Part shown: piece by piece, positions 1 to 64,000 of the stretch
Layout: every line of letters starts with the position of its first letter
Position numbering within the stretch: position 1 is the stretch's first letter
Sequence record: NC_061445.1
Strand: one strand, 5' to 3'
Length of the DNA stretch: 64,000 nt
The notes under the pieces: generated by a model
What the model saw: the letters and a program-made list of their open reading frames with translations, nothing else
The model's database searches: none
What the model was told of the DNA's origin: nothing
Translations under genes and position numbers: made by a program

Positions 1-762
1 CATTCCCCATGTAGGAGCAGACACGCCGGGAGTACCACCAGTGATAGGATGATACAGGTTTTGTGTGCCCCAGTAGATAGAGAAGAAAGTGCCGCCTGAG
101 TTGTTGAAGTTGATATTCCTGTATGTGACTGCGTACTGCAACCTGTTGGCTGGAATGCCGTTGGCACCCATAACAATGTTACCGTTGCTCGACCATGAAT
201 ACGAAGGACCAGCGACGTTAGTGAACGAGTCCAATGTCTCAGGGTACACGAATACGCCCATATTGGTTGTATACATGTTGTTGCCCTGTTGACCGTTAAG
301 CTGACCGTTAGCAAGAATATTCAGTGTTCGGTCTATACCATAAGCAGCTCTCGCTTGCGGCACACTCTCACCCGTTGGCACAGTAATCATACCTAGGGGA
401 TCACTCAGATTGAGAGCAAACTGACGTTCCATGTATCGGTAGCTGGGCACTGTCGGTTGATTCACAGGAGCGAGTGTTCCTGATACTGTACCGTTATTGC
501 TGGCATACGTGTGGCTAACCAAACGTGTATGTAACCAGCGACGTGTACCATCAGCACTGACACCGGCTGCTGGGTTAAGCGGGATCTCTCCGTTTGTCGG
601 ATAGTCTCTGGCGCTCGTCACAGATTTTTCAGCACACAACTTAACGAAACTGTTCCATGTCAAAGTACCCATGTCTGGCTTAGGCGTGGACGCTTCGAAC
701 AGGAACAGGCTTCGTTCTATCATATGCTTTTGAGCGGTGCGTCTTGACGGCACAAAAAGCAT
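1..762 (-). CDS. Putative virion structural/fibre protein, truncated by the left window edge (MLFVPSRRTAQKHMIERSLFLFEAS...)
   Basis: Hand translation shows an open frame from ATG 762 to base 1, with AGGTGG just upstream. It is absent from the ORF track because no stop codon falls in the window. G/N/T-rich composition resembles fibre proteins. Confidence 0.7.
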   Translation of the reverse strand, partial: MLFVPSRRTAQKHMIERSLFLFEASTPKPDMGTLTWNSFVKLCAEKSVTSARDYPTNGEIPLNPAAGVSADGTRRWLHTRLVSHTYASNNGTVSGTLAPVNQPTVPSYRYMERQFALNLSDPLGMITVPTGESVPQARAAYGIDRTLNILANGQLNGQQGNNMYTTNMGVFVYPETLDSFTNVAGPSYSWSSNGNIVMGANGIPANRLQYAVTYRNINFNNSGGTFFSIYWGTQNLYHPITGGTPGVSAPTWGM

Positions 763-774
763 ATGCCACCTACC

Positions 775-1371
775 TTAGTACAGGATGACAGTACCAGACT
801 GCGCACTATCGAACGTGATGGTGAGCTGGCTGTTGCTGTCATGTACGATTGACTTAGGTTGGACCTCTTCCGTACCCTGATAGATGCGCACCGCTGGGTG
901 ATAGCCGAGGTTGTGAGTAACAACCCATACAGCTTCATCAGTGAATGATGTGGTGAACGCTACGGTAGGAGTAGGCAGACCGCTTTCGATACCAGACAGA
1001 AGCACAGCGGTACCGGCAACGGGTTCAGGGAACAGCACGATAGTCGTGTTTGCATCCTGAGCTTTGATGGAGGAAGGCTGAACCACTTCGCCGTTCTCGT
1101 CGTAGCACTGCACGATAGGCGTAGCAGTATTCATGTTGTGCGCGATTTCCCAGCGAGACGACGCAGATGCCTGAGCATAACGGTACATCGTCATTTGCTG
1201 CGTCAGTGGCACCCAGATTGGCAGAGTTTCGAACTCAACACAGAACATAAGACGCTTGTCCATGAAGATTGCCATGCCGGGCTGCGGGTTCTCAGGCCAG
1301 TCAGTTACTTCTGCGAACTTAAAGTTCTTGATTGAGCCGAACGCTAAGTCTAAGCTCCCGATGACTTTCAT
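775..1371 (-). CDS. Virion structural protein (198 aa) with two copies of a ~60 aa W-x-I-x-H-N-x-G module
   Basis: The track ORF is 775-1413; the start was moved to MKVIG (1371), which has an AGGAG RBS. The module is shared with the 543 aa and 274 aa proteins. Confidence 0.75.
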   Translation of the reverse strand: MKVIGSLDLAFGSIKNFKFAEVTDWPENPQPGMAIFMDKRLMFCVEFETLPIWVPLTQQMTMYRYAQASASSRWEIAHNMNTATPIVQCYDENGEVVQPSSIKAQDANTTIVLFPEPVAGTAVLLSGIESGLPTPTVAFTTSFTDEAVWVVTHNLGYHPAVRIYQGTEEVQPKSIVHDSNSQLTITFDSAQSGTVILY

Positions 1372-1390
1372 AAATCTTCTCCTGAAAGGT

Positions 1391-1418
1391 AAAAAGGGCA
1401 GGCAGATGCCCACCCTTT
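1391..1418 (-). terminator. Rho-independent terminator
   Basis: Minus strand GGGTGGGC-ATCT-GCCTGCCC-TTTTT in the intergenic gap. Confidence 0.75.
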
Positions 1419-1439
1419 ATTTTATGCTACTGAGTCGAA

Positions 1440-3065
1440 TTACTCTGCTGGCGCAACGTAGGCGTTAGCACCAGTCACGAATGCAATTGCGACTTTCTTA
1501 GCAGTGGTCAGCTCAACGCGCAGGCTGTTAGCGTCGATGAACACGATCTCATCAGGAATGATCTGATAACCGGTGTCGTCAACAACAGTAACGGTACCGT
1601 ACTTCACGCCAGCGTTGTGGGTGAAGGTGTGCGCTGTAGCAGCAACATCACCGCTAGCGGTTTTGTCGTACTGGTACAGTTTAGCAGCGGAGCCGCCAGC
1701 AGAAGCTGCGATTGTATCAACAACGAACTTCTTGCTTACCGCAGAGTTGTCTGTGTAGTCTGCGCTATCACCGGTCAGGGTGATTTCAGCAACAGAGCCA
1801 CCGGTCGCGTCGATGAAGCCGCCAGCAGTTTTAACCGCTGCAACGTCAACAGCGATTTTGCTATTGGTAGTGTCCTGTTTCAGGCCATCACCCAGAGCGG
1901 CAGCAGCAATCTGGTCGTAACCAACGCCACCAGCAGCAATTGCCAGACCATCAACAGAACGTGCCAGAGTAGCGCCGTCCAGTTTCACGCGGGTAGAACC
2001 TGCGTTATCTTCCAGGCCACCAGCAGAATCCAGCTTCGCAGTCACAGCGTTAGAGGTGATCTGAATACCAGCACCAACAACGACGTTAACAACGTTACCA
2101 GATTTGTTCAGACCGTCACCGGCGTTGAACTCAGAAGCACCGCCGAAGGTAGTCCAAACAGTGCCGTCAAAGCGACGATACTCTTTGATATCTTTGATCC
2201 ACGTTACAGCGCCGCCAGCTTCGCTGTCAGTTGGGTCGAACACGATCTTGAACGCAGTACCATCGTAGCGCACGATCATGTTATCAACCAGACCGGTGAT
2301 GCTGCCGAAGTTCGGGTTGATCTGGTCAGCAGCCAGAATCAGGTACTGCTTGCCAGCTACCAGCTCTGGGTCAAGAGTGCCGTCCTGCTGGATAGCGTCA
2401 GAATCGTGCAGCCAGTCGATGCCAGCAATCGCGTTCTCGATATCGATCTTACGAGCAGCGTCGTTCGGGTTAGCTGGTGCAGCCAGGTTAGCAACGGTAT
2501 TACCGTTAGCGTCGAGGTCACCAGTCAGTTGGCCGTTAGCCGCGTTCAGCTTACTGCCCAGAGCAGTTTCGTTCGCGTTAGCTTTGTTGCTAACAGCAGT
2601 GATCTGAGACTGGATGTTTGAGCTTGCGCCAGACAGATAGCCCAGTTCAGCAGCAGTGACGTTAGAGGTTTGCAGTTCGCTGTCAGCGCCCGCGATAACA
2701 ACGCCGTTCTCGGTCAGGCCGGTGATTTTGTCTTGCTTGGTAGCAACAACGGTTTCAACGTGTTTCTTAGAAACAGCAGCGTTGTCAGCAGAAGCAGACT
2801 GGTCGGGGCCGGACAGTTCGAGGTCAGCGGTCATCGCCACGGTACCGTCTGCGAGGATAACGCCTTCTACAGAACCACCGCCAGTGCCGAACTCTTTGAT
2901 TGCAGTACCGTCGAAGAATTTGTACTTCTTATCGGTGCTGTTATACCAGATACGCGCTTCTTGTGATGCGACCAGATCGCCAACCTGTGGGTCAGTTGCC
3001 AGAACTTCTGGGCGGAAGTTCTTGATCTGTGCGCCTAACATTAATTCAAGATTACCAGTACGCAT
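1440..3065 (-). CDS. Tail fibre/whisker-like structural protein (~541 aa)
   Basis: The track ORF starts at 3071; AGGAG spacing favours ATG 3065. It carries fibre-type motifs (LAAPANPNDAARKID, AGDGL repeats), a coiled-coil segment and the C-terminal shared HN-x-G module. Confidence 0.75.
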   Translation of the reverse strand: MRTGNLELMLGAQIKNFRPEVLATDPQVGDLVASQEARIWYNSTDKKYKFFDGTAIKEFGTGGGSVEGVILADGTVAMTADLELSGPDQSASADNAAVSKKHVETVVATKQDKITGLTENGVVIAGADSELQTSNVTAAELGYLSGASSNIQSQITAVSNKANANETALGSKLNAANGQLTGDLDANGNTVANLAAPANPNDAARKIDIENAIAGIDWLHDSDAIQQDGTLDPELVAGKQYLILAADQINPNFGSITGLVDNMIVRYDGTAFKIVFDPTDSEAGGAVTWIKDIKEYRRFDGTVWTTFGGASEFNAGDGLNKSGNVVNVVVGAGIQITSNAVTAKLDSAGGLEDNAGSTRVKLDGATLARSVDGLAIAAGGVGYDQIAAAALGDGLKQDTTNSKIAVDVAAVKTAGGFIDATGGSVAEITLTGDSADYTDNSAVSKKFVVDTIAASAGGSAAKLYQYDKTASGDVAATAHTFTHNAGVKYGTVTVVDDTGYQIIPDEIVFIDANSLRVELTTAKKVAIAFVTGANAYVAPAE

Positions 3066-3089
3066 TGTCATTCTCCTGAGTGCGTGGGA

Positions 3090-3833
3090 TTAGAAGAAGT
3101 TACTCTCGCAGTCGTCAAGGCTGCAACGCAGTGCTTGATATGCAGTGATTCGTTCTTCCGTTAGATTGATATACTTATCATCAATATTGTACTTCACTCT
3201 GACAGGCACATCGTACCCGTCGAGTAGGCCGTGTCGTTGATACACTTCAAGGCGAAGTACCGGTGCGCTGACCTGTCCGTGTTCCATGATGTTCAGGTCA
3301 ATTTTGTCGGCGTAGATGAACGGACGCTCTCGCTTACACATGATGTAATCTATCTCATGCAAATTAAAGAGTGTGAAATTCATATAGCCAATAATGAACT
3401 CCGCAATCAGCCTGAATGTCTCCGACATGTCAGACCGAAACTGTTGTGTGAGAATCAGGTCAACGTGCGGTCGTATCGCTACGCGCATGTCATACCAACT
3501 CTCACAGAACAGCGCTGGGAAGTCTTCCGGGTGATGGGCCATAAGACCCAACACATCGTTTTCCGTATCTGCGAAAGAGCTTAGGATCTCAGTGGCATCC
3601 TCATCTGTCTGAATGCCACAACCAGTTGAAATAAAACGACGCTCAATGTCTCTCAACCAAGACTCTGATGCAGATAGGTATTGAAGCAGTGTTTCTCGTG
3701 CGGCAGCCGTGAACTCATGCCTGTTAGAGTCAAGGACTTCTCCAAGCATAAAGGCTTTCGCTTTGTAGAAATCACTATAGCGTTCGGCAGTAAATCGTCT
3801 GAACCCTATGTTATTCTTCAAATAGCCCATCAT
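3090..3833 (-). CDS. Hypothetical protein (247 aa, predicted helical, cytoplasmic)
   Basis: Long ORF; ATGA overlap with the upstream gene. Confidence 0.7.
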   Translation of the reverse strand: MMGYLKNNIGFRRFTAERYSDFYKAKAFMLGEVLDSNRHEFTAAARETLLQYLSASESWLRDIERRFISTGCGIQTDEDATEILSSFADTENDVLGLMAHHPEDFPALFCESWYDMRVAIRPHVDLILTQQFRSDMSETFRLIAEFIIGYMNFTLFNLHEIDYIMCKRERPFIYADKIDLNIMEHGQVSAPVLRLEVYQRHGLLDGYDVPVRVKYNIDDKYINLTEERITAYQALRCSLDDCESNFF

Positions 3834-4348
3834 CGCAATGCCCTCAAATCATTCAACTCCGTGTTGCCTTGAGCATTCGGGGTTGTATAAAGAGAACTGG
3901 ATATGCTCTGCAATCGCAGACCGAGCTTCTCAAGTTCCTGCTGGTTCCCGCCCAACTTATCAAGCACTTCGCGCATAAGGTCGACTGAGCTTTGATGGTC
4001 ACGGGACTGCTGAGAGATGATACGTTCAAAGCGCTGCATCGCACGAAGAACAGAGTTCAAGCCCTCTTTCATATCCAAATTATCGACTGGCGCGGAGTCG
4101 GAGATTGCTTGAATCATCCGCATCATTTGCGCCAAGTCGGCTTGCAGCAGACCATCATCTGGATTGATAGTGGCCGCTGCTGCTTCCAGCTCTGCGTTCC
4201 GCGACTTCAACTGCTCCAGCTCCTCAAGCTGAGGAAGCAGTTTCAACCAAACGTAGGCACCGCCCGCGATTAGTAGAACAACAGAGAAGACAGTCGCGTA
4301 GTTGGACGCAAGCAACTTGTCTAAAATATCCGCCCACATTATATTCAA
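3830..4348 (-). CDS. Membrane-anchored coiled-coil protein (172 aa)
   Basis: N-terminal hydrophobic helix YATVFSVVLLIAGGAYVWL followed by heptad-rich sequence; ATGA coupling on both sides. Confidence 0.7.
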   Translation of the reverse strand: MNIMWADILDKLLASNYATVFSVVLLIAGGAYVWLKLLPQLEELEQLKSRNAELEAAAATINPDDGLLQADLAQMMRMIQAISDSAPVDNLDMKEGLNSVLRAMQRFERIISQQSRDHQSSVDLMREVLDKLGGNQQELEKLGLRLQSISSSLYTTPNAQGNTELNDLRALR

Positions 4349-4629
4349 CCCTTACAGGTGTTATCGTTCAGGTCGACGATGACCCGTTCGGCACCTGGTT
4401 CGTTTACGTCAGTGGTTTTGTACGTGTGCGCCATCCGAGGCTTGAACTCTAAGCAGCTTTGCCCGTAACGACCATCGACAACACAAATGGCCGACAAGCA
4501 ACTGACATCTTCCTTGAGAATTAAGTTTTCAGGAGATTGGTTAACACTCCTAACAGCAGTGATCACGAAACCCACCACAGCGAGAGAAATGACAACCACA
4601 ATGGCAATCCTAATTCGCTTGGCTTGCAT
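4345..4629 (-). CDS. Small membrane-anchored Cys-containing protein (94 aa)
   Basis: Basic N-terminus, TM helix IAIVVVISLAVVGFVITAV, and four Cys in the soluble part; GAGG RBS. Confidence 0.7.
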   Translation of the reverse strand: MQAKRIRIAIVVVISLAVVGFVITAVRSVNQSPENLILKEDVSCLSAICVVDGRYGQSCLEFKPRMAHTYKTTDVNEPGAERVIVDLNDNTCKG

Positions 4630-4664
4630 TTCGGTTTCTACCTCATGGTCCTTTTATATGACTG

Positions 4665-4672
4665 AAATTAGC
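4665..4672 (-). promoter_or_regulatory. Putative late-promoter motif GCTAATTT
   Basis: Intergenic copy of an 8-mer that recurs shortly upstream of several structural operon starts. Confidence 0.5.
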
Positions 4673-4693
4673 GAACCACTTGAATAAAGGAGG

Positions 4694-5719
4694 TCATTCC
4701 TCCAATACTCCGCTAATCTCCGAGAACATATTTTTGTACACTAAGGAACCATCTAGCTTGTCCAGTCTATCAACGAGAACATACAGTCTGGGTGACGTGC
4801 GGATATTAGCCCACGTCTTCTCATTACGGTCAAGTCCACCAAGCATCGGGACAATGACTATGCTGAGATTTTTGTTTGCCCTGACAAAGCCTACGTCAAT
4901 GTGCTTCCTGTTTATACTTCTGAACAGCCTGTTGATTGCGTCCAAACCCACAGGCCGATTAAATTCCGTATCACTGACTGTATTGACTAAGCTGATGAGT
5001 ATCCCTTTGTCCTTACCCTCGATCTCAAACAACGCAGCTTTCAGGTCAGCAACCGTCGAAGCGGAGAAGTATGAAACATCGTGGTTATAGTCCTTGAGAC
5101 AACTGCCAAGCGCACGGGCAGATTCGATATGCGCAGCATTGTCATCTCTAAGGATATACACAGGAGCGTCTGCTTGGTAAGTCCGAGCAGTCATGAGATT
5201 GATAAGATCACAAGAGGGCTTGCCTACTGTGGCTAAGCCCTTATTTGCAATGAAAAACTTATCTTTATACACATCGTAAATGTTTGGTGGCATGTACTTC
5301 ATGTAATCATCGTCCAGACTAAGAATCATTCGAGGCTTAGTTAACTGGACGACGAGTTGCATACTACGAAGCGATGCCCTATATTCCGTATCAGACAGAA
5401 CTCGACTAATCGGAAGGTATTGTACGACAACGAATCGGTCATCAATCGAATCGACAACCGAACGTATGAGCGTACTGCCTAGCGATGGTCCGGCAGAGAA
5501 TTGGGTAACGAGCATCAAGCTATCTTCAACTAAGCCTTTAGACTCTGACAGCGTGATACCGTTACCCGTTTGCTTTACCGAACGCTCCCACGTTATTGTG
5601 GGGTCGTCTCGCTGATCGGCATGTACATCAATTGCGCTACACCAGAGACAGGCTCCAAGAATGTAAGCAGCAATACGTTGTCTGGATCTGCTTCTGCCGG
5701 GTTGACGGTTTCCGGCCAT
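4694..5719 (-). CDS. Exported/lipoprotein-like protein with an ABC-substrate-binding (periplasmic-binding) type signature (341 aa)
   Basis: AGAGGAG RBS before ATG 5719 and a possible lipobox (ILGAC). VVQYLP...KPRMILSLDDD...FIANKG resembles ABC_sub_bind sensor domains. Confidence 0.55.
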   Translation of the reverse strand: MAGNRQPGRSRSRQRIAAYILGACLWCSAIDVHADQRDDPTITWERSVKQTGNGITLSESKGLVEDSLMLVTQFSAGPSLGSTLIRSVVDSIDDRFVVVQYLPISRVLSDTEYRASLRSMQLVVQLTKPRMILSLDDDYMKYMPPNIYDVYKDKFFIANKGLATVGKPSCDLINLMTARTYQADAPVYILRDDNAAHIESARALGSCLKDYNHDVSYFSASTVADLKAALFEIEGKDKGILISLVNTVSDTEFNRPVGLDAINRLFRSINRKHIDVGFVRANKNLSIVIVPMLGGLDRNEKTWANIRTSPRLYVLVDRLDKLDGSLVYKNMFSEISGVLEE

Positions 5720-6417
5720 AGGACTTCTCCTCTCTCGTCAGTGACGTAAGGAATGCCTGCCCCTTTGCCCAATCCATGACGCAAAGCCCATACTGTGTCG
5801 GCATTCTCTTGCACAAACACAAGCCCTTTAACCGTTGCCTCGCCAGTCGCGTTTTCCAGTGCAGTGACGCGCGAAGTAAGTAACTGTGCGTCAGACTGAA
5901 TAGTTCGAATCGCAGCGAGGTTCGAGTTAACGCGCTGGTTCATGTTGTTAAACATGGTGAAGAACGAGTTGTTCATCGCCGTGCGAACGCCGTCCGTATA
6001 GGACTTAGGAATCAGCTCATCGTTGTCAAACGTTGTCACGCCTGTACGAACGAGAACTTTACCGGTAAGACGTCCACCACTTGCGCTGATAATCTGAGGC
6101 GCTGGCAAATCAGCTTCGTCCCAGACTTGAACAGTGGTCATCACCGTGTTGTAGTCAGTCTCTTCCTGCCACGTATTTTTGTACGGAGCAGTAGCAGTCT
6201 TAGACTTACGGCGCAGAACTTTTTTATAGTTAGCGCTCGTGCCGTCTGCGATAATCCAGAGACCGTTCAGTGGAAAGACATGCGTAACAGGCTCGGCGAA
6301 CGCTAAGATGATCATAACGTCTGCGCTTACCTTGTACACGATATTGTTCGACGCTGACAGACCTTGCTGCTGGGCAAGACTAATCAACGTGTCCACGTAG
6401 TTAGTCAACTGGCTCAT
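5593..6417 (-). CDS. Virion structural protein (274 aa) with a coiled coil and the C-terminal shared HN-x-G-like module
   Basis: ORF track; the C-terminus WALRHGLG..PYVTDERGEVLWPETV...LLTF..PVSG matches the module in neighbouring genes. Confidence 0.75.
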   Translation of the reverse strand: MSQLTNYVDTLISLAQQQGLSASNNIVYKVSADVMIILAFAEPVTHVFPLNGLWIIADGTSANYKKVLRRKSKTATAPYKNTWQEETDYNTVMTTVQVWDEADLPAPQIISASGGRLTGKVLVRTGVTTFDNDELIPKSYTDGVRTAMNNSFFTMFNNMNQRVNSNLAAIRTIQSDAQLLTSRVTALENATGEATVKGLVFVQENADTVWALRHGLGKGAGIPYVTDERGEVLWPETVNPAEADPDNVLLLTFLEPVSGVAQLMYMPISETTPQ

Positions 6418-6886
6418 CCGAGACTCCTAACGTTTTAAGAAGGGTAGAACTTGAATCGGAGAAGGCCTTAGCAATAAGTTTGGCAGCAGCCTTATCGACG
6501 ACGAGAGTGCTGATACGCCCTTTTGTATTGCACACGATAGTCTGTGGCGAATACTGCGCGAGAGCAAGGGCGAATAGCAGATGATTACCCAAGTCACCAG
6601 AGATACTCACTTCAACGTCCAGTTCAGGCACGTAGACATTCTGGTTAATTGTGGCAACAAACTGCGCCAGCACTTCCGGGTCGTGCTCAGGAGGCGCTGT
6701 ATCATATCCTGCTACAAGATCAATCTGACCAGTAGCAGGGTCGTATGCGAAAGCTGATGGGTCACCGAGGATGCGACTGAATAGCTCGTCACTTACCTCG
6801 ATGCAGTCATCGTCTGTCTTCTCACGCACACGGCCGACAATCGAGTTATCGGCACGGTTGATTCTGATAATCGGCATATTAATCAC
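6401..6886 (-). CDS. Putative tail fibre assembly/chaperone-like protein (161 aa)
   Basis: Position directly after a fibre gene, size, and overlapping starts and stops. Confidence 0.55.
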   Translation of the reverse strand: MINMPIIRINRADNSIVGRVREKTDDDCIEVSDELFSRILGDPSAFAYDPATGQIDLVAGYDTAPPEHDPEVLAQFVATINQNVYVPELDVEVSISGDLGNHLLFALALAQYSPQTIVCNTKGRISTLVVDKAAAKLIAKAFSDSSSTLLKTLGVSDEPVD

Positions 6887-7700
6887 CTACCGCTGTGTAC
6901 CAGAAGTCCCAGCCAGCAGTGTTAGTGCCAGTAGACTTAATGGTGAAGCCACCTAACAAGGCGTTCTCATTCATCGCGCTAGTACCATCCAAGTTGTAGA
7001 GCGTGTATGTCTTCGCTTGGTTGAGTGCCGCATTCACAAACGTAATCTGAATGCTGATACAGCGGTTGATGAATGCCGTGTTAAACACAACGTGAATTGT
7101 GTCTGTGGTTGATGCGTTCACGACTCGACCCATGTTATGAGTAAAGCCAGTGTTCATATCACGGTTGCTGCCAACCCATGCGTTAGGGATAACAGCACCA
7201 GTCACAGGGTTCAGTGCTTGCGATACACGATACTCGTCGATAGCAGCATCACGACCTGGGCTACCGGTAGGACCAGTAGCGCCAGTAGGCCCAACAGCGC
7301 CTGTGTTGCCAGTAGCGCCTACAGGACCCGTGTTGCCAGTAGGACCGTTGCGGCCACGCGGACCACGAGGGCCCGGGCAACCGTCTTCACCGTCACGGCC
7401 ATCGCGTCCGTCAGCTCCGGGAAGACCGCGTAAGCCTTCTTTACCCTGCTTACCTTCGCGGCCAGATTTAAGCTGGTCAGCAGTGGGAAGACCTAGAACG
7501 TTTGATTGACTACCGTCAGGCCAGATGATCGTTAGCGTACCGGTAGTCGTATCGAACTGCGCACCCTGAGAGCCGGGAATCTTTGCAGCTTCTGCTGGGT
7601 CGATAAACGCAACAGCAGTGGCCGTCTTCTTACCTAACACTTTACCAATGGGGTCAGTGCCACCGTCGATAAGTGCAGGATTAATCTTCGTAAGAGACAT
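6879..7700 (-). CDS. Collagen-like fibre protein with a C-terminal gp53/H-lectin-like tip domain (273 aa)
   Basis: About 26 G-X-Y triplets; C-terminal VVFNTAFINRCISIQIT...FWYTAVG. Confidence 0.8.
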   Translation of the reverse strand: MSLTKINPALIDGGTDPIGKVLGKKTATAVAFIDPAEAAKIPGSQGAQFDTTTGTLTIIWPDGSQSNVLGLPTADQLKSGREGKQGKEGLRGLPGADGRDGRDGEDGCPGPRGPRGRNGPTGNTGPVGATGNTGAVGPTGATGPTGSPGRDAAIDEYRVSQALNPVTGAVIPNAWVGSNRDMNTGFTHNMGRVVNASTTDTIHVVFNTAFINRCISIQITFVNAALNQAKTYTLYNLDGTSAMNENALLGGFTIKSTGTNTAGWDFWYTAVGD

Positions 7701-7711
7701 GGGCTAAACTC

Positions 7712-7915
7712 CTAACCAGTCAGTGTTGTCCAATCAGGTTGTCCCGATTGTCCGGCTTCTGGGTTTTTGACTTTCGTGTTATTGACAGTCATACGAATCC
7801 AACGCACACTGCCGTCAGAATCTTGCCACCGGACTTTCGTTCCACCGTATGCTAAATTAGCTACCCATCTGTCTCTGCTCGGGTCTTTGAATGCTAAACG
7901 TGCATAAGCTGGCAT
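7712..7915 (-). CDS. Small Trp-rich structural/adaptor protein (67 aa)
   Basis: GGAG RBS; resembles the N-terminus of the 674 aa protein. Confidence 0.6.
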   Translation of the reverse strand: MPAYARLAFKDPSRDRWVANLAYGGTKVRWQDSDGSVRWIRMTVNNTKVKNPEAGQSGQPDWTTLTG

Positions 7916-7924
7916 AAGCTCTCC

Positions 7925-10804
7925 TTAACTATCCACTTCGTCAGGTTCCCAGCACAGGATAGGTCTGCGCCACACTTGGAATACACCGATAGGGTCTGCA
8001 CGACCTCCATCAATGAAGCAGTCCATAGTGCGTCCGCCTGAGTTCCCGCTCTGCATCAACGTTACAAGTCCTTCTGTCCATGACGCACGACCACCGGAGT
8101 CAGCTTCGAACAACCCTTCCCACACCATATCGAAAGCGCCTTTCCACGCATTGAAGTGATGTGATGAATAAGCACCGTCACCAACTGTACACAACACCAT
8201 GTACTGATAATCTTTCACACACGGAATGTTGTAGTTGTTACCACGAGGAACAGAAGTACCGTTAGCGTTGAAGATACACTCCCAGCCAGTACGGTCAGCA
8301 GAACCTGTAGTCAAGAACAGAGGACGACGAATGATCATCATGATTCCGTTCTCGGTACCGTTGTTACTAGATTTCTCGCAGTACGCATTGCAGCGCAGTG
8401 AGCGGTCAACAGTGAACGTGGTCGAGTTCGAGAAGTCACGGGTGTAGTAGTTCGATCCCCACTTAGGCAGATACTCTGCTGGTGGAACGAAGAAGTGACG
8501 TTCAGCGAGTTCAATCTCACCGTAACGGTCATAGGCAAACACGATGTACTCGTAGCCAGCATCAATTGGAATGTTATGGCCTTGAGTGCCTGGGCCGTTC
8601 CATTTCCAAACTACCTGCCAATCGTTTGAGTCACGCGTTGCTTCTTCGGTAATCAGATTGTATTTGCGTTCGTAGACGTGCCACACTTTCCCTTCTTCTG
8701 TGGTGTTGATATACAACGAGTTCGGGTCATTGATATTCCCGTTCTCAGTGCCGCAATAAATCTTATGCGACGCACCAGCAGAGTTGTAGATAGTGCCTGA
8801 CCCGATTGAACCGAACATATCCCAGTTCATCATCAGGTGAGAGGTACACATTTCGTTCTGGCCGCTACCATCAGAAGTCGTTATGAGATATTCGCACAAG
8901 TCTTTGAACGGATATTTAACGTAACGGTTGTTAGCACGGTTGACGACATGCACCCAGTCATGAGATTGAATCTTAGGCACAGGGAAGCATGGGTTAGTGA
9001 CGGACACGACGAAGGTCTTTGTCTCGTACATAGGCAGCTTCTTGAAACGATTATCTCTGATCGTTACAGTGTGCTCCATGCCCATTGTCGATGCACCGTC
9101 TTGACGGCCAAGCACTTTGTAGTACGACAGATGCGCACTCTTGGTGTTTTCGAACAGGCTGCTAATGCCCATGCTCATGTTACTCTCGCGGTCAGTGCCT
9201 GTCACATACGGATAACCGTTAGTGTCGAAGTCATAGCCGACAGAGAAGTAACTATCAGGGTCAGATGATTTAACGCCACGGTACATTTCATTCCATGCGT
9301 TACCTTCGCCCACACCTGGCTCACCAAACAGTGAGTACGCAGCGCGGTACACATACTGCGAACCAGCGTACACACGACTCGATGCACCGATGCGATACAT
9401 TGCAGCAGGCAGTCCGCCTTGCAAACGGTTAACGTCAGCAGTATCGTAAGACACGACATAGACGTAATGGTCAGTGCCGATAGCGTTCAGGTAAGCAGCA
9501 CACGCAGCAGCATTCGCAACGCCTGGGTTAGTTCCCTCAGCAGAAGCATGAATGTCGAACGTTCGGCGTTCAACCAGCGCAAGGTCAGACTTACGAATCT
9601 TGTAGACGTTCCAGCCACGACTATCAGTGTATCGTGTGCCATTGAAGATCGTGTACCCTGTATCGCCTGTATCAAGATAGCGCTGATAGCCTACAACGTG
9701 CGAGAAGATTCGGCTACGTGCTTGCAGTGACTGCGCGTTCTCATTCGACCAAGTGACAGACACATCACCGGCAGCCATACGGGCAGCCCAATCGTCAGGC
9801 TTGTACGGGTATGTCGTTACATCGAAGTTCACGCCATACGCATCACCGGGATTCACGCAGCAGTTATCACGATAGATGATTGCAGGGTCGAGCACAACAT
9901 CGTCAGGGATATCAACCTGTCCGCAATAGAACTGTTTCCACGTACCGGGCTGACCGCCAATCGTTCCCGGGCCGTTCTGCACTGTGCCTGTGAACTGATA
10001 TGCGGCAGAGAGTTCGTAGTTAATCTGGTTATGTAACTGAGCAACGTTAGTCCATGCGATGTGATTGCCAAACGCGTTGACGCTCTTAGCTTTCGCGTTC
10101 ACGGTAGACGCAACGTAGGCTTGACCGTTACTGCGAATGCCTAACGGGTTGAAGATAGCATTGAAGTTTACGTTACCTTCGAACGCACCTTTCTGCAACA
10201 CAATCAGGCTCACGCCGTTTCGATGCGCTTCACGCAAGGCATTGAGCATCGCTGTAGGCATACTCTGGTTAGTCGCAGACAGCAGCAGCATTACGCAACT
10301 GAACTGTTTGAAGTACCGGTAGTCGCCGTTGTAGCCGTAAGCACCAGCGTTAATCTCTTGCCAGCTATGCGCCAGCATGTCGAGAGGCATACGCTGCATG
10401 TAGCCTACAAGCTGTCCCCACGATTCCATCGCTGTGTCATCATTCACAGGCGCAAGGTCTGAGATGACGAGCATTGTGCTGCCCAGCGTGATGTTTGAGT
10501 TATAGCCGCGTTGCGTAAGCAGATGACGCAGCACACCCATGTTGTTAATGTTCTTATTGCGGTAGTTACCAAGCCAACCGTAGTTAGCATCTACCATAGG
10601 ACTTCCATCACGAATGAAGCGTCCATTCATGTAGACAGAGCCAAAGCCGCACACGTATGAGAGCGCATGACCGTCAACAACAAACGAAGTGAAGCGTGAG
10701 CTATCAACAGGCATTGCGTCTACTGCGGCAATAGATCCATCTCCAGGACTACCGCTGAATACGGGAGTAATGCCTCGCGCATATAAGCAACTTTGTTGCA
10801 GCAT
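7925..10804 (-). CDS. Large fibre/receptor-binding protein with an ILEI/PANDER (GG-type lectin)-like domain (959 aa)
   Basis: SRGWNV...RRTFDIH...AAYLNAI...VVSYD...MYRIGAS...RAAYSLFG matches the ILEI pattern; two C-terminal repeats. Confidence 0.7.
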   Translation of the reverse strand: MLQQSCLYARGITPVFSGSPGDGSIAAVDAMPVDSSRFTSFVVDGHALSYVCGFGSVYMNGRFIRDGSPMVDANYGWLGNYRNKNINNMGVLRHLLTQRGYNSNITLGSTMLVISDLAPVNDDTAMESWGQLVGYMQRMPLDMLAHSWQEINAGAYGYNGDYRYFKQFSCVMLLLSATNQSMPTAMLNALREAHRNGVSLIVLQKGAFEGNVNFNAIFNPLGIRSNGQAYVASTVNAKAKSVNAFGNHIAWTNVAQLHNQINYELSAAYQFTGTVQNGPGTIGGQPGTWKQFYCGQVDIPDDVVLDPAIIYRDNCCVNPGDAYGVNFDVTTYPYKPDDWAARMAAGDVSVTWSNENAQSLQARSRIFSHVVGYQRYLDTGDTGYTIFNGTRYTDSRGWNVYKIRKSDLALVERRTFDIHASAEGTNPGVANAAACAAYLNAIGTDHYVYVVSYDTADVNRLQGGLPAAMYRIGASSRVYAGSQYVYRAAYSLFGEPGVGEGNAWNEMYRGVKSSDPDSYFSVGYDFDTNGYPYVTGTDRESNMSMGISSLFENTKSAHLSYYKVLGRQDGASTMGMEHTVTIRDNRFKKLPMYETKTFVVSVTNPCFPVPKIQSHDWVHVVNRANNRYVKYPFKDLCEYLITTSDGSGQNEMCTSHLMMNWDMFGSIGSGTIYNSAGASHKIYCGTENGNINDPNSLYINTTEEGKVWHVYERKYNLITEEATRDSNDWQVVWKWNGPGTQGHNIPIDAGYEYIVFAYDRYGEIELAERHFFVPPAEYLPKWGSNYYTRDFSNSTTFTVDRSLRCNAYCEKSSNNGTENGIMMIIRRPLFLTTGSADRTGWECIFNANGTSVPRGNNYNIPCVKDYQYMVLCTVGDGAYSSHHFNAWKGAFDMVWEGLFEADSGGRASWTEGLVTLMQSGNSGGRTMDCFIDGGRADPIGVFQVWRRPILCWEPDEVDS

Positions 10805-10822
10805 GTTATGTCCTTAGATCGA

Positions 10823-10844
10823 GAATAGGGGCCGAAGCCCCTTT
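10823..10844 (-). terminator. Rho-independent terminator with a UUCG tetraloop
   Basis: GGGGC-TTCG-GCCCC-TATTCT. Confidence 0.7.
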
Positions 10845-10846
10845 CG

Positions 10847-12871
10847 TTAAGCAAATACTACGTTGGAAATGCTCAGGTAATCAAGATCGTTCGAGTCACC
10901 TCGGTCACCGCCACCTTGAACACGAAGCCAGATTTCTTGACCTGCAGGTATGTTCACATCAAACGTGAAATACTGATACACGCCACTACTGTTCCTCGGA
11001 CTCTGGGCAGCACCTTCACCGGCAGTGCGCTCGTAGATATCAATTGTGTGCCAACCACCGTTCTTGCCGTCATATACCCACGCGAAAGTGATCTGCTTGA
11101 TAGGTCGAGTGAAGAAGTTACCCCACTTGAACCAACCATTAACGCCACCCCAGATGTTCATGTAGTTTCCATCACGCGTCCATACTTGAGAAGCGTTAGG
11201 AGAACCTGTACCACGACCACCAGTCTGCTCCCATGCGTTAGGCTGCCACGGAAGTTCGTCTGAATCAGGAGGCTGTGCGTTACCACCTTCAATCGTCACA
11301 CAACGGTAAGGAACAGTGAAGTCACTCACGTTGATATGTGGCGGCTGAATAGGGCAGTACACGAAGTATGACCAATCGCATCCGATAGGTGCAGTCGCAC
11401 GAACTGTTATGTTAGAGCGGAGCACATGCTCAGGGTATTTCCAAAATTCGAGTGTGCCAGTACGTCCCGCAGCAACGATAGAAGTATCGAGTACGTTCAT
11501 GTCTTGGTCAAACACTTCGAACTTGGTATCAAACGAGTTCGCGGTACAAACAACAAGCTCGGCGCGAATGTCCGTCTGAGTTCCTAAAGCAAAATTATCT
11601 TCTGTGGTTGGATGACCGGCAGAGTAAACGCTGTAGCTCTGGCAAGGGTGCATGTATTCACGCGCACCACGTTCACCTGGGCAGTACAGGCTGTAGAAGC
11701 AACTCGCAAGTGAAGCAGCATTACCGAAGTCTTTGCTGACAACACGAACCATGATATCACACGCAACGTTTTGAGGGTCAAAGTAGAAGTACAAATAACC
11801 TTCGCCAGTACGTGCATCGAGCGTTGTCGCTATGCGGCGTCCAGACTGATAGACCTCAATGAAATCGAATGTTTCCCATGATGTGTAGTCGAGATACATC
11901 CAACCCGCTGTCCAACCGATGAAGTGATAGTATTCGAAAGCGTTAGCATTCTGAATACGTTCAGCGATAGGCCAGACAGTTGCGTGACACGGCGCTGGGA
12001 AGATTGGGCTGCCGATGTAGTCTGGATGAATGACGTCAGGGAAATTGATAACGTCATACGCAGCCTGACTATCAAGCGCCAACCCACCACGGTCAGACGG
12101 TGCTGCAAGACGTGGCGGATAGACTTCTAAGCTCCAGCCATAACCCTGCGTTGTACGCACACGAACCATGATGCGCATATCAGCAGCGTCAGGGTCGAAC
12201 TGGAATTTGATACGCGAACGCCCAGCGAGCTTGCCGCACGTAGAAGCAACACGCACACCCATGTGGTACACATCGACACTCGCACCAGCAGGCGCATACG
12301 ATGCGATCATGAGTTCAACGTAGCCCTCAATAGCAGGCATAGCGTAGTACGTTTCAGTGATGGTTGCACCACGTCCGTGTACAGACGCATAAGGCACGTT
12401 GGGGTTAGCATACGTTCCTAGTCCTGCGCGAGAAGCAACACCAGTAGGGTCGTATGATTCGATGGCCTTGATACCGGGTCGATTGATAGATCTACCAGTA
12501 GGAGGAGCAAAAGAGTTGACGAGGCCGAAGCCAGTACGACCAGCATCAGGCAAGTCAAACCCTGCAGGATAGCCTTTAAGGATATCGTACTTCTCACGAC
12601 CGCCACTCCCTATGCCATTGCCTGACCCTTTGGTTGTAGACGTCGGACCGCCACCACATGCACCAGTATCGAGATTAGAGCACGGGTCATCGTAAGTAGG
12701 GTCAAACGAGTCATCAATGTGATGCCAACGCTTGCCCCACTGATTACGCACACTGAATTTGTCTGGGCTTAATGGCGTCCAGTCTCCTTCATGTGTGCGT
12801 ATGAACATGGGCGTGTCCACACAGTCATGCCAACCGTTATTCGCAGCGTTACGAACGCGAAAACGAGACAT
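10847..12871 (-). CDS. Virion structural protein with three tandem beta-sandwich-like repeats (674 aa)
   Basis: Repeated E-x-Y...EVY..G.R(V/I)A(S/T)T...F.FDP...IMVRV units. Confidence 0.75.
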   Translation of the reverse strand: MSRFRVRNAANNGWHDCVDTPMFIRTHEGDWTPLSPDKFSVRNQWGKRWHHIDDSFDPTYDDPCSNLDTGACGGGPTSTTKGSGNGIGSGGREKYDILKGYPAGFDLPDAGRTGFGLVNSFAPPTGRSINRPGIKAIESYDPTGVASRAGLGTYANPNVPYASVHGRGATITETYYAMPAIEGYVELMIASYAPAGASVDVYHMGVRVASTCGKLAGRSRIKFQFDPDAADMRIMVRVRTTQGYGWSLEVYPPRLAAPSDRGGLALDSQAAYDVINFPDVIHPDYIGSPIFPAPCHATVWPIAERIQNANAFEYYHFIGWTAGWMYLDYTSWETFDFIEVYQSGRRIATTLDARTGEGYLYFYFDPQNVACDIMVRVVSKDFGNAASLASCFYSLYCPGERGAREYMHPCQSYSVYSAGHPTTEDNFALGTQTDIRAELVVCTANSFDTKFEVFDQDMNVLDTSIVAAGRTGTLEFWKYPEHVLRSNITVRATAPIGCDWSYFVYCPIQPPHINVSDFTVPYRCVTIEGGNAQPPDSDELPWQPNAWEQTGGRGTGSPNASQVWTRDGNYMNIWGGVNGWFKWGNFFTRPIKQITFAWVYDGKNGGWHTIDIYERTAGEGAAQSPRNSSGVYQYFTFDVNIPAGQEIWLRVQGGGDRGDSNDLDYLSISNVVFA

Positions 12872-12880
12872 GCTCTCTCC

Positions 12881-13372
12881 TTACGGTCTCACCCAGATTG
12901 CGCCGGGACTAACCTCTTGGTCGATTGACGGGTCAGTGTCTTGCACGAACACCTGTACTGTACCGGGATTGCCTGGGGCACCGGTCGGGCCAGTAGGACC
13001 AGTTGGGCCAGCAGGACCACGATTGCCAACGTAACCCTGTTTACCGGGAGGACCGTCAGTGCCACGAGGGCCCGGACAACCGTCAGTGCCTCGACGACCA
13101 TCAGTACCCATAAGACCGTCGATACCATCACGACCGGAAGGACCAACGCCACCAGCAGGACCGTAGCCGATGCTATGAATCGTTGGCAGACCCGAGATTT
13201 GCAGCTTGCCGATGTTCGGGATATTGATAGCAAGCAGACCAGTCAGTGCGTCGAAAGAACCAGATAACTGGCTATCGTCTTCTGACGTGTCTACCGTGAT
13301 GCCACCTTGAGTTGCTACGACAGGACCAGAGGCATTGGCCTTGACTAGCGATATATCAACTTTTTCTACCAC
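12881..13372 (-). CDS. Collagen-like fibre protein (163 aa)
   Basis: G-X-Y tract; shared N-terminal FD..TG.L...GLPT motif; C-terminal GAIWVRP. Confidence 0.8.
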
Positions 13373-13381
13373 GTTGCCTCC

Positions 13382-14014
13382 TTATGGCCATGTGATGTTT
13401 TGATCTTTCGTAGGGTCTACCCATATCGTTCCGGCAGCTACGTTCCCAGGGTTAGTAGCACTGACGATGATAGACAGACGACCAGCAGGACCGGCGGGGC
13501 CAGTAGGGCCTGTAGGACCTGTGCTGCCAGTTGCGCCTGTAGGACCTGTACCGCCACGAGGACCAGTAGGGCCTGTAGGACCCATAGGACCAGTGCGACC
13601 ATCTGGCCCCGTAGGACCAACAGGACCCGGTAGACCATCACGACCGTCAGGGCCCGGGAGACCTTGCTCACCATCAGGCCCTATGCCACCATCACACCCA
13701 GGTTCTCCGGGAGCACCGTCTCGTCCATCGCGACCGTCTTTACCGTCAGCACCTGTCTCACCTCTACCGCCTTGACGCCCTTCCGGGATATCAGAAGCAG
13801 TAGGGAAACCGCCAACTTTCACTGTCTGACCGTTAGCAAACTTGAGCGTAAGAATACCCGAAGTAGCATCGAATGATGAATCAGCAGTGAGTTCTGACGG
13901 TACGTTTTCCTCAGATGGGTCTACTGTCAGAGTACCCAACGAAGCACGTACAGGAGTAGACGTAGACGAAGAACCTGCTTGAATGAGGCCAGTTTTTACT
14001 TTAATCAGACCCAT
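13382..14014 (-). CDS. Collagen-like fibre protein (210 aa)
   Basis: About 33 G-X-Y triplets; the same N- and C-terminal motifs. Confidence 0.8.
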
Positions 14015-15456
14015 TAGTTTTTCTCCGCTTTCGCAACGATATCCGTGTTGTGTACGAGCACATCACCCACGAAATAACAGTCAAATGGATCGACGTCGAT
14101 ATCGACTGTCTGCACTTGATCATCAACGCGGCGCATCTCGTAAACAGCTTGCGGTCCTTTGCGGCCTAAAACAGTTTGTCCAACAGTTACATCACGCGCA
14201 GGAACATAACGCCATGCAATGCTATCGTAAATCAGAACAGGGTGTTCGTGCGTGAACTTCTGTCCATTGATAACATAGTAGTGGTCTTCTTGTCCATGAC
14301 GCAACGCAACAACGTTCGCATTCACAGGCTTGCCTTTGAGACTAGGTGATGACCACTGACGGAAGTTCTTAGGCTGATTCGACATGCCCAGCAGACTCTC
14401 ACCGACGCGAAGATCTTCGACTGCTTTAGGTCCTGTTAGCGTGTGAACTACAGAGCCATAAACGATACAGCCGGACGTCGATGTATTCAGCGGGTTGCGC
14501 ACAACAACGGTCAAAGCAGAGCGCACTGTAACAGTAGGACGAGAGGTCTGTCCCATGTCAGTTACGACACAGCTTATAGTGCCTTTGATTGTACGGTCAG
14601 CGCCTAATCCTACACGCAGATAGAAGTTAACAATGCACGTCGAGGTTGTTGTAGCTTGAAGCGTCACACCCTCAGTAGTTGTGATAGACCATTGATACTT
14701 ATACGGACCTAAACCACCACGAGCATTGACAGGCAGATACGCAAGCGATGTAAACACATCAGAGCCTTGCACTGTACGCTGACCTACCATGTACAGGCTT
14801 GACACTGACGCAGCAAGAGGTGTTATTGTTGGCAGAGGAGGTGCTGGCGTGACGTTGCTGGTGGGGTAGAGCCACACGAACACTCGACCGTCAGTAGGCT
14901 GAGTAGCAGACTGAACAGCAGTAGTGATTGGCGCAGGACCTGTAGGACCTGTAGCACCCGCTATACAGCTTGGACCGTCATTGCCGCGAGGACCGTCGAT
15001 GCCAGTTGGCCCCGTTGGACCGTCCGGGCCTGTAGGGCCAACAGGACCTTCACGTCCAGTATCGCCCGGAGGACCGTCTTCACCGTCACGTCCGGGATCA
15101 CCTACAGGTCCTGTCTTGCCTCTGTTACCTATTTTGCCTGGGCACCCATCAGGACCAGTAGGACCGTCTCGCCCATCACGACCATCTCTGCCGGGCGCAC
15201 CGGGAGCGCCTCGACGCCCCGGCTTGCCTGTTCCAAACATAGAGATAGTCGGAAGTCCGGGAACGTTTATCACATCCCCGTTCTTCTTGATGAATACCAA
15301 CACACCTGTCTTGCTGTTAAATCTTACGCTTGCGAGTTGCGTTAAAGTAGCAACGTCGGTCGACTCAAACTGCAAGCCCCCGTCAACGCCGACAACGGAT
15401 TTACCTTCGTCGTTAGCAGTTGTTTCGATTTGCGAAAGTTTTAACTGTGTTGTCAT
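14014..15456 (-). CDS. Collagen-like fibre protein with an Ig-like domain and a C-terminal Hint/intein domain (480 aa)
   Basis: G-X-Y tract, then a PYKYQWS..Ig-like segment, then C1-IVYGS...THEHP...VHN-T. Confidence 0.85.
14047..14469 (-). other. Mini-intein/Hint domain (141 aa, Cys330-Asn470), no homing endonuclease
   Basis: Block [22 protein letters not shown], block B T-x-x-H (THEHP), terminal His-Asn followed by a Thr +1 nucleophile. Confidence 0.85.
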
Positions 15457-17789
15457 TTCGGTTCAACCTTAATGCACAAGTTACCAGAGAGCGTTGACCC
15501 ATAGCTTGTGATTTGTGCGTTAGTCACACGAACCTTAGCGATGATATCAATGAAGCCCTGAGGTTGGTTCTCTTTCAACACGGTGAACATCTGCGTAATG
15601 CTTGCGTTCGAATACGCAATCACTTCTGTCAGGCTAGTGTCAGAAGTAACAACGTTGAAGCCCGCGCTGCCAGTACCTTTCAGACCACGACCGTATTCAG
15701 CTTCTGAGGTGCCCGGCACTTTGAACGACAGAACATATTCGATATGCTCTTTGCCGCTTGTCGGCGCGAACCCAGGGCCGAGTTGACACTGGAAGTCTGC
15801 GATACAAGTAAGCATCACACCTTTAGTGAACTCGATACGTTGAGTGATAATCAGTTCTTCCGAGTCATCAACGTTTTGCTGAATGTTGTACATGTTCTTC
15901 GGATCAGCTTCTTCGGCAAGCGCCTGAGTGTTACTGATCTTCAATTCAGGCCACGTACCTTCAATCTTAATGCCCTCACCCTGAATGATTTCAGGAGCAG
16001 CGATAGGCACGTCGATAGGCGGCAGACCCTGACGTTTGAACATGTAGCCTGTAGGCGTAGGGATAGCGTCGATGATAACACCATCAACAGAACTATCTTT
16101 CGACCCTACTGCCATTACGTTCTCGAAGATTGTGATCTCAACGAGTGTGTTAGCAGGGATAGGCGAGGTCGTTTTCAACGCGCTGCCAGCAACCGTGAAG
16201 TCTTGCGTGTGCACCGTCAGACCACTCATGGACACAACGCAGTGCGCTTTGTTCAGAGGCGTAGTTGGCAGAGCAAATGTATCAGCATCATAAGGGAAGC
16301 GATACTGAGCAACACGAATACGAGTAGACCAGTTGGCGCGTTCTTCATATCGAGCTACATAGAAAGTGTATTTCTGACCAGAAGGAATTGCTTCGGTCAA
16401 TGTGACACTGTTCCCGTTCGTGAGCTTGTACACGGTTGTAGGCTGCCACGTACTACCGACAACGCAGAACACCATGTCAACGCTCTCAATCGGTTTGTTA
16501 CCGAGTTTGAACTGAGCAGTTTGACCGTCACCAACACCTTCGTATGTTTCAAACAGGACAACGTGACCTTGCGACGGTTCAACACGGAACTGACGCATAT
16601 CAAGCTGCATACGCTGTTCAGGGTAAGACGAAAGCAGAAGCTGATCGTCCACAACGCTATACGCAGTGCGCGGCTGGAGAATGCCTGATGTACCAAGCAG
16701 CAAGTCAGTTGAGCTATCGAGAATCTCGGACAGCGTGTAACGTAACTTGTCAGGAGTTGCTGTAGTCACAACAGAGCTAAACAGCATCTTGCCTGGTGGA
16801 ACGAACAACGTTCCTGTAGTCTGACGAGTACCACCAGCAACAGGTCCCCAATACGGCCGCACGTCTTTGCCGCGATAGAGCGCCCACGATTCAGGCACAT
16901 CGTTGTTCAGCGGCCACGGGATACCGGCACTCGGAGTTGTTGGGTTAGTGATTCTGCGCCACACAGCAATCGACGTTTGAGCAGACACAAACGGAATAGC
17001 ATCGTCCATATTGACGAGCTGACCATTCGTGTATTTGAAGTGACGACAAGCACCTGCGCCTGTTCCAGAGATTGTCTGGACGAGCACAACTTCATTCGCC
17101 TTCAACATCGAGAGGCTTGCGATCTTGAACGTGTTGGCATTGATGAATCCAGCAGAAGTAATCTGTCCGCTAAAGATTCGGTCATGCTCGCTGAATGCCC
17201 AGTAGTATGAGCCAGCACCGTAGCGATACGCAGTACCCGGAGAGCGTGTGCCGTCAGAGTTAACGTGCATATCAAGTACGGACACAGCGTTGAACACGTT
17301 GTCGCTCAAGCTAGGCAGATTCTGGAGAGTTGCCACGCTCGGAATCGAGGTGTAGTCTGCCATTTTCACAGCAAGAATCTTTTGGATGTCCTGCTGGATG
17401 TGTACAAGCAAGCTAACACGGCTGATAGAGTTCGGTACAGCGATGATAGGCTCTTCCAGAACAACGTGACCAAACGGTCTGTTGTCAGAGAGCATAATCA
17501 GTATCTCACCAACTCGTTTCAGCGCTTCACCCGCCAAATATTTGACTTTAATATCGAAGACAAATCGGGCACTGTTCTCGGTAAGAACCTGAACGTAAGA
17601 CAATGCACCCGACGCAAGCTCGCTGCCAAGTAACTGCTCTGGAACCACAGACGGGTTAGAGCCAACAAAGTCACCTGCTTTGAATGCTACTGGAGCTATG
17701 GCAAGTCCACCAGCATTCGCGTTCGCAACGGCCTGTTCTCCCTGAGGCGTTAATCGCAGCGCGTTAACGTAGATAGATTCAGTGGCCAT
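15453..17789 (-). CDS. Baseplate wedge/fibre-attachment protein with a tail-collar-fibre-like N-terminus (~778 aa)
   Basis: LRLTPQGEQAVANA..GG..I...AFKAGD N-terminus and internal GDGQTAQF-type repeats. The RBS favours ATG 17789 over the track start TTG 17792. Confidence 0.65.
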   Translation of the reverse strand: MATESIYVNALRLTPQGEQAVANANAGGLAIAPVAFKAGDFVGSNPSVVPEQLLGSELASGALSYVQVLTENSARFVFDIKVKYLAGEALKRVGEILIMLSDNRPFGHVVLEEPIIAVPNSISRVSLLVHIQQDIQKILAVKMADYTSIPSVATLQNLPSLSDNVFNAVSVLDMHVNSDGTRSPGTAYRYGAGSYYWAFSEHDRIFSGQITSAGFINANTFKIASLSMLKANEVVLVQTISGTGAGACRHFKYTNGQLVNMDDAIPFVSAQTSIAVWRRITNPTTPSAGIPWPLNNDVPESWALYRGKDVRPYWGPVAGGTRQTTGTLFVPPGKMLFSSVVTTATPDKLRYTLSEILDSSTDLLLGTSGILQPRTAYSVVDDQLLLSSYPEQRMQLDMRQFRVEPSQGHVVLFETYEGVGDGQTAQFKLGNKPIESVDMVFCVVGSTWQPTTVYKLTNGNSVTLTEAIPSGQKYTFYVARYEERANWSTRIRVAQYRFPYDADTFALPTTPLNKAHCVVSMSGLTVHTQDFTVAGSALKTTSPIPANTLVEITIFENVMAVGSKDSSVDGVIIDAIPTPTGYMFKRQGLPPIDVPIAAPEIIQGEGIKIEGTWPELKISNTQALAEEADPKNMYNIQQNVDDSEELIITQRIEFTKGVMLTCIADFQCQLGPGFAPTSGKEHIEYVLSFKVPGTSEAEYGRGLKGTGSAGFNVVTSDTSLTEVIAYSNASITQMFTVLKENQPQGFIDIIAKVRVTNAQITSYGSTLSGNLCIKVEPK

Positions 17790-17818
17790 CAAAGAACTCC
17801 TTGGGTTTTAACTCTCAT

Positions 17819-17825
17819 AAATTAC
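17819..17825 (-). promoter_or_regulatory. Putative late-promoter variant GTAATTT
   Basis: Lies between a terminator and the next start, the same arrangement as other copies. Confidence 0.4.
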
Positions 17826-17833
17826 GATAAAAC

Positions 17834-17872
17834 AAAAAGGGAGCCAGGAACATATAGCTCCGGACTCCCTTT
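17834..17872 (-). terminator. Rho-independent terminator
   Basis: GGGAG...CTCCC stem followed by TTTTT. Confidence 0.7.
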
Positions 17873-17875
17873 ATT

Positions 17876-20800
17876 TTACTGATATCGCACGGTGATGACT
17901 GCGGAACCGAATGCGCGAGCGTTGGTACGATAAATCAAGACGTTTTCTGTCAGGTTATCATACACCATCTTGCCAACAATCGGACCCTTCTTGCCGTTAT
18001 CACCAGTTACAGGCCACTGAGCACCGTCAAACCCTTGCCACCCTTTGTTCACATTACCTGAACCGTCTGCGGCTGCTGAGAAGACAGCTTGACCGTATGA
18101 CTGTCTGACAACAAAGTAGCCGTACTCGTCTGTCTTGGTAGAGAGAACGAATTGACCGCCTGTCGTTGAACGTAAACGTGTCGGCAACTGAGCAAGTGCA
18201 ATACTCACACCAGTAATACCGAAGGGTGCAATGCCGAATCGAGGATAGGATGAGTACGCTGTCATGAAGTGCGTTTGCGTCAGGCGCTGCTGCCCCTCAA
18301 TGTAAAGCGCTTTGACACCGAACTGCGTGTCGTTCAGCAACGTACCAATAGTCAGGCGACCAGTCTGCGCATTGATAGAGATGCCTTGCACGTCCACCAC
18401 ATCGCCTTTACTGTTCGTTATCTGCCACAGGCATTTTGCGCTCACATCCTCTTTCACGAACGTACCTGTACGACCGAGCAATGCGTTCATCTGCATTGAA
18501 CTGTCATCACGCACATTCGTATAGCCACCAACTGTCAGGTCTTGCGGGAAACCAATGCCGGGGCATGTGATCTCTTGGACGAGACTGATAGTGGTGCGCT
18601 GTTCGGTAATGATACACTCGACTTTAACTTTCTGCGGGTCTTTCGAAGCAGGGAAACGGAACGTACCGTCTTGTGCTAACGTGAACCCACTAACCGAGTC
18701 AATGACGTTCCACTGGAACTTGACTGAGTTCGCATCAGGCAAACGGCTTGAGCCAGTAGCGCCTGAACGTCGCGTATAGAAAGCAGTGAAGCGATAGTCG
18801 GTGTTCGGACTAATGTTGCCTGGAGGATTCTCGATGTAGCCGTTGAGAATCGTGTTCTGCGTCTGCAACTCAATTGTGCGCGTACCAATGATAGTCTCAT
18901 CAGCAAGACTCAATGGGTTTTGCTTGGTGAAGACAGCTCTCAGGTTAATCACACCATCAGACAGTTGCGCCTGGCCGATAAACAGATGACCGTTCAGAGG
19001 ATCAATCGACACACCGTCAACGTTTGTCTCATCACCGATAGACCAGATAGCGTCTGTAGTTATGAGTTCGTCATCAGGGTCAATGATAACACGCAGACCG
19101 TAAGGAACGTACCAGCGCCCATTCTCGTAACCGATAGTTGGGTTTCTGTCAGACACATCCCACACAATGTCAGGACCAGTGATGCCAATTTGACGGAGAT
19201 ATGTGTTAGCCTGCACAAGGAACACAAGCAACGTTTTCTCAATCTGATACTGGTCGCACGTATAACGAGCGCGAATCAGCACAGCACCATTGACGTTCTG
19301 ACTAGGCGTGAGTGAACCCTCGGCATCAATCTCTGCCACGCTATCCGTAGTTGGGATAAGCACTGGCGTGTTATTCGGACCAGGCTGCGTGTAATAGTTC
19401 TGCACGACTGCCCACTCTGAGTCCACTTCGAGATCAAACGTCTTAGGCGTTTCCTCTGCATACGACCCATCGAGTGTACGCATCACGCCACCAGTCTTGT
19501 ACGTGTTGACCAGAGTGTATGACTCGGACAGCACATCAGCACTGATTTGCGTTGCACCCTCGATACGACTGTTAACGATGTTGTTAATGCTCTCTTTAGG
19601 TGCAGGCGAAACGATCAGGTCAATCTTATTGCTCACTCGGAAGAATGAGGCAATGACCTGAGTATACGTGTCGTAATCGTATTTGCTCTTACCTGTTTGC
19701 AGAATAGCACCATCGAAGTATGCTTTGTTCAAGTCAGCGATACTACCAATAGCGTTGAACATTGGCAGCTTACTGACTTTCATTGCACGGAAGTCTTTGT
19801 AGTCGATAGGCGTTCTGCCCTCAACTATTTCAACGACAGACATACCGCTGTATCGACCAGGCGAGAATTGCAGGAACTTATAATCGTCTGTATCTTTATC
19901 TGGCCAGTTGCCTGTCCACTCAGCAGCAGTCACATACTCCTGACTTCCATCCGCATACGTTGCGAGCAGACGCACGAACGTTCGGGTCTTCTCGTACATC
20001 GTGTCTGGACATTCAATCGTAATGCTGTCCACCAGCGAGCGCGTAGGGATGAGTTGCAGATCACGATAGTTGGTGAGATGCGTTCCTTCGAACTCATACT
20101 CCATGCTGATACGCGCACTACCATGCAGGTCACCCTGATAGTAAAGCACATACTCTTTCACGGTACGCCCCATAACAGGGTCATGCACGTCAATCGTTGA
20201 CAGGCTAACGTTAAGCGTTACCCAACGAGCGTAGTCAGGATGGTCAGGGTCAAACTGACTTGGGTCCTGTCCTTGTTCGACAGCTTGTTGCTGCAATCGA
20301 ATGGTACGTGCTCGCGCTTCTTCGATAGCACTTGCCGACGGGATGTATTCGACTTTTACTGCGGCAGCGGCAGCATAAGACAGACCGTTATTCCACAGGC
20401 ACACAACAGGCAGCATCAGCGTAGAGCCGCTACTGATTGTTGGGCTTGAACGCAGATCCACAGACTTCGGAATCATGATCGTATCGTTGACGAGAACAAT
20501 GCGGTTGAACGTCACCGTGCTGTTACCATCAATGAATGTGAAGTTCAGCGCGTATGCCACAGCATCGCCAGTGACAAGAGGCGCTTCGAACTCACCAGTC
20601 TGCTGATTGACTACAGGCAGAGCGCTTACCTGCGTTGCAGTGTCCGAGCTACTGAACCAGATGCCAAACACTTCGGTGTAAGCAACCACGATCGAAGGGT
20701 CACGCGCATCAATCTGAGCCTGAGTAGCAGACGCAAGCACATACAGCGCCATTGCTTTAGGTCTAACGATATCACGTTCAACCACAGTCTCAGGAACAAC

Positions 20801-22411
20801 GAGGTCAATCGTTGCCAGCTTAATGTCAGGCGCTTTCAGTACAACCTGCTTCACTGTTTCGATTGGCGTTAACTCACCGAACGAAGCATAGATAGAAGTC
20901 AGGTAATCGCCACGCATCACTTTCGACTTGAGGACGTTCTCGACAATCTCCGTATGCTCGCTGGTGGTACGCGCTTGAGCGATGCCCAGTTTCGAAGTAC
21001 CGTCGTTGTATGTCACTGCATACTTGAGCGCAATCTCCTCGCCTTGAGGGATTTCATCATCAACGATAATGCGCAGTTCGGTTGGCACAAGGTCTTTGAC
21101 GCTGCGGTTAACATCGAACTCCTGCGTCTTGGACATATCGAACTGTCCTTGAAACGCAACGCTGATATCAATCGTTGTGTCAGCATCGACGCTAGGCAGA
21201 GTGAGTGTCGTACCGTTGAACGTACCGAGAGAAGACGACAGACCAATCATGCCGCTATCGGTAAGCTCTTTCATTGAACCAGTTGCGAGGTACTTGCCAT
21301 AGACACGCACCTTAGCGCTTGCATTGCCATACAGAGTAGGACATTCAATGAGAAGCTCATCAGGGTCAGGCTCAACGCCGATAGGATAGATGCGCGACTC
21401 AAGCAATTGTTGCGTACCGTTGTACGACAGCGTGAGGTTGATAACAGAGATCGCAAGAGGCTCATTGAAGCGCACAGCGTTACCGTCACGCTCTGCAATC
21501 CACGAACTGTCTTCTACCCACACTTCGACAGTCTGCTCGGTGTTATCGCTGTAACTGACAACAGCACCGAACGTAGTCCATTCGCCACCACGCACAAACT
21601 CAGGCTGGATGAATGCGATAGACTGCTGCAACGGAGAGCCTACAACAAATCGACGAACAGGCTCAACGACAACATGAGCACCGAGATAAATCTTAGAACT
21701 CAGGTTGATTGCCGCATACACGCCTTCTAACACTTCTTCGATAGGAGCCCACTGATAGAACAGGTCGGCAATGCGACGATAGAACATCGCAGAACGCGCA
21801 GTGTATTGCTGAATGTCATTGTTGACAGGCTCAAAGCCTATGTGGTTGAGGAACCAATCTTCTGCTTCCTGCTGCGTCATGCCTACTTCTTGCAGTGCGT
21901 TAACGATATCCTGCTCTGCGTCTTTTGTGATCGTCAGGTCAAGTCCACCGTCAATCAGTTGCGCATCGACTTCAAGGTTAACCTTGTTCGACTTGTACCA
22001 CGTACCGCCGTCTTGAATGAGAGTACCAAGAGGCGTAGGCACGAACGTCTGATAGTCTGCTGTATACAGGCGAGAAGCATCGAACTGCCCGCCTAACAAC
22101 ATGCCGACGAACTTAGGCCACTGAGTTGTACCAGATACTTGCTGCCAGTCAGGTAAGCAGTCGATGACACGTTTCAATGAGGGCAAACGATACTGCATCA
22201 GGTCACGCGTGATGTTGATGCCGAGCTGGCGAATACTTTCTTCGGCCAGCTCATTGTTTGTGTCTGCATTGATACGACGAATGTTAAGCAGTTGCTTGAT
22301 TGTCTCAAGGTTCTGCTCGTCGTTGTGCCCATCGAGAATCTCGAACAACTCTGCCCATGCTGGGTTGGCTTCAACGAAGTCAATGTTAAAGGCTAGAGTG
22401 TTTGATTTCAC
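17876..22411 (-). CDS. Large baseplate wedge/tail protein with multiple Ig-like repeats (1511 aa)
   Basis: Follows the gp6-like gene with a GTGA overlap; repeated beta-rich units (I.GP..V...W.V..G..I...G.L). Confidence 0.7.
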   Translation of the reverse strand: MKSNTLAFNIDFVEANPAWAELFEILDGHNDEQNLETIKQLLNIRRINADTNNELAEESIRQLGINITRDLMQYRLPSLKRVIDCLPDWQQVSGTTQWPKFVGMLLGGQFDASRLYTADYQTFVPTPLGTLIQDGGTWYKSNKVNLEVDAQLIDGGLDLTITKDAEQDIVNALQEVGMTQQEAEDWFLNHIGFEPVNNDIQQYTARSAMFYRRIADLFYQWAPIEEVLEGVYAAINLSSKIYLGAHVVVEPVRRFVVGSPLQQSIAFIQPEFVRGGEWTTFGAVVSYSDNTEQTVEVWVEDSSWIAERDGNAVRFNEPLAISVINLTLSYNGTQQLLESRIYPIGVEPDPDELLIECPTLYGNASAKVRVYGKYLATGSMKELTDSGMIGLSSSLGTFNGTTLTLPSVDADTTIDISVAFQGQFDMSKTQEFDVNRSVKDLVPTELRIIVDDEIPQGEEIALKYAVTYNDGTSKLGIAQARTTSEHTEIVENVLKSKVMRGDYLTSIYASFGELTPIETVKQVVLKAPDIKLATIDLVVPETVVERDIVRPKAMALYVLASATQAQIDARDPSIVVAYTEVFGIWFSSSDTATQVSALPVVNQQTGEFEAPLVTGDAVAYALNFTFIDGNSTVTFNRIVLVNDTIMIPKSVDLRSSPTISSGSTLMLPVVCLWNNGLSYAAAAAVKVEYIPSASAIEEARARTIRLQQQAVEQGQDPSQFDPDHPDYARWVTLNVSLSTIDVHDPVMGRTVKEYVLYYQGDLHGSARISMEYEFEGTHLTNYRDLQLIPTRSLVDSITIECPDTMYEKTRTFVRLLATYADGSQEYVTAAEWTGNWPDKDTDDYKFLQFSPGRYSGMSVVEIVEGRTPIDYKDFRAMKVSKLPMFNAIGSIADLNKAYFDGAILQTGKSKYDYDTYTQVIASFFRVSNKIDLIVSPAPKESINNIVNSRIEGATQISADVLSESYTLVNTYKTGGVMRTLDGSYAEETPKTFDLEVDSEWAVVQNYYTQPGPNNTPVLIPTTDSVAEIDAEGSLTPSQNVNGAVLIRARYTCDQYQIEKTLLVFLVQANTYLRQIGITGPDIVWDVSDRNPTIGYENGRWYVPYGLRVIIDPDDELITTDAIWSIGDETNVDGVSIDPLNGHLFIGQAQLSDGVINLRAVFTKQNPLSLADETIIGTRTIELQTQNTILNGYIENPPGNISPNTDYRFTAFYTRRSGATGSSRLPDANSVKFQWNVIDSVSGFTLAQDGTFRFPASKDPQKVKVECIITEQRTTISLVQEITCPGIGFPQDLTVGGYTNVRDDSSMQMNALLGRTGTFVKEDVSAKCLWQITNSKGDVVDVQGISINAQTGRLTIGTLLNDTQFGVKALYIEGQQRLTQTHFMTAYSSYPRFGIAPFGITGVSIALAQLPTRLRSTTGGQFVLSTKTDEYGYFVVRQSYGQAVFSAAADGSGNVNKGWQGFDGAQWPVTGDNGKKGPIVGKMVYDNLTENVLIYRTNARAFGSAVITVRYQ

Positions 22412-23871
22412 TGGTTCATTTTCCTTTCGCTATAGATGATGTTAATGCGAAGGTTACGCAGCGCAACGTACTCAAGCACCGTGTTAGGAATGATGTCCTG
22501 AACAGGGCTTTCGATATTGCAGTAGTCTACTTCTGGACGACGCACAGGACGATCTGGATCTGTCCAGTCGTACAGCACACGGTCTGTTAAGTCAGACAAC
22601 GCAAGACGTTTACCGAGAAGACCAGGGCGGCGCTCAAACAGTTTAAGCACGGACGCTTCGAGTGTCGCTTGGTTTGACTCACGGTTACCGGGCGCATCTG
22701 CATACAGCGCTACGTTGAGTGTGCAATCGATCTGTAACTTGTCAGGGTTCCACGATTGAACATCGAGCGGGCTATTGAACTGAGCAAGCCAGTTAAGGAA
22801 TTTATTCCACTGCGCAGAAGTAGGGTTAGGGTTGATGCCTCCCCACGTGCTCGTATTGCGAGGAAGTACGCACACACGCACAACGCCTTGCCACTCACGA
22901 TCATTCGGGGCAATCTCTGCTTGACCCTGAACGACAACATCAGCAACGTCTGGATAGAGCGCGATAGCAGCTTTCCACTCGTCACGTCGAATCAGCTTCT
23001 TACGGCTGCGGCCAACGATTGGTGCGTAGTTGCGATAGTAGTCAACAGGCGTTTCGTCAGAGCCACCGAGAATAGCGCTAACTGTTTTACCCTGCAGCTG
23101 TGGGTTAGACAGACACTGCACTTTGAGGCCGATGCTGTCTGTGTTGCCACTAGCACCGAGAGACTTAATGCCCTGTACGCGCATCGTATAGCCTGCCGGT
23201 GGCTGTGCTCCCCACTGCTCTCCACCGAACTGAATCTCAACGTCACCTTCATCGGTTGTCACGTCAAGGAAGATCTGCTGGTCAGCATACGCTTCAAACA
23301 GGCACTTGGTGAAACGCTGATACTCAATGCGTGTGCCTGTAGGGTGCTCGAACCAGACGCGTAGATCGTCAGTCAGTTCGAAGTTATTCGTGCCCAGCTT
23401 GATAGACATGTAATCAATAGGTGTAGGCACAATCTGGCTGAACGTGAACACTTCACCGATGATGAAGTCAACGTTCTTCACTTCGCCCGGTTCCCACTGA
23501 GTAACCTCTGCAAGCAGCGCATTGAAGTTACCGATAGTGAAAGGCGTGTACTTGTCGTATGACTGTTTGGTCGAAGACAGGTTAGCAACAGAAGCTGTTA
23601 CCGTAGATACTGACTTGCGCCCAATGTCCACGCCTAAGTAACGGGCGTTAGCGAGGATTGAAGTGTTACGACGAGCGAGGCGACTGAACGCTTCACGCGC
23701 AGCAATCAAAGACGCATACGCATTCGTCACACCGATATCGCCGAGTGCATCAGCAAGCAATGCAGTCAACGAGCTTACCTGACTGTCTGTCCAGTAGCTG
23801 GACTTATTGATACGACTCAGGAAGTCTTGTGCAAACTCCTCGTGAGTCATATACGTGTTAAGCATGGACAT
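22408..23871 (-). CDS. Baseplate wedge protein, T4 gp6/baseplate-J-like (487 aa)
   Basis: AREAF..LARRNTSILANARYLG, VEIQFGG, SLGASGN, ILGGSDETP..YYRNYAP, RDEW..AI motifs; adjacent to a gp25-like gene. Confidence 0.8.
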   Translation of the reverse strand: MSMLNTYMTHEEFAQDFLSRINKSSYWTDSQVSSLTALLADALGDIGVTNAYASLIAAREAFSRLARRNTSILANARYLGVDIGRKSVSTVTASVANLSSTKQSYDKYTPFTIGNFNALLAEVTQWEPGEVKNVDFIIGEVFTFSQIVPTPIDYMSIKLGTNNFELTDDLRVWFEHPTGTRIEYQRFTKCLFEAYADQQIFLDVTTDEGDVEIQFGGEQWGAQPPAGYTMRVQGIKSLGASGNTDSIGLKVQCLSNPQLQGKTVSAILGGSDETPVDYYRNYAPIVGRSRKKLIRRDEWKAAIALYPDVADVVVQGQAEIAPNDREWQGVVRVCVLPRNTSTWGGINPNPTSAQWNKFLNWLAQFNSPLDVQSWNPDKLQIDCTLNVALYADAPGNRESNQATLEASVLKLFERRPGLLGKRLALSDLTDRVLYDWTDPDRPVRRPEVDYCNIESPVQDIIPNTVLEYVALRNLRINIIYSERKMNQ

Positions 23872-24293
23872 TACTGTGACCTCATAGCAAACGTAATTGA
23901 TTGTTTGTCTTCGAGCTTAGGACAACGCCATGTGACAACACACACGTAAGTCTGCTCGTATTGATCGCTCATGGTACAGGCTGTCTGCACGTTCGTCACG
24001 TCTTGCGTCAGACCGTTGTATGGGTCTTCGAGTGCGAGGCGCATGTACGTTGCAATCCAGTCTGCTGTAGTCTGGTCGAATGGGTCAAACAGGTATTGAT
24101 ATACGTCTGCACCAAAGTTCTCTCGCCACTTGCGGGAACGCTTTCTCGTACCGATTACCATGAGAATCTTCTGGACAATACTGTCCATGTTCTGCACGTT
24201 ATCACGCGGTTCAAGTTGAATCCACGCATTGATATCACAATAGATGCGCTCGCTTAGTGGCACGTCTATCAGTCGAATCCCGATTCCTGCCAT
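23871..24293 (-). CDS. Baseplate wedge protein, gp25/GPW-like (140 aa)
   Basis: SIVQKILMVIGTRKRSR.W..NFG..VYQYLFDP pattern. Confidence 0.85.
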   Translation of the reverse strand: MAGIGIRLIDVPLSERIYCDINAWIQLEPRDNVQNMDSIVQKILMVIGTRKRSRKWRENFGADVYQYLFDPFDQTTADWIATYMRLALEDPYNGLTQDVTNVQTACTMSDQYEQTYVCVVTWRCPKLEDKQSITFAMRSQ

Positions 24294-24583
24294 TAGCCAA
24301 ATCTCACGTTAGAACTACCATTTGATGCCGTGTCGCCGCAACTGTTAGGGTCACCTGCACGTTGAGCAGGCTTGCCATTGACACGTACACTTGAGCTTGA
24401 AGTAGCACTACCTGTATGTGGTGGTTTCTTCGGTTTCCAGTGCGGTCGATACTTGTCGCCTTGACGAACACTCCCTTTTCCATTAACAAGCACATTAGAA
24501 GATGCTTGCGCAGGAACGACAGGGAAATAGCCGCTATGTCCAGTAGACAAATCTGTGCCTAAACGAATAGCTTTCTGACCCAT
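24293..24583 (-). CDS. PAAR-domain spike tip protein (T4 gp5.4-like, 96 aa)
   Basis: AIRLGTDLSTGH, VLVNGKGSVRQGD, VRVNGKPAQRAGD, SCGD...GSSNV. Confidence 0.9.
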   Translation of the reverse strand: MGQKAIRLGTDLSTGHSGYFPVVPAQASSNVLVNGKGSVRQGDKYRPHWKPKKPPHTGSATSSSSVRVNGKPAQRAGDPNSCGDTASNGSSNVRFG

Positions 24584-24584
24584 A

Positions 24585-24707
24585 TCAATTCCCTCTTTTC
24601 ATTGCTGGAATCTTAGGAGCTTTGGGCAGTTTGAATGGCGCTGGGCTTAACTTGCGCTTGCCTTTAAGCACGTCTAAGTACAAATTCCAATCAGTAGATC
24701 TGCACAT
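24585..24707 (-). CDS. Small basic protein, 40 aa (MCRSTDWNLYLDVLKGKRKLSPAPFKLPKAPKIPAMKRGN); below the ORF-track cut-off
   Basis: AGGAG 8 nt before the ATG; the stop abuts the PAAR start (TGATATG); first ORF after a promoter motif. Confidence 0.6.
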   Translation of the reverse strand: MCRSTDWNLYLDVLKGKRKLSPAPFKLPKAPKIPAMKRGN

Positions 24708-24731
24708 CGCTTAATCTCCTCTGTTAGACAC

Positions 24732-24739
24732 AAATTAGC
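24732..24739 (-). promoter_or_regulatory. Putative late-promoter motif GCTAATTT
   Basis: Immediately downstream of a terminator and upstream of the baseplate operon. Confidence 0.5.
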
Positions 24740-24757
24740 TTGATACGCCCCAGAAAC

Positions 24758-24784
24758 AAAAACGGGCGACCCGAAGGCCACCCA
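24758..24784 (-). terminator. Rho-independent terminator with a UUCG loop; likely 3' end of the candidate ncRNA
   Basis: GGGTGGCC-TTCG-GGTCGCCC-GTTTTT. Confidence 0.85.
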
Positions 24785-25990
24785 GTTCTTGTGCTTGGAA
24801 TTTTGTCGCTTATCCCCTTACGCCCGATGCAAGTGCCACACGTCATTAGACGCGGAGCCGGGATGAATGACCGAGAGTAGTGGCGCACGCCACGCCTGTA
24901 AGTGACTCTCGGGACATGATAGCAAGCGACCAAGCATCGCAATTGCTATCAGCGACAACATGAGCAATATCATTATTGTCGTACTCTCTTTAAACGAACT
25001 GGGTACATCATGGTTTTGATCAGACTACTCCGCTGCCCTTTGCCCAACATCACTAGGGTTTCAGTTTCTTCATCTCTTTACCGCCTACGTTGCGGCGAAC
25101 CGCGCACAAGAGCAACACATCAAGAGCACACGGCGGAAAATGGGAAAAGTTCCGTATGCGCTAACAGCATCACTCAAGCGAAGGAGGTGGACGTATCGGT
25201 GATCTGCGGGAGTTGATACACGTTTTAACAATCGCTATCTTTTGTGCATTAAATCGAAACAGGAACGCGATTGCCCGCTAACATTTCCTGATCGATATTT
25301 CACACCCGAGTAAGCGGGTTTTCAGCTATGGCAGTACGTCAGCAGATGGCGGCAGACACACTCCATTGAACACTGTTAAGGGCAGTGCCCAACAGGCTGT
25401 GAACAGCTTTGACCAAACGTAGAGTCGCTCGTCGCCCAACATCACTTGAGTATCTCGTCTACATTCTTTTACTCCCTAACGCCGGTACAAGGAAGTCCGA
25501 CGCCATGAGGGTCTGCGGATGTTTATCACTCTAAGACTCTTCCAACTTATCCCCATACGCAGTGAATCGAGTCGTCCGCTGGATAACTCACTGCGTACCC
25601 GTCAATGCGTCGTGCGACATTGAGGAATAGTCGGTGGAAACTTTTATCATGGAGAGTAGATATCTCCCCAATGCACACTGTTATTGCCAGCCAATGTGCA
25701 TCAGGCAGCGTAACTGCAAACTGCTATCCCTATAAGAGAGGCCACAACGCTGGTGGTACGTTCCGCCTGTCTACGCGCCTAGAGGCAAATTGCCGTGCCA
25801 TGTCTGTGCAAGAATACCAGCTGGGCCTTGTAAGCGTCAGCAGCAGAGCAATAGTCTATCGCGTGGGTGCCGGGGTTATCCTCACGATTACAGAGCGCGA
25901 ACTCAAACCGGCTGGAGGCTCGTCACTGATAAACGGCAGCGACAAGTTTAATACCAGACAGCACCCGCTAAGTATACTGTCTGGCTGAGA
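24758..25990 (-). ncRNA. Candidate large (~1.2 kb) structured non-coding RNA of unknown family
   Basis: No credible CDS in an otherwise gene-dense window. Many local stems and nested long-range helices contain G-U pairs that work only on the minus strand. The region ends in a terminator. Confidence 0.6.
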
Positions 25991-26029
25991 CATAATGATA
26001 TTACTATCTGCAATTTTTATTTACAGATT

Positions 26030-27793
26030 TTAGAACGCCTTACGCTCAACATTTGAATAAAGTGTATCGTAAGGTTCAGAGTACAGTTCAGGTCCGCGTT
26101 GTGCGCGAATCGTCACGTAACCTGTATGACGGTTAAACGCTGTGATTTCGACTGTAGGCTGTTTAGGCTTGATAGTCGCATAAATCGGAGCATTCAGTGT
26201 AGGCTCGTCTGTCTGAATCTTATTTACAGATTGCAGAGCAGCACCCGAAACAGTCGGCAGATTGAAACGCAGTTCAGCACGTTTCTGACCGAACGCAGCG
26301 CGAATCATACCACGCTCCATCTCTACGCCATTCTGTTTGAGGTATGCAGCAATGCGACGAGCAATACCGGTCAACTGGTCACGAGTACGAGGGTCGAATG
26401 TACCTTCGAAACTGATTGCTTCCGGCGGCTGACGCACGGACAGATGCAGACCAGTGTTGAAGTAACCCTCAGTCAGAAGACGCAGCACTTCTTTTACGAC
26501 TTCTTGCGTGTTTGGTTTGATTGCAGCGATGCGCAGCTCAGGCACATCTACTTTGACCGGGTCGCGCAGCTCAGTTTGGTTATCCATGTAACCGAGAGAC
26601 ACATGCTTTGCGTTTGCATACGTGTGCTGCAATACGCCAGTAGCACGAATCAGGACAGAGCCGCCTTTAGCAATGTCGTAGAGTTCGTCGCTAGTGGTTG
26701 TGCTGAACAGGTAGTAGTCTGTAGGCACTGCCATGCGATTAACCGCTTCGACTGCTTTGGTCTGTACTTCTTTTACAGTTTTACCGAAGACTATACGACT
26801 ACGGTTAGGCTGAGAAGCAGACACAGGGAAGAATGCGCCGTAAACAACTTCGACGTTCTTCTTGATAGGACGCTCAGATGGAACCTTAGTGCCACCAGAC
26901 AGAGGAGGCAGCTTCACGCCCACCAGCTTGCCTTTGACGATAGCTTTGTTTTCTTTGACAGGCTTGAGGCCGTCAATCACTTTCGCCAGATCAGCACCGC
27001 TAAGAATCTTCTCCAGCGGAACAGCGAGGTTCTGCGGCAAATAGTGTTTCTTGCGATACGAGTAGATTACGGTGTCTTTCTTGATCTGAATAGGCGTTGC
27101 CATATTGCGACCAATAACACCGACCGGCTGGAACGTGTTTGCTTTGTCGTCAGCGATTGTGCCATAAGCCTTCGTGAACTCAGTCTGGCCGATGATGTTC
27201 GCAGCACGTAAGTGACCACGAATGATAAACACAATCTTCGGTTCGTCTTTCAGGCGCAGCTCGTAGCGGTCACGGTTCAGGTAAACCATGCTGTACTTGT
27301 CGCCTTTCTCCAGTTCGAGATCGTACTCATCGTTAGCGTCATCGACAACGACTTTCTTACCCTGATACGTAGAGTAGGTGCGAGCGCCCGCAGACTCAGA
27401 AGCAATCTCCAGTGCCTTGCCCGTATTAGACAGCGCAACTGCGAAGTCCATAACGGCGGGCATCAGGTCGAACGAAGATGCTACTGCATACGGTTTGCGT
27501 TTCGGACCGAGCTGAACGTGTACGGCACTGCTGCTGGACATGAACACGGTATTGCCTGTGTCTTCATGAGTACCAGCGAAGTGCATACCGCTAATGCGCT
27601 CGATGATGTTCGCGTTGAGTGAAGGGAATGCAATATCGCTACCGGCAGTGAAGTCATAAATTTCACCGTTGCGCCATGCGTATGCGACATTGTTCGAACT
27701 AAGACCTACAAACGCATCACCCAGCTGGCGAATCGTCAGCGGCATAATGCTTAGGTCACGAATGACTCTGTGTTGCTTTTGAATGAGGTTCAT
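26030..27793 (-). CDS. Hypothetical, probably internal-head protein with an SH3-like paralogous domain (587 aa)
   Basis: Long ORF; internal ASES followed by TYSTYQG...LEKGDKY...RYELRL...IVF. Confidence 0.75.
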   Translation of the reverse strand: MNLIQKQHRVIRDLSIMPLTIRQLGDAFVGLSSNNVAYAWRNGEIYDFTAGSDIAFPSLNANIIERISGMHFAGTHEDTGNTVFMSSSSAVHVQLGPKRKPYAVASSFDLMPAVMDFAVALSNTGKALEIASESAGARTYSTYQGKKVVVDDANDEYDLELEKGDKYSMVYLNRDRYELRLKDEPKIVFIIRGHLRAANIIGQTEFTKAYGTIADDKANTFQPVGVIGRNMATPIQIKKDTVIYSYRKKHYLPQNLAVPLEKILSGADLAKVIDGLKPVKENKAIVKGKLVGVKLPPLSGGTKVPSERPIKKNVEVVYGAFFPVSASQPNRSRIVFGKTVKEVQTKAVEAVNRMAVPTDYYLFSTTTSDELYDIAKGGSVLIRATGVLQHTYANAKHVSLGYMDNQTELRDPVKVDVPELRIAAIKPNTQEVVKEVLRLLTEGYFNTGLHLSVRQPPEAISFEGTFDPRTRDQLTGIARRIAAYLKQNGVEMERGMIRAAFGQKRAELRFNLPTVSGAALQSVNKIQTDEPTLNAPIYATIKPKQPTVEITAFNRHTGYVTIRAQRGPELYSEPYDTLYSNVERKAF

Positions 27794-27801
27794 ATAAATC
27801 C

Positions 27802-28236
27802 CTAATACGAAACGAGGCGGAATGCGTTCTGCTTGAGCAGGTTGAGATTACCGAGCATCAGGCTATAAGCCATAGTGCCGTATTGCTCGATCAGACTATC
27901 AGGCACAATAGACCCGAAGTAAAGAGCTTTATCTGGTCGAGTGTTAATCTCTTCCCCTACGGACTTCGCCTCATTTGGTACGACGAAGCACCATGGTTCA
28001 GCAACGTATTTACCCTTTACGTACTGAATCCTATAACCAACAGCGATGTGCTGGCCTTTGGTAGGACGGTACGAGAAAACATCCGTGTTCTGGTTGCGTG
28101 ACTTGCGCACAGCAAACAATGCCATAGTGAGAAAGCGCTGTTCAAACTGCGGGATGAACGCGTTGTCTTCGCAAATCTTTTTCAGTACCGCCTCTTGTCG
28201 CGCTTTTGGTAGCGACGAGTAGAGGTTTAAGTTCAT
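27802..28236 (-). CDS. Hypothetical protein (144 aa)
   Basis: ORF coupled to tmk by an ATGA overlap. Confidence 0.7.
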   Translation of the reverse strand: MNLNLYSSLPKARQEAVLKKICEDNAFIPQFEQRFLTMALFAVRKSRNQNTDVFSYRPTKGQHIAVGYRIQYVKGKYVAEPWCFVVPNEAKSVGEEINTRPDKALYFGSIVPDSLIEQYGTMAYSLMLGNLNLLKQNAFRLVSY

Positions 28237-28838
28237 GGCAGTCGCGCGAGAATTTGACGAACAACATCAGATACCGAATTAACCTCAGTATCAATAACCA
28301 AATCAAAGCCGCCAGGGACTTCGAGATAGCGTTGATTGTATTGCTCAAACACTTCTTTGGTCTGACGCTTTTCAATGCGGTCTTCACCGCCGATGCGCAG
28401 CTTGCGGCGTTCGACAGACGTTTCATACGTACAGGTCAACAGCACGGTCAAACGCTTCTCAGGAGCGAGTGCTTCCCAAGTGTGGCGATAGATGTGCGCG
28501 TTGATTTCAGACTCACCGGCCTGATAAACGTAAGTCGATGGATAGCCGCGATCAGAAATGATGATAGTGTCTGGCTCATCTGCGAGAATGCGGTCATAAG
28601 CATTCATCGTGGAAGAACGCGCTGCGAGGAACAGCATCAGCTCGGTGCGCGGGTCCATACCTTCGTTGAGACTGTTATCATTAGACAACAGAACATCACG
28701 GATATGCTCGGCAAGAGGTGTGCCGCCCGGCTCGCGCAATCGCAGAACTTTGTGCCCACGTTGAGACAGAATTTCTGACAGAGCATTACAGACGGTTGAT
28801 TTACCGCCACCTTCAGGGCCTTCGATTAAGAGGTTCAT
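28233..28838 (-). CDS. tmk: Thymidylate (dTMP) kinase
   Basis: P-loop IEGPEGGGKST, REPGGT, ELMLFLAAR and ISDRG motifs. Confidence 0.92.
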   Translation of the reverse strand: MNLLIEGPEGGGKSTVCNALSEILSQRGHKVLRLREPGGTPLAEHIRDVLLSNDNSLNEGMDPRTELMLFLAARSSTMNAYDRILADEPDTIIISDRGYPSTYVYQAGESEINAHIYRHTWEALAPEKRLTVLLTCTYETSVERRKLRIGGEDRIEKRQTKEVFEQYNQRYLEVPGGFDLVIDTEVNSVSDVVRQILARLP

Positions 28839-28847
28839 AGTGATTCC

Positions 28848-29339
28848 TTAGGCGAATCGCCCACCTCGCCATGCGGCTTTGATGAGCAATTTTGCCACGA
28901 TTTCGTTCTTCATTGTCTTTCGCTTGGCGTTGCTTTTGACAGATGCAGAGCCGAACTTATTCACGACAATCAGACCACAACCGAGTTCTTTAATTCGGGC
29001 TATGATGCGTTCACCGTGCGATTCAAACAGGCGCTCGTCAATGATGAAGTACATGCGCATACAGAAAGGCAAATACTTATGCCACTTCTTATCGGTATTG
29101 AAGTCTGCCCAGCAACTCTTTACCTCAGTGATAATCATATCGCATTTGGTATTCAGGCAGAACACGTCAGCCCGTAAGTTACCGTGCTTAATCAGTCCGA
29201 GTTCGACGTGGCACGAATAGCGTTTGTCAATCCAGTAGCGTTGTGCAGCTTCGGTAAGAAAGGCCGTCTTATCAGGACGGCTCATTGACTTGAAAACGGC
29301 GGTTCGAACAGGTTCAGCTTTGCGCCTACTATAAGCCAT
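28848..29339 (-). CDS. MmcB-like PD-(D/E)xK nuclease family protein (163 aa)
   Basis: RADVF...IITEVKSCWADF.TD.KW..Y...C..MYF pattern. Confidence 0.75.
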   Translation of the reverse strand: MAYSRRKAEPVRTAVFKSMSRPDKTAFLTEAAQRYWIDKRYSCHVELGLIKHGNLRADVFCLNTKCDMIITEVKSCWADFNTDKKWHKYLPFCMRMYFIIDERLFESHGERIIARIKELGCGLIVVNKFGSASVKSNAKRKTMKNEIVAKLLIKAAWRGGRFA

Positions 29340-29787
29340 ACGAGTCGATAATGTCCAGGGCTTGCTCTACGATAGGTCGAAGTTTCTTATCGACTTTGCG
29401 CAGTGCTTTATCCGCTTTGAACCACTTGCGTTCACGCGTCATGGCTTCGTCGTACTCGGTCAGCATAGTCTTGACCTTCATGACGTACCATTCAACGTGT
29501 TGCTCGCGGCCGGTCTTGCCTTTAACATACTTCATGATATCCACGAAGTCTTTCGGCTTACCGAGAACACCAGCTTCTTCCATAGCTTCTTTCAGCGCAC
29601 TGTCAAGTGCAGTCATTCCCTTCTCAACGCCGCCTTTGGGTAGTCCCCAGTTTCCGGCGTGAGTTGTGCGAATCAGCAGAATCTCTACTGAACCGTCACG
29701 TTTCTTTCTGTATGGGATAACGCCTGACTGCTTGCGAGGTTTCTTCTCGCTAGGCAGCTTGGCGGACAATGACACTTTGATCATCAT
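29329..29787 (-). CDS. NUDIX hydrolase (152 aa)
   Basis: Nudix box WGLPKGGVEKGMTALDSALKEAMEEAG. Confidence 0.92.
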   Translation of the reverse strand: MMIKVSLSAKLPSEKKPRKQSGVIPYRKKRDGSVEILLIRTTHAGNWGLPKGGVEKGMTALDSALKEAMEEAGVLGKPKDFVDIMKYVKGKTGREQHVEWYVMKVKTMLTEYDEAMTRERKWFKADKALRKVDKKLRPIVEQALDIIDSYGL

Positions 29788-30287
29788 AATGGTTCGAGTC
29801 CCCGTGGCAGATCAACATCCCATGAACCGGCATTGTCTTTCCACAGGCCTTCATTCTGCAACACTTGGTACGCTTCGTACAGTGTCGCGCGTGACAGCAC
29901 GGAAAGTTCGTTAATGCCAGCAGCGCCCAGATCGTAGCAGTAGCTACAGCCGGGGAAGTATTGACGACGAGCAGCCTCATACGTGTCAAACACGATGCGA
30001 CCTTCTTCGTCTGCTACAACTGCATGAGATGCCATGACGCCTTGACCCAGAACCACAATCTGATAGTTAGGGTGTTTGTTGTAGACACGTTGGATAAAGT
30101 AAGCAGCATCTGCAAACGGACGTGCCACCTGTGCGGCGCGATGACAGTTTTGCTCGACGGCGGATTCTGCGAGAGCGCGAGCGCCAGTCAAGTTCATAGC
30201 TGAGGCAAAGATAAGTGTGGTGAGCGCATGTGGCTCTACAGCAGTGGGGAAGAACTTCGTGCCCCACGCTTGTGATAACGAAAGCAT
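29784..30287 (-). CDS. Hypothetical protein (167 aa)
   Basis: AGGAG RBS; ATGA coupling to NUDIX. Confidence 0.7.
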   Translation of the reverse strand: MLSLSQAWGTKFFPTAVEPHALTTLIFASAMNLTGARALAESAVEQNCHRAAQVARPFADAAYFIQRVYNKHPNYQIVVLGQGVMASHAVVADEEGRIVFDTYEAARRQYFPGCSYCYDLGAAGINELSVLSRATLYEAYQVLQNEGLWKDNAGSWDVDLPRGLEPL

Positions 30288-30316
30288 GGACGTCTCCTTA
30301 TACGATAGTCTCAGCT

Positions 30317-30324
30317 AAATTAGC
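30317..30324 (-). promoter_or_regulatory. Putative late-promoter motif GCTAATTT
   Basis: Copy in the short gap between the 96 aa and 167 aa genes. Confidence 0.5.
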
Positions 30325-30325
30325 G

Positions 30326-30616
30326 TCAGTCGCGCGGACAGTTAAGGACTTGCTTGCGATTCTGCATAAAGTCGCGTGGCGCTGGCCCAGAGATAACGAC
30401 AGCATGTTTGACACGATGCTTGGTCGGCTTCTTAGACACATTGCAGCCAGCGTGTGACAGTGCATCGAACGCACGGTCAGTAGCAGGACCTGAAATAACA
30501 AGCGTATGAGCGAAGAAGGGTTTACCAACCTTCTTCATCGTTCTGCCCATCAGTTCGTAAATGCGTTGTGCTTCTTCCGTAGACGGCACAGTGCCGCACC
30601 AGATATCGAACGTCAT
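30326..30616 (-). CDS. Hypothetical protein (96 aa)
   Basis: GGAG RBS; ATGA coupling. Confidence 0.65.
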   Translation of the reverse strand: MTFDIWCGTVPSTEEAQRIYELMGRTMKKVGKPFFAHTLVISGPATDRAFDALSHAGCNVSKKPTKHRVKHAVVISGPAPRDFMQNRKQVLNCPRD

Positions 30617-31338
30617 TTCGTGTTCTCCTTGATCATAAGGAGACCATTGAAAATACCGAACTTATCAGTGAAATCGCCGAGGACGTTATGGAGAGAACCA
30701 CTATCACCAGGAGCACCGTAAGGATTAAAACCTGTGATGTTGATTTGCAGATGCGATGAACTGACGGTATCGCGTCCCTTTTCCGATAAGAAAATGGTAT
30801 TGCCAGAAAAACGCTGCTTATCAGTAATGAGCACACCCATGTTAGACCACGTACGGGAAGAGGTTTCCAGCACAAAGACAGACGCTTCGAAAAACTCTCG
30901 TCCCAGCTCGGGCTTGATGTCCTCAATGTACTGAGCATCTTCATGGTCAGCAACAACAACGTCCAGCGTAATGAAATCAATCGCATCGCGGCGGTTGCGC
31001 AACCAGACTTGCATACAGCGCTCAAAGTAGTCAGCCAGCGCACAGCAAATGCAGCTATAGTTCGACGGGTCTTTCTTGGCGCGTGGTATGGCTGTAACGC
31101 TGCGTTCATTGAATTTCCAGCTAATGTGATCAGTTACAAGGGCACCGCTCTGCATCTCAACGTCTTCATCATTAATGAAGAACAGGTTGGTGCGTTGCAT
31201 AGCAATGTTGGACATGACGTGGAGAGCACTGCCCTGTAAGCCCAGCGGATGCTGAATCATAACACGGGCAGTAACCACGCGCGGTACGCCACCATCAAGA
31301 TATGCGAAGTTCATGGTGCGATGTAATACAGTGCGCAT
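30613..31338 (-). CDS. Hypothetical protein (241 aa)
   Basis: Long ORF with an AAGGA RBS. Confidence 0.7.
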   Translation of the reverse strand: MRTVLHRTMNFAYLDGGVPRVVTARVMIQHPLGLQGSALHVMSNIAMQRTNLFFINDEDVEMQSGALVTDHISWKFNERSVTAIPRAKKDPSNYSCICCALADYFERCMQVWLRNRRDAIDFITLDVVVADHEDAQYIEDIKPELGREFFEASVFVLETSSRTWSNMGVLITDKQRFSGNTIFLSEKGRDTVSSSHLQINITGFNPYGAPGDSGSLHNVLGDFTDKFGIFNGLLMIKENTK

Positions 31339-31348
31339 GATGCGTCCT

Positions 31349-32137
31349 TTAGTTCAGGTTGATTGTCTGTCCATTTACAGTTACTTCCTGACCCGCTTCA
31401 ATGCTCACAGCACCTTTGACGTCCAGCACGTCATCGCCCTTAATTCTGGTAACACGACTGCCACCAATCTCAACAGTCTGATTGCCAACGATCTTGGTGT
31501 ACTGATTGCCGGCATCGTTTTTAGGCGTACCCTTAAACTTGATACGCTTCTTAGGGTCAGGTTTGAGAGACTTGGGAGTCATCGTCGGGTCATTCAGAAT
31601 GTAGTCAGGGATATCATTCTTCGAACCTGTAATGATCAACTGCTGGTTGCCAACAATCGTCTGGTTAACATCACCCATGATTGTCATGTTGAAGTCACCG
31701 CTAGTCACGAGGAAGTGCTCGTTAGTCAGGCGGTCGATAATCAACTGCGTACCGGTAGACAGACGAACGCCCACACGATGTGGGTAGTTCACCTGAAACT
31801 CAGGCAGCATATCAGCTTGCGTCATGCGCACGTCAGTAGAGTAGATACCTTCATGCAACTGACCGGTAGGGAATTTGACACTGACTTTACCGCCACGCGT
31901 AGGCACGAACTGCGCACCGAACACTGTTCCCTGACTGCCTCCCTTGAGACCTTCGAGATGACCAACAGCAGGACGAATCCACGGAATAGATTCATCAGGG
32001 ATATCGTCAGTTAGTCCCATGATACGCGCACGAATCTGACAGATTTTCTGAGGATCGTTGTTGTCAATAACGATTGCCTCATACGTCATCTGAGGGTCAA
32101 TGCCCTTCTTCGCGTTTACTTTGTTGAGTGGAATCAT
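31349..32137 (-). CDS. Baseplate central spike, gp5/VgrG C-terminal-like (OB fold + beta-helix; 262 aa)
   Basis: YEAIVIDNNDPQKICQIRARIMGL...IPW OB motif; TIVGNQ/IKGDD beta-helix repeats. Confidence 0.85.
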   Translation of the reverse strand: MIPLNKVNAKKGIDPQMTYEAIVIDNNDPQKICQIRARIMGLTDDIPDESIPWIRPAVGHLEGLKGGSQGTVFGAQFVPTRGGKVSVKFPTGQLHEGIYSTDVRMTQADMLPEFQVNYPHRVGVRLSTGTQLIIDRLTNEHFLVTSGDFNMTIMGDVNQTIVGNQQLIITGSKNDIPDYILNDPTMTPKSLKPDPKKRIKFKGTPKNDAGNQYTKIVGNQTVEIGGSRVTRIKGDDVLDVKGAVSIEAGQEVTVNGQTINLN

Positions 32138-34029
32138 TTATTCACCCGTGGTAAATACATTTCGAGTTTCTCGCCGTCTGGTGTACCGTGAGTGCCAGAG
32201 CCGTCAACAGTGCCGTCACCAAGAGAGCACAGGAAGTTACGCAAGTTCTCTTCCTGCTGGCGAATAAGCTGCGCAAGGTTCGTGCTTGGGCCGAGTAGCT
32301 TGCTGATAGAGAACGCATCGAGACACTTATCAGGCAGTGCGTCGTCGAGCATACGGTTCATATCTTCCAGTTTGTTACTGACGCAACGCTGGTTGATTTG
32401 AGGACCGTCGAGATACTCAGCAGGGATATCACCGTTAGCGATGAGACCGTTCACGTCATTCGTGAATCCACCGAGCATGTTCTCCATAGCGTCAATGCGC
32501 GATGCAAGAGAACCGAGTATGCTGCCCTTGTAGTTGATTGCCAGATTGACGCTCAACTTCTCCAGACTGTTCAACGCGTTACAGATACCTGTCAGGTACT
32601 TGGCCATGTTGAACTCTTGCATCAAGCTATTCAGGTAGTCAGCACCTTCACCGTACTTAGCAGCAAGCTCAGGGAACTTAAACATCTCACTGTCAGTCTG
32701 GAATTGGTCGAGCATAACGTCCAACTGCAATGAGTGTTGCTGCGAAATCCAGTCGATAGGGTTCGAGCCGTCAAGCGCCTGTTTGATGTTCGAGTTAATC
32801 TGGAACGGACGCAGGACAGATGCCACTGTAGCAAGAGGCGTCTGAATGATGTTCGAGCCACCACCAATGTTCGATGTACCTTCTACCGGCGTGAAGTTAC
32901 GACTCAACAGGAACGCTTCGCTGTACATGCCACCGAAGAATACGCGAGTACGCCCGATAACAACCCACTTGCCTGAGACTTTGATATCAGTCTCTACTTG
33001 ACGCTGACCGTTAATCACACCAGCAGCAACGTCAACAACGTCGAACAAGTCAACGTCTGGGCAGCCGCCTAAGATCAGAGCACGAGCAGTCTCGGTGTAC
33101 GTCATCGACTGACGACGATTCGAGTAATACGCCTGCATGTACTTGTCGTGGATGTTGATATCGTTCGACGGGAACGCATAGGCTTTACGTGCACCAGCAA
33201 TGTCGCCACGAACGTCACTGTTAATGTTCAGCGGGTCACGTCCCTTGACAGACACAGAGGCAAGCTCATTCGTCTTACCACTTGAGTCAGTCCACAACAG
33301 CTTCTCACCGTAGTTGGACATACCGTTGAAGATGCCACTCATCGACTTCGGCCGGAACTCATGCACGTTGTAGATTGGGCTATCGCCAGTTGGCTTATGG
33401 TTATACAGCCAGTACGCTTTCGGGTCTTCGTCAAAGAGTTTGTTGAGGTCACGCACTACCATGCGCTTATCAGCAGTGATGAACATCTTCGGCAAGGCTT
33501 CTTCGGAGATCCACATGTGCTGTTCGATCTCATGCGCAAACTTCTTAGGAGAGCACGTTGCAGATACCCAGTTCATGATATCTGAGGTCTGTATGTCACC
33601 GAAGTCAGGCGTCAGACCACCGAACGATGCAACCTGTTTGAGAGCGTCGATAGAAGTACCGCGAATGCTAAAGCTACGCGTGTCGAAGATGAATGTAGGC
33701 GCGTCGAGAATACACAGCACGTTAAGCATAGGCGTGTTGCCCTCTGTATATTCGCGCACAGCAAACACAGAGAACGTCAGAGTCGATGCAGACTCCGCAT
33801 CAGGGCCCATCACCATAGTTACTTTCGTGCCGTCTACAATCGCATGGGATGATCGTAATACGTTCGTCTGGTCAGAGAGTATGAGCAGAGCGCAGGGTAT
33901 AGCGAATGTGTTTTCGTACACATGGACGGAACGAATAAGGTTTGGCATAGACGGCGGTGCTTTGCCGTCTAACAGAAGACCAAAGTAACCTTGGTCCTTT
34001 ACGCCACCAGCAGATGCTTGGTCAGACAT
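32134..34029 (-). CDS. Baseplate hub protein, gp27/VgrG N-terminal-like (631 aa)
   Basis: Directly precedes the spike; SVHVYEN.F.IP.A.L.LSD and SGKWVVIG pattern. Confidence 0.7.
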   Translation of the reverse strand: MSDQASAGGVKDQGYFGLLLDGKAPPSMPNLIRSVHVYENTFAIPCALLILSDQTNVLRSSHAIVDGTKVTMVMGPDAESASTLTFSVFAVREYTEGNTPMLNVLCILDAPTFIFDTRSFSIRGTSIDALKQVASFGGLTPDFGDIQTSDIMNWVSATCSPKKFAHEIEQHMWISEEALPKMFITADKRMVVRDLNKLFDEDPKAYWLYNHKPTGDSPIYNVHEFRPKSMSGIFNGMSNYGEKLLWTDSSGKTNELASVSVKGRDPLNINSDVRGDIAGARKAYAFPSNDINIHDKYMQAYYSNRRQSMTYTETARALILGGCPDVDLFDVVDVAAGVINGQRQVETDIKVSGKWVVIGRTRVFFGGMYSEAFLLSRNFTPVEGTSNIGGGSNIIQTPLATVASVLRPFQINSNIKQALDGSNPIDWISQQHSLQLDVMLDQFQTDSEMFKFPELAAKYGEGADYLNSLMQEFNMAKYLTGICNALNSLEKLSVNLAINYKGSILGSLASRIDAMENMLGGFTNDVNGLIANGDIPAEYLDGPQINQRCVSNKLEDMNRMLDDALPDKCLDAFSISKLLGPSTNLAQLIRQQEENLRNFLCSLGDGTVDGSGTHGTPDGEKLEMYLPRVNK

Positions 34030-34031
34030 GA

Positions 34032-34472
34032 TTAGCCCTCAGCATCAAGCTCAATCGCAATGGCTTTCAGTTTGGCAGCAAGGAGTTTGATATCAGCAGA
34101 CTTCGCTTGCATATTGAAGCCACCGCGACCAGGCTTGATTTCAGAATCTTTTTGAGTGTTGTACCACTTACGCACTTCAACGACACGGTTACCGGCATCA
34201 TCGTTCGCCAGATCCACAGACAGGAAACTATGCGGACCTATTTGGATGCGAAAGGTTTCAGGCTCAGAGGTTTCTTTGCGTGTCTTCTTTTTCTTTTCAG
34301 AAGACTCAGCTTTCATCTCTGACTTATCTTTCTTCTTTGCCTTCTTCTCTTTCGGGCGCTTGAGTTCAGCCTCGCGTTCACTAAGAGGCTTATCGTGCTT
34401 CCTCTTTTTCTCAACGCTGTCTTTAATCTTCTTCGCTTTAGCGCCTACGATTTTGCCGTTAACCATTGCCAT
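34032..34472 (-). CDS. Lys-rich protein with a C-terminal PC4/Sub1-like ssDNA-binding domain (146 aa)
   Basis: VVEVRKWY...IKPGRGGFNM matches the PC4 V(D/E)IR.(W/Y)Y...P.K.G pattern. Confidence 0.65.
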   Translation of the reverse strand: MAMVNGKIVGAKAKKIKDSVEKKRKHDKPLSEREAELKRPKEKKAKKKDKSEMKAESSEKKKKTRKETSEPETFRIQIGPHSFLSVDLANDDAGNRVVEVRKWYNTQKDSEIKPGRGGFNMQAKSADIKLLAAKLKAIAIELDAEG

Positions 34473-34765
34473 TATATTTGCGTCCTCTTCACTTGTTTGA
34501 TTGCTTGGCTCGGACGCTTTTCTGGGATTGCTACCTGCATACCAGCGACCATCTCAGATGGATGGACAAGCGAGTTAGCAATAAGCAGCATCACCCAGTT
34601 AGCGTTCGTGCCATAGTTGATGTGCGACAAGAGTTGAGGGTTCCCTTCCATAGAAGCATCGATGCGTTTCGGAGGTCCGTACAGAGCCTCGTCAACATCG
34701 TTGAACACTTTCATGGTGAGCGGGTCAATCCCCCACTTGTCGATTACTGCGATTGTTTCAGCCAT
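34472..34765 (-). CDS. Baseplate LysM-like/gp53-like protein (97 aa)
   Basis: SHINYGT...W..LLIAN.L..P.E...G..V.IP pattern. Confidence 0.7.
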   Translation of the reverse strand: MAETIAVIDKWGIDPLTMKVFNDVDEALYGPPKRIDASMEGNPQLLSHINYGTNANWVMLLIANSLVHPSEMVAGMQVAIPEKRPSQAIKQVKRTQI

Positions 34766-35556
34766 TTCTTCAAGTCCTCACGCGTTACAGCAAAGTAACT
34801 ACTGACCTGCAGGATGAAGTCTACGCTGATAGGGTTACCAGTTCCATCTTCCCACACGTTGTCGAAGTTAGCACTCACGCTATCAATGACGCACGGACTC
34901 ATTGAGAAGAAATTACCAATATCAACGAAGAACGCTTCACTGTCCTCAAGCACGTTACCGATAGCAGCGTTGGCGGCATCAGCACCTTGACCGGAGGCGG
35001 CGAGTGTTAGCGTTTCCATACTAACAGACTTCAATGGGCTTGGGCCCGGCGGTAACAGAAGGCCACCCTTCTCAGACGGCGCACACAGTGAAAGCAGGTT
35101 AATCGTTGTATCAACGACTTCGCTTTTCGTATCAGAGTATGCGTCAACGAAGATAGGCAGATCGATAGAGAGATAACTAGGACCTCCCCATACGCGAGCA
35201 CTTGCCAACTTGTGCATCGAACTAGCGCCAGCGAATCGCAGCGCTTTGTCCATCATACCCGCGTTGTTACCAATGAACGAACCCACAGCACCAGCAGTAC
35301 CACCAACACCCGCAAGAGCGTTACCGCCCTTTTCAGCAAAATCAGCGAGTGATGTGTTGGCAAATGGTGCGTCCCATTGAGATGCGAGACTGAACGTGAA
35401 GTCAGGTGGAATGAAACCTGTAAATTTGATTGTGCCACTCTTGTTGTATATCTTCACGCGGTACATGTTATCGACAGAGATAATGTCGTCACGCGACCGC
35501 ATGTTCGATATAGAAGTGGCTTGCCCACCATCGGCGGGCATCAGGTAGTTAGCCAC
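34744..35556 (-). CDS. Baseplate/tube-initiator-like protein (gp48/gp54-like; 270 aa)
   Basis: Position after the tape measure; W.GP.YL...LP and CVI.SVSANF..PISVDF.L pattern. Confidence 0.55.
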   Translation of the reverse strand: MANYLMPADGGQATSISNMRSRDDIISVDNMYRVKIYNKSGTIKFTGFIPPDFTFSLASQWDAPFANTSLADFAEKGGNALAGVGGTAGAVGSFIGNNAGMMDKALRFAGASSMHKLASARVWGGPSYLSIDLPIFVDAYSDTKSEVVDTTINLLSLCAPSEKGGLLLPPGPSPLKSVSMETLTLAASGQGADAANAAIGNVLEDSEAFFVDIGNFFSMSPCVIDSVSANFDNVWEDGTGNPISVDFILQVSSYFAVTREDLKKWLKQSQ

Positions 35557-35568
35557 ACAAACTCCTTA

Positions 35569-38268
35569 TCACATATAGCCCATAGTAATCATATTCAACA
35601 TCGGGTCGTCCATAAACACTGGAATCGAATCGAGAGAATGCGTATTACTCTGGCCACCAGATGGACCTTTAGCGCTAGGTCGTGACACAGCGCCACCTTT
35701 AGGTGTGTTAGCAGTCTGTGCTGGTGGTGCGGTAGGTACAGGCATAGCAGGAACTTCTGTTCGAGCAACATCCCCCTCAGTAACGAGAGGCTGTCTATCG
35801 ACAGGAGCTTCAGGCTGAATTACCGGCGCAATGCGATTGGTATCTTGTGTCATCTCTTTAGGAAGAACATCCGTAGACGGTTTCTTCGTAAATGTCTCCG
35901 CCATAACTTCTTTGCGAACCTGACGATCAAGTTCATCGGAGAATGGCGTTCGACTATCAGCGACACCAGAACCACCCGAAGCAGCAACAACGTCCTTAGA
36001 GGACTGACGAGCAGGAGAAGGTGATTGGTCTGTATTTACAGCTTTCTTCCTATCAGCTTCTGCCACTTTGAGCAACACGTCCTTCTCGTTCTGCGCTCGC
36101 GTTGCAACTGATTGCTGCGTTTGCGCTGAACTTGATTTGAAGTAACGGTCGGTCGTAGCGGCTTTATAGTCCTGAATGGTCTTAATCAGATCATCGTCGG
36201 ACATGCCGTTAACGTCTTTGCCTTGCAGTGCATTCGAGATAACGCTTGTACCAGCACCGTACTGAACTGCCGTACTATACAGCAACTCTTTAACACCAGC
36301 ACCACGCTTCGTCAGGTCAATGCCCACTTCATTCTGCATCTTCGCAGCAAGCGGCGCATAGTGCGTTCGCGTGATGTAGTCAGACTGCGCTTTGTCAAAG
36401 TCGGCACCCTGAGTAGCAGCAACGTCTTTATAGACGGAGTTGAACTGCGAGGTTCCCGGAGCAAGACCACCGAAGCGTTGCAAGAACGGTTTACCTTCAG
36501 GGCTGTTCAGGAAGTTCATCATGCTGCCGTTGTTCGTTGCAAGCTGGTGCTTACCGTAAGACACACCACCAGCATCACCCTGTCCACTAGACACAGTGCC
36601 AACACCACGGCCGCCTGACTCGAACTGCTCAGACACAGCACCAAGACCGCCCTCAGCAATTGCTTTGTTAGCGATATCGGTTACTTGCTTACTGTCATAA
36701 CGTTTAGCAGGTTGCGCTCGCATAGGACCGGCGTAAGTGCCGCCACCGCTACCCATCATGCCGCCCATCATACCCATGAAGCTGAAAGGCGCTGTAGTAG
36801 GTGCAGGGAACTTCGACTTGTCTGCGTTCTCAGCAGTCGTGTCGTTGTACTCGTCCATCTTCTCTTTGCGGTCTTTCTCGCCCTCAGCAAGCATCTTGTC
36901 TGATTCGTCGGTGATCTTGTCAGAGACATATTCACCGATAGAGCTACCGAAGTAATCTCCGAGAATGCCACCGATAGTTGCGCCTAACGCAGCACCAGCA
37001 GCAGTACCCGCTACAGGAACGACAGAACCAAGAACACCGCCAATCCAACCGCCAGCCACTGCACCGAGAGAGCCACCGGTAGCGCCACCAACGGCAGAGC
37101 CAGCAGCCTCTTTCTTAGCCTTAGCTTTCTCTGCATCAGTCATCTCCGTATCAGCGTCGATATGACTGATATTGTTTGCGTACTGCAAACCATTACCAAG
37201 CATTGAGCCTACGACAGGAATCTTCTTCGATGCTCCTGCAAGCAACACAGTCGCACCATCAACAGCGGCGTCCTGCATGATAGAAGGTACACGCGGTGCT
37301 TCGCCTGTAACTTTCTCTTTTGCTGCATCGTCTGCACGTTGTACGTCAGGCGTTTGAGTTACAGGCTGAGGTGCAGTGCTATCTGGAGACCCTGTGGAAG
37401 GAGTCTCAGGCATTCCAGCGCCAGCATTGTTAGCGTTGTCTTGCTCAAACTCCTCTTGTGATTTGTTCTTCAACCACAAGCCACCAGCAGTTGCAGCAGC
37501 TACTCCGGCAAGAGCTAACAGCGCACCAGCTTTACCTTTCAGTCGCGGGAATCGAGAGCGGGGAAGATTGCGCCCCGGGCCCCTGCGTTGTCCTGCACCC
37601 CTGCCGTATCTTCTGCCACGACGATTACGACCACCGGTACGGCGACGACGAGGATTGCGCTCATCAGGACCGAAATCAGGACCGCCATTATCATTCGAGT
37701 CATCTGGGCCTCCATCATCGTTAGCACCAGGAACTCCACCAGCTCCGGGTTGTTGTCCGTGTGGATCTGACTTAGCGCGGTTCTTCTCTTTGAACGCCTC
37801 TTTCTTTTCCCACTCAAGCCAGTCTTCGAGGGCTTTCTGCGTCTTCGTTGAGACTGCGTTACCATCTCGAATAGCTTTGACGATATCTTCACCCGACTTC
37901 TCACCTGCAATGAACAGGTCTTCGAGTGCCGATTCGACTTCACGTGGGTTAGGCTGCTGCGCTATCGATCGAGGTGCCGCAGGCGCAGTACCTTCATTGA
38001 CGTAGCGCACACGCTCACGCGCCGACTTCTCACGACGTTCTTTGGCTGCACGGTTCTTAGCACGAGAGCCAGGACCAACGTACACAACGTCGTCATCTTC
38101 CATCTGCGGATCGTAATCATCGCCTGCAAAATCGAAGCTCGGAGCATCGTTTGCTGCTTTACGTTTACGCTTGCCTTTAGGCATACCGGCAACGGAAGAC
38201 CCAACGTTATCCGCATGTTCGATCATTAGTTCGAGTGCGGACAACTCTCTTTCTTTGGGCTTAGCCAT
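35569..38268 (-). CDS. Tape-measure-like protein with a VgrG3-type muramidase-like domain (899 aa)
   Basis: Gly/Ala-rich hydrophobic repeats (GAAAGAALGATIGG) plus SEQFESGGRGVGTVSSGQGDAGGVSYGKHQL. Confidence 0.75.
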   Translation of the reverse strand: MAKPKERELSALELMIEHADNVGSSVAGMPKGKRKRKAANDAPSFDFAGDDYDPQMEDDDVVYVGPGSRAKNRAAKERREKSARERVRYVNEGTAPAAPRSIAQQPNPREVESALEDLFIAGEKSGEDIVKAIRDGNAVSTKTQKALEDWLEWEKKEAFKEKNRAKSDPHGQQPGAGGVPGANDDGGPDDSNDNGGPDFGPDERNPRRRRTGGRNRRGRRYGRGAGQRRGPGRNLPRSRFPRLKGKAGALLALAGVAAATAGGLWLKNKSQEEFEQDNANNAGAGMPETPSTGSPDSTAPQPVTQTPDVQRADDAAKEKVTGEAPRVPSIMQDAAVDGATVLLAGASKKIPVVGSMLGNGLQYANNISHIDADTEMTDAEKAKAKKEAAGSAVGGATGGSLGAVAGGWIGGVLGSVVPVAGTAAGAALGATIGGILGDYFGSSIGEYVSDKITDESDKMLAEGEKDRKEKMDEYNDTTAENADKSKFPAPTTAPFSFMGMMGGMMGSGGGTYAGPMRAQPAKRYDSKQVTDIANKAIAEGGLGAVSEQFESGGRGVGTVSSGQGDAGGVSYGKHQLATNNGSMMNFLNSPEGKPFLQRFGGLAPGTSQFNSVYKDVAATQGADFDKAQSDYITRTHYAPLAAKMQNEVGIDLTKRGAGVKELLYSTAVQYGAGTSVISNALQGKDVNGMSDDDLIKTIQDYKAATTDRYFKSSSAQTQQSVATRAQNEKDVLLKVAEADRKKAVNTDQSPSPARQSSKDVVAASGGSGVADSRTPFSDELDRQVRKEVMAETFTKKPSTDVLPKEMTQDTNRIAPVIQPEAPVDRQPLVTEGDVARTEVPAMPVPTAPPAQTANTPKGGAVSRPSAKGPSGGQSNTHSLDSIPVFMDDPMLNMITMGYM

Positions 38269-39113
38269 TATCCACCTCTACGGCCTCTCTGCGCTGCTAA
38301 CGCAAGTGCGCGTTGTTCCTCTGCTTTGTTCTTATCGTGAACGTAGGCACTATGCCAGTAAAGCAGTTTATTGATCGTTATATCGTCCGGAACATAGATG
38401 CCTTTAGCTGACGCAAGGTCGAGCGTCATATTCATCATGGACGTGTCAGAGAACACACGGAAGTAACCGAGAATATCAATCGGCGTTCTGTACGTGTACG
38501 TGCGGAAACAACGGTTGCACTTATGCGTTGTCTCAAGCTCACAGCTAACGAACACGTAGTTACCTGCTTCGATTAACTCAACAGGGTCAGTGTATTCTAA
38601 GGTTTGTTCGAGAGGCACATCGCTATCAATGTACATCGCGTTCATAACTTGCGTTCTGTTATGAGTCTCTGCAAGGAGTTCTGCTTCAACCCAACGCTGA
38701 ACAGTAGGATGACGCAAGCCTTTAGGAAGCTCGCGCCACTTATGAGTCAGAATCTTCTGGCGCATTACCTCTTCGGTGTTGAGCATGTTGCAATCAACTT
38801 CGAGGAACTTGCGACCATGAGGCCTGTCGTAATACCGTTCACCGCGCATATCAACGAAGAACGGTTGTGTGCATCGCCACTCATACAGACGATGCGACTG
38901 CGGCCAACTATTCCTGTCGAACATTGCCAGCATGTAACGGAAGTCTTCGAGGTACATCTCTCTGATCTTCACGTTCGTAAAACGCTGCAACGTATCAACA
39001 AAGAGTTCAGGCAGTTTGTGCTTCTGGGCGTTGAACAGACTAGACATTGCGTTTGCAGTTATCTGGTCGATACGCACATCAGTCCTGCCTGACGGTACAT
39101 AGATCTCTAACAT
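38268..39113 (-). CDS. Baseplate-hub assembly chaperone, gp26/gp51-like, with a CxxC motif (281 aa)
   Basis: YVPSGR N-terminus and HKCNRC; paralog of the next gene. Confidence 0.6.
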   Translation of the reverse strand: MLEIYVPSGRTDVRIDQITANAMSSLFNAQKHKLPELFVDTLQRFTNVKIREMYLEDFRYMLAMFDRNSWPQSHRLYEWRCTQPFFVDMRGERYYDRPHGRKFLEVDCNMLNTEEVMRQKILTHKWRELPKGLRHPTVQRWVEAELLAETHNRTQVMNAMYIDSDVPLEQTLEYTDPVELIEAGNYVFVSCELETTHKCNRCFRTYTYRTPIDILGYFRVFSDTSMMNMTLDLASAKGIYVPDDITINKLLYWHSAYVHDKNKAEEQRALALAAQRGRRGG

Positions 39114-39796
39114 CAGTTAACAAACACCGAAGGGTTCAGGTCCCATGTGCGTGTGCTCTTACGTCCACAGTGAGGGCACGGCAGTTCGATATCTGTCAGC
39201 AGACCGTGACGAGAAGCTCTTACCCATTCAGAGAGTTCAAGCCACAGCGTCAGGTCTTGTTGTTCTTCAAGACGTGCGACACTGGCATCGAAGTTAGGTC
39301 CCATGTGCGCTACGTGCCACCCGAACATATCCTCAGAAGCGCGTTCATAGTGACGCATACGAGGCAGGTCGAAGTGCTCATGTTCTGCGTTAAGCATCGC
39401 TACGGTCATTGATGTTTCATCGACAACACCCACGTTGTTTGCAGCGCACGGGAACGTATTGATAGCAGCACCTTCAAGGCGCAACTCATTAACGATACCG
39501 TCGGAATATTCAAACAGCGGTTTATTGCAGCGCCAGTAAGTACGCAACGGCATCACTGAGTTCATCCACATACGCTGTTGGAAGACAAGCGCAAAAGCGT
39601 CAGGGATAGTCATCTCTTCCAGCTTAACGTTCAGGCAAGGTGCGAGAGCGTCTAACAGGATGTACTTCATATCCTTCGAGTCGATAGCCTTTGCAATAGC
39701 TCGGTTCTCTTTGCCACCGAAGCGGCGCATCTCGAATACTTCTGGCAGTTGCGCTTTATAACCACGCGACGGTAAACTCGCTGTTTGAATTTCCAT
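39113..39796 (-). CDS. Baseplate-hub assembly chaperone, T4 gp26-like (227 aa)
   Basis: LPSRGY N-terminus; ELPCPHCG C-terminus. Confidence 0.7.
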   Translation of the reverse strand: MEIQTASLPSRGYKAQLPEVFEMRRFGGKENRAIAKAIDSKDMKYILLDALAPCLNVKLEEMTIPDAFALVFQQRMWMNSVMPLRTYWRCNKPLFEYSDGIVNELRLEGAAINTFPCAANNVGVVDETSMTVAMLNAEHEHFDLPRMRHYERASEDMFGWHVAHMGPNFDASVARLEEQQDLTLWLELSEWVRASRHGLLTDIELPCPHCGRKSTRTWDLNPSVFVN

Positions 39797-39806
39797 TGTT
39801 CTTATC

Positions 39807-40319
39807 TCACATCATAGGACGGGAAACATCGAGAGCCATTTGAACAGACCACATTGCTCGGCCACCGGTACCGTTAAGCGTAATGCTTTGACCGCCGATT
39901 GGCCAGCAGTTGCGGAGCTGTTGTTCGCCAACCATTTGCCCTTGGTTGTCGTATAGCTCAATGATAATGTTTTTCTTGTACGCAGACGGCAATCTAAAAC
40001 CGCCAGTGTACGGGTTCTGAATCAAGTTCTGCCACGCAGTCATATACTTCATGACTGCGAGCTTCTGGTCAAGACCAAACAGTAAGCTGAAACCATCAAC
40101 GCTCGAACCATGCGGCCAGTTGATTTGCACAGTGGCCACTTCTTTGGACTTTTGTTGATAGACAGAGAACGGCAGGTCTACCTCTTCACAGGCGAATGGG
40201 CTTAACGTGTAATTACCAATTACAGGAAACTCACGTACACGCCACTTGTCTTGCATGAAGGGATCGTCAAGGCCAGGTGCAGATGAATCATTCAGGTCGT
40301 CAAGCGTCGGCAGTGGCAT
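39807..40319 (-). CDS. Tail-tube-like paralog (170 aa)
   Basis: WQNLIQNP.TG...P..YKKNI.IELYD..G......L..CWP, typical of gp19-like tubes. Confidence 0.7.
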   Translation of the reverse strand: MPLPTLDDLNDSSAPGLDDPFMQDKWRVREFPVIGNYTLSPFACEEVDLPFSVYQQKSKEVATVQINWPHGSSVDGFSLLFGLDQKLAVMKYMTAWQNLIQNPYTGGFRLPSAYKKNIIIELYDNQGQMVGEQQLRNCWPIGGQSITLNGTGGRAMWSVQMALDVSRPMM

Positions 40320-40321
40320 GA

Positions 40322-40996
40322 TTAGTCCTCTACAATAATAAGCACAGGTCTAACTGCATCATCGAACTTGAGGAACGTAGCGCCAACCAAATAGCCGCCA
40401 TTCTCTACCTGTTTGACAACAGCTTTCTCCAGCTCTGTCTCCCACTTGTCACGCTGGTTGGCTTTATAGCCTTCAAACGTTTCAGTCGCGTCATAGTAGT
40501 TATAGGTTCCACCAGTCGGCATAGGGATACGTGCGAGGAACTGCAATCGACCAGCGTTCTTAAACTTAGTCTTGTGCAGTGCTTGAGTCAGCTTAGTGTC
40601 TTCGGCTTTAGAGCCAGGGACAGCTTTGAAGATCTTCTTCGGTTGTGGTTCTTTCGGTGCGGCAGGAAGTTTCTCACGCGCTGGCGTATTCTTATCAGTC
40701 GCTTTCTTCACGCGTATGCCTGACACAGTGCCAGTAAACGGACGACTACGCCCGAGCAGCGAACGTGCAGTAGCAGCATCGACTTCAAACACTACTGACG
40801 GATCATCCTTATGCAGCACATAGAACTTATTGCGCTTCGCAGCCTTGATACCGAACACATCTTTTTCTTCGATATCGGCTTCGTGCTCTTTGTTCTCAAT
40901 GCTAACTCTGCGCTTACCTTCGAAGCGATACCAGTCGCAATCTTGAATCGCAATGTCTGGTAGTTTACGTGCGCTTTCGCTCAGTAGAATAAGCAT
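40322..40996 (-). CDS. Hypothetical, probably internal-head protein with an SH3-like paralogous domain (224 aa)
   Basis: N-terminal LLSES, then DWYRFEG...DVFGI...FYVL...VVFEV. Confidence 0.7.
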   Translation of the reverse strand: MLILLSESARKLPDIAIQDCDWYRFEGKRRVSIENKEHEADIEEKDVFGIKAAKRNKFYVLHKDDPSVVFEVDAATARSLLGRSRPFTGTVSGIRVKKATDKNTPAREKLPAAPKEPQPKKIFKAVPGSKAEDTKLTQALHKTKFKNAGRLQFLARIPMPTGGTYNYYDATETFEGYKANQRDKWETELEKAVVKQVENGGYLVGATFLKFDDAVRPVLIIVED

Positions 40997-41011
40997 AGTG
41001 TCTCCAAAACG

Positions 41012-41040
41012 AAAAAGGGCCAGAACGAATCTTGGCCCTT
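41012..41040 (-). terminator. Rho-independent terminator
   Basis: GGGCCA...TGGCCC-TTTTT after the tail tube gene. Confidence 0.8.
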
Positions 41041-41047
41041 GTGTTTC

Positions 41048-41560
41048 TTACGATGCGAGTTCGGCGTAGTCGAAGGACCATTCGATTGATACCGGAACAG
41101 CCTGCGCAGCACCGGAGAACTGCAAGTCAGGAACCTGCTTAGGCCACACACCGTAGATGTTGTACTCTGCTACTACTGAACCGTCCATATCGAAGATACG
41201 GAAGATTGCTTTGGTCGCGTAGTCAGCTTTACGTGCGCCCAGCTGGGTTTGAGTAGCACGAACGAACTGGTGCCATTCTTCCAACTGTTTGTACACAGCC
41301 ATTTCAGAGTTTTCGTTATACTCGGTTGAGAGCGCGTGAGAGAAGATCTTACGACCAGCGTAGTTGAGCTGGTGGCCGAACGCTTCTTTCAGCACTTCTT
41401 CCAGAGTAGAGCCTGGCTTAACACCAGTCTTACAGAACAGGCGCAGAGTACGCGCATAGTCTGTACCGCCAACAGGCGGGTTAGGGATCAGGAACTCGAA
41501 GTTGTCATCGAGTAACGGATCTTTCGTAGACGAAAATTCGTCAAGAGTTACCTTAGGCAT
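41048..41560 (-). CDS. Tail tube protein (gp19-like, 170 aa)
   Basis: Follows the sheath gene; Y..L.EW...Y...A....D.DG......IYGVWP..V..L.F pattern. Confidence 0.88.
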   Translation of the reverse strand: MPKVTLDEFSSTKDPLLDDNFEFLIPNPPVGGTDYARTLRLFCKTGVKPGSTLEEVLKEAFGHQLNYAGRKIFSHALSTEYNENSEMAVYKQLEEWHQFVRATQTQLGARKADYATKAIFRIFDMDGSVVAEYNIYGVWPKQVPDLQFSGAAQAVPVSIEWSFDYAELAS

Positions 41561-41570
41561 CTAAAGCTCC

Positions 41571-43256
41571 TTAGAGTGCGCCAGACTGAATGAGTTGCAG
41601 CGCGTACTGGATATCGCCAACAGGCGGCACGATAGCAGTTACGTGAATGCGTTTGGTGTAGCGAGTAGGGTCAAGGAACACGTCGATGATCAGATCGCCA
41701 CGCGCTTCGTCTTCTGCGGTGTTGTTTGAATAGTTACAAACAACTTCATACCAGCGTAAACCACGACCGGTCTTAATCGGTTCGAGGATTGCTTCCATCG
41801 CAGACTTCTGGCGCTGTTTCAGAATGTCGTCGTTCGGTTCGAAGACAGCACTCAGGTTGTTAGCGCGAGCAGAAGCGTGAAGCATTGCCAGCAGACGACG
41901 AATGCCGATATCCTGCAGCGGAGACTTCGTTGTGTAAGTGGTATCAGCACCCCACATGAAGATACCTTCGCCTTCGAAGATCGCAATCGGGTTAATCTGG
42001 TTGTCTACCAGAATGTCGCGGTCGCCTTGTTTGAAGCGATAGCGCACATCAGTAGCGAAGTCCAGCTTACCACGATTCATACCGCCAGGTGCCAACCACG
42101 ATGCTACTTGGTCAGCAGTCAACATGCAGTACGCCATGCACACAGACGCAGGGACATAGAAGTCACGCGCGTTGTCGTTATCACGGGTCTTAACGTCAGC
42201 GTTCGAAAGCGCAGACCAAGAACCGATGATAGAGAACTCTGCTTGCTGGTACGGCTTGTTGCCACGACGATACGCCACAGCGCTATCACGCGCTTGCAGA
42301 CTGACAGGCACACCGTGAGTAGCGATACAGTCCATGCGGCTTTCGGCCAGCGTATCAATCTTGTTCGCAATCACAGGATGCTCAAGGCCACCGGAACACA
42401 GAATGCCAGCCTGAACATCTTCCCAGTCACGATAGTTATCCCACGCGCTAAGAACAGCAGACAGACTCTGGTTAGCGATAGTCGCATCAGAGTGGTCAAC
42501 GTCAATCACAGCACCGTCGCTACCACCAGTGAACTGACCGTTAGGAGCAGTCGGGTTCGTTGGGTCAGCAGGGCCACCGCCGATGGAGTTAATGACCACA
42601 TAGTTCGGGTCTTCCAGCAGCTTGTAGTGGTTCGCATTCAGCTTAACGCGAATGTACTTCGAGTTAACGTTGATAACGTCTTCAATGAAGAACTGATTGC
42701 CCGCTTCGTCTTTGTAGTAGCGCGTTGTAACAGTGTGCGTTTCCAGCGGCGTGAGATAGCCGACTTGGTACACTTTGATCAGGGACTTATAGCCCAGAGG
42801 ATCTGTTACGTCAGGCTCGAACGTGATGTACAGGTTGTTCGCCGCTGCGTACTGAGACAGAGAGTAGATCAGGCAGATATCGCGATCAGAGAAAGCGACT
42901 TGCTCTGGGTCTGTCAAGCCCGCATTGCCAACAGGACGGCAGGTAGCGAAGTTGTTATAAGTTGTGATAAACACACCTGCGAATTTCACAGAGAGAGCGA
43001 CACGCGTGATGTTCAGCTTGGTTGCTTTCGTCATCAAAATCTTTGCGATCTGGACGTTGTTAGCATAAGGACCCGTTGCTGGACCAAAAAGCGCGTCAAT
43101 CTCATCTTTAGAGGTAACAGTTGTGTTAACACCTACAGGTCCGCGAGGCATCGGCATAACCAGAGTACACATGCCAAACTGCACAAGTGACGCTTGGTTG
43201 CTGCGGTCATTCTCCTGCGAATAGACCCCCGGAGAGGGGTGATTAGGTTGTAACAT
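41571..43256 (-). CDS. Tail sheath protein (561 aa)
   Basis: HPSPGVYSQE N-terminus; WLAPGG.NRG, QINPI..F.GEG..MWG..T, IRRL and IDVFLDP motifs. Confidence 0.95.
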   Translation of the reverse strand: MLQPNHPSPGVYSQENDRSNQASLVQFGMCTLVMPMPRGPVGVNTTVTSKDEIDALFGPATGPYANNVQIAKILMTKATKLNITRVALSVKFAGVFITTYNNFATCRPVGNAGLTDPEQVAFSDRDICLIYSLSQYAAANNLYITFEPDVTDPLGYKSLIKVYQVGYLTPLETHTVTTRYYKDEAGNQFFIEDVINVNSKYIRVKLNANHYKLLEDPNYVVINSIGGGPADPTNPTAPNGQFTGGSDGAVIDVDHSDATIANQSLSAVLSAWDNYRDWEDVQAGILCSGGLEHPVIANKIDTLAESRMDCIATHGVPVSLQARDSAVAYRRGNKPYQQAEFSIIGSWSALSNADVKTRDNDNARDFYVPASVCMAYCMLTADQVASWLAPGGMNRGKLDFATDVRYRFKQGDRDILVDNQINPIAIFEGEGIFMWGADTTYTTKSPLQDIGIRRLLAMLHASARANNLSAVFEPNDDILKQRQKSAMEAILEPIKTGRGLRWYEVVCNYSNNTAEDEARGDLIIDVFLDPTRYTKRIHVTAIVPPVGDIQYALQLIQSGAL

Positions 43257-43298
43257 CGTGAATCTCCATAAGAATGGGCATCGTGTAACGACTGTATG

Positions 43299-43306
43299 AA
43301 ATTAGC
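43299..43306 (-). promoter_or_regulatory. Putative late-promoter motif GCTAATTT
   Basis: About 43 nt upstream of the sheath start. Confidence 0.5.
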
Positions 43307-43312
43307 GAGAAC

Positions 43313-43657
43313 TCAATAGCAAACCAGATTAACTCGCTGATCCACGTCACTTACCAGAACTGATTGTGCCATTTGTCCAGTAAAGACGAACTGCCCTTCA
43401 ATGACCATCTGGCCACCAGCGAACTGGAGAATGATAGGCTCTGCTGTATCAATGTACAGCAGCCCTTTAATCTCAGGCACTTGATAGCCTTTAGGTCCTA
43501 CGACGATAGATTGCTGTTGAATCATACCATCCAGCGGAATACCAACGGCGGAGGATTGACGCGAGAGCACAGCATTCTGCCTGTCGCTTACTGAACGCAC
43601 ACGCGTATCAATGACTAACGTGCGGTCAAGTTTGCGGTACTTCTGACGAGTGTACAT
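43313..43657 (-). CDS. Hypothetical virion protein (114 aa)
   Basis: ORF coupled by TAATG. Confidence 0.65.
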   Translation of the reverse strand: MYTRQKYRKLDRTLVIDTRVRSVSDRQNAVLSRQSSAVGIPLDGMIQQQSIVVGPKGYQVPEIKGLLYIDTAEPIILQFAGGQMVIEGQFVFTGQMAQSVLVSDVDQRVNLVCY

Positions 43658-44346
43658 TAATCTTCTTCCTCCTCATCGTCTGGCTCTACAGCAGCGGCTT
43701 TGGGCAAGTCCATGTCGATCTCAATGTCTTCGGTGATTTCACCGTAGTTGTTGATCTTAGCTTGCTCCAGATTGAAACCAATCTTGGTCTTAATCGTGAT
43801 TGGAATCTCAAGCTCAAAGCTGCCGGGCGTACTACCGTCATCGAGGTCTTCGATATTAGGCAGCGGGATACTATCACCTTCAACCTGAACACGCACAGTC
43901 CATTCAGCAGTAGGCATGATGATTTTAAAACTAAGCAGCTCAGAGATTGAGGCAATCAGCAACTGTTGGGAGAACAGAAGCGCTTGGTCAACGTTCATGA
44001 ACTTAACGAACAACGTACCAGAAAGCGTTACAGGGAAGTAATAGTTCGTCACGACAATAGCGTTCGTGTCGTGCTCACCAATAGCCCAGCCGCTGCCGTG
44101 ACGCGATACGTTCTTAGGGTTACCGAGAAGCTCACGGTCGAATGCCATTGTAGGCAGTTTGAACCAACCGTACGGATAGTCAGTGCTGTAGTTGTTCGTA
44201 GCACGAATACCCTGCTTCGGGTTGTTATGCACAGACCAGACGAAACGCTTTAAGTTAAAGCCCTGTCTGAATTGTCGCTGGAAGCCAAAGATGGTTGCTT
44301 TCAACGACGTGCTATTCTTGAGCATACCAGCAAGGTTTGCACTCAT
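43657..44346 (-). CDS. Neck/tail-terminator-like protein (~229 aa)
   Basis: The track start is 44424; the start was moved to MSANL (GGAG RBS, downstream of a terminator). Position lies between the capsid and sheath genes; YFPVTL motif. Confidence 0.55.
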   Translation of the reverse strand: MSANLAGMLKNSTSLKATIFGFQRQFRQGFNLKRFVWSVHNNPKQGIRATNNYSTDYPYGWFKLPTMAFDRELLGNPKNVSRHGSGWAIGEHDTNAIVVTNYYFPVTLSGTLFVKFMNVDQALLFSQQLLIASISELLSFKIIMPTAEWTVRVQVEGDSIPLPNIEDLDDGSTPGSFELEIPITIKTKIGFNLEQAKINNYGEITEDIEIDMDLPKAAAVEPDDEEEED

Positions 44347-44365
44347 TTTAGGTGCTCCAGATACG

Positions 44366-44394
44366 AAAAAGGGCAGCCTATTGGCCACCCTTTT
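44366..44394 (-). terminator. Rho-independent terminator
   Basis: GGGTGGCC-AATA-GGCTGCCC-TTTTT. Confidence 0.8.
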
Positions 44395-44413
44395 GGTTAC
44401 CCGTAATCGGGTG

Positions 44414-44806
44414 TTAGTCGTCAAGTCGTAAGCGAATCAATGTTGAAGGGGCAGAGGATTCAGAATCAACTTCGTCCTCTTGCTCGTCTTCTAATTCGTC
44501 TTCAACTTCATCATCAGAGTTCAGGCTGATAACTTCGTCGTCGTGTAACGGCTCGGCTACTTCTTCCTCGGCGTTAAGCTCTAAAGCAGCAGACAGCGCG
44601 GCAACGGATTCGCCCATCCCAGAAGCGTTACTCACCGAGTTAACAAGGCACGAAGCCTCGAAGTTATCAGCGAGTTCGCATTCGAGGAAGTCCTCAGTGT
44701 CTGGTGCTACAGAAGCCTGCGCAAGCAAGCGAGCAGCATCAACCCACTGTCCTTCACGCGCTGCGATGATTGCCAGTGCAGCTAAGGAACCAGTCAAAGT
44801 CTTCAT
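44414..44806 (-). CDS. Small acidic head-associated protein (130 aa)
   Basis: GAGG RBS; acidic C-terminus with S-x-S motifs. Confidence 0.7.
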   Translation of the reverse strand: MKTLTGSLAALAIIAAREGQWVDAARLLAQASVAPDTEDFLECELADNFEASCLVNSVSNASGMGESVAALSAALELNAEEEVAEPLHDDEVISLNSDDEVEDELEDEQEDEVDSESSAPSTLIRLRLDD

Positions 44807-44823
44807 GTTTGGTCCTCAGTTAA

Positions 44824-44846
44824 GAGGGCAACATTACGCTGCCCTC
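44824..44846 (-). terminator. Stem-loop after the capsid gene (terminator or mRNA stabiliser)
   Basis: GAGGGCAGC-GTAAT-GTTGCCCTC; short U tail. Confidence 0.55.
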
Positions 44847-44858
44847 AATGCACGACAA

Positions 44859-45956
44859 TTATCCGCGTACTGCTTTCGCAACGGAACGCACGTTCGCCAG
44901 AGTGAAGGAGAAGGTGCTTGACAGCAACCAGCCGCGGTCGGTGTTACCCATGTTCGCGCCGGAAGTCGGGGTAGACTGGGTACCGCCACGAGTGGTGTAC
45001 ACTGCGTGGTAGTCCTGGTCTGCCAGAACGTACAGCTCACCGTCGTGCAGCACACGGTGCTCTGGAGCGCGGAAGCCGTCAGTTACCAGCTCCATACCCA
45101 GCAGAGTACCCAGACGGCCGGTAGTGATCAGGTCATACTTAGACACAGGGTCCAGAGCAGAGGTGAACTGATCGTTACCAACGATATCGTTCCAGTAGTC
45201 CTGCGCCATCACAGCGGTGCTAACAGGCAGCGGCCAGCTTGACACAGAATTTTTCAGAGTAGACAGCAGACGCGGAGTCAGGTCACCGTGAACCCAGGTG
45301 ATTGGGTTAGCGATACCAACTGCCTGGTCACAAGCAGTTTTCCACAGACGGTCTTCTGCAACCATGATAGATTGCAGGCCATCTTGCTGCGCGCGGTCCA
45401 GCAGGTCGCCGTTGATCTGATCCAGATCCATTTTGCTAACACGGATGTTGGATTTCAGTTCGAACTCAGCAGGCGTGTAAACACGACCGCGGAATTGACG
45501 GTAACCGTAGTCGGTAGGACCGGTTGCGATGATAGCTTCTGCCTGGTGGATTTTCAGTTCGATACGAGCGATATCGCCTTGACGAACGGTAGCACCTTTA
45601 CAGACCTTGCGCAGCAGGCCGGCACGTTCAGCACGGTCTTCGATAGATGCAACGATAGATGCACCCAGAGAAGCCCACTTCTGACCGCTGCCGTCAGCGA
45701 TAGCTTCCTGGAACAGTTCGATCTTCTCAGCTTCGGACAGGCCGTTGTCGCTAGAGACAGAGTGAACCAGTTCACCGGTTTGGAAGCTGTTCATCAGCTT
45801 GCTGATTTGTCCCAGCAGGTCTTTTTGGCTTGATGCGTTAATCTCACCAGTAGATGAGGACAACGCCAGCTCGCCTTTACCGCCGAAACGCAGGTCTTCG
45901 ATAGGGGCGCCAGAACGCAGGGTTACTTTCGCGCCGCGCATTACAGAATTGTTCAT
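44859..45956 (-). CDS. Major capsid protein (HK97-fold, 365 aa precursor)
   Basis: Size, strongly biased codons, position after scaffold and decoration genes; TPAEFELKSNIRVSKMDL..AEDRLW and GRLGTLLG. Confidence 0.85.
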   Translation of the reverse strand: MNNSVMRGAKVTLRSGAPIEDLRFGGKGELALSSSTGEINASSQKDLLGQISKLMNSFQTGELVHSVSSDNGLSEAEKIELFQEAIADGSGQKWASLGASIVASIEDRAERAGLLRKVCKGATVRQGDIARIELKIHQAEAIIATGPTDYGYRQFRGRVYTPAEFELKSNIRVSKMDLDQINGDLLDRAQQDGLQSIMVAEDRLWKTACDQAVGIANPITWVHGDLTPRLLSTLKNSVSSWPLPVSTAVMAQDYWNDIVGNDQFTSALDPVSKYDLITTGRLGTLLGMELVTDGFRAPEHRVLHDGELYVLADQDYHAVYTTRGGTQSTPTSGANMGNTDRGWLLSSTFSFTLANVRSVAKAVRG

Positions 45957-46015
45957 TAGTTGCTCCTGAGAATAATCTCGTAAGTTTCAGTTCAAACAGT
46001 TACGGTGCGCGACGA

Positions 46016-46723
46016 TTAAGCGCCGTAAGAGGAAGACATTTCGACGATCAGGTAACCACGTTCAGTGGTAGGCGCCTGCTTGATAACGCAGCCTTTCAGC
46101 ACGGTACCGTTACCGCCGATGGTCAGCAGACCGTTCGGGCCGAGGGTTGGGTGGATAACGTTGTCAGCAGACCAGTCAGCAGTCGGGTCAAACATAGAGG
46201 TAGCGATGTTACCCAGTTTGATGTAACCACAACGACCCTGAACGTTAGAAGCCAGGCCACCGATAGGAGCATCAGCAGTGTAAGAACGCGCTTCGGTCAC
46301 AGACAGTTCGTAAGCATACTGGATGCGAACTTTCTTGCCTTCGTCGTCAGCGTGGAAGTACAGGTCAGCACCCTGAACACCGACTTTACCTTCTGCGGTA
46401 GGAGTCGCGCTGGCTTCCTGATCAGCTTTAGCGCCGTCAATTTTAACCAGAAGTGCACCAGCGTCTGGAACGCGAGTTGCAGTGAACTTACGAGTCGCGT
46501 CGATAGTGAACTCTTCAACGCGGTTCATGTGCGAAGGCGGCATGGAGCGAGCCAGTGCGAAACCAGCAAACACTTCGTTAGCAGCGCCGGTAGACAGACG
46601 CAGGAAGGAGTGACCGCCTTCACGAGCCCATACCAGTGCAACACCTTCTTCGTGGATTACTTCGCCCGGCAGCAGGTCAGCTTCCTGGGTCTGTACGATA
46701 TCGGTAGCATTTTGAAACAACAT
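46016..46723 (-). CDS. Head decoration/cement-like structural protein (~235 aa)
   Basis: Directly upstream of the capsid gene with biased codons; the RBS favours MLFQN (46723) over the track start 46738. Confidence 0.6.
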   Translation of the reverse strand: MLFQNATDIVQTQEADLLPGEVIHEEGVALVWAREGGHSFLRLSTGAANEVFAGFALARSMPPSHMNRVEEFTIDATRKFTATRVPDAGALLVKIDGAKADQEASATPTAEGKVGVQGADLYFHADDEGKKVRIQYAYELSVTEARSYTADAPIGGLASNVQGRCGYIKLGNIATSMFDPTADWSADNVIHPTLGPNGLLTIGGNGTVLKGCVIKQAPTTERGYLIVEMSSSYGA

Positions 46724-46778
46724 AATCAGTTTCTCCAATGAGAGAGATATGTGAGAGACAAACCTTCACAGGCTGCAA

Positions 46779-48818
46779 TTACTTGCAGCGCAGGCGAGCG
46801 AGTTTATCTTCGAACGATGAGTCAGTGGAAGCTGAACTCTGGGATTCAACGGTTTCTTCTTCCTGAGACAGGAGCTGTGCAGCAGACGGCTGTGCTTTAG
46901 GAGCAACAGCAGGAGCTTGCTGAACAACGTTGGCACGAGCAGCGGTAACAGTACCAGCAGCCGCGTCGATAGACTCAGAAATTTCGTTCTGTGCCACTTC
47001 GGACTTGGACATCAAGTCGTTAGCTTTGGACAGAGCGACAGTAAGGAAGTCCTTACCGTGAGCGATGAACGCTTGCTCAATCAGAGCGCGTGGGTCTTTG
47101 ATACCGGCCGCAGTGAGCGAGCGGGACAGAGAATCCACGATTGGGTTGCTTGCATCGCCCCAGAAGTTTTTGGTGATACCCAACTGAGCAGCAGACAGAG
47201 CAGCAACGAAACGTTCGCTGTGTGCAGCGGTCGCTTCTTCGATAGTTGCTGTGACGTTCGCAGTAGCTTCGCTAATACGAGTGTCAGATTCTGCCACCAG
47301 CAGTTTATCTACCGGCATTTCGATCTGATACGGCATAAAGCCGAATGCTTCACAAGTGCCGGTCACGCCTGTCTGATTCAGAGAGTGTGATACTGCACGG
47401 ATGAAATTATCAGATTCGAAACTTTTCGCTGCGTTTTCTTCGCCAACAGCACCAGATACAGAGGCGAACGTTGCGCGAGCGATTGGCTGGCCATCGTAGT
47501 ACATGTGTACTGCGGCGACTTTACCAGTTGAGCGGCTCAGGCTGACCAGTGAAGGGTCGAGCGTACCGTGCTGCGCCTGTGCAGTAGACAGGCTATTGAA
47601 GACGCGATTAACGACCTTGCTCTCAGAGTCAAACTCGTCTTCTTCGTCGTCGAGATCCAGGTCATCTTCTTCCAGATCGTCTTCGTCGTCGAGGTCTTCG
47701 TCGTCATCTGAGCTAGACTCGGAATCGAAGTCATCTTCTTCAAGATCATCTTCTTCCAAGTCTTCGTCGTCGAGGTCGTCTTCTTCAAGATCGTCCTCTT
47801 CGTCTTCCTCGTCGTCAGAGCTGGATTCAGAGTCAAACTCATCATCTTCCAGATCTTCCATGTCTTCGTCGTCGAGGTCGTCTTCGTCCAGATCTTCGTC
47901 GTCGAGGTCTTCCTCGTCGTCGATATCATCGTCTTCGTCATCGTTAGATGATTCAGAATCGAAGTCGTCATCTTCCTCGTCGTCGTCCATATCTTCGAGG
48001 TCGTCTTCTTCAACGATATCAATATCGCTATCGTCGCCAGACGTTGACGCTTCTACTGGTTCGTCAACCAGCGCAGCAGAGCAATGTGCGCAGAACACAG
48101 GCTCTTCGTCGGAGCTTACAGTGAACGGCTGGTCGCATTTAGCGGAGCAGCTATACATGTGAGCTTCAACTTCACCGTTAGTCGCGGCAGAAGACAGCGC
48201 GGTAACAGCTTCAGGAGATTCCTGAGGTTCGCAACTATCAACAGCCTGGCCGGTGTACGGGTCGAAGTTTGCAGCAACAGCAGCATTAAAGCTACCAGTG
48301 CTAGACACGGCGGTAAACGCGTGTGCGTTGCTCAGTGCCTGTGCGAAGTTGCGTTGAGCTTCTTCGGCGGTAGCGCCTGTAGCAACCAGACCAGCGTGTT
48401 CAACTTGCTCGTCCGCAGCAGCGGATTCAGCCAGGAACTGAGTAACACGCTCGTCGGTGATTTCAGACAGGTCAGCAGAGCACGATGGGCAGCAGCCCTG
48501 TACCAGAGCAGAGCTATCAGAGATAACGTGGCTACCACAACCATCAAGACAGATGGTGTAATGAGCTTTCACATCACCAGCAGAAGACTGCGACTGGACT
48601 TCGGCGCGCTCAACCAAATCAGGATGCTCTTCCAGCAGCTCATTGCCGCCTTTCGGATTGTAGAGGTCAGCGCCACTCTGCGAAGCAAAGCCTACACCGT
48701 CAGAGGACCCGAAAATCATCAGGTTCTGTCCGAGTGCAGTACGGCGAAAGTTCTCTACTGCCTGATTATGGTTTTTACCGACACACAGGATACCCGCGAG
48801 TTGGGTAATCTTTGGCAT
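46779..48818 (-). CDS. Prohead core/scaffold-like protein with CxxC motifs and a very acidic central tract (~679 aa)
   Basis: Between the protease and capsid genes; D/E tract of about 150 aa; CxxC clusters. The RBS favours MPKIT (48818). Confidence 0.7.
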   Translation of the reverse strand: MPKITQLAGILCVGKNHNQAVENFRRTALGQNLMIFGSSDGVGFASQSGADLYNPKGGNELLEEHPDLVERAEVQSQSSAGDVKAHYTICLDGCGSHVISDSSALVQGCCPSCSADLSEITDERVTQFLAESAAADEQVEHAGLVATGATAEEAQRNFAQALSNAHAFTAVSSTGSFNAAVAANFDPYTGQAVDSCEPQESPEAVTALSSAATNGEVEAHMYSCSAKCDQPFTVSSDEEPVFCAHCSAALVDEPVEASTSGDDSDIDIVEEDDLEDMDDDEEDDDFDSESSNDDEDDDIDDEEDLDDEDLDEDDLDDEDMEDLEDDEFDSESSSDDEEDEEDDLEEDDLDDEDLEEDDLEEDDFDSESSSDDDEDLDDEDDLEEDDLDLDDEEDEFDSESKVVNRVFNSLSTAQAQHGTLDPSLVSLSRSTGKVAAVHMYYDGQPIARATFASVSGAVGEENAAKSFESDNFIRAVSHSLNQTGVTGTCEAFGFMPYQIEMPVDKLLVAESDTRISEATANVTATIEEATAAHSERFVAALSAAQLGITKNFWGDASNPIVDSLSRSLTAAGIKDPRALIEQAFIAHGKDFLTVALSKANDLMSKSEVAQNEISESIDAAAGTVTAARANVVQQAPAVAPKAQPSAAQLLSQEEETVESQSSASTDSSFEDKLARLRCK
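47615..48010 (-). repeat. Coding low-complexity repeat (GAC/GAT/GAA codons) with four FDSES units
   Basis: Direct reading of the sequence and translation. Confidence 0.85.
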
Positions 48819-48863
48819 GGTTAAAACCCTCATAGAATTTATAGTCGTTGAATCGACAGGTTA

Positions 48864-48870
48864 AAATTAA
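48864..48870 (-). promoter_or_regulatory. AT-rich regulatory region with a TAATTT core and a GCAGAAAAA/TTTTTCTGC inverted repeat (to about 48910)
   Basis: Intergenic, upstream of the scaffold-capsid operon. Confidence 0.4.
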
Positions 48871-48896
48871 GATATGCAGAAAAAATCAAGGAATTT

Positions 48897-50039
48897 TTAA
48901 ATTTTTCTGCTATCAATGTCAGCTTGTGGAATATAGCGATTTTCGAAGTATTTCGAGACAACTTCTACGCCATTTAAGGTGTATACGTTGCGTAAACTAT
49001 ATCCCCAAACCATCAGTTCTGCGAGCGTTGCGAAGTGCTCCGTAGGGACCGTTTTAATGGTACGTGCGGTCAGAGAATCTGGGTGGATTTTCTTGCCGCG
49101 AATGGCCTGATCGAACTTCATACGGTCTACGTTACGCAGCATCGTATCGTCCACAAAGTGGGCTAATTCGTGCGTAATAACGTGTGCCATACTCAGGCTA
49201 TTATACCCACCAAGCAACTGTACTAACTGCGCTGGATGGATTGAAATCGCACCATACAGGAAGCCATGCACACGGTACGTAGCGATATGACTACCACCAC
49301 TATCCGAGTTAGCTTTCAGAACGCCAACATACAGACGGTCGAAGGGCAGTGCAATGTTCAGGCCAACGCCGGGCATCACGTTTTCCTGAATGTCTTTGAG
49401 CACATAATCAGGAGGACTGACGCCATTCTTTTCGAACGATATCCCCGGCACACGCAGCTCATCCATACCTTTAACTTCAAGGTGGACTCTACCACATTTC
49501 TTAACAGGCTTGACAGCGTAGTTATTTGGTGTGCCGCCTGGGTAAACAGCAGAGGCATAACGCAGCGCTTTCATGTTGCCGAAATCGACTTCACCTAAAC
49601 GCTGAACCTGACGTGCTTTCATGCTGTCAGTTGTATCGTCATCACCTGCAACAGGCATTGGTGGGAGTTTATCGAGGGGTACGTTGACTTTCGAAGGAGG
49701 CAGAGGTTCTGGCGCAGGCTTCTTGACAACGGTAGGCTTAGCCTTTGGTTTAGACGCTTTCTTTTCTTCTTCGTAAGGCGTGAAGTTGAAGTCAGGCTTA
49801 AACAGCGCGTCAGGCTTCGCAGTGAATGGCCGGCTGGTGGTAGCAATCATGTCACCATCAACGCCACTGATCGCAGCAGCACGATCATATTTAGGGTGAG
49901 CTATGTAGTACAGGTCGCTATTGACTTGAAGCAGACCCACGACCTCACGCGGCTGCATACGAATGCCGTTTGAGATCATGGTGTCGTTACCCAGATAGCG
50001 ATAGTACGAATAGTCTAAGATAGATAGACCTTCCGCCAT
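48897..50039 (-). CDS. Zinc-metallopeptidase-like protein (HELAH...EHFA) with an N-terminal SH3-like domain (380 aa)
   Basis: HExxH motif plus a downstream E-x-F-A zincin-like motif. Confidence 0.65.
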   Translation of the reverse strand: MAEGLSILDYSYYRYLGNDTMISNGIRMQPREVVGLLQVNSDLYYIAHPKYDRAAAISGVDGDMIATTSRPFTAKPDALFKPDFNFTPYEEEKKASKPKAKPTVVKKPAPEPLPPSKVNVPLDKLPPMPVAGDDDTTDSMKARQVQRLGEVDFGNMKALRYASAVYPGGTPNNYAVKPVKKCGRVHLEVKGMDELRVPGISFEKNGVSPPDYVLKDIQENVMPGVGLNIALPFDRLYVGVLKANSDSGGSHIATYRVHGFLYGAISIHPAQLVQLLGGYNSLSMAHVITHELAHFVDDTMLRNVDRMKFDQAIRGKKIHPDSLTARTIKTVPTEHFATLAELMVWGYSLRNVYTLNGVEVVSKYFENRYIPQADIDSRKI

Positions 50040-50040
50040 A

Positions 50041-50820
50041 TTACGCCATCCTTAACAGGTGCTCTTTGTAGGTTGCGGCACATGCGAATGCCGGGTCGTC
50101 TACGCTACTGCACTCAAAGCCTGTCAGGAGTTTGCAGTCACGATAGACCAGACGCCCTGTACGTGCATCGAGATACGTAGGCTTGTTGAACGCTGTATGC
50201 GAACAGAAGTTACGCGCACGAGGTGTTACCAACTGACCACAGATACTGCATTTATATGCACGGTAGGTTGTGCCTTTGCTGTACGTGTTCAGTTCACCGC
50301 TCATGATTCGGTCGCAGCGCTCTTTGCAGCGTGTACGGTCGAATGCAAGCAGCAACGTCAGACGTGCGTGGTCGCCACGGAAGTTCTTGAGCTTCGACAG
50401 GTTAGAGTCAAAGATCATGCCCATAGCTTGACGGTAGTCTTTGTTGTTGTGCTCGATGAACGTCGGCTTACCGATGAACGTCTGATACGCAAGGCGTCCT
50501 TGGTCAGGGTTGAACGTCAACCATTCTTGCAGACTAAACGCATCACCGTTCGTGTTCGGAAGTTCTGTGATGTTCACAGGAACAGGCACGATGATATAGT
50601 CGCGGATATCGCGTGACGTGTTGTACTGCTCGGCAGCTTTAGGCAACCACACGTTCACGTCGAGGTTAAAAGAGCCAGTCTGAATACCGAAACGCGAAGC
50701 ATCCACACGAATAGACTTAGCTGTTTTGCTAACGTCTTCCTTGTGAAGGTCAATCGCGTTCAGTCCGACTAAGCCCATGTCCGAGGTATCAAACGACTCG
50801 GAACGAATGGACTGATCCAT
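50041..50820 (-). CDS. Prohead maturation protease (HK97/herpes-type fold with a Zn-ribbon insert; ~259 aa)
   Basis: PNTNGDAF, IEHN (His), YSKG (Ser), CSICG, FECSSVDDPA. The start was moved to MDQSI (GGAG RBS). Confidence 0.75.
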   Translation of the reverse strand: MDQSIRSESFDTSDMGLVGLNAIDLHKEDVSKTAKSIRVDASRFGIQTGSFNLDVNVWLPKAAEQYNTSRDIRDYIIVPVPVNITELPNTNGDAFSLQEWLTFNPDQGRLAYQTFIGKPTFIEHNNKDYRQAMGMIFDSNLSKLKNFRGDHARLTLLLAFDRTRCKERCDRIMSGELNTYSKGTTYRAYKCSICGQLVTPRARNFCSHTAFNKPTYLDARTGRLVYRDCKLLTGFECSSVDDPAFACAATYKEHLLRMA

Positions 50821-50830
50821 CGTGTTCTCC

Positions 50831-51241
50831 CTATTGGAATTTGTCGATATTGTTGCGCGTATTAGCCAGACGCACGTTACCCTCATCTGCTTGGAAGCAG
50901 TCAAGGTTGTCAGAGCTATTCAGCCAATAACGCAAGCGGCCATTAGAAATTACTGCACTTTCAACAAATGCAGGTACTTCAAAGCCATCTTTTGTTTTGA
51001 CATAGACCTCGACGCCGGGATAGAAAACGTCGAAGGACTTGGTGCTGAATATAGGCTGCACTATATCGCACTCACGAACAGGGTGCTGCGCATAGCGGCT
51101 TTGAATCATATAGATCGCCTCATCCTTGTTAATCAGGATAGAGTTGATCGTGCCACGTAGCGTACAAGGCGAACAATACTCAGACGGTACGTTGAATGAA
51201 ACAATGTCAGCGATGTTGTATGCAAAAGAGAACTGTGCCAT
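50831..51241 (-). CDS. Hypothetical protein (136 aa)
   Basis: GAGG RBS; two short SH3/KOW-like beta units. Confidence 0.65.
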   Translation of the reverse strand: MAQFSFAYNIADIVSFNVPSEYCSPCTLRGTINSILINKDEAIYMIQSRYAQHPVRECDIVQPIFSTKSFDVFYPGVEVYVKTKDGFEVPAFVESAVISNGRLRYWLNSSDNLDCFQADEGNVRLANTRNNIDKFQ

Positions 51242-51242
51242 G

Positions 51243-52028
51243 TTAACCTCTCAGTGCACCACGCGCCCATGACTTAGCCAACGCAAGAGTCATACGTGCA
51301 GGGTTATGCAGTTTGACTTCCCCTTTGTGGACAGCGGTGAAAGGCTCGTGTGCGTTCTGACCGCGACCAGAGCGATAGGCAGCTTCGTTGAAACCATCGA
51401 ACAGGGTAACTACCCAGCCCGTAGATTTCTCAGAGCACTCACCACATGCTTTATCCCACACAATCTTACCGCACACACGGCCACCAGCATTGACTGCATA
51501 GCTGATTTGCTCAGTGCCTTTGTAGACGTCTTGGGACTTGAGTGTCTTAAACGTCACACGGGAAGACGACTCGGAGCGTGGCACCATCTTCTCTTTCATC
51601 GACTCGATATCAAGCGATGACCAGAAAGACTCAAACAGCGCGGCAAACTTCTGCTCAATAGGCAGGTCTACCGCGTTGATTTGTGCAATGGTGCTGGAGC
51701 TATCAGCGAGCACACGGTTGAGGAAGTAGCCACCGAGAATAACAGGCATCTGTGTGCCTTGCGTTCCGGTAGTTAAGCCAGACTTCTTGCAGTAGATTTC
51801 TGACAGGCCGACAGCAAGACGCGCAAGAGTCATGAACGTTTGCTTCTCGGTGCTGCCAGCAACCTCTGTGTAGATACGCGCAGCAATAGCAGGTACGACA
51901 GTGCGCTTTGCCACGCTCAGGATATCTTCTGGCTTAATCTCTTGCCCCAGCTTCTTCTTCGCAGCCAGTTCGAATGCGTTAATCAGGCTGGCTTTGTTCG
52001 CTGGTGTCAGAGACTCGCTCAACTTCAT
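51243..52028 (-). CDS. Hypothetical protein (~261 aa; start uncertain: 52028, 52124 or 52160)
   Basis: Long ORF; the MKLSES start minimises overlap with the glycosyltransferase. Confidence 0.65.
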   Translation of the reverse strand: MKLSESLTPANKASLINAFELAAKKKLGQEIKPEDILSVAKRTVVPAIAARIYTEVAGSTEKQTFMTLARLAVGLSEIYCKKSGLTTGTQGTQMPVILGGYFLNRVLADSSSTIAQINAVDLPIEQKFAALFESFWSSLDIESMKEKMVPRSESSSRVTFKTLKSQDVYKGTEQISYAVNAGGRVCGKIVWDKACGECSEKSTGWVVTLFDGFNEAAYRSGRGQNAHEPFTAVHKGEVKLHNPARMTLALAKSWARGALRG

Positions 52029-53229
52029 AGTTGTCTGCTCTGAGCTGTTCACCAGACCTTGCTGGGGTTTCTTCTCCAGACGACGAACCCCCGACGTCGA
52101 TCTCATTAGTCGCTTCACTGTCATTTGATTGTTCCTGAGTAGTAGGCTGCAAGTAGGCAAGCAGCCCGGAGTTCTGAATTGCCTCGTTCAGGTCTTCGCC
52201 ACGGTGCGTGGTGAGCTGTGCGAGATAGTTAAGAGCCGGTTGGACCATACCGAGGTTGCGACAGCCCCAGTAGGCTAAGTCGTAGCACATGTCTAAATTA
52301 ATAGAGGTTTGGTCGAACAAGAAACTTTTTGGATTCTGCTTAACAGCGTCGATGCCCTGAATAGCAAAGCCTACAGCATTCATCATATCGTCACGACGAT
52401 AGAAGATATCAGCAAGCATCGCATAGCATTCAACGCGATCAGGTCTTGCAGCAATCGCACGGTAACAGGCAAAGATAGACTCCTGCGTGTAACCGCTTTT
52501 AAACTCTGCTTTCGCCAGTTCGAGGTTTGCAATCGCAACGTAGTCAGACCATTTAGCGATACCTGCGAGGCGTGCTACTTCGGCGCGAGCCATATCGAGC
52601 ATATCGAAGTGGTTGCCGTAGTTAACAGCATAGCAGAGTTCACGCGCGTAATAGAAACTGCAACGGTCATCATGCGGGTAGCTACCTACATCCAGACCAA
52701 GCTCCAACAGATAGTTGCGCTCTTTCTCCGTGTCAGGATAATGGTCAGTAGCAAACGTTGCTTCGACTGTACGCAGTCTCTGGTCAGGCTTACGCGACGA
52801 CAGGACTTCGTGCGCACGGTACTTCCAGAAGTAAGAGCGACGACGATACGCTTTCATCTGCTGGTAGTGACTATCACCGTTGCGCATCAGAATCCAAACT
52901 GCTTCGGCGTGTTTAATGTGTTTCGTATTGCGTAGCGTTTCAACCCAATTAGGATCATCGAAACGTTCGTCAATGTCGAGCCACACAACGAGGTCATCCT
53001 CTGTGAATGGCGTAGCGGCCAGCTCCCTGCTTGCACCCAGATTGCGTTCATCTGACACATCAAACGAGTGATAGATGTTTGGGTGCTGGAATGCCGCGAT
53101 GATGTTTGTGGTATTGTCCGTGCTGCCTGTATCAACGATACTGATCGCATCAGCAGCAGCAACGTGTTTCAACCACTCACCGATATTCTTTTCTTCATTA
53201 CGGCAGATAGCCGCTACGCAAATTCTCAT
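51979..53229 (-). CDS. GT2-family glycosyltransferase with a C-terminal TPR-like region (416 aa)
   Basis: ICRNEEKNI, VDTGSTDNT, GASRELA and WLDIDE (DxD); helical TPR-like repeats. Confidence 0.88.
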   Translation of the reverse strand: MRICVAAICRNEEKNIGEWLKHVAAADAISIVDTGSTDNTTNIIAAFQHPNIYHSFDVSDERNLGASRELAATPFTEDDLVVWLDIDERFDDPNWVETLRNTKHIKHAEAVWILMRNGDSHYQQMKAYRRRSYFWKYRAHEVLSSRKPDQRLRTVEATFATDHYPDTEKERNYLLELGLDVGSYPHDDRCSFYYARELCYAVNYGNHFDMLDMARAEVARLAGIAKWSDYVAIANLELAKAEFKSGYTQESIFACYRAIAARPDRVECYAMLADIFYRRDDMMNAVGFAIQGIDAVKQNPKSFLFDQTSINLDMCYDLAYWGCRNLGMVQPALNYLAQLTTHRGEDLNEAIQNSGLLAYLQPTTQEQSNDSEATNEIDVGGSSSGEETPARSGEQLRADNYEVERVSDTSEQSQPD

Positions 53230-53245
53230 ACATGCCTCATTTGGG

Positions 53246-54169
53246 TTATACTAAAATGTTGCCGCTATCCCACCAGCGCTTGCCGTAGATATCAGACAGG
53301 CGATAGTCAAGAATGAGTGGCTGGTCAAGATCGACTTGCGTTATGTAACGCTGTAAGTACGGACTCCAAACTGTTTTCTCCTCAGTGTAGAGTCGTATCT
53401 CCAATTCAATGTCGCCTTGAGAGTTCTTCGGTACGAACGGATGAGAGTAGTCCCCATCAAAGCCTGCACCGAGTGAGTCGTCAAAGTATGTGTACGCACG
53501 AATTTCTTCTGCGCTGTTAATCAGCGTCGGTGAGTACACTTGACGGTTGTAATACGAGGTGTAATCAGCAACAGTCGCTTGCATGACAGTGCGGCGCTTA
53601 TAGATACGCGTCACACCTTTGCTGTCTGTCTCAGCGCGGTACTGGTTGTAATACCAGCGAATCTCCGCAAACTTAACAGGCTTCAACTGTGGCTGACCTG
53701 CTGCATACCGCATGAACGGCTTCGCAGTGAAACGATGGTACGTCTTCTGCGTGTTCAATCTGTAGAGCAGAATCTGGTACGTGTACCACTGATAAACATC
53801 AAGGGTGATCGTACCGCTATCTGATTGCTGCGTACCGTTAGTGAGAATGTAAGAGAAACAGTCTGCACCAACGTAACCGCTGCGTGGGTTATAGAGGAAC
53901 GCATCGTTGAAGTAGTTCAGTCGCACTGTGCCCACCATCGGGTCGTTAACCTTGATAGCAGCAAGACGCCAGCCCCTTTGAGCTGGCACCTTATCGAGCA
54001 CACCCTCTGTCGGGCTATGCAGCGTCACTTCATCACGAGCGCCTTGTAAGATCTTTTCGAGTGTGATTTCAGTTTGACCTGAGTTACGCACTCGCACTGT
54101 CAGGTTCGGAGCTAATGGTTTGTAGTTACGCCAGTAGTCGAACGTACAAGGCAAAGAGAGCATAATCAC
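53246..54169 (-). CDS. Structural protein with a cadherin/Big_9-like Ig domain (307 aa)
   Basis: FLYNPRSGYVGADCFSYILTNG motif. Confidence 0.7.
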   Translation of the reverse strand: MIMLSLPCTFDYWRNYKPLAPNLTVRVRNSGQTEITLEKILQGARDEVTLHSPTEGVLDKVPAQRGWRLAAIKVNDPMVGTVRLNYFNDAFLYNPRSGYVGADCFSYILTNGTQQSDSGTITLDVYQWYTYQILLYRLNTQKTYHRFTAKPFMRYAAGQPQLKPVKFAEIRWYYNQYRAETDSKGVTRIYKRRTVMQATVADYTSYYNRQVYSPTLINSAEEIRAYTYFDDSLGAGFDGDYSHPFVPKNSQGDIELEIRLYTEEKTVWSPYLQRYITQVDLDQPLILDYRLSDIYGKRWWDSGNILV

Positions 54170-56112
54170 TCCAGTTTGTATTTGCTCTTGAACTCCGCGA
54201 TACTCATAACAGGGATGCCTTTGTCCATCGCTTTCTGGAGTTTCGCAGAACCAGATCCAGGGTCTTTAGCAATCAGGATTGTCGTGTCAGCTTTCATGCT
54301 GTCAGTCGCAACGCCGCCGAGTTCAGTGATACGCTGCATCAGGTCGCGGTCACGCACACCAGTGAATGCCACGTTGACGCCTTTGAGCTTGCTGCTGGTG
54401 ACTTTCACTTTCTTCGGTGCAACGAGCGTCACATCCATTTCGACTGCCATGAGATAGGACTTAACAGCAGCATCAGCAATCTGCGGAGCCAGCTTGTCTA
54501 CCCCGTGCATACCGCTAATCTTGAGAGTCAGATCAGCAGTCTTACCTTTCTTGAGATATTGCTCAAGGTTAGGAATGGCATCAACAACCTTGTCGAATGT
54601 CGTGTTAGCGCCGCGCATGAAGAATGACGCAGTAGCTTTAAGCCACGTATTCATCGGCACGCCAGCTTTCAACGTCTTCAGGTCTTTCGCTAACTGACGA
54701 CCGCGAGAGTCACCAACGATTTCACGCAGTGATGCCATAGGCGTCATGAACAATTGTTGAGGCGTTTTAATGCCAGAAGCAACGAGCAACTTACAGGTGC
54801 TTGGACCTGTGTTCGCAATATCAAGTCCGCGCAGGAACGAACCGAGAAGACGAGCATCAGCAACAGAGGACTTCGCTTTGACAACGAACTCTACACCGTT
54901 AATCTTGTACGGTACGTCAGGCAGCTTAGGCTTCTTAGCAGGCTTGAGAATCTCCATGATGTATGGGATTACCTTGCCACTTCGAATCAACTTAACCTTA
55001 GCGCCAATGCCTAACGGTCGTTTAGGACCAAGCACTGCACCTTTCTTCTTCGGCTTGAGATAGCCGTGCTCAACGTAGAAACCGTTGTGCGCAGAAGCAC
55101 GTTCAACAGTCACACCGCCGGGCATGATTGTTGGCGGGAAGATTGCAACAGGCGCGAGCACACCGTACTTCGACTCTTGGTAGATAACGTCTTTGACAGT
55201 CACAATAACCGTGTCAGACTCAACGTTCATTTTGAACTTGAACGCGTGACGTGGGTTACTGGCAGTTGCTTTAGGCGTAGGAATATCACGGGTCATTACG
55301 ATCCCATCAAGTTCATACTTCGCCTTAGCAATACGTTTGTCCAACCACGGGATGAGTTGTTCTTCGTCATCAAAACGCAGAGGACCGAAGTGACGAACGA
55401 CTTCGAATCCCCATTTGTCTAACAGCTTGAACTGACTGGACTGCTTGAGAGTAGCACCTTTACCAGCAAGTATGCCGAAGCACACCATGTGGACGTACTT
55501 GAACTCTTTCGCAGTCTCGAAGTTACGGACCAACCCTGACGCAGCGTTACGCGCAGCTTTGAAGCGACCACCAGCAGACTCATGCAGCTTTGCCATGAAC
55601 GTCTTATACGGGATAAGCGCCTCACAGCGAAGCACCACTTCACCCTTCTCAGGAATCTTTTGGGGGATGCGCATCGAAGGTAAGTGCTGAGACACGTCTT
55701 TGCCGTGAGTAGCGTCACCACGAGTATACGCTTTGACAGGCACGCCTTTCTGGTACACGATCTCAATACTCAGACCGTCCAGCTTATCTGTCAGCATCCA
55801 CTCAACGTCTTCTGCAAGAGCTTTGGACAATTGTTTGCCGCCGAGAGCATACTGGTCAAGACTTGCCATTGGTACAGGCAGCTTAACATCAGAATCATCA
55901 CGCGCACCAATCTTACGCGCCAGCTTTGACTTAGGCCAGCGTGTGTCGATGTAGTTACGAATGTGATCATACACTGCATCTGATACAAGACCTTCAGAAT
56001 CAGTGTGGAACGCATCATCAAGATGCGCCACAAGTTTCGTTGCCTGAGTCAGATTGAGCGTGTCGAGAACCTTGTTAGGATTCTTCTCTAATCGCTTCAA
56101 AGAGATTTGCAT
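54166..56112 (-). CDS. ligA: NAD+-dependent DNA ligase (648 aa)
   Basis: KLDG adenylation motif, YTRGD, RNAASG, YELDGIV, AFKFK, OB fold, C-terminal BRCT (VAFTG..KLQKA...GI). Confidence 0.95.
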   Translation of the reverse strand: MQISLKRLEKNPNKVLDTLNLTQATKLVAHLDDAFHTDSEGLVSDAVYDHIRNYIDTRWPKSKLARKIGARDDSDVKLPVPMASLDQYALGGKQLSKALAEDVEWMLTDKLDGLSIEIVYQKGVPVKAYTRGDATHGKDVSQHLPSMRIPQKIPEKGEVVLRCEALIPYKTFMAKLHESAGGRFKAARNAASGLVRNFETAKEFKYVHMVCFGILAGKGATLKQSSQFKLLDKWGFEVVRHFGPLRFDDEEQLIPWLDKRIAKAKYELDGIVMTRDIPTPKATASNPRHAFKFKMNVESDTVIVTVKDVIYQESKYGVLAPVAIFPPTIMPGGVTVERASAHNGFYVEHGYLKPKKKGAVLGPKRPLGIGAKVKLIRSGKVIPYIMEILKPAKKPKLPDVPYKINGVEFVVKAKSSVADARLLGSFLRGLDIANTGPSTCKLLVASGIKTPQQLFMTPMASLREIVGDSRGRQLAKDLKTLKAGVPMNTWLKATASFFMRGANTTFDKVVDAIPNLEQYLKKGKTADLTLKISGMHGVDKLAPQIADAAVKSYLMAVEMDVTLVAPKKVKVTSSKLKGVNVAFTGVRDRDLMQRITELGGVATDSMKADTTILIAKDPGSGSAKLQKAMDKGIPVMSIAEFKSKYKLE

Positions 56113-56151
56113 GATTTTCTCCGATCGTCATTAACACTGGTATTTACAGCA

Positions 56152-57999
56152 TTAAGAGGCGATTGGGTCCTTGTTAACAGGGAAGTCTTCGGTCATGTCG
56201 AGCACACGATTGAACAGCTTCGGTGCCATGTCCTTGACGTGTTCTGCGTAGTCAAACAGGTTCTGCTTACGCGCACGGTTCACACGCACCTGACGAACTT
56301 CATCTGGGCTGTTCGTGATATCGTACACTGTGTAGATAACGATGTTATCTGAGGCAGAGTGCGTACTGACCTTCAATACCACCCAGTCGCGTTTGAGTTT
56401 CGCATCTGCTCTGAATTGCAGCACGTCACCTTCTTCTGCTTCCTCGGCGCGATGCTGAGGAGTAGACTTGTTAGCGGCAGCAATCTTCTTCGCAGTCTCA
56501 CGCGCTTCCTTCTCGGCAGCAGCAACGTCAGAGTCGGTATCTTCTTCGGCAGAGGTTTCATCTACCGCATCGGCGGCATCAGCATCCTCGTCCTCTGAGT
56601 CGCCATCTTCACCTTCATCGTCAGTTGTTCCGTCGTCAGACTCGGCATCATCCACAGATCCATCGTCTTCGGAATCGTCTTCCCCATCTTCTGCATCATC
56701 AGCACCTGTATCGCTATCGTCAGTGTCTTCTTCTGCATCTGGGTCTTCCTCTTCTTCGGGATCGACTTCTTCTTCGCCGTCAGTATCTTCCTCTTCAGGT
56801 TGAGGTGCAGGCTTCTTGCCTTTAGCGCGAACTTTAGGTGGCGGAGCGTCTTCTTCGTCGTCATCAGGCTCGTCAATGTCTGACAGGTCGAGTGCAGGTT
56901 CTTCATGGTCAGCAGAGTCATCGCCACCAAACAGAGAGCCTACAGAATCTTCGATGTTAAACACATCGCCTGAGAACGGACTACGTGCGAGAATGTCTTC
57001 CAGCTTCTGCTCGTCGAGGTCAAGATCGATTTCGACTTCTTCGATTGCGTCGTCCAGAATTTCTTCTTCAATGACACGCATACGCTTGCCACGTCTGTCC
57101 GTATTGTCCTCATAGACAGTACGCACTTCGGCTTTAGGAGCTTCAATTTCACCGCTACGCACTTTCGAGCGCAGGTCTTTCATCTCGGCAGCACGTTCCT
57201 GAGCTTTCTTACGCGCTTCTTTCTGGAGTTCTTTGCGTTGTTGCTTCTGCTCCAGAACCTTAGCGTTGTTAGCGAGGCGTTGAGCTTCTTCCTCTTCTGC
57301 CTGACTGCGACGACGAGCACGGCGTACTAACTTGCGATAGTTTTTGAGCGTGTCAACATCGACAGTACCTTTCGGCCAATCATTGAAAGGCAGGATGTTT
57401 GTATCATGCACAATCAGATCGTACTGCGCGTCATCAACTTTCAGGAACAGACCGTCAGTGTTAATGACAACACCGCCTTTACCTGGGCGTAAGAAACGAA
57501 CACCAATCATGTCGTTCTTGTAGAGCTTCGTCATACCCTTTGAAGTCTTCACTGGGTATTCAGAGCTTGCCACCATGCGCCACTGGTAGTTATCGAAGTC
57601 AACACCGTATACGGCTTCTGACTTGACTTTACGCGGTGAGAATCTCGCAGCATCGAACTGCACACGGTTCAGTTGTCGCTGCATCGTTTGAGCACCGGCA
57701 ACCTTTGTGCGCTTACCATCACGATTAACGACGTCAGGTACTTTACGCAGCTTCGACGCACGTTCCATCAAGAATAGGCCAGTGGCTTTATCAAGAGGGA
57801 AGTCAACGTGAGGCATATCTGGGAAAATAAGAGTGTAGCGACCGCCATTACGCAGCGGGAGAATACCGAAGATATCTCCGTCACGAATCATGCGCTTATG
57901 AGTTCGTTGGGATACTTCTTTTCCGCGTGAGCCTGTGTACTTCATCCACGCGTACTTCGATACGGCATCTTGATATGATGCGGATACGGAAAGTATCAT
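56152..57999 (-). CDS. Acidic, probably internal-head protein with two SH3-like paralogous domains (~615 aa)
   Basis: The track start is 58026; MILSVS is the likelier start. Long D/E tract and a coiled coil. Confidence 0.7.
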   Translation of the reverse strand: MILSVSASYQDAVSKYAWMKYTGSRGKEVSQRTHKRMIRDGDIFGILPLRNGGRYTLIFPDMPHVDFPLDKATGLFLMERASKLRKVPDVVNRDGKRTKVAGAQTMQRQLNRVQFDAARFSPRKVKSEAVYGVDFDNYQWRMVASSEYPVKTSKGMTKLYKNDMIGVRFLRPGKGGVVINTDGLFLKVDDAQYDLIVHDTNILPFNDWPKGTVDVDTLKNYRKLVRRARRRSQAEEEEAQRLANNAKVLEQKQQRKELQKEARKKAQERAAEMKDLRSKVRSGEIEAPKAEVRTVYEDNTDRRGKRMRVIEEEILDDAIEEVEIDLDLDEQKLEDILARSPFSGDVFNIEDSVGSLFGGDDSADHEEPALDLSDIDEPDDDEEDAPPPKVRAKGKKPAPQPEEEDTDGEEEVDPEEEEDPDAEEDTDDSDTGADDAEDGEDDSEDDGSVDDAESDDGTTDDEGEDGDSEDEDADAADAVDETSAEEDTDSDVAAAEKEARETAKKIAAANKSTPQHRAEEAEEGDVLQFRADAKLKRDWVVLKVSTHSASDNIVIYTVYDITNSPDEVRQVRVNRARKQNLFDYAEHVKDMAPKLFNRVLDMTEDFPVNKDPIAS

Positions 58000-58032
58000 G
58001 TTATTATCTCTATGTTGTACAAACACTCGTTG

Positions 58033-58040
58033 AAATTAGC
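58033..58040 (-). promoter_or_regulatory. Putative late-promoter motif GCTAATTT
   Basis: Follows a hairpin and precedes the next gene. Confidence 0.5.
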
Positions 58041-58052
58041 TTGCGCAAGGGT

Positions 58053-58075
58053 AAAGCGGGGATTAACCCCCGCTT
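58053..58075 (-). terminator. Stem-loop/terminator overlapping the stop of the 1377 aa gene
   Basis: AAGCGGGG-GTTAAT-CCCCGCTT(T). Confidence 0.6.
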
Positions 58076-61000
58076 AAATATCCTCTAGCGGCACAGGACA
58101 TAGAACCGCAAGATTCTTCACACACGGTGATCTGCGCCCACGTCCAGTAACCGTTAGGCTGCTGGATAGCATACACCACAGAAGGATCGAAGCCCCAGAC
58201 TTGGGTAGCGTTCTGCAACGCTGCAAGTTCCGTAGCGAAATAGCCCTCTTCAAGAGGCTTATCAATCGAACCGTGGTTAGGCTCTACTGTCCACGCTTCA
58301 ACTACAGGCGCTGTAACAGCATAGACCGTCGTGCTAGCTTTTCGTGTCTTCTGAATCTCAACACGAATAGGCTTAGGCGTAACAGGATTACCAACCTGAC
58401 GAGCAACGCGAATCACTCTGTCAGTATTGACCTGCTGGCCTTCAAGCTGATCTGTTTTACCAGACTGACTTGACTGGATGAACTGCCCCTCAATCAGATG
58501 CCTGTAGACAGTAGACGTATCGACTGTTTGAGGGTCGAACGCTTCATGGTCTGCGGCAACTGCTTTGAGATGATAGAAGTCGCTCGGTGCCGGTGCTACT
58601 GGGTACTGAACAGGCTCTTTCATCCACTGAGCATCTGCTGGTTCGTAGTGGTAGTATACCGGAGCTGGCATACGACGAACAAACGGAATCTCAGGAATAA
58701 ACAACACAGCAGGGTGATAGATCGGGTCAACGTACTTAGCAGTGTGCGCATCTACTCGATACGTCACAGTTGCCGGTACCCACTGCGGTCTAGCCCAACC
58801 AATCTGATACACAGCACTTGGTGAAACGTACTTAGCATCAGTCATCTCCTGCCTGAACAGTCCACCAAGAGAGGCATTACGAGGCTCTGTTGGTCCAGCA
58901 TAATACAGACCGAGACCATCAACCTTATGCGGTGCAAGCGCATCAGCTTTATATGCAGCACTGTCCTTAGTGTAGCGTGGCAGAATCTGATCAGACTTCG
59001 CCTTGACTGACGTGCGATACTCAGGGCTTCTCAAGTCGAAATACTGAGGCTCGTTGTCCAGATGTTCGATGAAGGTGTTGATGAACGTATCATTAACAAC
59101 ATACAGCGCTTCGGTGAAGTCTGGCCAGAACGTGTCGGCTACAACATCAGCACCTACCGTAGCTTCGAACAGTGGGAACTCGTCCTCGGTATCTTTCTGT
59201 CCTACAGTCAGTTCAAACAGTGGGAACGTGTCAGCAGTCAGCGCCTCAGTCTTATCGACAAACTCAGGCAAAGGCATTGTCGTAACAACGTCCTTCTGAC
59301 CTTGAGTAAGTTCGAACAAGTCAAACTTGTCGAGCACGATATCAGACTGAGCAATCAGGTCGAACATGCGGAAGTTATCCACAAAGTCCTTGTTGCCTGT
59401 ATCGAACTGAGGACCAGCAGCGTACTGAGCGTCTACAGCGCTACCTGTTTCGATAACGCGATTGATAGAGTCACCAATATGCGTCTGAGCATCAGAGAAG
59501 TCCAGCCACTGGAGTTGAGTGTCAAGCTCTGGGTCGTACACAGGTGTCAGGTTAACGTTGTGCGTACCTGCACTGATATACGTCGTATCAATAACGGTCA
59601 CAGCCTCCGCAACAGCAGCAACATGCGTCACGTCAAAGATCTGCACAGAGTCAGTGGCATACGCAGTGTAGGACGGATCTACCGTCATGTCGTATAGCCA
59701 ACCGAACGGTGCATTGCCGAACATCAGCGTATGAGGCTGATCGTGTGACGGCAACCCATAGATCTTGAGCATCGTGTCAGCACACTCAAACGGACCGATG
59801 ACAAGGTCCTGCTCTTTGTATACACCACGCGAGTCAAGCTCTTGCACGACACGCACACCATCAACGTCCAGTAACATGCCAGCAGGAACTGTCATGTACG
59901 TCCAGAAGTTATCTGGGATGTTGTCGATGAACAATGTGCCGCTATCACCCATGACATAACGCTCTGCGCGTTTAGTCGGTGCTGGTGTTCCTAACCATTG
60001 TGCGTCTGCCCACACGTACCATTCATAGCTGTACTGATCAGAGTGGAACTTGATCGTGTACTGCTTATTTTCAGTAGGCGTGAACTTAATGCTGGTGGTT
60101 CCATCTACAGGCAGCGTGATGGTCTGACTACCATTCGCAAACACAGCGTCAGTAGCAGTGATTGTCAGCGTCAGAGGAATCGTACCCGTGTTACGCAGCA
60201 CATCAGACTGAACCAGTTTGCCGACAGGCATATACGCCCAATGGCGGCCAACGTCAATCTGTCCTTCAACTATCGTGAACAGACCGAAGCTGGAGCTGCC
60301 TTGACCTACGTGCACCTCGATGCGCGTTGTGTCGTTATTGTGCAGGACTTCAAAGCCGAGTTTCTGATTGTTGCGAATGAGCACAGGCATTGCTGTCTCT
60401 ACACCATTCACAAAGATCTTAACGCGGTCGTAATCTTCTACACCATCCACCAGCACACTGACAGGCACAGCAACGTTGATGCCACTGATAGTGACGTCTT
60501 CGGTGCGGTTCCATGTGTCGTTGTCGATGCCGAGAATGTTCTGCCACACGAATGGGTTTGGCGTATCATCAGCTTTCATCTCGAACTGATAGACAGATCG
60601 ACCGATAGAAATCGGGAACGATGTGCTGGTGATGTACGCGTGGCTTAACGTAATCGTGACTTCTTGCCCGTCATATACTTTCGTCACAGGCACGGTTGTC
60701 GTTGTTTCTACAGGCACACCGTTAACGATATCAGTAGTGGTTTCTTCAATCGTTGCAGCGACAGTCACGCCGGCAGGAGCAGTGATAGGCAGACCAATAT
60801 CAGGGTCTCCTGCATCTACTGTCACTTTGAACGTAACAGACGAACCCAAGTCGATAGCACTCAGGTCAGGCATGTTCACCGTGTAGTCACGAATAGCAAG
60901 ATGTTTCAGACCAGTAGTAGGACGCGCTGCGTAATAGAACAGGCGGTCATATGTGTCGTCTTGCTTGTATGGAGGTGTGATGAGTTCAACGTAAGGCCAA

Positions 61001-62196
61001 CCAGAACGTGTCTGAGTAGGGCTGTCAGTCGAAGCGAAGTCAAACAGCGCATTGCTACCGTTCGTGTCCATACCAGCAACGAGTTTGCCGCCAGTATCTG
61101 TCCATGCAGCAGTCGTGTTAAACACAACAAGGTCGTTTGCAACAAGAGGACGCGCTGCAACGTTCTGCACGTTATCACGAAGGTTGAACTGGTAGATGTT
61201 CGTGCCGTCATGCCCGAGAACAAGCACAGAGCTTGGAACAAATTGATACCAGAAAACGGACGCAGGCGCAGCAGAAGTATTGCCACCCACCAACTTACCG
61301 TCAAGTGTTGACAGCACATCGTAACTGTCTGAGCCATTAACGTAAAACTGATCTGACTTAACAGACGTTTCAACGAAGCTGGCATTCAGGTAGTGCGCAC
61401 GGCCATCAAGGTCAAACGCAACATAACTATCGACAGTGTTTGTGCCTACGCCAGCACGACGACACACAACGCGACTGACTTTGTAGCCGAGCTGTTTAGG
61501 TTCACCAAACTGCGTCATCGCCTCATCCAGCACATCAACCTGACCAGACGTGTGGAAAACGACAGCGCTACGTTTACCTGTAGAGTCGTAACTGACTTTA
61601 TAACCAGCGATATCAACGTCATACATACCGCCGAACACTTTCGTATTCGATACATCACCATCAGTGTGAATGTAATACAGCATACGTGCTGCACGGTCGT
61701 GGACGATTGAAACAGGCTTGGTTAAATCGAAGAAGGTGGATTCGAAGTCCGAGAACTTCGCTACAGCCGATTGCTGCATGTCTTGAACAGTGGGGATGCG
61801 AACGCCACCGCCAAGCACAAGACCGCCATACGTAGGATTGATTGCAGCGCCCAAAGGCAACGCATCCATACCTTTTGTCACCAGACGATAGTCCAGCTCT
61901 TTCGTTTGCGGTCTAACAAAGATGCGCGACATAGAATGCACAAGCACCCACAAGTCACCGTCTTTGTAATACAACAAAACAGGCTGAGTAGCAGAGGCAG
62001 CAACCGTCACGTTAGCCAGAAGACTAATCGGGTACACTGAACCTGAACTCGGTGCGATATCCTTTTCTGTGGTGGCATCAGCAAACGTACCGCCAACAAC
62101 ACGGAACGATAGCGTGTCAGTATGACTAGCGATAGTGATATCGTTTTGCCACGACTGAGCACCAGTAGCTGATACAACAGGAATCATTTCAGCCAT
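58063..62196 (-). CDS. Very large virion structural/fibre protein (1377 aa)
   Basis: Beta-rich composition, DTTPNPF-type fibre motif (DDTPNPFVW), internal FDLFELT repeats and a Cys-rich C-terminus. Confidence 0.75.
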   Translation of the reverse strand: MAEMIPVVSATGAQSWQNDITIASHTDTLSFRVVGGTFADATTEKDIAPSSGSVYPISLLANVTVAASATQPVLLYYKDGDLWVLVHSMSRIFVRPQTKELDYRLVTKGMDALPLGAAINPTYGGLVLGGGVRIPTVQDMQQSAVAKFSDFESTFFDLTKPVSIVHDRAARMLYYIHTDGDVSNTKVFGGMYDVDIAGYKVSYDSTGKRSAVVFHTSGQVDVLDEAMTQFGEPKQLGYKVSRVVCRRAGVGTNTVDSYVAFDLDGRAHYLNASFVETSVKSDQFYVNGSDSYDVLSTLDGKLVGGNTSAAPASVFWYQFVPSSVLVLGHDGTNIYQFNLRDNVQNVAARPLVANDLVVFNTTAAWTDTGGKLVAGMDTNGSNALFDFASTDSPTQTRSGWPYVELITPPYKQDDTYDRLFYYAARPTTGLKHLAIRDYTVNMPDLSAIDLGSSVTFKVTVDAGDPDIGLPITAPAGVTVAATIEETTTDIVNGVPVETTTTVPVTKVYDGQEVTITLSHAYITSTSFPISIGRSVYQFEMKADDTPNPFVWQNILGIDNDTWNRTEDVTISGINVAVPVSVLVDGVEDYDRVKIFVNGVETAMPVLIRNNQKLGFEVLHNNDTTRIEVHVGQGSSSFGLFTIVEGQIDVGRHWAYMPVGKLVQSDVLRNTGTIPLTLTITATDAVFANGSQTITLPVDGTTSIKFTPTENKQYTIKFHSDQYSYEWYVWADAQWLGTPAPTKRAERYVMGDSGTLFIDNIPDNFWTYMTVPAGMLLDVDGVRVVQELDSRGVYKEQDLVIGPFECADTMLKIYGLPSHDQPHTLMFGNAPFGWLYDMTVDPSYTAYATDSVQIFDVTHVAAVAEAVTVIDTTYISAGTHNVNLTPVYDPELDTQLQWLDFSDAQTHIGDSINRVIETGSAVDAQYAAGPQFDTGNKDFVDNFRMFDLIAQSDIVLDKFDLFELTQGQKDVVTTMPLPEFVDKTEALTADTFPLFELTVGQKDTEDEFPLFEATVGADVVADTFWPDFTEALYVVNDTFINTFIEHLDNEPQYFDLRSPEYRTSVKAKSDQILPRYTKDSAAYKADALAPHKVDGLGLYYAGPTEPRNASLGGLFRQEMTDAKYVSPSAVYQIGWARPQWVPATVTYRVDAHTAKYVDPIYHPAVLFIPEIPFVRRMPAPVYYHYEPADAQWMKEPVQYPVAPAPSDFYHLKAVAADHEAFDPQTVDTSTVYRHLIEGQFIQSSQSGKTDQLEGQQVNTDRVIRVARQVGNPVTPKPIRVEIQKTRKASTTVYAVTAPVVEAWTVEPNHGSIDKPLEEGYFATELAALQNATQVWGFDPSVVYAIQQPNGYWTWAQITVCEESCGSMSCAARGYLSGG

Positions 62197-62220
62197 TGTT
62201 CACCTCACGATGCGGAAACT

Positions 62221-62243
62221 AAAAAGGGCGCCCGAAGGCACCC
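62221..62243 (-). terminator. Rho-independent terminator with a UUCG loop
   Basis: GGGTGCC-TTCG-GGCGCCC-TTTTT. Confidence 0.85.
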
Positions 62244-62251
62244 TGTGAGGA

Positions 62252-63430
62252 TTAGGCTCCGGCGCCTTCTGGGGCTTTATAGCCTTTCAGGAAGAAGATA
62301 CGCATACCAGTGTTGTTCGGACTGTTAGCAGTCAGAGCTTTATAGGTACGCTTCTTCGGCGTGCTGCCGTCATCTTCCATTTCGTTGTACACCTGCACGT
62401 CAATTTCGGTGCCGTTAGAAATAACGTCAGCAGACGCATAACCAACGATATCCATTTCGTACGGGTAGCTGTAACGCTGAGTGTTAAAGCCCGCAGGCAG
62501 ACGGAAATCGAAGTGGTTATCTTCGGAGAACGGAACCATCTGATACGGGTTGATAACAGCAGAGCTATCAGCACTGTGTACGTGTGCTGGTGCTGGGATA
62601 GTTGGCGCGTTCACGTCAGATTCACGCACGGTGAAGCGCATGATCTGGAATGAACCAGGGCTGTACGTTACTGGGCGCACTTCGATATCGTTGTTGATTG
62701 AACCGCCACCGTTCACGCTGAACATACAGAACAGCGGAGCTTTGCCGTCAACGACAACAGTACCATCGGAGTTGATAGCACGTTGAACAACGAGCCACGC
62801 AGCACGGCAACCATCAGAGTCACGACCTTCAACACCGATATGCAGAGCGAAGCCGTGGTCAGTGAAGGACAGGTGATACGTGAACGGAGTAGCTTCCGGG
62901 TCAGCCCAAATCAGACTGTCTGGGTTAGTCTGACCTGCGGTGGCGGTGGTGGCGTTCGTTGGGTAAGCCATAGTACCACCGTAATAAACGGAGGTGTTTG
63001 GGCCCACGACACCACGATGATAGAAGCACACATCGTTATCGCCAGCAGCACCTTGGTTGCCAGTGAAACGCGCACCAATCTGACCAGCGTACTCAGGTAC
63101 ACCAGAAGCGTTGATAGCAGCAGAACCGGTCTTAGCAACAGTGCCTGTGTCAGAAATCTGCTCAGGTGCAGCACAGAACAGGTTAGTACGCTTCTCTGTA
63201 CCCTTCATCGCTAAACGCCAGCGTTGTTTACCAACACCAGTACCAGCCAGTGGGTCGATAGTAGCGGTAGCTTCTACGACGAACGACGCAAGGTCAGTCG
63301 TTGGCAGAGAGGACGCGATAGTTCCGTTGTAGCTCACCAGCTGGAAGCCGTTAGCGATCATGTCCTCAAGGATTGAACGCCACATCTTCAAGTTGCTGGT
63401 GAAACCAGATTTAACAATCAGTTTGTTCAT
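62252..63430 (-). CDS. Abundant-type virion structural protein (392 aa)
   Basis: Biased codons; paralog of the upstream gene. Confidence 0.75.
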   Translation of the reverse strand: MNKLIVKSGFTSNLKMWRSILEDMIANGFQLVSYNGTIASSLPTTDLASFVVEATATIDPLAGTGVGKQRWRLAMKGTEKRTNLFCAAPEQISDTGTVAKTGSAAINASGVPEYAGQIGARFTGNQGAAGDNDVCFYHRGVVGPNTSVYYGGTMAYPTNATTATAGQTNPDSLIWADPEATPFTYHLSFTDHGFALHIGVEGRDSDGCRAAWLVVQRAINSDGTVVVDGKAPLFCMFSVNGGGSINNDIEVRPVTYSPGSFQIMRFTVRESDVNAPTIPAPAHVHSADSSAVINPYQMVPFSEDNHFDFRLPAGFNTQRYSYPYEMDIVGYASADVISNGTEIDVQVYNEMEDDGSTPKKRTYKALTANSPNNTGMRIFFLKGYKAPEGAGA

Positions 63431-63449
63431 GAGTTGTTGTCCCCTTTAA

Positions 63450-64000
63450 TTAAGCCGCGTCGCCAGTGCCGATAGGAAGCATCAGACGCATACCACGGTT
63501 GTCTTTACCGTTAGCGTTCATGCCCAGGTATTTGGTTTTGTTCGTCGCTTTCAGAGGGTTCAACTGAACTTCTGAGCCAGCAGAGAGAACATCAGCAGAG
63601 GTGTAACCCAGCATGTCCAGTGTAGCGAAGTACACATAGCGCTGAGTGTTGATCATCTGCGGGAACAGAACGATAGCACGGTTGCCCTCTGCGATCATAA
63701 CCTGCTGGAGCGGGTTAATGATAGGTGCAGTGTCCGGAGTAGGCTGCACAGCAGACTTAGGCTCGGTAGCAGCGAAGATACCCTCTTCGATTACAGTGTA
63801 GCGCAGAGCAGCTTCTGGCTTGAGCGTATCAGGGTCGCCAGCAAGGCCGCCACCGCAAGAGAAGATAGCAAACAGCGGGCTATGATCGCCTGGGGTAGTA
63901 TCGCCAGCTTGTACGCCACGCTGAACAACGAACCAGCTAAACGCTGTACCTTTGTTGTCGAAACCTTCTGCGTTGATATGCAGAGCGATGCCGTGGTCGG
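63450..64000 (-). CDS. Virion structural protein, paralog of the 392 aa gene; 5' end beyond the right window edge
   Basis: The frame is open from 63998 (DHGIALHINAEGFD...) to the stop at 63450; the track shows only the last 99 aa. Confidence 0.8.
   Translation of the reverse strand, partial: DHGIALHINAEGFDNKGTAFSWFVVQRGVQAGDTTPGDHSPLFAIFSCGGGLAGDPDTLKPEAALRYTVIEEGIFAATEPKSAVQPTPDTAPIINPLQQVMIAEGNRAIVLFPQMINTQRYVYFATLDMLGYTSADVLSAGSEVQLNPLKATNKTKYLGMNANGKDNRGMRLMLPIGTGDAA

What the first reader, a model, noticed from the sequence alone, without database searches (positions are those of the whole stretch)
14014..14469. Intact splicing-type mini-intein/Hint domain at the tip of a collagen fibre
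The last 151 aa contain Cys1, a block-B TxxH, and a terminal His-Asn followed by Thr. All catalytic residues for protein splicing are therefore present, with only a 10-residue C-extein ([10 protein letters not shown]) and no endonuclease. This looks domesticated rather than selfish. It could be an auto-removed folding/trimerisation chaperone, a way to splice a short tag onto the fibre, or a Hedgehog/BIL-like thioester activation that ligates the fibre C-terminus to another nucleophile (a virion protein or a small molecule).
Basis: partly seen in the sequence, partly recalled or inferred. Interest (0 to 1): 0.7.

Follow-up and report, generated by a model that had tools for sequence, protein, structure and literature searches.

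The report
Self-cleaving Hint domain capping phage fibre
The last 151 residues of a collagen-like tail-fibre protein of an Erwinia jumbo phage are a real, catalytically intact intein-like (Hint/BIL) domain followed by a short lysine-bearing tail, most likely a module that cuts itself off the finished fibre, and it belongs to a large uncharacterised group of such caps on phage fibre proteins.

Summary
The window is Erwinia phage pEa_SNUABM_3, an Alexandravirus and 'hairy' jumbo myovirus. Gene gp111 (14014-15456, minus strand, 480 aa) has five parts: an N-terminal domain, 29 uninterrupted G-X-Y triplets, an Ig-like beta-sandwich, a variable linker ending in Gly329, and a 141-aa Hint domain (Cys330...Thr402-x-x-His405...His469-Asn470) followed by [10 protein letters not shown].

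The AlphaFold model has pLDDT 91. The best solved matches are two bacterial intein-like (BIL) domains, from Clostridium thermocellum (2LWY) and from Tetrahymena (BIL2), ahead of mini-inteins and Hedgehog. All catalytic residues are invariant in 20 orthologues.

It does not behave as a canonical intein:
- The +1 residue is not conserved across the clade.
- There is no real C-extein.
- The orthologue in Dickeya phage JA11 has no Hint at all and ends six residues before the junction.

Two results are new:
- 111 of 180 Hint ends in the relatives lie 1-20 residues from the protein C-terminus, and none lies at it.
- 95 of 99 short tails contain lysine and 90 contain exactly one (about 27 expected). 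44 of 69 internal junctions have Lys at +1.

Best reading: a domesticated, self-removing BIL-type module, possibly resolved through the tail lysine as in BIL2. Processing itself is untested.

The parts
14014..15456 (-). gp111, 480-aa collagen-like fibre protein ending in a Hint domain (stop codon included)
   Evidence: ORF. Identical to YP_010301224 'virion structural protein'. phrog_38766 E 2.7e-255.
15229..15456 (-). N-terminal domain (residues 1-76), shared with the two downstream collagen paralogues; probably the attachment end
   Evidence: Alignment of gp111, gp110 and gp109. Small beta-rich fold with moderate pLDDT.
14932..15228 (-). Collagen-like region (residues 77-175): 29 uninterrupted G-X-Y triplets (77-163), then a short interrupted stretch
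   Evidence: Pfam Collagen E 1.4e-14. G-X-Y run at 77-163. Gly columns invariant in orthologues.
14491..14931 (-). Post-collagen segment and Ig-like beta-sandwich (residues 176-322), ending in the invariant ...RNP; probably the distal functional domain of the mature fibre
   Evidence: AlphaFold2 all-beta domain, pLDDT 73-91 for residues 210-322. Weak SprB-repeat hit. Present without a Hint in Dickeya phage JA11 gp096.
14470..14490 (-). Variable linker LNTSTSG (residues 323-329) ending in invariant Gly329, the predicted scissile (-1) residue
   Evidence: Mean pairwise identity 0.43 with only Gly329 invariant. pLDDT <50 at residues 324-327. The -1 residue is Gly in 35 of 60 relatives.
14047..14469 (-). 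BIL-type Hint domain (residues 330-470): Cys330 (14467-14469), block B Thr402..His405 (14242-14253), His469-Asn470 (14047-14052)
   Evidence: All catalytic residues invariant in 20 orthologues. It is the only Hint in the window.
14017..14046 (-). 10-residue tail [10 protein letters not shown] (residues 471-480). It holds Lys476 (variable) and Lys479 (invariant, codon 14020-14022), the counterpart of the clade's single tail lysine
   Evidence: Disordered in the model.
14023..14026 (-). GGAG Shine-Dalgarno of gp110, lying inside the Ala477-Glu478 codons, 8 nt upstream of the gp110 ATG (14012-14014), which overlaps the gp111 stop (TAATG)
   Evidence: Sequence. Codons +7 to +9 are invariant at every nucleotide in 16 distinct orthologue sequences, while neighbouring codons vary synonymously.
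13382..14014 (-). gp110, 210-aa collagen-like paralogue without Ig-like domain or Hint
12881..13372 (-). gp109, 163-aa collagen-like paralogue without Ig-like domain or Hint

Best explanation
gp111 is a structural fibre protein of a 'hairy' jumbo myovirus. Its last 151 residues form a domesticated, BIL-type (bacterial intein-like) Hint autoprocessing module.

Proposed course of events:
1. The Hint folds. Cys330 attacks the Gly329 carbonyl in an N-to-S acyl shift, assisted by block-B Thr402/His405. This is inferred from the invariant residues and the fold.
2. The thioester is resolved by an amine or by water. My preferred version is that the epsilon-amino group of the tail lysine (Lys479) takes the acyl group. 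This is the chemistry reported for Tetrahymena BIL2. It is inferred from the clade-wide one-lysine tail.
3. Asn470 cyclises, assisted by His469, and frees the 15.9-kDa Hint. This is inferred from the invariant His-Asn and from the rule that at least one residue always follows it.

The mature fibre would then be residues 1-329 (33.5 kDa), with or without the 1.1-kDa tail peptide. The Hint would be a disposable C-terminal maturation cap. That role is comparable to the Peptidase_S74 self-cleaving chaperone of other phage fibres. It would be neither a selfish intein nor a lasting part of the fibre tip.
For: Fold and family:
-.
- The top solved matches are 2LWY (BIL, TM 0.70/0.80) and 6Y75/6TMM (BIL2, TM 0.70).

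Catalytic residues:
- Gly329, Cys330, Thr402, His405, His469 and Asn470 are invariant in 20 orthologues down to 54% full-length identity (56% in the Hint region).
- The Hint is as conserved as the fibre body, 0.67 against 0.61-0.70 mean pairwise identity.

Clade signature:
- Of 148 non-orthologous relatives, 136 have an aligned His-Asn.
- None ends at Asn, and 99 have tails of 1-20 aa.
- 95 of 99 tails contain Lys and 90 contain exactly one. The expectation from C-termini of phage ORFs is 26.6 +/- 4.3.
- 44 of 69 internal Hint ends have Lys at +1, so this is not a gene-end effect.
- In six other loci the tail Lys codon lies outside the next gene's ribosome-binding site.

Precedent: BIL2 splices through a lysine epsilon-amine to give an isopeptide (PMC8616854 section 2.4).

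Natural control: Dickeya phage JA11 gp096 aligns with residues 1-322 at 48% identity and ends ...RNPK. It lacks linker, Hint and tail.

Context:
- The same fibre module carries a Hint-ended collagen protein in 311-kb and 329-kb metagenomic phage contigs, Alcaligenes phage Afa-NA1 and Phage NCTB.
- In L023 a Hint-ended 1622-aa protein lies next to a Peptidase_S74-ended 2028-aa protein.
Against: - No experimental datum on processing was available. The Y3 virion proteomics paper is not held.
- The Pfam scores of the window protein are below the gathering cut-offs.
- The invariance of Ala477-Glu478-Lys479 in the orthologues is confounded by the gp110 ribosome-binding site.
- In short tails the lysine is usually near the C-terminus rather than at +1. 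The tail is disordered in the model, so its reach to the active site is assumed.
- A few relatives replace the block-B His with Gln or Glu.
- JA11 shows the fibre can exist without the module. An obligatory folding-chaperone role is therefore unlikely, and the benefit of the module remains unexplained.
Confidence: 0.6

Rival explanations
1. Canonical class-1 cis-splicing. Thr471 acts as the +1 nucleophile, a branched ester forms, Asn470 cyclises, and the decapeptide [10 protein letters not shown] is joined to Gly329 by a normal peptide bond. The fibre would gain a conserved C-terminal tag.
For: - Thr471 is present in 19 of 20 orthologues and Asp472 is invariant.
- Tail positions +3 and +5 keep their amino acid through synonymous codon changes.
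- All intein catalytic positions are present.
Against: - One orthologue (P0018) has Ala at +1.
- In the clade the +1 residue is Ala, Lys, Val, Leu, Ile, Phe and others in most members; Ser/Thr account for only 9 of 99.
- The closest relatives are BIL domains, which do not need a +1 nucleophile.
- Tails can be a single Lys.
Confidence: 0.15
2. Thioester-driven conjugation to something else. The Hint activates Gly329 and the fibre C-terminus is transferred to a lysine of another virion protein or to another nucleophile. This would resemble Hedgehog cholesteroylation or BUBL ubiquitin-like conjugation, and would anchor or cross-link the fibre covalently.
For: - BIL2 is reported to conjugate its N-extein to lysines of other proteins as well.
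- -1 Gly and flexible Gly/Ser linkers are common in the clade.
Against: - A conserved in-cis lysine and an invariant His-Asn are not needed for transfer to a foreign acceptor, and would compete with it.
- The shared N-terminal domain of gp109, gp110 and gp111 is the more likely attachment end.
- The Hint-less JA11 orthologue works without any such ligation.
Confidence: 0.1
3. Retained, non-processing tip domain. The Hint fold stays on the fibre in the virion and serves as a structural or binding module. The catalytic residues would be kept for stability or for a latent reaction on contact with the host.
For: - The Hint is as conserved as the rest of the protein.
- Some relatives have lost the block-B His.
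- No processing data exist.
Against: - Invariance falls on exactly the catalytic set (Cys1, TxxH, His-Asn) across orthologues and more than 130 distant relatives.
- A residue after Asn is always present.
- The JA11 orthologue lacks the domain altogether.
Confidence: 0.1
4. Selfish mini-intein remnant with no benefit to the phage, tolerated because it removes itself.
For: - Patchy distribution: present in Alexandravirus, Y3, Yoloswag and others, absent from Salmondvirus JA phages.
- An HNH endonuclease gene lies in the same fibre module.
Against: - No endonuclease domain lies in or next to the Hint.
- The position is at a protein end, not inside a conserved active site.
- The same architecture persists at 27-36% Hint identity (27-32% over the 161-residue stretch) in distant jumbo phages.
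- Hint ends 1-20 residues from the protein C-terminus account for 111 of 180 in the relatives, and they sit on many unrelated fibre or adhesin bodies: collagen, PKD, fn3, PASTA, Calx-beta.
Confidence: 0.05

Closest known systems
A-type bacterial intein-like (BIL) domain, e.g. Clostridium thermocellum BIL (PDB 2LWY)
   Same: - Best sequence match (E 2.5e-5 single sequence, 1.7e-15 profile) and best structure match (Foldseek E 1.2e-8, TM 0.70/0.80).
- Cys1, TxxH and a terminal ...VLVHN.
- No endonuclease.
- Tolerates non-nucleophilic +1 residues.
- Sits in surface or fibrous proteins rather than in housekeeping enzymes.
   Different: - Here the domain is at the extreme C-terminus of a phage virion protein.
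- It is followed only by a 1-20-residue tail with, almost always, one lysine.
- No biochemical data exist.
Tetrahymena thermophila BUBL1 BIL2 (PDB 6Y75 / 6TMM)
   Same: - Second-best solved structure (TM 0.70, E 3.9e-7; profile E 2e-10).
- It is reported to resolve its thioester with a lysine epsilon-amine of the C-extein, giving an isopeptide. That is the chemistry the one-lysine tail suggests here.
   Different: - BIL2 lies between two ubiquitin-like domains in a eukaryote and serves protein conjugation.
- Here the N-extein is a collagen/Ig-like fibre and the 'C-extein' is a decapeptide.
- Sequence identity is about 15%.
PT-HINT (Pfam PF07591), the releasing peptidase of polymorphic toxins
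   Same: It is the best Pfam family, aligned over 135 of 137 profile positions. 6 of 20 orthologues and 19 of 35 relatives carry the hit.
   Different: - The window protein scores below the gathering cut-off.
- PT-HINT precedes a C-terminal toxin domain that it releases (PMC3482391). Here nothing but a 10-residue tail follows.
Canonical mini-inteins (gp41-1, DnaB and RecA mini-inteins)
   Same: Same fold (Foldseek TM about 0.6) and the same catalytic positions, including Thr at +1 in this phage.
   Different: - Not inserted in a conserved host protein.
- +1 is not conserved in the clade.
- A natural Hint-less orthologue ends before the junction.
- BIL domains are the closer relatives.
Hedgehog/Hog Hint (PDB 1AT0)
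   Same: - C-terminal autoprocessing domain that activates the last residue (Gly) of a functional N-terminal part.
- Same fold (TM 0.64-0.68).
   Different: - Hedgehog has no terminal His-Asn cleavage step and carries a sterol-recognition region after the Hint (established knowledge of the family).
- Here His-Asn is invariant and only a short tail follows.
Peptidase_S74 intramolecular chaperone of phage tailspikes and fibres
   Same: - Functional analogy only: a C-terminal module of phage fibre proteins that cuts itself off.
- An S74-ended and a Hint-ended fibre protein are neighbours in L023.
   Different: - Unrelated fold and chemistry (Ser-Lys dyad; PMC7824862).
- No S74 hit in gp111.

Membership tests
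Hint superfamily | Hint beta-fold | tested here: met
   AlphaFold2 pLDDT 91.4. Foldseek gives 51 PDB matches at E<=1e-3; the 50 listed are all Hint-fold proteins (BIL domains, inteins, Hedgehog).
Hint superfamily | N-terminal Cys/Ser nucleophile and block-B TxxH | tested here: met
   Cys330 and Thr402-x-x-His405 are invariant in 20 orthologues. Cys1 is present in 60 of 60 relatives where aligned.
Canonical (class 1) intein | Inserted within a host protein whose two exteins form one functional protein | tested here: not met
   The C-extein is 10 residues. The Hint-less orthologue JA11 gp096 ends at ...RNPK, six residues before the junction.
Canonical (class 1) intein | Conserved Cys/Ser/Thr at +1 | tested here: inconclusive
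   Thr471 in 19 of 20 orthologues, Ala in one. In the clade Ser/Thr occur in only 9 of 99 short tails.
Canonical (class 1) intein | Terminal His-Asn | tested here: met
   His469-Asn470 invariant. His-Asn is aligned in 136 of 148 relatives.
Canonical (class 1) intein | Demonstrated protein splicing | not testable with these tools
   No biochemical or proteomic data were accessible.
A-type BIL domain | Closest by sequence and structure to BIL domains; Cys1 plus a C-terminal His-Asn | tested here: met
   2LWY is the top hit by phmmer, by profile and by Foldseek.
A-type BIL domain | No requirement for a nucleophilic C'-flanking residue; found in variable surface or fibrous proteins rather than in conserved enzymes | tested here: met
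   +1 residue spectrum. N-exteins are collagen, PKD, fn3, PASTA and Calx-beta. The definition is recalled from the BIL literature (Amitai et al. 2003; Dassa et al. 2004) and was not re-read here.
PT-HINT (PF07591) | Score at or above Pfam's gathering cut-off | tested here: not met
   23.9 bits (full protein) and 25.5 bits (domain) against a cut-off of 27.7. Some orthologues do carry the precomputed hit.
PT-HINT (PF07591) | Followed by a C-terminal toxin domain that it releases | tested here: not met
   Only [10 protein letters not shown] follows.
Hedgehog/Hog Hint | Sterol/adduct recognition region after the Hint; no Asn-cyclisation step | tested here: not met
   10-residue tail and invariant His-Asn. 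The Pfam Hint (PF01079) model does not hit the window protein.
Peptidase_S74 intramolecular chaperone | S74 domain with Ser-Lys dyad | tested here: not met
   No Pfam hit. The relation is analogy by position only.

The most novel reading that the evidence does not exclude
These phage fibre caps form a distinct Hint clade that carries out 'lysine splicing'. The Gly329 thioester would pass to the epsilon-amine of the single tail lysine, and Asn cyclisation would then discard the Hint. The fibre would end in a small isopeptide-branched peptide. Alternatively, the same activated C-terminus could go to a lysine of a partner protein. That would be an enzyme-free, ATP-free way of making isopeptide bonds in virion assembly, so far described only for the Tetrahymena BUBL system.
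Probability: 0.3. Interest if true: 0.8.

Novelty: new variant of a known kind. Interest (0 to 1): 0.6.

Why it matters
Hint domains are known as selfish inteins, as Hedgehog processing domains and as toxin-releasing peptidases. A widespread, conserved use as a C-terminal cap of phage fibre and adhesin-like proteins has been noticed only in passing, in database annotations. No paper in the searched library describes it.

If the domain removes itself, the mature fibre of the 'hairy' jumbo phages is a 33.5-kDa product, not the annotated 50-kDa protein. That changes how virion proteomics and cryo-EM maps of these phages should be read.

The one-lysine tail rule gives a specific chemical prediction that can be checked directly. 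If it holds, it would extend lysine-directed Hint chemistry from a ciliate curiosity to a large viral protein family. It would also offer small natural self-cleaving or self-ligating modules for protein chemistry.

Tried and rejected
- Literature: five searches combining Hint / intein / intein-like with tail fibre, collagen-like, isopeptide and phage found no description of this module. The jumbo-phage survey PMC7824862 mentions only S74. The AD1/JA paper has no collagen, intein or peptide data, and says the proteins forming the 'hairs' are unknown. The Y3 paper with virion mass spectrometry is not held.
- NCBIfam gave only collagen-adhesin noise and nothing for the Hint.
- The search for related loci with alignment A4 on genome contigs failed because no stretch was conserved enough. 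Two scans of viral contigs with distant relatives gave one locus each. A DNA-level census of the clade was therefore limited to seven loci.
- I considered that the conserved tail was only a ribosome-binding-site artefact. This is true for codons +7 to +9 in the orthologues. It is rejected for the clade-wide lysine.
- I considered a polymorphic-toxin reading and rejected it because there is no toxin domain.
- I considered a second Hint or intein elsewhere in the window and found none.
- The model's coordinates are not exposed, so the distance from the tail lysine to Cys330 could not be measured.
Full report
**What the window is.** Positions 12800-17800 are 100% identical to Erwinia phage pEa_SNUABM_3 (NC_061445, 266 kb, genus Alexandravirus, host Erwinia amylovora). 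The finding lies in gp111 (YP_010301224, 'virion structural protein'). This gene sits in a run of minus-strand tail and fibre genes. Upstream are a 1511-aa tail protein and a 778-aa protein (listed as a 779-aa ORF). Downstream are two short collagen-like 'tail fiber' proteins (gp110, 210 aa; gp109, 163 aa), then 674-aa and 959-aa proteins and further fibre genes. These phages, with Y3, AD1 and Yoloswag, belong to the 'hairy Myoviridae'. The proteins that form the hairs are unknown, and the tail-fibre proteins are named as candidates (PMC6143709).

**Checking the observation.** The ORF 14014..15456 (minus strand) gives 480 aa. Evidence that this is a Hint domain:
- Pfam gives PT-HINT (E 1.7e-5, aligned over nearly the whole model) and Hint_2 (E 7.9e-5). 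Both are below the gathering cut-offs.
- phmmer against PDB finds the C. thermocellum bacterial intein-like (BIL) domain 2LWY at E 2.5e-5, aligned through to the shared terminal VLVHN.
- A profile of relatives raises this to E 1.7e-15. It adds the Tetrahymena BIL2 domain (6Y75/6TMM, E 2e-10) and then inteins.
- AlphaFold2 on residues 320-480 with 32 sequences gives pLDDT 91.4 and pTM 0.86. Only the first residues and the tail are disordered.
- Foldseek against PDB ranks 2LWY first (E 1.2e-8, TM 0.70/0.80) and BIL2 second (TM 0.70). Mini-inteins and the Hedgehog Hint follow.

The domain is 141 aa, so it holds no endonuclease, and it is the only Hint in the window.

**Anatomy of the whole protein.** A full-length model, Pfam and the G-X-Y count give:
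- an N-terminal domain (residues 1-76);
- 29 uninterrupted G-X-Y triplets (77-163) with a short interrupted continuation to about 175;
- a conserved post-collagen motif;
- an all-beta Ig-like sandwich (about 210-322, pLDDT 73-91);
- a flexible linker LNTSTSG (323-329);
- the Hint (330-470);
- the tail (471-480).

gp110 and gp109 share the N-terminal domain, a conserved Cys within the collagen region and the post-collagen motif. They stop there. So the Hint does not sit on the collagen helix itself. It follows the Ig-like domain, which is the likely distal functional part.

**Conservation.** Twenty orthologues were found, 56-100% identical in the Hint region.
- They keep Gly329, Cys330, Thr402, His403, Glu404, His405, Pro406, His469, Asn470 and Asp472 invariant. 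Thr471 is kept in 19 of 20 and is Ala in P0018.
- The Hint is as conserved as the fibre body: mean pairwise identity 0.67 against 0.61-0.70. The linker is not (0.43), apart from Gly329.
- The tail looks very conserved (0.81), but part of this is not protein-level selection. The gp111 stop overlaps the gp110 start (TAATG), and GGAG lies in the Ala477-Glu478 codons, 8 nt upstream of that ATG.
- Codons +7 to +9 are invariant at every nucleotide in 16 distinct sequences. Codons +3 and +5 keep their amino acid through synonymous changes. The tail is therefore constrained as a peptide at +1 to +6, while Ala-Glu-Lys at +7 to +9 is confounded.

**The wider clade.** A search of 1.84 billion representative proteins with the 151 aa gave 304 hits at E<=1e-3. 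I analysed the best 150; two of them are orthologues of gp111, which leaves the 148 non-orthologous relatives used below.
- 136 have an aligned His-Asn.
- None ends at the Asn.
- 99 have only 1-20 residues after it.
- Cys1 is present in 60 of 60 cases where that end aligned, and the -1 residue is Gly in 35 of 60.
- The +1 residue is highly variable (A 23, K 16, V 9, L 8, S 8, I 8 and others). This clade has no conserved +1 nucleophile.
- 95 of 99 short tails contain lysine and 90 contain exactly one, although lysine makes up 3.6% of these proteins. Sampling C-termini of 91 phage ORFs with the same length distribution gives 26.6 +/- 4.3 tails with lysine, with a maximum of 42 in 2000 trials.
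- The last lysine lies within three residues of the C-terminus in 63 of 99 tails. Single-residue tails are Lys.

This is not a gene-end artefact. Among 69 internal Hint ends (tandem Hints or long downstream regions), 44 have Lys at +1 and 58 have Lys within 12 residues. In six other loci the tail Lys codon lies outside the next gene's ribosome-binding site, which often follows the stop.

The bodies capped by these Hints include collagen, PKD, fn3, PASTA and Calx-beta domains; 8 of the 35 scanned also match phage tail-fibre families. BFVD's best structural matches are Hint-containing proteins of uncultured Caudovirales and Phage NCTB.

**Context in relatives.** The same module (tail protein of about 1550 aa, protein of about 780 aa, Hint-ended collagen protein, then 210-aa and 163-aa collagen proteins) occurs in:
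- metagenomic contigs of 311 kb and 329 kb;
- Alcaligenes phage Afa-NA1;
- Phage NCTB, where the orthologue was deposited as 'putative phage tail protein, contains intein domain'. That record also has a 153-aa 'intein domain protein' and a 1304-aa 'large intein domain protein'.

The domain has therefore been noticed by annotators. I found no paper that analyses it. In L023 a 1622-aa Hint-ended protein lies next to a 2028-aa protein ending in Peptidase_S74, the classical self-cleaving chaperone of phage fibres.

**A natural control.** The Ig-like domain also occurs in the Dickeya JA phages (Salmondvirus), which gave no Hint match. JA11 gp096 (324 aa) aligns with gp111 residues 1-322 at 48% identity over its whole length and ends ...RNPK. 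It stops six residues before the Gly329/Cys330 junction and lacks linker, Hint and tail. The fibre body is therefore a complete unit that ends where the predicted N-terminal cleavage would end it. The Hint module is an add-on that can be absent.

**Mechanism.**

*Shown:*
- the fold;
- the intact and invariant catalytic set;
- the rule that at least one residue follows Asn;
- the one-lysine tail;
- the Hint-less orthologue.

*Inferred:*
- Cys330 forms a thioester with Gly329.
- The thioester is resolved.
- Asn470 cyclises and releases the 15.9-kDa domain.
- The product is a 33.5-kDa fibre, or 34.6 kDa with the tail peptide.

A hydrolysis-only model does not explain why His-Asn, a following residue and one lysine are kept. 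A canonical splicing model does not fit the +1 spectrum. The model that accounts for all the conserved features is transfer of the acyl group to the tail lysine, followed by Asn cyclisation. This is the lysine-epsilon-amine chemistry reported for Tetrahymena BIL2, the second-closest solved structure (PMC8616854). I put auto-removal at about 0.6 and the lysine-acceptor detail at about 0.3.

The benefit of the module is not established. Because JA11 lacks it, an obligatory folding role is unlikely. A transient cap on the distal domain, or a blocked or branched C-terminus, are possibilities.

**Rivals.**
- Canonical Thr471 splicing (0.15).
- Conjugation to a foreign acceptor (0.10).
- A retained, non-processing tip domain (0.10).
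- A selfish remnant (0.05).

Each is set out with evidence in its own section.

**Comparison with known families.** It works like, and is closest to, A-type BIL domains.
- It fails the membership tests of a canonical intein: no two-part host protein, and +1 is not conserved in the clade.
- It fails those of PT-HINT: below the cut-off, and no toxin follows.
- It fails those of the Hedgehog Hint: it has His-Asn, and no adduct-recognition region follows.
- It is unrelated to Peptidase_S74 and resembles it only in position and presumed role.

**Novelty and verdict.** The domain is a new variant of a known kind: a BIL-type Hint clade whose members mostly sit at the C-terminal end of phage fibre or adhesin-like proteins (111 of 180 Hint ends; the other 69 are internal) and are followed by a lysine, in the terminal cases within a short tail. 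Interest is 0.6. It would be higher if the lysine chemistry is borne out.

**Housekeeping.**
- I built a profile HMM from alignment A4 in /scratch for two scans.
- One script joined residues 1-329 to the tail, only to compute the mass of the predicted splice product. The string was neither printed nor saved.
- One search printed long raw tails of metagenomic proteins, more than was needed.

Noticed in passing
window 24708-26029: A 1.3-kb stretch between gp117 and gp118 has no annotated gene and no long ORF on the gene strand; the longest ORF is 127 aa on the plus strand (25605-25988). Most of it is conserved at about 74-79% identity in other Alexandraviruses. There is no Rfam hit and no tRNA.
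   Followed up: partly
window 12881-15456: Three tandem collagen-like paralogues (gp111, gp110, gp109) share an N-terminal domain, a conserved Cys inside the G-X-Y region (Cys105 of gp111) and a post-collagen motif ending in W-x-x-P. Only gp111 continues into an Ig-like domain and a Hint. Whether they form separate homotrimers or a mixed fibre is open.
   Followed up: partly
window 14012-14026: The gp111 stop and the gp110 start overlap (TAATG), and the gp110 Shine-Dalgarno GGAG lies inside gp111 codons 477-478. These codons are invariant at the nucleotide level in all orthologues, which suggests translational coupling.
   Followed up: yes
L026:3479-4453 (Dickeya phage JA11 gp096): Natural Hint-less orthologue. 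It is 324 aa, 48% identical to gp111 residues 1-322, and ends ...RNPK, so its last residue is a lysine.
   Followed up: yes
L025 (Phage NCTB) 2179-9438; L022 13632-15527: Related jumbo phages carry several Hint proteins in the fibre module. NCTB has a 506-aa tail protein 'contains intein domain', a free-standing 153-aa 'intein domain protein' and a 1304-aa 'large intein domain protein'. The 329-kb contig has a second 1304-aa Calx-beta + Hint protein.
   Followed up: no
proteins P0116, P0147, P0066, P0039 and others: Metagenomic proteins with tandem arrays of this Hint clade. The units are joined by His-Asn-Lys, one or more Gly, then the next Cys1. This layout is reminiscent of poly-BIL/BUBL loci. 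26 of 69 internal junctions have a Cys within 8 residues.
   Followed up: no
P0022 (nearest non-orthologous relative, 24-member cluster), P0026, P0052, P0134: The block-B histidine is replaced by Gln (P0022) or Glu (the others), while Cys1, Thr and His-Asn are kept. These are either attenuated or compensated variants.
   Followed up: no
L023 925-11869: A Peptidase_S74-ended 2028-aa protein and a Hint-ended 1622-aa protein are adjacent, with overlapping gene ends, in a 56-kb phage contig. Two different self-cleaving C-terminal modules lie side by side.
   Followed up: no
window 5593-6417 and 24293-24583: An HNH endonuclease gene (gp103) lies inside the fibre-gene block, and a PAAR-motif protein (gp116) lies next to the baseplate or tail genes, according to the RefSeq annotation. 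Coordinates were converted from the record (record minus 62000).
   Followed up: no

Follow-up and report, generated by a model that had tools for sequence, protein, structure and literature searches.

Comparative evidence for a large structured RNA, with a small open reading frame near its 3' end, in an intergenic gap of Alexandravirus and related jumbo phages

The stretch of DNA analysed (64 kb in all, hereafter the window) comes from the 266 kb genome of Erwinia phage pEa_SNUABM_3, an Alexandravirus (record MZ443770.1). The minus-strand genes of the window are tightly packed, and the interval 24708-26029 is the sole large gap between them, as stated in the original prediction; no GenBank feature is annotated in it. 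The gap had been assigned to a late virion region, but it is located at the junction of a nucleotide-metabolism cluster (dTMP kinase, NUDIX and a 587-aa KMPT-N protein) and a baseplate module (PAAR, gp25-like and gp6-like). The two flanking operons have the same orientation as the RNA described below, and the 587-aa and PAAR genes border the gap in every relative examined. KMPT-N is the only domain found in the 587-aa protein, which has no match in PDB and NCBIfam, and for which a single-sequence AlphaFold model is unusable (pLDDT 34.5).

Nucleotide comparison with relatives, a check suggested at the outset, revealed that about 46 phage records share the gap in the same gene context, with identities of 70-79%. 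Its length varies from 1.27 to 1.36 kb across the genera of the relatives. Nearly all of the gap is non-coding. Substitutions have no codon periodicity, mismatches no mod-3 bias, and of 272 indel runs, most of which are 1 nt long, only 11% have a length divisible by 3. Identity of the RNA (0.48-0.79) falls between that of codon position 3 (0.42-0.67) and that of positions 1-2 (0.75-0.98) of the flanking genes. In the alignment of the relatives no conserved ORF was found on either strand besides one of 51 aa. A protein-coding gene or pseudogene spanning the 1.0 kb body was rejected on conserved frame (none), indels and third-position bias. The region had been described as devoid of a credible gene: this is true of the 1.0 kb body, but not of the last ~160 nt, where the 51-aa ORF is present in 15/15 relatives.

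Alignment statistics are decisive for conserved structure. The RNAalifold energy is -625.7, versus -389 to -419 in 16 column-shuffled alignments, and two-sided compensatory changes are found at 148 base pairs, versus 34-61 in shuffled alignments. At pairs compensated from Watson-Crick to Watson-Crick, G-U cells outnumber A-C cells 228 to 44 when the minus strand is read, and the structure predicted for the plus strand likewise favours the minus strand (134 vs 75); the choice of strand made from G-U pairs in a single sequence is thus statistically justified. Folded as a single sequence, the minus strand has an MFE z-score of -4.07 and the plus strand one of -0.58. Six coding controls range from -0.26 to -2.99, so that folding energy alone is only suggestive: the minus strand stands out only moderately beyond coding DNA. 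In the 5' domain (alignment A2) 95.7% of cells are paired, versus 85.8% in shuffles, and 28 pairs feature two-sided changes, versus 13.1; neither value was reached in any of 500 shuffles, and the same holds for all five measures used. Slid controls of the same domain have merely 32-42% of cells paired. Compensation is seen at 25 of the 59 pairs that make up the 3' domain. Covariation, strand counts and terminator together support the ~1.2 kb structured minus-strand RNA originally proposed, and indicate that the gap hosts a conserved, heavily structured RNA ending at an intrinsic terminator.

The features of the locus are listed in Table 1 in the 5' to 3' order of the RNA.

Table 1. Predicted features of the gap RNA and of its borders
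Feature	Position (strand)	Elements and remarks
Upstream copy of locus-specific motif	26220..26232 (-)	AATCTGTAAATAA; 3' end of 587-aa gene, 203 nt before main block
Invariant 33-nt block	25997..26029 (-)	AATCTGTAAATAAAAATTGCAGATAGTAATATC; directly after stop codon of 587-aa gene
5' hairpin	25954..25984 (-)	25984-25977/25961-25954; sequence-variable, covarying; 7/8 pairs with two-sided changes
5' domain	25723..25946 (-)	Conserved core GCCUCCAGC...CUCUGUAAUCGUGAGGA...AACCCCGGCACCCACG; hairpin 25946-25936/25929-25919; 20-bp helix 25864-25843/25798-25773; hairpin 25772-25759/25749-25735
Hairpin series	25533..25717 (-)	25704-25693/25679-25668 (12 bp, 4 compensatory); further hairpins 25625-25598 and 25554-25533 (2-3 compensatory pairs)
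Capped hairpin	25597-25588/25565-25556 (-)	10 bp, 9 compensatory; cap 25587-25571
Branched domain	25411..25513 (-)	Includes hairpin 25509-25472
Twin module, copy 1	25454-25427 (-)	GAUACUCAAGUGAUGUUGGGCGACGAGC; within helix 25466-25456/25427-25415 of branched domain
Three hairpins	25330..25407 (-)	25407-25396; 25393-25383/25375-25365 (11 bp, 6 compensatory); 25364-25349/25345-25330 (14 bp)
Three-way domain	25208..25307 (-)	25307-25302/25213-25208 around 25296-25286/25264-25253 (7 compensatory) and 25249-25216
Domain with long hairpin	25018..25204 (-)	Conserved GCAGAUCACCGAU; long hairpin 25180-25105; hairpin 25103-25092
Anti-Shine-Dalgarno-like element	25190-25181 (-)	CCACCUCCUU; unpaired, within domain 25018..25204
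Twin module, copy 2	25066-25032 (-)	Within domain 25018..25204
51-aa ORF	24818..24973 (-)	MILLMLSLIAIAMLGRLLSCPESHLQAWRAPLLSVIHPGSASNDVWHLHRA; within 3' domain
Fold-back	24792..24958 (-)	Closing helix 24958-24951 UUGUCGCU with 24810-24803 AGCGACAA; internal hairpins 24951-24917, 24912-24871, 24864-24812
Candidate pseudoknot of fold-back	24936-24930 with 24798-24792 (-)	UGCUUGG (hairpin loop) with CCAAGCA
Intrinsic terminator	24753..24784 (-)	GGGUGGCC-UUCG-GGUCGCCC then UUUUUGUUUC; stem-loop 24784-24763 and U-run
Near-invariant block	24712..24742 (-)	CAAGCUAAUUUGUG...CUAACAGAGGAGA; past terminator

The supported structure is, as predicted from the alignments, a chain of about a dozen local or medium-range domains. 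All the local stems listed in the original prediction exist and covary in the relatives, with 4-9 compensatory pairs where these were counted. Among them are the 8-bp stem 24912-24905/24878-24871 (5 compensatory), which encloses 24896-24892/24886-24879 (4 compensatory), and the stem 24951-24936/24930-24917, also covarying in relatives. The twin modules are two copies of a conserved hairpin module with the loop AGUGAUGUUGGGCGA. Judged by eye, the module does no more than resemble a D-arm (CUCAGU.GGGAGA), and its best pairing leaves a 6-nt loop. The sequence CCUCCUU of the unpaired element is present in 14/15 relatives, the exception being Y3.

The three long-range helices proposed along with the local stems did not survive the comparison. 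They are canonical in 70%, 51% and 37% of cases in relatives, compensatory pairs are 2/16, 1/11 and 2/7, and they were rejected; their arms belong to well-supported local helices. The helix imagined to join the distant 5' and 3' ends is replaced by a conserved pairing of the 3' arm with what had been considered its competing nearer copy, which is the closing helix of the fold-back. A scan for covarying stacks spanning more than 150 nt gave 3, no significant excess over 20 shuffles (mean 0.6, maximum 3). The evidence is for domains of local or medium range rather than for a single global fold closed by helices with a range of ~800 nt, and since no long-range or closing helix is statistically supported, a compact fold like that of GOLLD or ROOL would be conjectural.

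Each border of the RNA is marked by a conserved element. In the 33-nt block 30/33 columns are invariant, with the RNA body down to 55% identity, and the block occurs once per genome. It includes TGTAAATA, one base off the T4 late -10 sequence TATAAATA; alternatively, it could form an 8-bp hairpin. The block was not flagged in a sigma-70 scan, and the AATCTGTAAA/TGTAAATA motif is not enriched in the window, so as a general phage promoter motif it was discarded. In Yoloswag and JA13, similar blocks stand both ahead of part A of the RNA and ahead of the small ORF. We take the 33-nt block to be a putative promoter or start signal. The position of the upstream AATCTGTAAATAA copy is the same in every locus of Alexandravirus and of the SNUABM_34 group, with codon third positions conserved too; the copy is absent from the Y3 stretch examined. 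In Alexandraviruses the 587-aa gene is followed by the RNA without an intervening terminator, so that transcripts of the upstream operon may read through into it. At the other end, the UUCG terminator first noticed on the minus strand is found as a stem-loop followed by a U-run, and its stem covaries (GGCCUUCGGGUC vs GGCCAUUAGGCU). The near-invariant block past it holds start signals and the RBS for the baseplate operon, and lies outside the RNA proper. On the plus strand a single sigma-70-like site was found (25213-25241), distant from the 51-aa ORF. Sequence comparison shows where the RNA ends on its 3' side, at the terminator, and how far conservation extends on its 5' side.

The small ORF is intact in 15/15 relatives (47-53 aa) and is annotated, as hypothetical protein, only in SNUABM_17, _35, _2 and Yoloswag. 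Its product is predicted to begin with a transmembrane helix, after which comes a tail of variable sequence. AGGAG-N5-ATG is found at the ORF in 13/15 relatives, the exceptions being SNU3 and SNU34, and all four Arg codons are used at one position in alignment A1. Searches against Pfam and PHROG gave no family match, Hok/Gef and other toxin families included, and tblastn detected the ORF within its own subgroup only. The early coding region plausibly folds back on its own 3' UTR, an arrangement conserved across genera. The closing helix changes from C-G to U-G to U-A in phB78, AD1, SNU33 and Y3, and is retained in JA13 and JA29; the candidate pseudoknot is represented in Yoloswag by UGCUCGGC with GCCGAGCA. 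Taken one sequence at a time, these helices lack significance, the top one being reached by 9-133 of 200 shuffles, and they are supported because they recur at homologous sites.

In Rfam 15, which includes GOLLD, ROOL, OLE, HEARO, raiA, group I/II introns, RNase P, tmRNA, 6S and CsrB/RsmB, no covariance model matched the window at gathering score, in line with the initial prediction, in which the RNA could not be assigned to a known family. In E-value mode (E<=10) only snoRNA and miRNA noise was found at 24500-26200 (11-21 bits, E 0.39-8.2), and six relatives gave no match at E<=1. ARAGORN detected no tRNA or tRNA-like cloverleaf, blastn found no match in E. coli genomes and plasmids, and the RNA is not mentioned in the searchable literature. 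A sponge of the CsrB/RsmB type, titrating CsrA, was rejected, GGA being found 15 times versus 22.2 +/- 4.3 expected. Pattern scans of viral, metagenome and genome collections retrieved one real partial homologue (L030/L054), and chance matches (L053, L056, L057); a covariance model of the 5' domain, R1, hits the metagenomic L030 at 118 bits. nhmmer and R1 gave no more than weak or partial matches in Yoloswag, SNUABM_5, JA13, JA29 and Yen9-02. In the first four of these phages, the 587-aa homologue is directly followed by the twin module and a non-coding part. The small ORF and the terminator are located 0.5-1.5 kb further on in Yoloswag, JA13 and JA29, behind inserted genes, with a separate ATCTGTAA block ~50 nt before the ORF in Yoloswag and JA13; in SNUABM_5 the ORF could not be delimited. 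The homology of the body suggested in these distant genera rests on one module of ~30 nt and a covariance match of 9.3 bits (E=0.14). In these searches the RNA is restricted to one clade of 'hairy' jumbo myoviruses.

GOLLD and ROOL are large ornate RNAs often carried by phages or prophages. By cryo-EM, GOLLD (RF01998) and ROOL (RF03087) form RNA-only multimeric cages (PMC12286853). As in RNAs of this kind, the gap RNA exceeds 500 nt, is non-coding, has many covarying helices and is phage-associated. It is likewise very large, multi-domain and rich in covariation, and a conspicuous intergenic gap led to its discovery. In contrast, it has no sequence or structure match to either (cmscan, E<=10), is larger (~1.0 kb body, 1.24 kb transcript), is not beside tRNAs, carries a conserved ORF and lacks supported closing or long-range helices; it resides in lytic jumbo phages of Enterobacterales, whereas GOLLD and ROOL reside in Lactobacillales, rumen or lake (pro)phages. 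OLE RNA (RF01071), a large ornate RNA, acts with membrane proteins. The gap RNA is large and structured too, and shares its locus with the gene of a small membrane protein, but it has no Rfam match, and OLE is bacterial (extremophilic Firmicutes), ~600 nt long, with unrelated partners (OapA, OapB, OapC); a functional coupling in the gap RNA is a guess.

Dual-function RNAs offer another parallel. RNAIII of Staphylococcus aureus is a hairpin chain, at the same time regulatory RNA and mRNA of a small membrane-active peptide, and an exposed C-rich element in it pairs with the Shine-Dalgarno regions of targets; SgrS/SgrT and AzuCR/AzuC are other examples. The gap RNA is similarly a long hairpin chain with a small membrane-peptide ORF and an exposed CCUCC. 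Homology is absent, however, the RNA is phage-encoded and about 2.4x longer, the ORF is at the 3' end, inside a fold-back, and trans-acting role and targets are purely inferred. In hok/sok and other type I toxin mRNAs, 5'-3' pairing produces inhibition by fold-back. Both marks of such systems, a small hydrophobic (single-pass) peptide and an mRNA fold-back hiding its start, are found here by prediction and conservation, the coding start being paired with the 3' UTR and closing helix and candidate pseudoknot being conserved across genera. In contrast to type I systems, the ORF matches no Hok/Gef or other toxin family, no antisense RNA gene has been identified, and the upstream body of ~1 kb has no counterpart.

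On balance, the gap is probably an unannotated minus-strand transcription unit, mainly acting as RNA and of dual function as RNAIII. In our reading, it represents a hitherto undescribed family of large ornate RNAs of phages, doubling as small-peptide mRNAs. A transcript of ~1.24 kb would run from the promoter-like block (~26029-25997) to the terminator (24784-24753). Its first ~1.0 kb (about 25995-24990) would be non-coding and fold into about a dozen independently stabilised hairpin or multi-branch domains; the last ~200 nt would encode a predicted single-pass membrane peptide of 51 aa, the translation of which may be throttled by the fold-back. Acting in trans, the stable multi-hairpin body could serve a partner, either protein or RNA, as a scaffold or a decoy, to which the twin modules would contribute a pair of docking sites. 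The CCUCC element could pair with ribosome-binding sites, though in Y3 this element is missing. An RNA-only assembly like GOLLD or ROOL is a version of the same idea, and equally open. The separation of body and ORF by inserted genes in Yoloswag, JA13 and JA29 suggests that the former is independent of the latter.

Because RNA and ORF share one transcript in Alexandraviruses, with a single promoter-like block and a single terminator in all of them, a purely cis-regulatory role is possible. The ~1.0 kb would then be a giant 5' UTR, timing or dosing by refolding, processing or SD sequestration the translation of a small membrane peptide involved in lysis timing, superinfection exclusion or toxin-like activity. 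The conserved fold-back and pseudoknot wrapping the ORF, as in type I toxin mRNAs, fit this role, and the upstream CCUCC could mask the AGGAG ribosome-binding site. Yet CCUCC and SD do not covary, CCUCC being the same in SNU3 and SNU34, in which SD regions differ; a body of 1 kb with about a dozen covarying domains is far past known leaders; and in Yoloswag and JA13 the ORF has a ATCTGTAA block of its own, and the non-coding part fronts unrelated inserted genes. We consider such a leader rather unlikely. Still less probable is a passive element, a long structured 3' UTR or a module for processing and stability which insulates the metabolic from the baseplate operon and serves termination and RNase protection only. 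Position at a module boundary, the orientation shared with both operons, and the lack of a terminator upstream with a strong one downstream are all in its favour, but a terminator alone would be enough for insulation, and length is held within 1.27-1.36 kb. Single-stranded motifs, twin modules and ~148 compensated pairs are moreover kept across genera, and therefore argue for selection on a specific architecture.

Function at the DNA level, as replication origin with a primer RNA or as packaging or recombination site, with ATCTGTAAA copies as iterons, is very improbable. In its favour, the motif is specific to the locus and occurs in several copies (2 here, up to 4 in JA13), the 33-nt block is the most conserved of all, as a protein-binding DNA site would be, and an R-loop primer of the ColE1 RNA II type is compatible with the data. 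G-U tolerance restricted to one strand and compensatory changes through 1.2 kb are nevertheless signatures of RNA, and neither a GC-skew inflection nor an AT-rich unwinding region is found (GC 0.47-0.53). That the gap hosts decayed genes or chance hairpins might be argued from the z-score of -4.07, only moderately past coding controls (to -2.99), but lineages that are 48-79% identical have retained the length, the gene order and the base pairing, and covariation controls refute this for practical purposes, leaving it next to no credit.

A broader statement may be tentatively made, which we hold possible but somewhat doubtful: RNAs of more than 1 kb, produced by jumbo phages in infection, would form a hitherto overlooked class that acts on its own, either as RNA-only or RNP assembly, or as RNAIII-like master riboregulator or decoy joined to a membrane peptide. 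Ribosomal RNAs and introns aside, no structured RNA family known from a phage would be larger. In the RNAIII-like version, host translation would be reprogrammed or host defence blunted, and a small membrane peptide delivered; in the GOLLD/ROOL-like version, such an assembly would occur in lytic phages of Gram-negative hosts. To our knowledge, RNA families of more than 500 nt are very rare in bacteria and phages, and of those found so far GOLLD, ROOL, OLE and HEARO each have unexpected biochemistry. Comparative support is unusually clean and comes from isolated phages (pEa_SNUABM series, Alexandra, Y3, AD1); since these are culturable and their hosts genetically tractable, the RNA is directly testable. 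The annotation of ~46 genome records should be amended, as the RNA gene is missing in them and the small ORF mostly so. The locus would provide a natural example of one transcript being both giant structured RNA and mRNA, and the splitting of body and ORF by insertions in distant genera a natural evolutionary experiment on cooperating parts. The 'gaps' of jumbo phages can conceal RNA genes.

The window derives from Erwinia phage pEa_SNUABM_3 (MZ443770.1, genus Alexandravirus, 266 kb; blastn), positions 24700-26030 corresponding to 86700-88030 of that record. Substantial genes of the 64 kb are all on the minus strand and tightly packed, and one large unannotated gap (24708-26029) separates the 587-aa ORF from the PAAR gene. 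The gap is an unannotated minus-strand unit, made up of a ~1.0 kb non-coding multi-domain RNA (the RNA body, about 25995-24990), a small membrane-peptide ORF folded onto the 3' UTR, and a terminator. Genes for a dTMP kinase, a NUDIX hydrolase and the 587-aa KMPT-N protein are found upstream in the minus-strand sense, and baseplate genes (PAAR, gp25-like, gp6-like) downstream. The gap therefore lies at a module boundary, and not within the virion block, where the original prediction had placed it. No relatives of the 587-aa protein were found in PDB or NCBIfam; its homologue immediately precedes the RNA in all cases, genera with a rearranged locus included. The 40-aa ORF is a ~120-nt insertion in pEa_SNUABM_3, AD1 and SNUABM_33, absent from other Alexandraviruses; visual inspection also showed it in Yoloswag (L048 7287-7416) and SNUABM_5 (gp 00114). 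Its C-terminus is basic (..KAPKIPAMKRGN), and no family match was found.

Features of the gap, of its neighbours and of rearranged loci (window positions, unless a fetched locus is named)
Feature	Position	Strand	Remarks
587-aa gene	26030-27793	minus	directly upstream of gap; KMPT-N domain only, residues 140-201
Shorter block copy AATCTGTAAATAA	26220-26232	minus	inside 587-aa gene, 203 nt upstream of main block
33-nt block AATCTGTAAATAAAAATTGCAGATAGTAATATC	26029-25997	minus	right after 587-aa gene stop codon
Variable 5' hairpin	25984-25954	minus	
Hairpin	25946-25919	minus	9/10 pairs compensated
Conserved core GCCUCCAGC...CUCUGUAAUCGUGAGGA...AACCCCGGCACCCACG		minus	after hairpin 25946-25919
20-bp helix	25864-25843/25798-25773	minus	10 compensated
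Hairpin	25704-25668	minus	
Hairpin	25597-25556	minus	9/10 compensated
Branched domain	25513-25411	minus	
Hairpins	25393-25330	minus	
Three-way domain	25307-25208	minus	
Large domain	25204-25018	minus	
Twin module	25454-25427 and 25066-25032	minus	two copies 392 nt apart
Predicted single-stranded CCACCUCCUU	25190-25181	minus	mimics 16S anti-Shine-Dalgarno
3' ORF domain		minus	last element 5' to 3'
Small ORF, 51 aa, MILLMLSLIAIAMLGRLLSCPESHLQAWRAPLLSVIHPGSASNDVWHLHRA	24973-24818	minus	one conserved ORF of gap
Intrinsic terminator GGGUGGCC-UUCG-GGUCGCCC + UUUUUGUUUC	24784-24753	minus	3' end of RNA unit
40-aa ORF	24585-24707	minus	between terminator and PAAR
PAAR spike-tip gene	24293-24583	minus	downstream of gap
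Inserted genes (Yoloswag, SNUABM_5, JA phages)	L048 5985-7018; L049 5901-7357; L050 6013-6324; L051 6280-6591		

The gap is conserved among related jumbo phages. It was matched by blastn in 46 phage records, all Alexandraviruses including Dickeya phage AD1, the SNUABM_34 group and Sasquatchvirus Y3, with identities of 70-79% in relatives and 100% or 99.9% in five near-identical isolates; flanking genes are identically arranged in every relative fetched. In an alignment of 15 versions (1267-1456 nt, pairwise identity 54-99%), 11% of the 272 indel runs between pairs are multiples of three, most being single bases. Mismatches have no codon periodicity, and no ORF of at least 60 aa common to the versions was found. 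On these grounds a protein-coding or pseudogene reading of the RNA body was rejected. Identity of the non-coding part is 0.48-0.79, against 0.42-0.67 at codon position 3 and 0.75-0.98 at positions 1-2 of two flanking genes, the intermediate level expected of a structured RNA. GenBank hypothetical proteins lie inside the RNA body in several relatives (L009 2421-2897 (+), L010 2431-2898 (+) and 2334-2609 (-), L002 2711-2854 (+), L005 2315-2464 (+), L012 2155-2316 (+)). None of these ORFs is conserved from phage to phage, and the calls are probably spurious.

As the original prediction of a folded RNA implied, alignment energy and compensated pairs are far beyond shuffled controls. The RNAalifold energy of the 1484-column core is -625.7, versus -389 to -419 in 16 alignments whose columns were permuted within conservation and gap classes, and predicted pairs with two-sided compensatory change are 148 versus 34-61. 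In the 5' domain, paired cells are 95.7% (shuffles 85.8 +/- 0.6) and pairs changed on both sides 28 (13.1 +/- 2.2). None of 500 shuffles reaches the observed value by any measure, and pairing falls to 32-42% when partners are slid by 1-3 columns. In the 3' domain, compensation is seen in 25 of 59 pairs. Folding of the single sequence carries less weight than these statistics, with z-scores of -4.07 (minus strand) and -0.58 (plus strand); six coding segments of equal length ranged from -0.26 to -2.99. The RNA strand is the minus strand. Where pairs show Watson-Crick to Watson-Crick compensation, the remaining cells, read on the minus strand, are G-U in 228 cases and A-C in 44, as anticipated from G-U pairs that would be A-C mismatches on the plus strand. 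In the structure predicted on the plus strand, 134 cells correspond to minus-strand G-U versus 75 to plus-sense G-U. Such one-strand preference speaks against an element that acts purely as DNA. A sigma-70-like promoter match (TTGATA-17-TATCTT, 25213-25241, plus) lies antisense to the RNA, a single consensus hit within chance expectation.

Supported helices are local or medium-range. All five local stems originally listed are confirmed; the three long-range helices are not: 25860-25839/25037-25018 is 70% canonical with 2/16 pairs compensated, 25506-25495/25357-25346 51% canonical, and 25945-25938/24809-24802 37%. Their arms belong to better-supported local helices. A blind scan found 3 covarying stacks spanning >150 nt (shuffle mean 0.6, maximum 3), and 6 local ones versus about 0.2 in shuffles. 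One globally closed fold, as had been proposed, is therefore not demonstrated. The twin module, in which a covarying stem is capped by the conserved loop AAGUGAUGUUGGGCGA, has no further copy in the window. A related module (AGACCUAUCUCAGUGGGGAGACGGG) is found in two copies in Yoloswag and SNUABM_5 and in one or two in JA13 and JA29, and its inner stem covaries (UUUC/GAGA versus UUUU/GAAA). It looks like a tRNA D-arm, but ARAGORN predicts no tRNA. The anti-Shine-Dalgarno-like CCACCUCCUU is kept in 14/15 relatives, and is missing in Y3.

The terminator, correctly foreseen as a minus-strand UUCG structure, is the sole terminator-like site on that strand, and its stem covaries. At the other end, we take the 33-nt block as a putative start signal: 30/33 columns are invariant while the RNA body diverges to 55% identity, it occurs once per genome, and it contains TGTAAATA, one base off the T4 late -10 element. 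The block was not flagged by a sigma-70 scan, and its motif does not serve as a general promoter across the window. In Yoloswag and JA13, blocks like it stand before the non-coding part and again before the small ORF. At 26220-26232 (minus), where the shorter block copy lies in the 587-aa gene, CAATCTGTAAATAAGATTCAGACAGACGA is kept at the nucleotide level, third codon positions included, in phages whose proteins are 70-90% identical, which suggests an embedded DNA or RNA signal, perhaps a second promoter. Another nearly invariant block, CAAGCUAAUUUGUG-N-CUAACAGAGGAGA (24712-24742, minus), follows the terminator and precedes the first gene of the PAAR/baseplate operon, for which it probably supplies promoter and RBS.

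The region had been described as lacking a credible gene, but the small ORF is intact in 15/15 relatives at 47-53 aa, internal indels being in frame. AGGAG-N5-ATG precedes it in 13/15, SNU3 and SNU34 having other upstream sequences. The N-terminal transmembrane segment shows synonymous variation, including one Arg position at which each of the four CGN codons is used. The ORF is annotated solely in SNUABM_17, _35, _2 and Yoloswag, and matches no Pfam or PHROG family. Codons 6-8 (UUGUCGCU, 24958-24951) pair with AGCGACAA (24810-24803) in the 3' UTR; the nearer copy originally noted as a competing partner is thus an arm of this conserved fold-back helix. Changes from C-G to U-G to U-A occur in phB78, AD1, SNU33 and Y3, and JA13 and JA29 retain the helix. 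The hairpin loop UGCUUGG (24936-24930) may form a pseudoknot with CCAAGCA (24798-24792), the Yoloswag equivalents being UGCUCGGC and GCCGAGCA. Helix and pseudoknot lack single-sequence significance, and are supported by recurrence at homologous positions. The last hairpin of the ORF (24817-24833, minus) has two haplotypes with four linked differences, CUCGCUUCGGGUGUGAG (peptide ..HSLRV, stop TGA) and CUUGCAUCGGGCGUAAG (..HLHRA, stop TAA); one change pairs a codon position with stop-codon identity. Their distribution is discordant with overall relatedness, as in SNU17 versus its closest relatives SNU32 and SNU1, which points to recombination between alleles, and not to repeated compensatory mutation.

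The full RNA is found in Alexandravirus, the SNUABM_34 group, Y3 and one metagenomic contig (118 bits with the covariance model R1). In the Yoloswag, SNUABM_5 and JA genera it exists in split form. In Yoloswagvirus, Rivsvirus (SNUABM_5) and Salmondvirus (JA13, JA29), the interval from the 587-aa homologue to PAAR is 1.7-2.4 kb, and begins with 0.6-1.0 kb of non-coding sequence carrying module and block. Between it and the small ORF lie one to seven inserted small protein genes, so that the locus acts as a hotspot for insertions. A second part follows in Yoloswag, JA13 and JA29, consisting of the small ORF, 200-280 nt more and the terminator, and is preceded by the block in Yoloswag and JA13; SNUABM_5 has a similar region, in which the small ORF is not delimitable. 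Short modules alone are alignable between the Alexandravirus RNA and these genera (R1 match on JA13 9.3 bits, E=0.14). Pattern scans of viral, metagenome and GTDB genome collections detected no further members, and no similarity was found in E. coli genomes or plasmids.

The RNA belongs to no Rfam family (the original prediction had likewise assigned it to no known family), and no paper mentioning it was found in a literature search. ARAGORN was negative for tRNA and tmRNA, and a CsrB-like sponge was rejected (15 GGA versus 22 expected). As working analogies, GOLLD and ROOL come closest, being large, ornate RNAs carried by phages, together with S. aureus RNAIII, a riboregulator built of many hairpins that doubles as the mRNA of a small membrane peptide; hok-type fold-back mRNAs are an analogy for the small-ORF part alone. 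The RNA is not itself a member of any of them.

The chief competing reading makes the RNA body a giant leader acting in cis on the small ORF, the two being consecutive in one Alexandravirus unit; in distant relatives the RNA body is separate from the ORF. A passive inter-operon element, which the position between modules could accommodate, is a minor alternative, the architecture being under selection across genera. Another minor one is an origin or primer RNA; neither a skew inflection nor an AT-rich stretch marks an obvious replication origin. The original observation was largely right, save for the global fold and the statement on genes, and the RNA is real and undescribed within the databases and literature searched. 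Because of the selected architecture, the separation from the small ORF, and the paired conserved modules with exposed conserved single strands, we infer that the RNA body acts as an RNA in its own right.

Follow-up and report, generated by a model that had tools for sequence, protein, structure and literature searches.

Head genes of the window and their S-x-S sites

The window is a stretch of 64,000 nucleotides from Erwinia phage pEa_SNUABM_3 (Alexandravirus, a giant or jumbo phage of 266 kb; record NC_061445.1, 62001-126000). It contains a head module in which the protease gp145 lies together with gp144, the scaffold-like gp143, gp142, the major capsid protein (MCP) gp141 and gp140, and this gene order is kept in Y3, Yoloswag, JA11, Lu11 and RSL1. 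Features are collected in Table 1. The original prediction held that a hydrophobic-x-S-x-S motif (hxSxS) is a protease cleavage site which doubles as a capsid-targeting leader; all the strings it listed are present in annotated proteins.

Table 1. Genes and motif sites considered in this work (window coordinates)
Feature	Position	Strand	Remarks
LEIASES, internal site of gp118 (587 aa), residues 128-134	27392..27412	-	gene 26030-27793; conservation
MMIKVSLS, leader of NUDIX hydrolase gp122	29764..29787	-	gene 29329-29787
MLSLS, start of gp123 (167 aa)	30273..30287	-	leader status doubtful
MLILLSES, leader of gp135 (224 aa)	40973..40996	-	gene 40322-40996
Small acidic gp140 (130 aa), beside MCP	44414..44806	-	VNSVS 44630-44644 (residues 55-59); VDSES 44456-44470 (residues 113-117)
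GELVHSVS, MCP gp141 residues 61-68	45753..45776	-	proposed pro-piece boundary; conservation and model
Scaffold-like acidic gp143 (679 aa, annotated 'ATPase')	46779..48818	-	15 hxSxS sites
gp144, KMPT-N and HExxH zincin-like metallopeptidase	48897..50039	-	directly downstream of head protease; PF20294 at 212-275; HELAH motif
Head maturation protease gp145 (259 aa)	50041..50820	-	PHROG 18299; gp21/assemblin-like fold (model)
MDQSIRSES, N-terminus of gp145	50794..50820	-	S-E-S ends at residue 9; conservation
MKLSES, annotated start of gp147 (261 aa)	52011..52028	-	not supported as leader
MILSVSAS, leader of gp151 (615 aa)	57976..57999	-	gene 56152-57999

Genome-wide, hxSxS occurs 202 times against 138-140 expected from composition-preserving shuffles (z ~6), and an hxXxX excess of similar size is seen for no other residue. 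The bias of residue context around SxS is only weak, so most single occurrences are indistinguishable from background. The motif as first defined is too loose. Three sub-signals lie far beyond chance: a much sharper pattern at protein N-termini, the density of sites in the scaffold, and the conservation of the serine pair in orthologs.

A sequence-only PDB search with gp145 gave no match. Its AlphaFold model (pLDDT 78.4) finds T4 gp21 as the best PDB match (5JBL; Foldseek E 9e-3, probability 0.94; VIA-align Z 9.6, 2.9 A, 140/165 residues), followed among specific VIA-align matches by herpesvirus assemblins with Z 4.8-5.8, a range also reached by unrelated MCE-domain proteins. As judged from this model, gp145 has the T4 gp21 fold. 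At the sequence level, the candidate catalytic residues H124 and S181 show no variation among 22 homologs and stand 57 residues apart, a spacing near that of other family members. The N-terminus of the protease bears the motif as well: relatives keep h-x-S-x-S-F-[DSG] with SES, SAS, SRS, SHS, SKS, SQS, STS or SLS as the core, and Lu11-like proteases read h-A-x-G-F or S-x-A-F. T4 gp21 has, in its own sequence, a cleavage logo whose last residue is 9 (LIE-9; PMC9026906), where gp145 has SES-9.

VHSVS occupies residues 64-68 of the MCP. Both S66 and S68 persist in four lineages (Alexandra-, Y3-, Yoloswag- and SNUABM_5-like), with V, T, H, Q or E between them. By its model, the MCP resembles prohead and head structures of HK97 as well as encapsulins (E ~1e-9, ~270-300 columns); residues 1-66 form a separate piece in the model, and residues 67-72 (pLDDT <50) separate this piece from the N-arm helix of the HK97 fold. 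The N-terminal segment ahead of the fold would be dispensable. By calculation, a cut after S68 would remove 18.0% of the MCP mass. The MCP of PaBG loses ~20% of its mass on maturation (PMC7412058), from which removal of the pro-piece may be expected here too. S-E-S is displaced by about two residues in JA-type MCPs, and the PaBG MCP has no clear site.

The scaffold-like gp143 carries 15 hxSxS against 3.0 expected (z 7.5), including FDSES at 286, 328, 364 and 396. FASQS at 44, VQSQS at 74, FASVS at 451, VESQS at 657 and VEASTS occur in it as well. The four FDSES fall within a repetitive acidic stretch and are not independent. Every ortholog in the S-x-S clades shows this excess, with 15-20 sites against 2.4-4.6 expected (z 7-10); most distant clades (Lu11-, PaBG- and RSL1-like) lack it. 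The site serines of gp143 are 84% conserved in far clades, compared with 47% for its other serines. In gp140, h-x-S-[VF]-S is found in all orthologs down to 43% identity, and the C-terminal [VI]-[ED]-S-[ED]-S is mostly conserved.

These proteins bear on the question of whether gp145, like T4 gp21 and the phiKZ/SPN3US proteases, still requires Glu at P1, in which case S-x-S would be an exosite, a structural or a phosphorylation-type feature and not the cut site. Glu occupies P1 in all gp21-family specificities determined so far (PMC9026906, PMC10052503), gp143 is very rich in Glu, and T4-type [LIV]-x-E is mildly enriched in it (z 2.0), so a Glu rule may yet apply to gp143. The phiKZ-type [SAG]-x-E is, however, depleted in this very acidic protein (11 against 22 expected, z -3.0). 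The MCP linker offers no conserved x-x-E candidate, for E62 can be replaced by N, D, Q, A or K, and L-S-E76 becomes L-T-D or L-T-N in near relatives, and the leader described below has no Glu beyond position 2. Glu at P1 is thus not what the sequences give at the MCP boundary, the leader ends or in gp143, and we consider its retention by gp145 quite unlikely. Ser-P1 specificity, as originally proposed, accords with the conserved serine of S-x-S, but in a relaxed form: P1 would be Ser with some small or Asn substitutions rather than strictly Ser.

An N-terminal leader on non-homologous proteins

Eleven of 339 proteins start with M-x(1-2)-[ILVM]-x-[VIL]-S-x-S, compared with 0.14-0.19 expected (P ~1e-17). 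The leader can also be written M-[EKQ]-[ILVM]-x-[VIL]-S-x-S, with the consensus octapeptide M-E-I-x-V-S-L-S. This pattern was drawn up post hoc but has independent confirmation from orthologs, which retain the leader down to 30-50% identity, with its two serines 94% conserved against 71-76% for the rest. At the leader serines, codons of the AGY and TCN types replace one another, and the DNA upstream is unrelated among leader genes, which indicates selection on the peptide. In relatives, the leader also heads proteins that have no homolog in pEa_SNUABM_3. Its register differs from that of most internal sites, with hydrophobic residues at P4 and P6 in the leader and at P5 in the sites. In gp221 orthologs, N is frequent at P1. 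Two of the bearers, gp233 and gp242, are located in a plus-strand block of replication or early appearance. A Sec signal peptide cleaved by signal peptidase I (-3, -1 small rule) was rejected as an explanation, the leader having 8 residues of which 3-4 are hydrophobic, and usually Glu at position 2, where a Sec signal calls for a positive n-region and at least 10 residues of hydrophobic core ahead of A-x-A.

Three of the eleven bearers lie inside the window (gp122, gp135 and gp151) and the other eight outside. In gp122 the leader is an N-terminal extension of a NUDIX domain beginning at residue 21. Orthologs keep M-[MK]-[IL]-x-V-S-L-S and JA-type ones read L-T-L-D; the PaBG homolog aligns from residue 16 only and misses the extension. 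Orthologs of gp135 read MLIFLSES, MLFFVSVS, MLFFISTS, MLLFISAS or MLPFFISVS, with both serines invariant and the middle residue free. Relatives of gp151 have MVLSVSAS or MVLSESAS, and the distant clades MIISLAAS, MIIAIAAA (Lu11-like) and MLMIAEA (PaBG). These three of the five leaders first proposed hold by ortholog conservation, and the other two do not. For gp147, close relatives read I/T-K-L-G-E-S, with I or T at the Met and G at the first Ser, and their ORF extends further upstream; the gp147 homologs of Yoloswag, SNUABM_5 and PaBG have an N-terminal extension, missing from pEa_SNUABM_3, that bears a canonical leader. For gp123, MLSLS is kept in close relatives only (one has MLSLD), and JA-type homologs begin MKTFPE, which makes a leader there doubtful.

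Chance or composition, whereby serine-rich or low-complexity sequence and repeat duplication yield the motif, has in its favour the mostly unremarkable loose matches, the FDSES repeats of gp143 and the failure of gp147 and gp123. For the core set it is already refuted by the N-terminal statistics, by codon-level variation that betrays selection on the peptide, and by a motif kept across genera with its serines preferentially conserved; we regard it as extremely improbable.

Bearers of the leader are unrelated to a large extent. BLAST among the eleven found no further homology except between gp135 and gp151, so a short N-terminal peptide is common to non-homologous proteins, as first noted; the claim needs the qualification that gp118, gp135 and gp151, together with gp144, share the KMPT-N domain (PF20294; Pfam bits 68.4, 74.1, 62.6 and 92.8, respectively, with a cut-off of 28.9). 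This domain spans residues 20-84 of gp135 and 16-80 of gp151. In gp118 it starts 6 residues after the internal IASES (130-134), the same layout as leader plus KMPT-N in the other two, and orthologs of gp118 keep [IV]-[AS]-S-x-S-A (x = E, T or Q) down to 42% identity. The S-x-S that ends the leader recurs in the MCP, the protease, the scaffold, gp140 and gp118, where it may likewise be a processing site.

One recognising factor or several

The octapeptide could be a real signal and still no substrate of gp145. Some other enzyme (gp144 or the peptidase gp214, for example) might recognise and remove it, or it might stay uncleaved as a docking strand for the scaffold, portal or ejection route; the S-x-S copies of the MCP, the protease and the scaffold would in that case be a distinct feature, or related to it in part only. 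A candidate is at hand in gp144, whose KMPT-N and HExxH zincin modules stand beside the head protease and whose orthologs occur in 27 of 48 related loci; it is a possible second processing enzyme. KMPT-N is present in three proteins bearing a leader or site, zincin domains of packaged polyvalent proteins have been proposed as autoprocessing enzymes (PMC5512222), and the register of the leader is unlike that of the internal sites. Against this, eight of the eleven leader proteins are devoid of KMPT-N, and the motif sits on the protease itself, which in some relatives begins with the literal leader MKKELSLSF. Moreover, in Lu11-like phages S-x-S becomes A-x-G at the protease N-terminus, A-T-A in the MCP linker and A-A-[SA] at the N-terminus of the gp151 family. 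In the more distant Lu11/PaBG-like clades the S-x-S positions as a group turn into A-x-A/G. That the protease N-terminus, the MCP linker and the leaders go from S to A in step speaks for a single recognising factor. We therefore see separate recognition as a minor, though realistic, possibility.

A possible model of head loading and cleavage

We suggest, with a probability of roughly 60%, that the S-x-S leader is a T4-style signal for loading into the head and subsequent cutting, which follows a different sequence rule. Head-interior proteins would carry the 8-residue leader M-[EKQ]-[ILVM]-x-[VI]-S-[LMIV]-S, an amphipathic, beta-strand-like peptide with hydrophobic residues at P6, P4 and P2 and Ser at P3 and P1, by which the cargo would dock on the scaffold or core of the assembling prohead. 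The gp21-fold protease gp145 would then recognise a [small]-x-[small] core, S-x-S in this clade, and cut at or just past it, thereby stripping the leaders from the cargo, 68 residues of pro-piece from the MCP and 9 residues from its own N-terminus. It would also cut the acidic gp143 and gp140 at many h-x-S-x-S sites, so that the fragments can exit the head. Sequences and models show the motif, where it lies, how it is conserved and covaries among clades, and the folds of protease and MCP, whereas docking and cleavage, with the precise bond cut and the enzyme that cuts it, are what we infer. Weighing against the model are the unlike registers of leader and internal sites, the frequent P1 Asn of gp221 orthologs, L-T-L-D in JA-type NUDIX proteins, the shifted or unclear MCP sites of JA-type phages and PaBG, the early-looking surroundings of gp233 and gp242, the mild [LIV]-x-E enrichment of gp143, the neighbouring peptidase gp144 as an alternative processing enzyme, and the post hoc definition of the leader pattern. 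The dual role originally assigned to the motif is retained in this model, carried by the serine pair at the MCP, the protease, the scaffold and eleven N-termini, by the clade shifts and by the gp21 fold; the loose form of the motif and two of the leaders are given up.

In the window, the model predicts as cargo gp122 (the NUDIX hydrolase), gp135 and gp151 (both with KMPT-N) and, of gp118, the C-terminal part; the rest of the genome would contribute gp189, gp193, gp195, gp207, gp208, gp221, gp233 and gp242. The 1948-aa SNF2-like gp178 is probably cargo too. Its PaBG ortholog (221 kDa, helicase-like) has LNSLS in the N-terminal region and was found as a virion protein band (PMC7412058). Another PaBG virion protein, gp83, starts MLIKINLL.

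Comparison with known systems

Taken together, the proposed system looks like T4 capsid targeting and cleavage in a form that apparently had not been described. Like the T4 CTS (IPI, IPII, IPIII and Alt; PMC9026906, PMC3012670), the leader is a short N-terminal peptide on otherwise unrelated, fast-evolving proteins, it ends in a motif found again at the MCP pro-piece and in the scaffold, and the protease fold is the same, cleavage and packaging being here predictions from sequence. The T4 rule is different, as gp21 cleaves at L/I-x-E with Glu at P1 and Leu or Ile at P3, whereas pEa_SNUABM_3 has Ser (small) at both positions. The T4 CTS has 10 or more residues instead of 8, and the T4 lineage is unrelated to Alexandravirus and the Lu11/PaBG/RSL1-related jumbo phages.

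The prohead proteases gp175 of phiKZ and gp245 of SPN3US are likewise jumbo-phage members of the gp21 family and process many head and ejection proteins, with the specificity S/A/G-x-E, V preferred at P4 and Ser at P1' (PMC10052503). Small P3 and hydrophobic P4 are as in V-S-x-S, and their propeptides have multiple sites; their P1 is Glu, in contrast to Ser (or A, G, N) in pEa_SNUABM_3. Most of these propeptides are long (111-254 residues), and a short leader shared among them is not known, while in pEa_SNUABM_3 a small MCP has a proposed pro-piece of 68 residues.

Herpesvirus assemblin, of the same fold superfamily as gp145, cleaves (V/L/I)-x-A / S, with a small P1 and a hydrophobic residue upstream as in the S-x-S leader. 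It differs in belonging to a eukaryotic virus, in having only two defined sites (M and R), and in serving no leader-tagged cargo set.

Finally, the predicted cargo, with its KMPT-N domains, zincin neighbour and giant SNF2-like protein, resembles packaged polyvalent or Dar-type proteins (DarB/DdrB of phage P1, vRNAP of N4), in keeping with zincin MPTase, SNF2 and KMPT-N modules being typical of proteins injected with DNA (PMC5512222). Polyvalent proteins combine such modules in one giant fusion, whereas in pEa_SNUABM_3 they are separate genes, each with a short leader, and the signal is defined at the sequence level.

A shared N-terminal octapeptide

We consider it very likely (probability about 0.9) that an N-terminal motif recurring in proteins of Erwinia phage pEa_SNUABM_3 is a functional signal. 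The window is identical to positions 62001-126000 of NC_061445.1 (genus Alexandravirus, genome 266,175 bp), and the minus strand carries every gene annotated in it. Statistics refer to the 339 annotated proteins of the whole record, and gene numbers are RefSeq locus-tag numbers.

The original prediction proposed a hydrophobic-x-S-x-S motif as a cleavage and targeting signal. All strings it quoted are found in their places, and the motif is truly in excess in the proteome (202 occurrences, compared with 138-140 after shuffling of each protein, z about 6), as is S-x-S itself (430 against 344); no comparable excess was found proteome-wide for any other residue put in place of serine. As a diagnostic pattern, however, it is too loose. 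Residues around S-x-S are weakly biased genome-wide (V and F at -2, V at -1), so a single occurrence means little despite the real excess, and the loose motif was dropped as a signal on its own.

Serine background had been named as a possible source of such sequences. S-x-S within the first 8-12 residues exceeds this background, with 17-21 proteins against 6-11 expected, and one octapeptide recurs among them (Table). Written as M-x(1-2)-[ILVM]-x-[VIL]-S-x-S, this leader fits 11 of the 339 N-termini, where 0.19 would be expected from shuffled N-terminal regions or 0.14 from its internal frequency (Poisson P about 1e-17). Because the pattern was written post hoc, with the data already seen, independent tests outweigh this value.

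A common domain could bring about common N-termini. In all-against-all BLAST of the leader proteins, the sole similarity is that of gp135 with gp151. Pfam finds KMPT-N (PF20294) in these two and in gp118 and gp144, NUDIX from residue 21 of gp122 and SNF2/helicase in gp178, with no match at gathering score in the remaining leader proteins. A common domain is thus ruled out save for KMPT-N in gp135 and gp151; the claim that unrelated genes start with the same signal stands for most of them, but not for this homologous pair. A DNA repeat or a shared translation-initiation cassette is ruled out as well. The DNA 5' of the start codons is unrelated between genes, and the two leader serines are encoded by AGT, AGC, TCA, TCC, TCT or TCG, varying by gene. 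The leader is therefore a signal at the peptide level.

Coordinates and N-termini of leader proteins and neighboring features
Feature	Coordinates	N-terminus	Remarks
gp189, gp207		MEIQVSLS	
gp193		MQIFVSLS	
gp195, gp233		MEIYVSLS	
gp208		MEIFVSLS	
gp242		MEMLVSLS	
gp221		MARIKISLS	
gp122 (NUDIX)	inside window	MMIKVSLS	
gp151	inside window	MILSVSAS	same register as octapeptide
gp135	inside window	MLILLSES	same register as octapeptide
gp143	window 46779-48818		annotated 'ATPase', PHROG 20988
gp144	window 48897-50039		'hypothetical protein'; KMPT-N (PF20294) and HExxH zincin-type metallopeptidase motif; directly downstream of head protease
gp147 family in relatives (homologs of window 51243-52028)	L034:8548, L037:8551, L067:29714		leader begins directly after stop codon
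NAD-dependent DNA ligase	window 54166-56112	MQISLKRL	
its pEa_SNUABM_5 homolog	L037:4622	MKVQLSLSAS	leader-like start
gp178 (SNF2/helicase-like, 1948 aa)	record 148786-154632, outside window	MMNQVISTS	
gp206	record 175313-175828, outside window	MELTVDLS	leader with Asp replacing first Ser
GCTAATTT	window, minus strand: 4672, 24739, 30324, 43306, 58040		further copies outside window
Stretch between gp117 and gp118	window 24708-26029		1.3 kb, no annotated gene

Conservation of the leader

Relatives were sampled from about 130 IMG/VR loci around the head module and in three further regions, together with annotated regions of Y3, Yoloswag, JA11, Lu11 and RSL1 and the complete PaBG. A related-locus search seeded with gp194 gave two loci, and PaBG orthologs were compared by two-sequence alignments. 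Since the leader expression gave many non-coding false matches on six-frame ORFs of relatives, only matches with an ATG start and a short upstream extension were kept.

Orthologs of all eleven leader proteins retain the leader, while identity in the remainder drops to 30-50%. For example, orthologs start with MKILISLS, MQVLISLS and MEILISLS (gp207), with MIVFISLS, MKVLISLS, MEILIALS and MHVLISLG (gp233) or with MLFFVSVS, MLFFISTS and MLLFISAS (gp135). On average, the two leader serines are 94% conserved, compared with 76% in the 20 residues that follow and 71% in the rest of the protein. Leaders are also present on proteins of relatives that have no homolog here (MKIFISLSAK in Y3, MELLISLSKP and MKVILSLSAV in JA11). 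The alignment of the PaBG NUDIX homolog to gp122 starts only at residue 16, showing the leader to be an added module. Two observations weaken the proposal: several gp221 orthologs have Asn at P1, and JA-type NUDIX orthologs depart from the pattern.

Among the five leaders originally predicted, those of gp122, gp135 and gp151 are retained in orthologs, whereas conservation speaks against gp147 and gp123. In close relatives, gp147 (MKLSES) has Ile or Thr for Met and Gly for the first Ser, and the ORF continues upstream; MLSLS of gp123 is retained among close relatives only. A further candidate, gp149 (MLSLPCTF), was rejected, its orthologs lacking S-x-S. Homologs of gp147 in Yoloswag, SNUABM_5 and PaBG carry canonical leaders (MKMLISLSQ, MLLSLSN, MLLSLSLA) on an N-terminal extension of about 70 residues that pEa_SNUABM_3 lacks. 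The Yoloswag and PaBG starts in this family appear to lie some 70-90 codons upstream of the public annotation. The N-terminus of gp206, whose homologs begin with MQILVSLS in JA11 and MEIVISFS in Yoloswag, could represent a degenerate leader or a variant one.

The S-x-S core at proposed positions of head maturation

Residues 61-68 of the major capsid protein (MCP, gp141) read G-E-L-V-H-S-V-S. The serine pair is kept across four lineages with V, T, H, Q or E in the middle, and E-V-S-E-S of the JA11 group lies some two residues further on. The AlphaFold model (pLDDT 76) consists of an N-terminal piece, a low-confidence linker (67-72), an N-arm helix and a fold that can be aligned with HK97 and encapsulin structures along roughly 270-300 columns. 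The computed mass loss for a cut after S68 is 18.0%. The homologous PaBG MCP loses about 20% on maturation (PMC7412058), a value that fixes no cut site, with several small-x-small candidates between residues 71 and 82.

The head protease gp145 starts with M-D-Q-S-I-R-S-E-S. Its relatives follow h-x-S-x-S-F with freely varying x residues, and some distant ones start with MKKELSLSF, which is the leader itself. T4 gp21, too, carries a cleavage logo of its own, which ends at residue 9 (PMC9026906). The acidic 130-aa protein gp140 keeps h-x-S-[VF]-S in all orthologs and mostly keeps a C-terminal site. In gp118, [IV]-[AS]-S-x-S-A lies six residues ahead of the KMPT-N domain, a layout mirroring leader plus KMPT-N in gp135 and gp151.

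A series of 15 sites, where 3.0 would be expected, lies in the scaffold-like gp143; the counts for its orthologs from S-x-S clades are 15-20, with an expectation of 2.4-4.6 (z 7-10). In far clades, serines inside sites are 84% conserved, the others 47%. The hydrophobic register differs between leaders and internal sites, which is a weak point of the proposal. No Pfam domain was found in gp143. Its N-terminal third contains two Cys-x2-Cys pairs resembling zinc ribbons, followed by an Asp/Glu-rich repeat block (about residues 270-400) and a C-terminal domain conserved out to RSL1. By position and composition, gp143 fits a scaffold rather than an ATPase.

Lu11-like phages change three positions jointly: the protease N-terminus (h-A-x-G-F or S-x-A-F), the MCP linker (h-A-T-A-S-S) and the gp151-family N-terminus (MIISLAAS or MIIAIAAA; MLMIAEA in PaBG). 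In RSL1-like phages, the MCP linker reads V-F-A-S-[SA] and the scaffold contains V-F-A-S-x-G. Most Lu11/PaBG/RSL1-type clades lack the S-x-S excess in the scaffold and show only a mild small-x-small excess there. Joint change of several substrates would be expected if a single factor reads them.

Proposed processing and packaging

We propose that the leader would dock cargo to the scaffold core, as in the capsid-targeting-sequence (CTS) system of T4, and that gp145 would cut at or after S-x-S, both scissile bond and enzyme being inferred. In this scheme, gp145 would trim the leaders and the MCP pro-piece as well as its own N-terminus, and would break gp143 and gp140 into fragments. On balance we favor this full mechanism, with some reserve. 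Pfam and PDB sequence searches with gp145, including a protease profile against PDB, gave no relevant match, and its relation to gp21 is seen by fold search only. The gp145 model is best aligned to T4 gp21 (Z 9.6, 2.9 A over 140 residues); herpesvirus assemblins score Z 4.8-5.8, a range also reached by unrelated MCE-domain proteins. H124 and S181 are invariant. As an alternative processing enzyme, gp144 may be considered, a KMPT-N/zincin peptidase adjoining gp145. A Glu rule, in turn, fits this phage poorly: the MCP boundary has no conserved x-x-E, the leaders have no late Glu, and [SAG]-x-E is depleted even in the acidic scaffold (11 versus 22 expected).

A candidate cargo protein is gp178. 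Its PaBG ortholog, with LNSLS in the N-terminal region, is the largest virion band (221 kDa). Matching of PaBG Table 1 proteins to gene calls was by molecular weight, reliable for the 221-kDa protein, gp083, gp081 and MCP only; gene numbers in that paper differ from RefSeq tags. The 221-kDa band is indirect evidence that leader proteins may be packaged. In addition, modules of the KMPT-N, zincin and SNF2 types are characteristic of polyvalent proteins that enter the host by injection (PMC5512222). The position of gp233 and gp242 in the plus-strand replication region counts against the proposal.

Of all phage proteins, those ejected from the head are the first that the host encounters, and counter-defence factors are frequent among them; to our knowledge, those of jumbo phages beyond the T4 and phiKZ groups are essentially unmapped. 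If our assumptions are true, proteins injected with DNA can be read straight from the genome, which would yield some twelve predicted packaged proteins per genome for testing. Here the set would include the NUDIX hydrolase, KMPT-N proteins, the very large SNF2-like protein and a number of small, charged proteins to which no function is assigned. The leader would also allow gene starts to be corrected, such as those of the gp147 family in Yoloswag and PaBG, and could load foreign proteins into heads of these phages. Erwinia, Dickeya, Yersinia and Pseudomonas jumbo phages of the group are in development against fire blight and soft rot.

Other observations

The genome holds 15 copies of GCTAATTT against 8 expected, 11 of them preceding a start on the same strand by 32-50 nt (gp101, gp117, the gp123-gp122 operon, tail sheath gp137, gp151, gp186, gp189, endolysin gp197, gp208, gp005 and gp250). 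It may serve as a late promoter element and is common to several leader and structural genes. In the stretch between gp117 and gp118, neither a tRNA nor an Rfam match was detected, and the ORFs on either strand are all short.

Comparison with known systems

In the papers examined on PaBG, T4, SPN3US and jumbo-phage genomics, we found neither the leader nor a Ser/small-P1 rule described. We see even odds that one lineage (Alexandra-, Y3-, Yoloswag- and JA11-like phages, with A-x-A/G variants in Lu11/PaBG-like ones) combines a gp21-fold protease, whose P1 preference moved from Glu to Ser or small residues, with a portable eight-residue packaging leader. This would widen the known specificity of gp21/assemblin proteases, and, like the T4 CTS, the leader could serve as a tag for packaging. 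The proposed rule differs mainly at P1 both from the T4 rule, L/I-x-E (PMC9026906), and from that of phiKZ and SPN3US, S/A/G-x-E with V preferred at P4 (PMC10052503).
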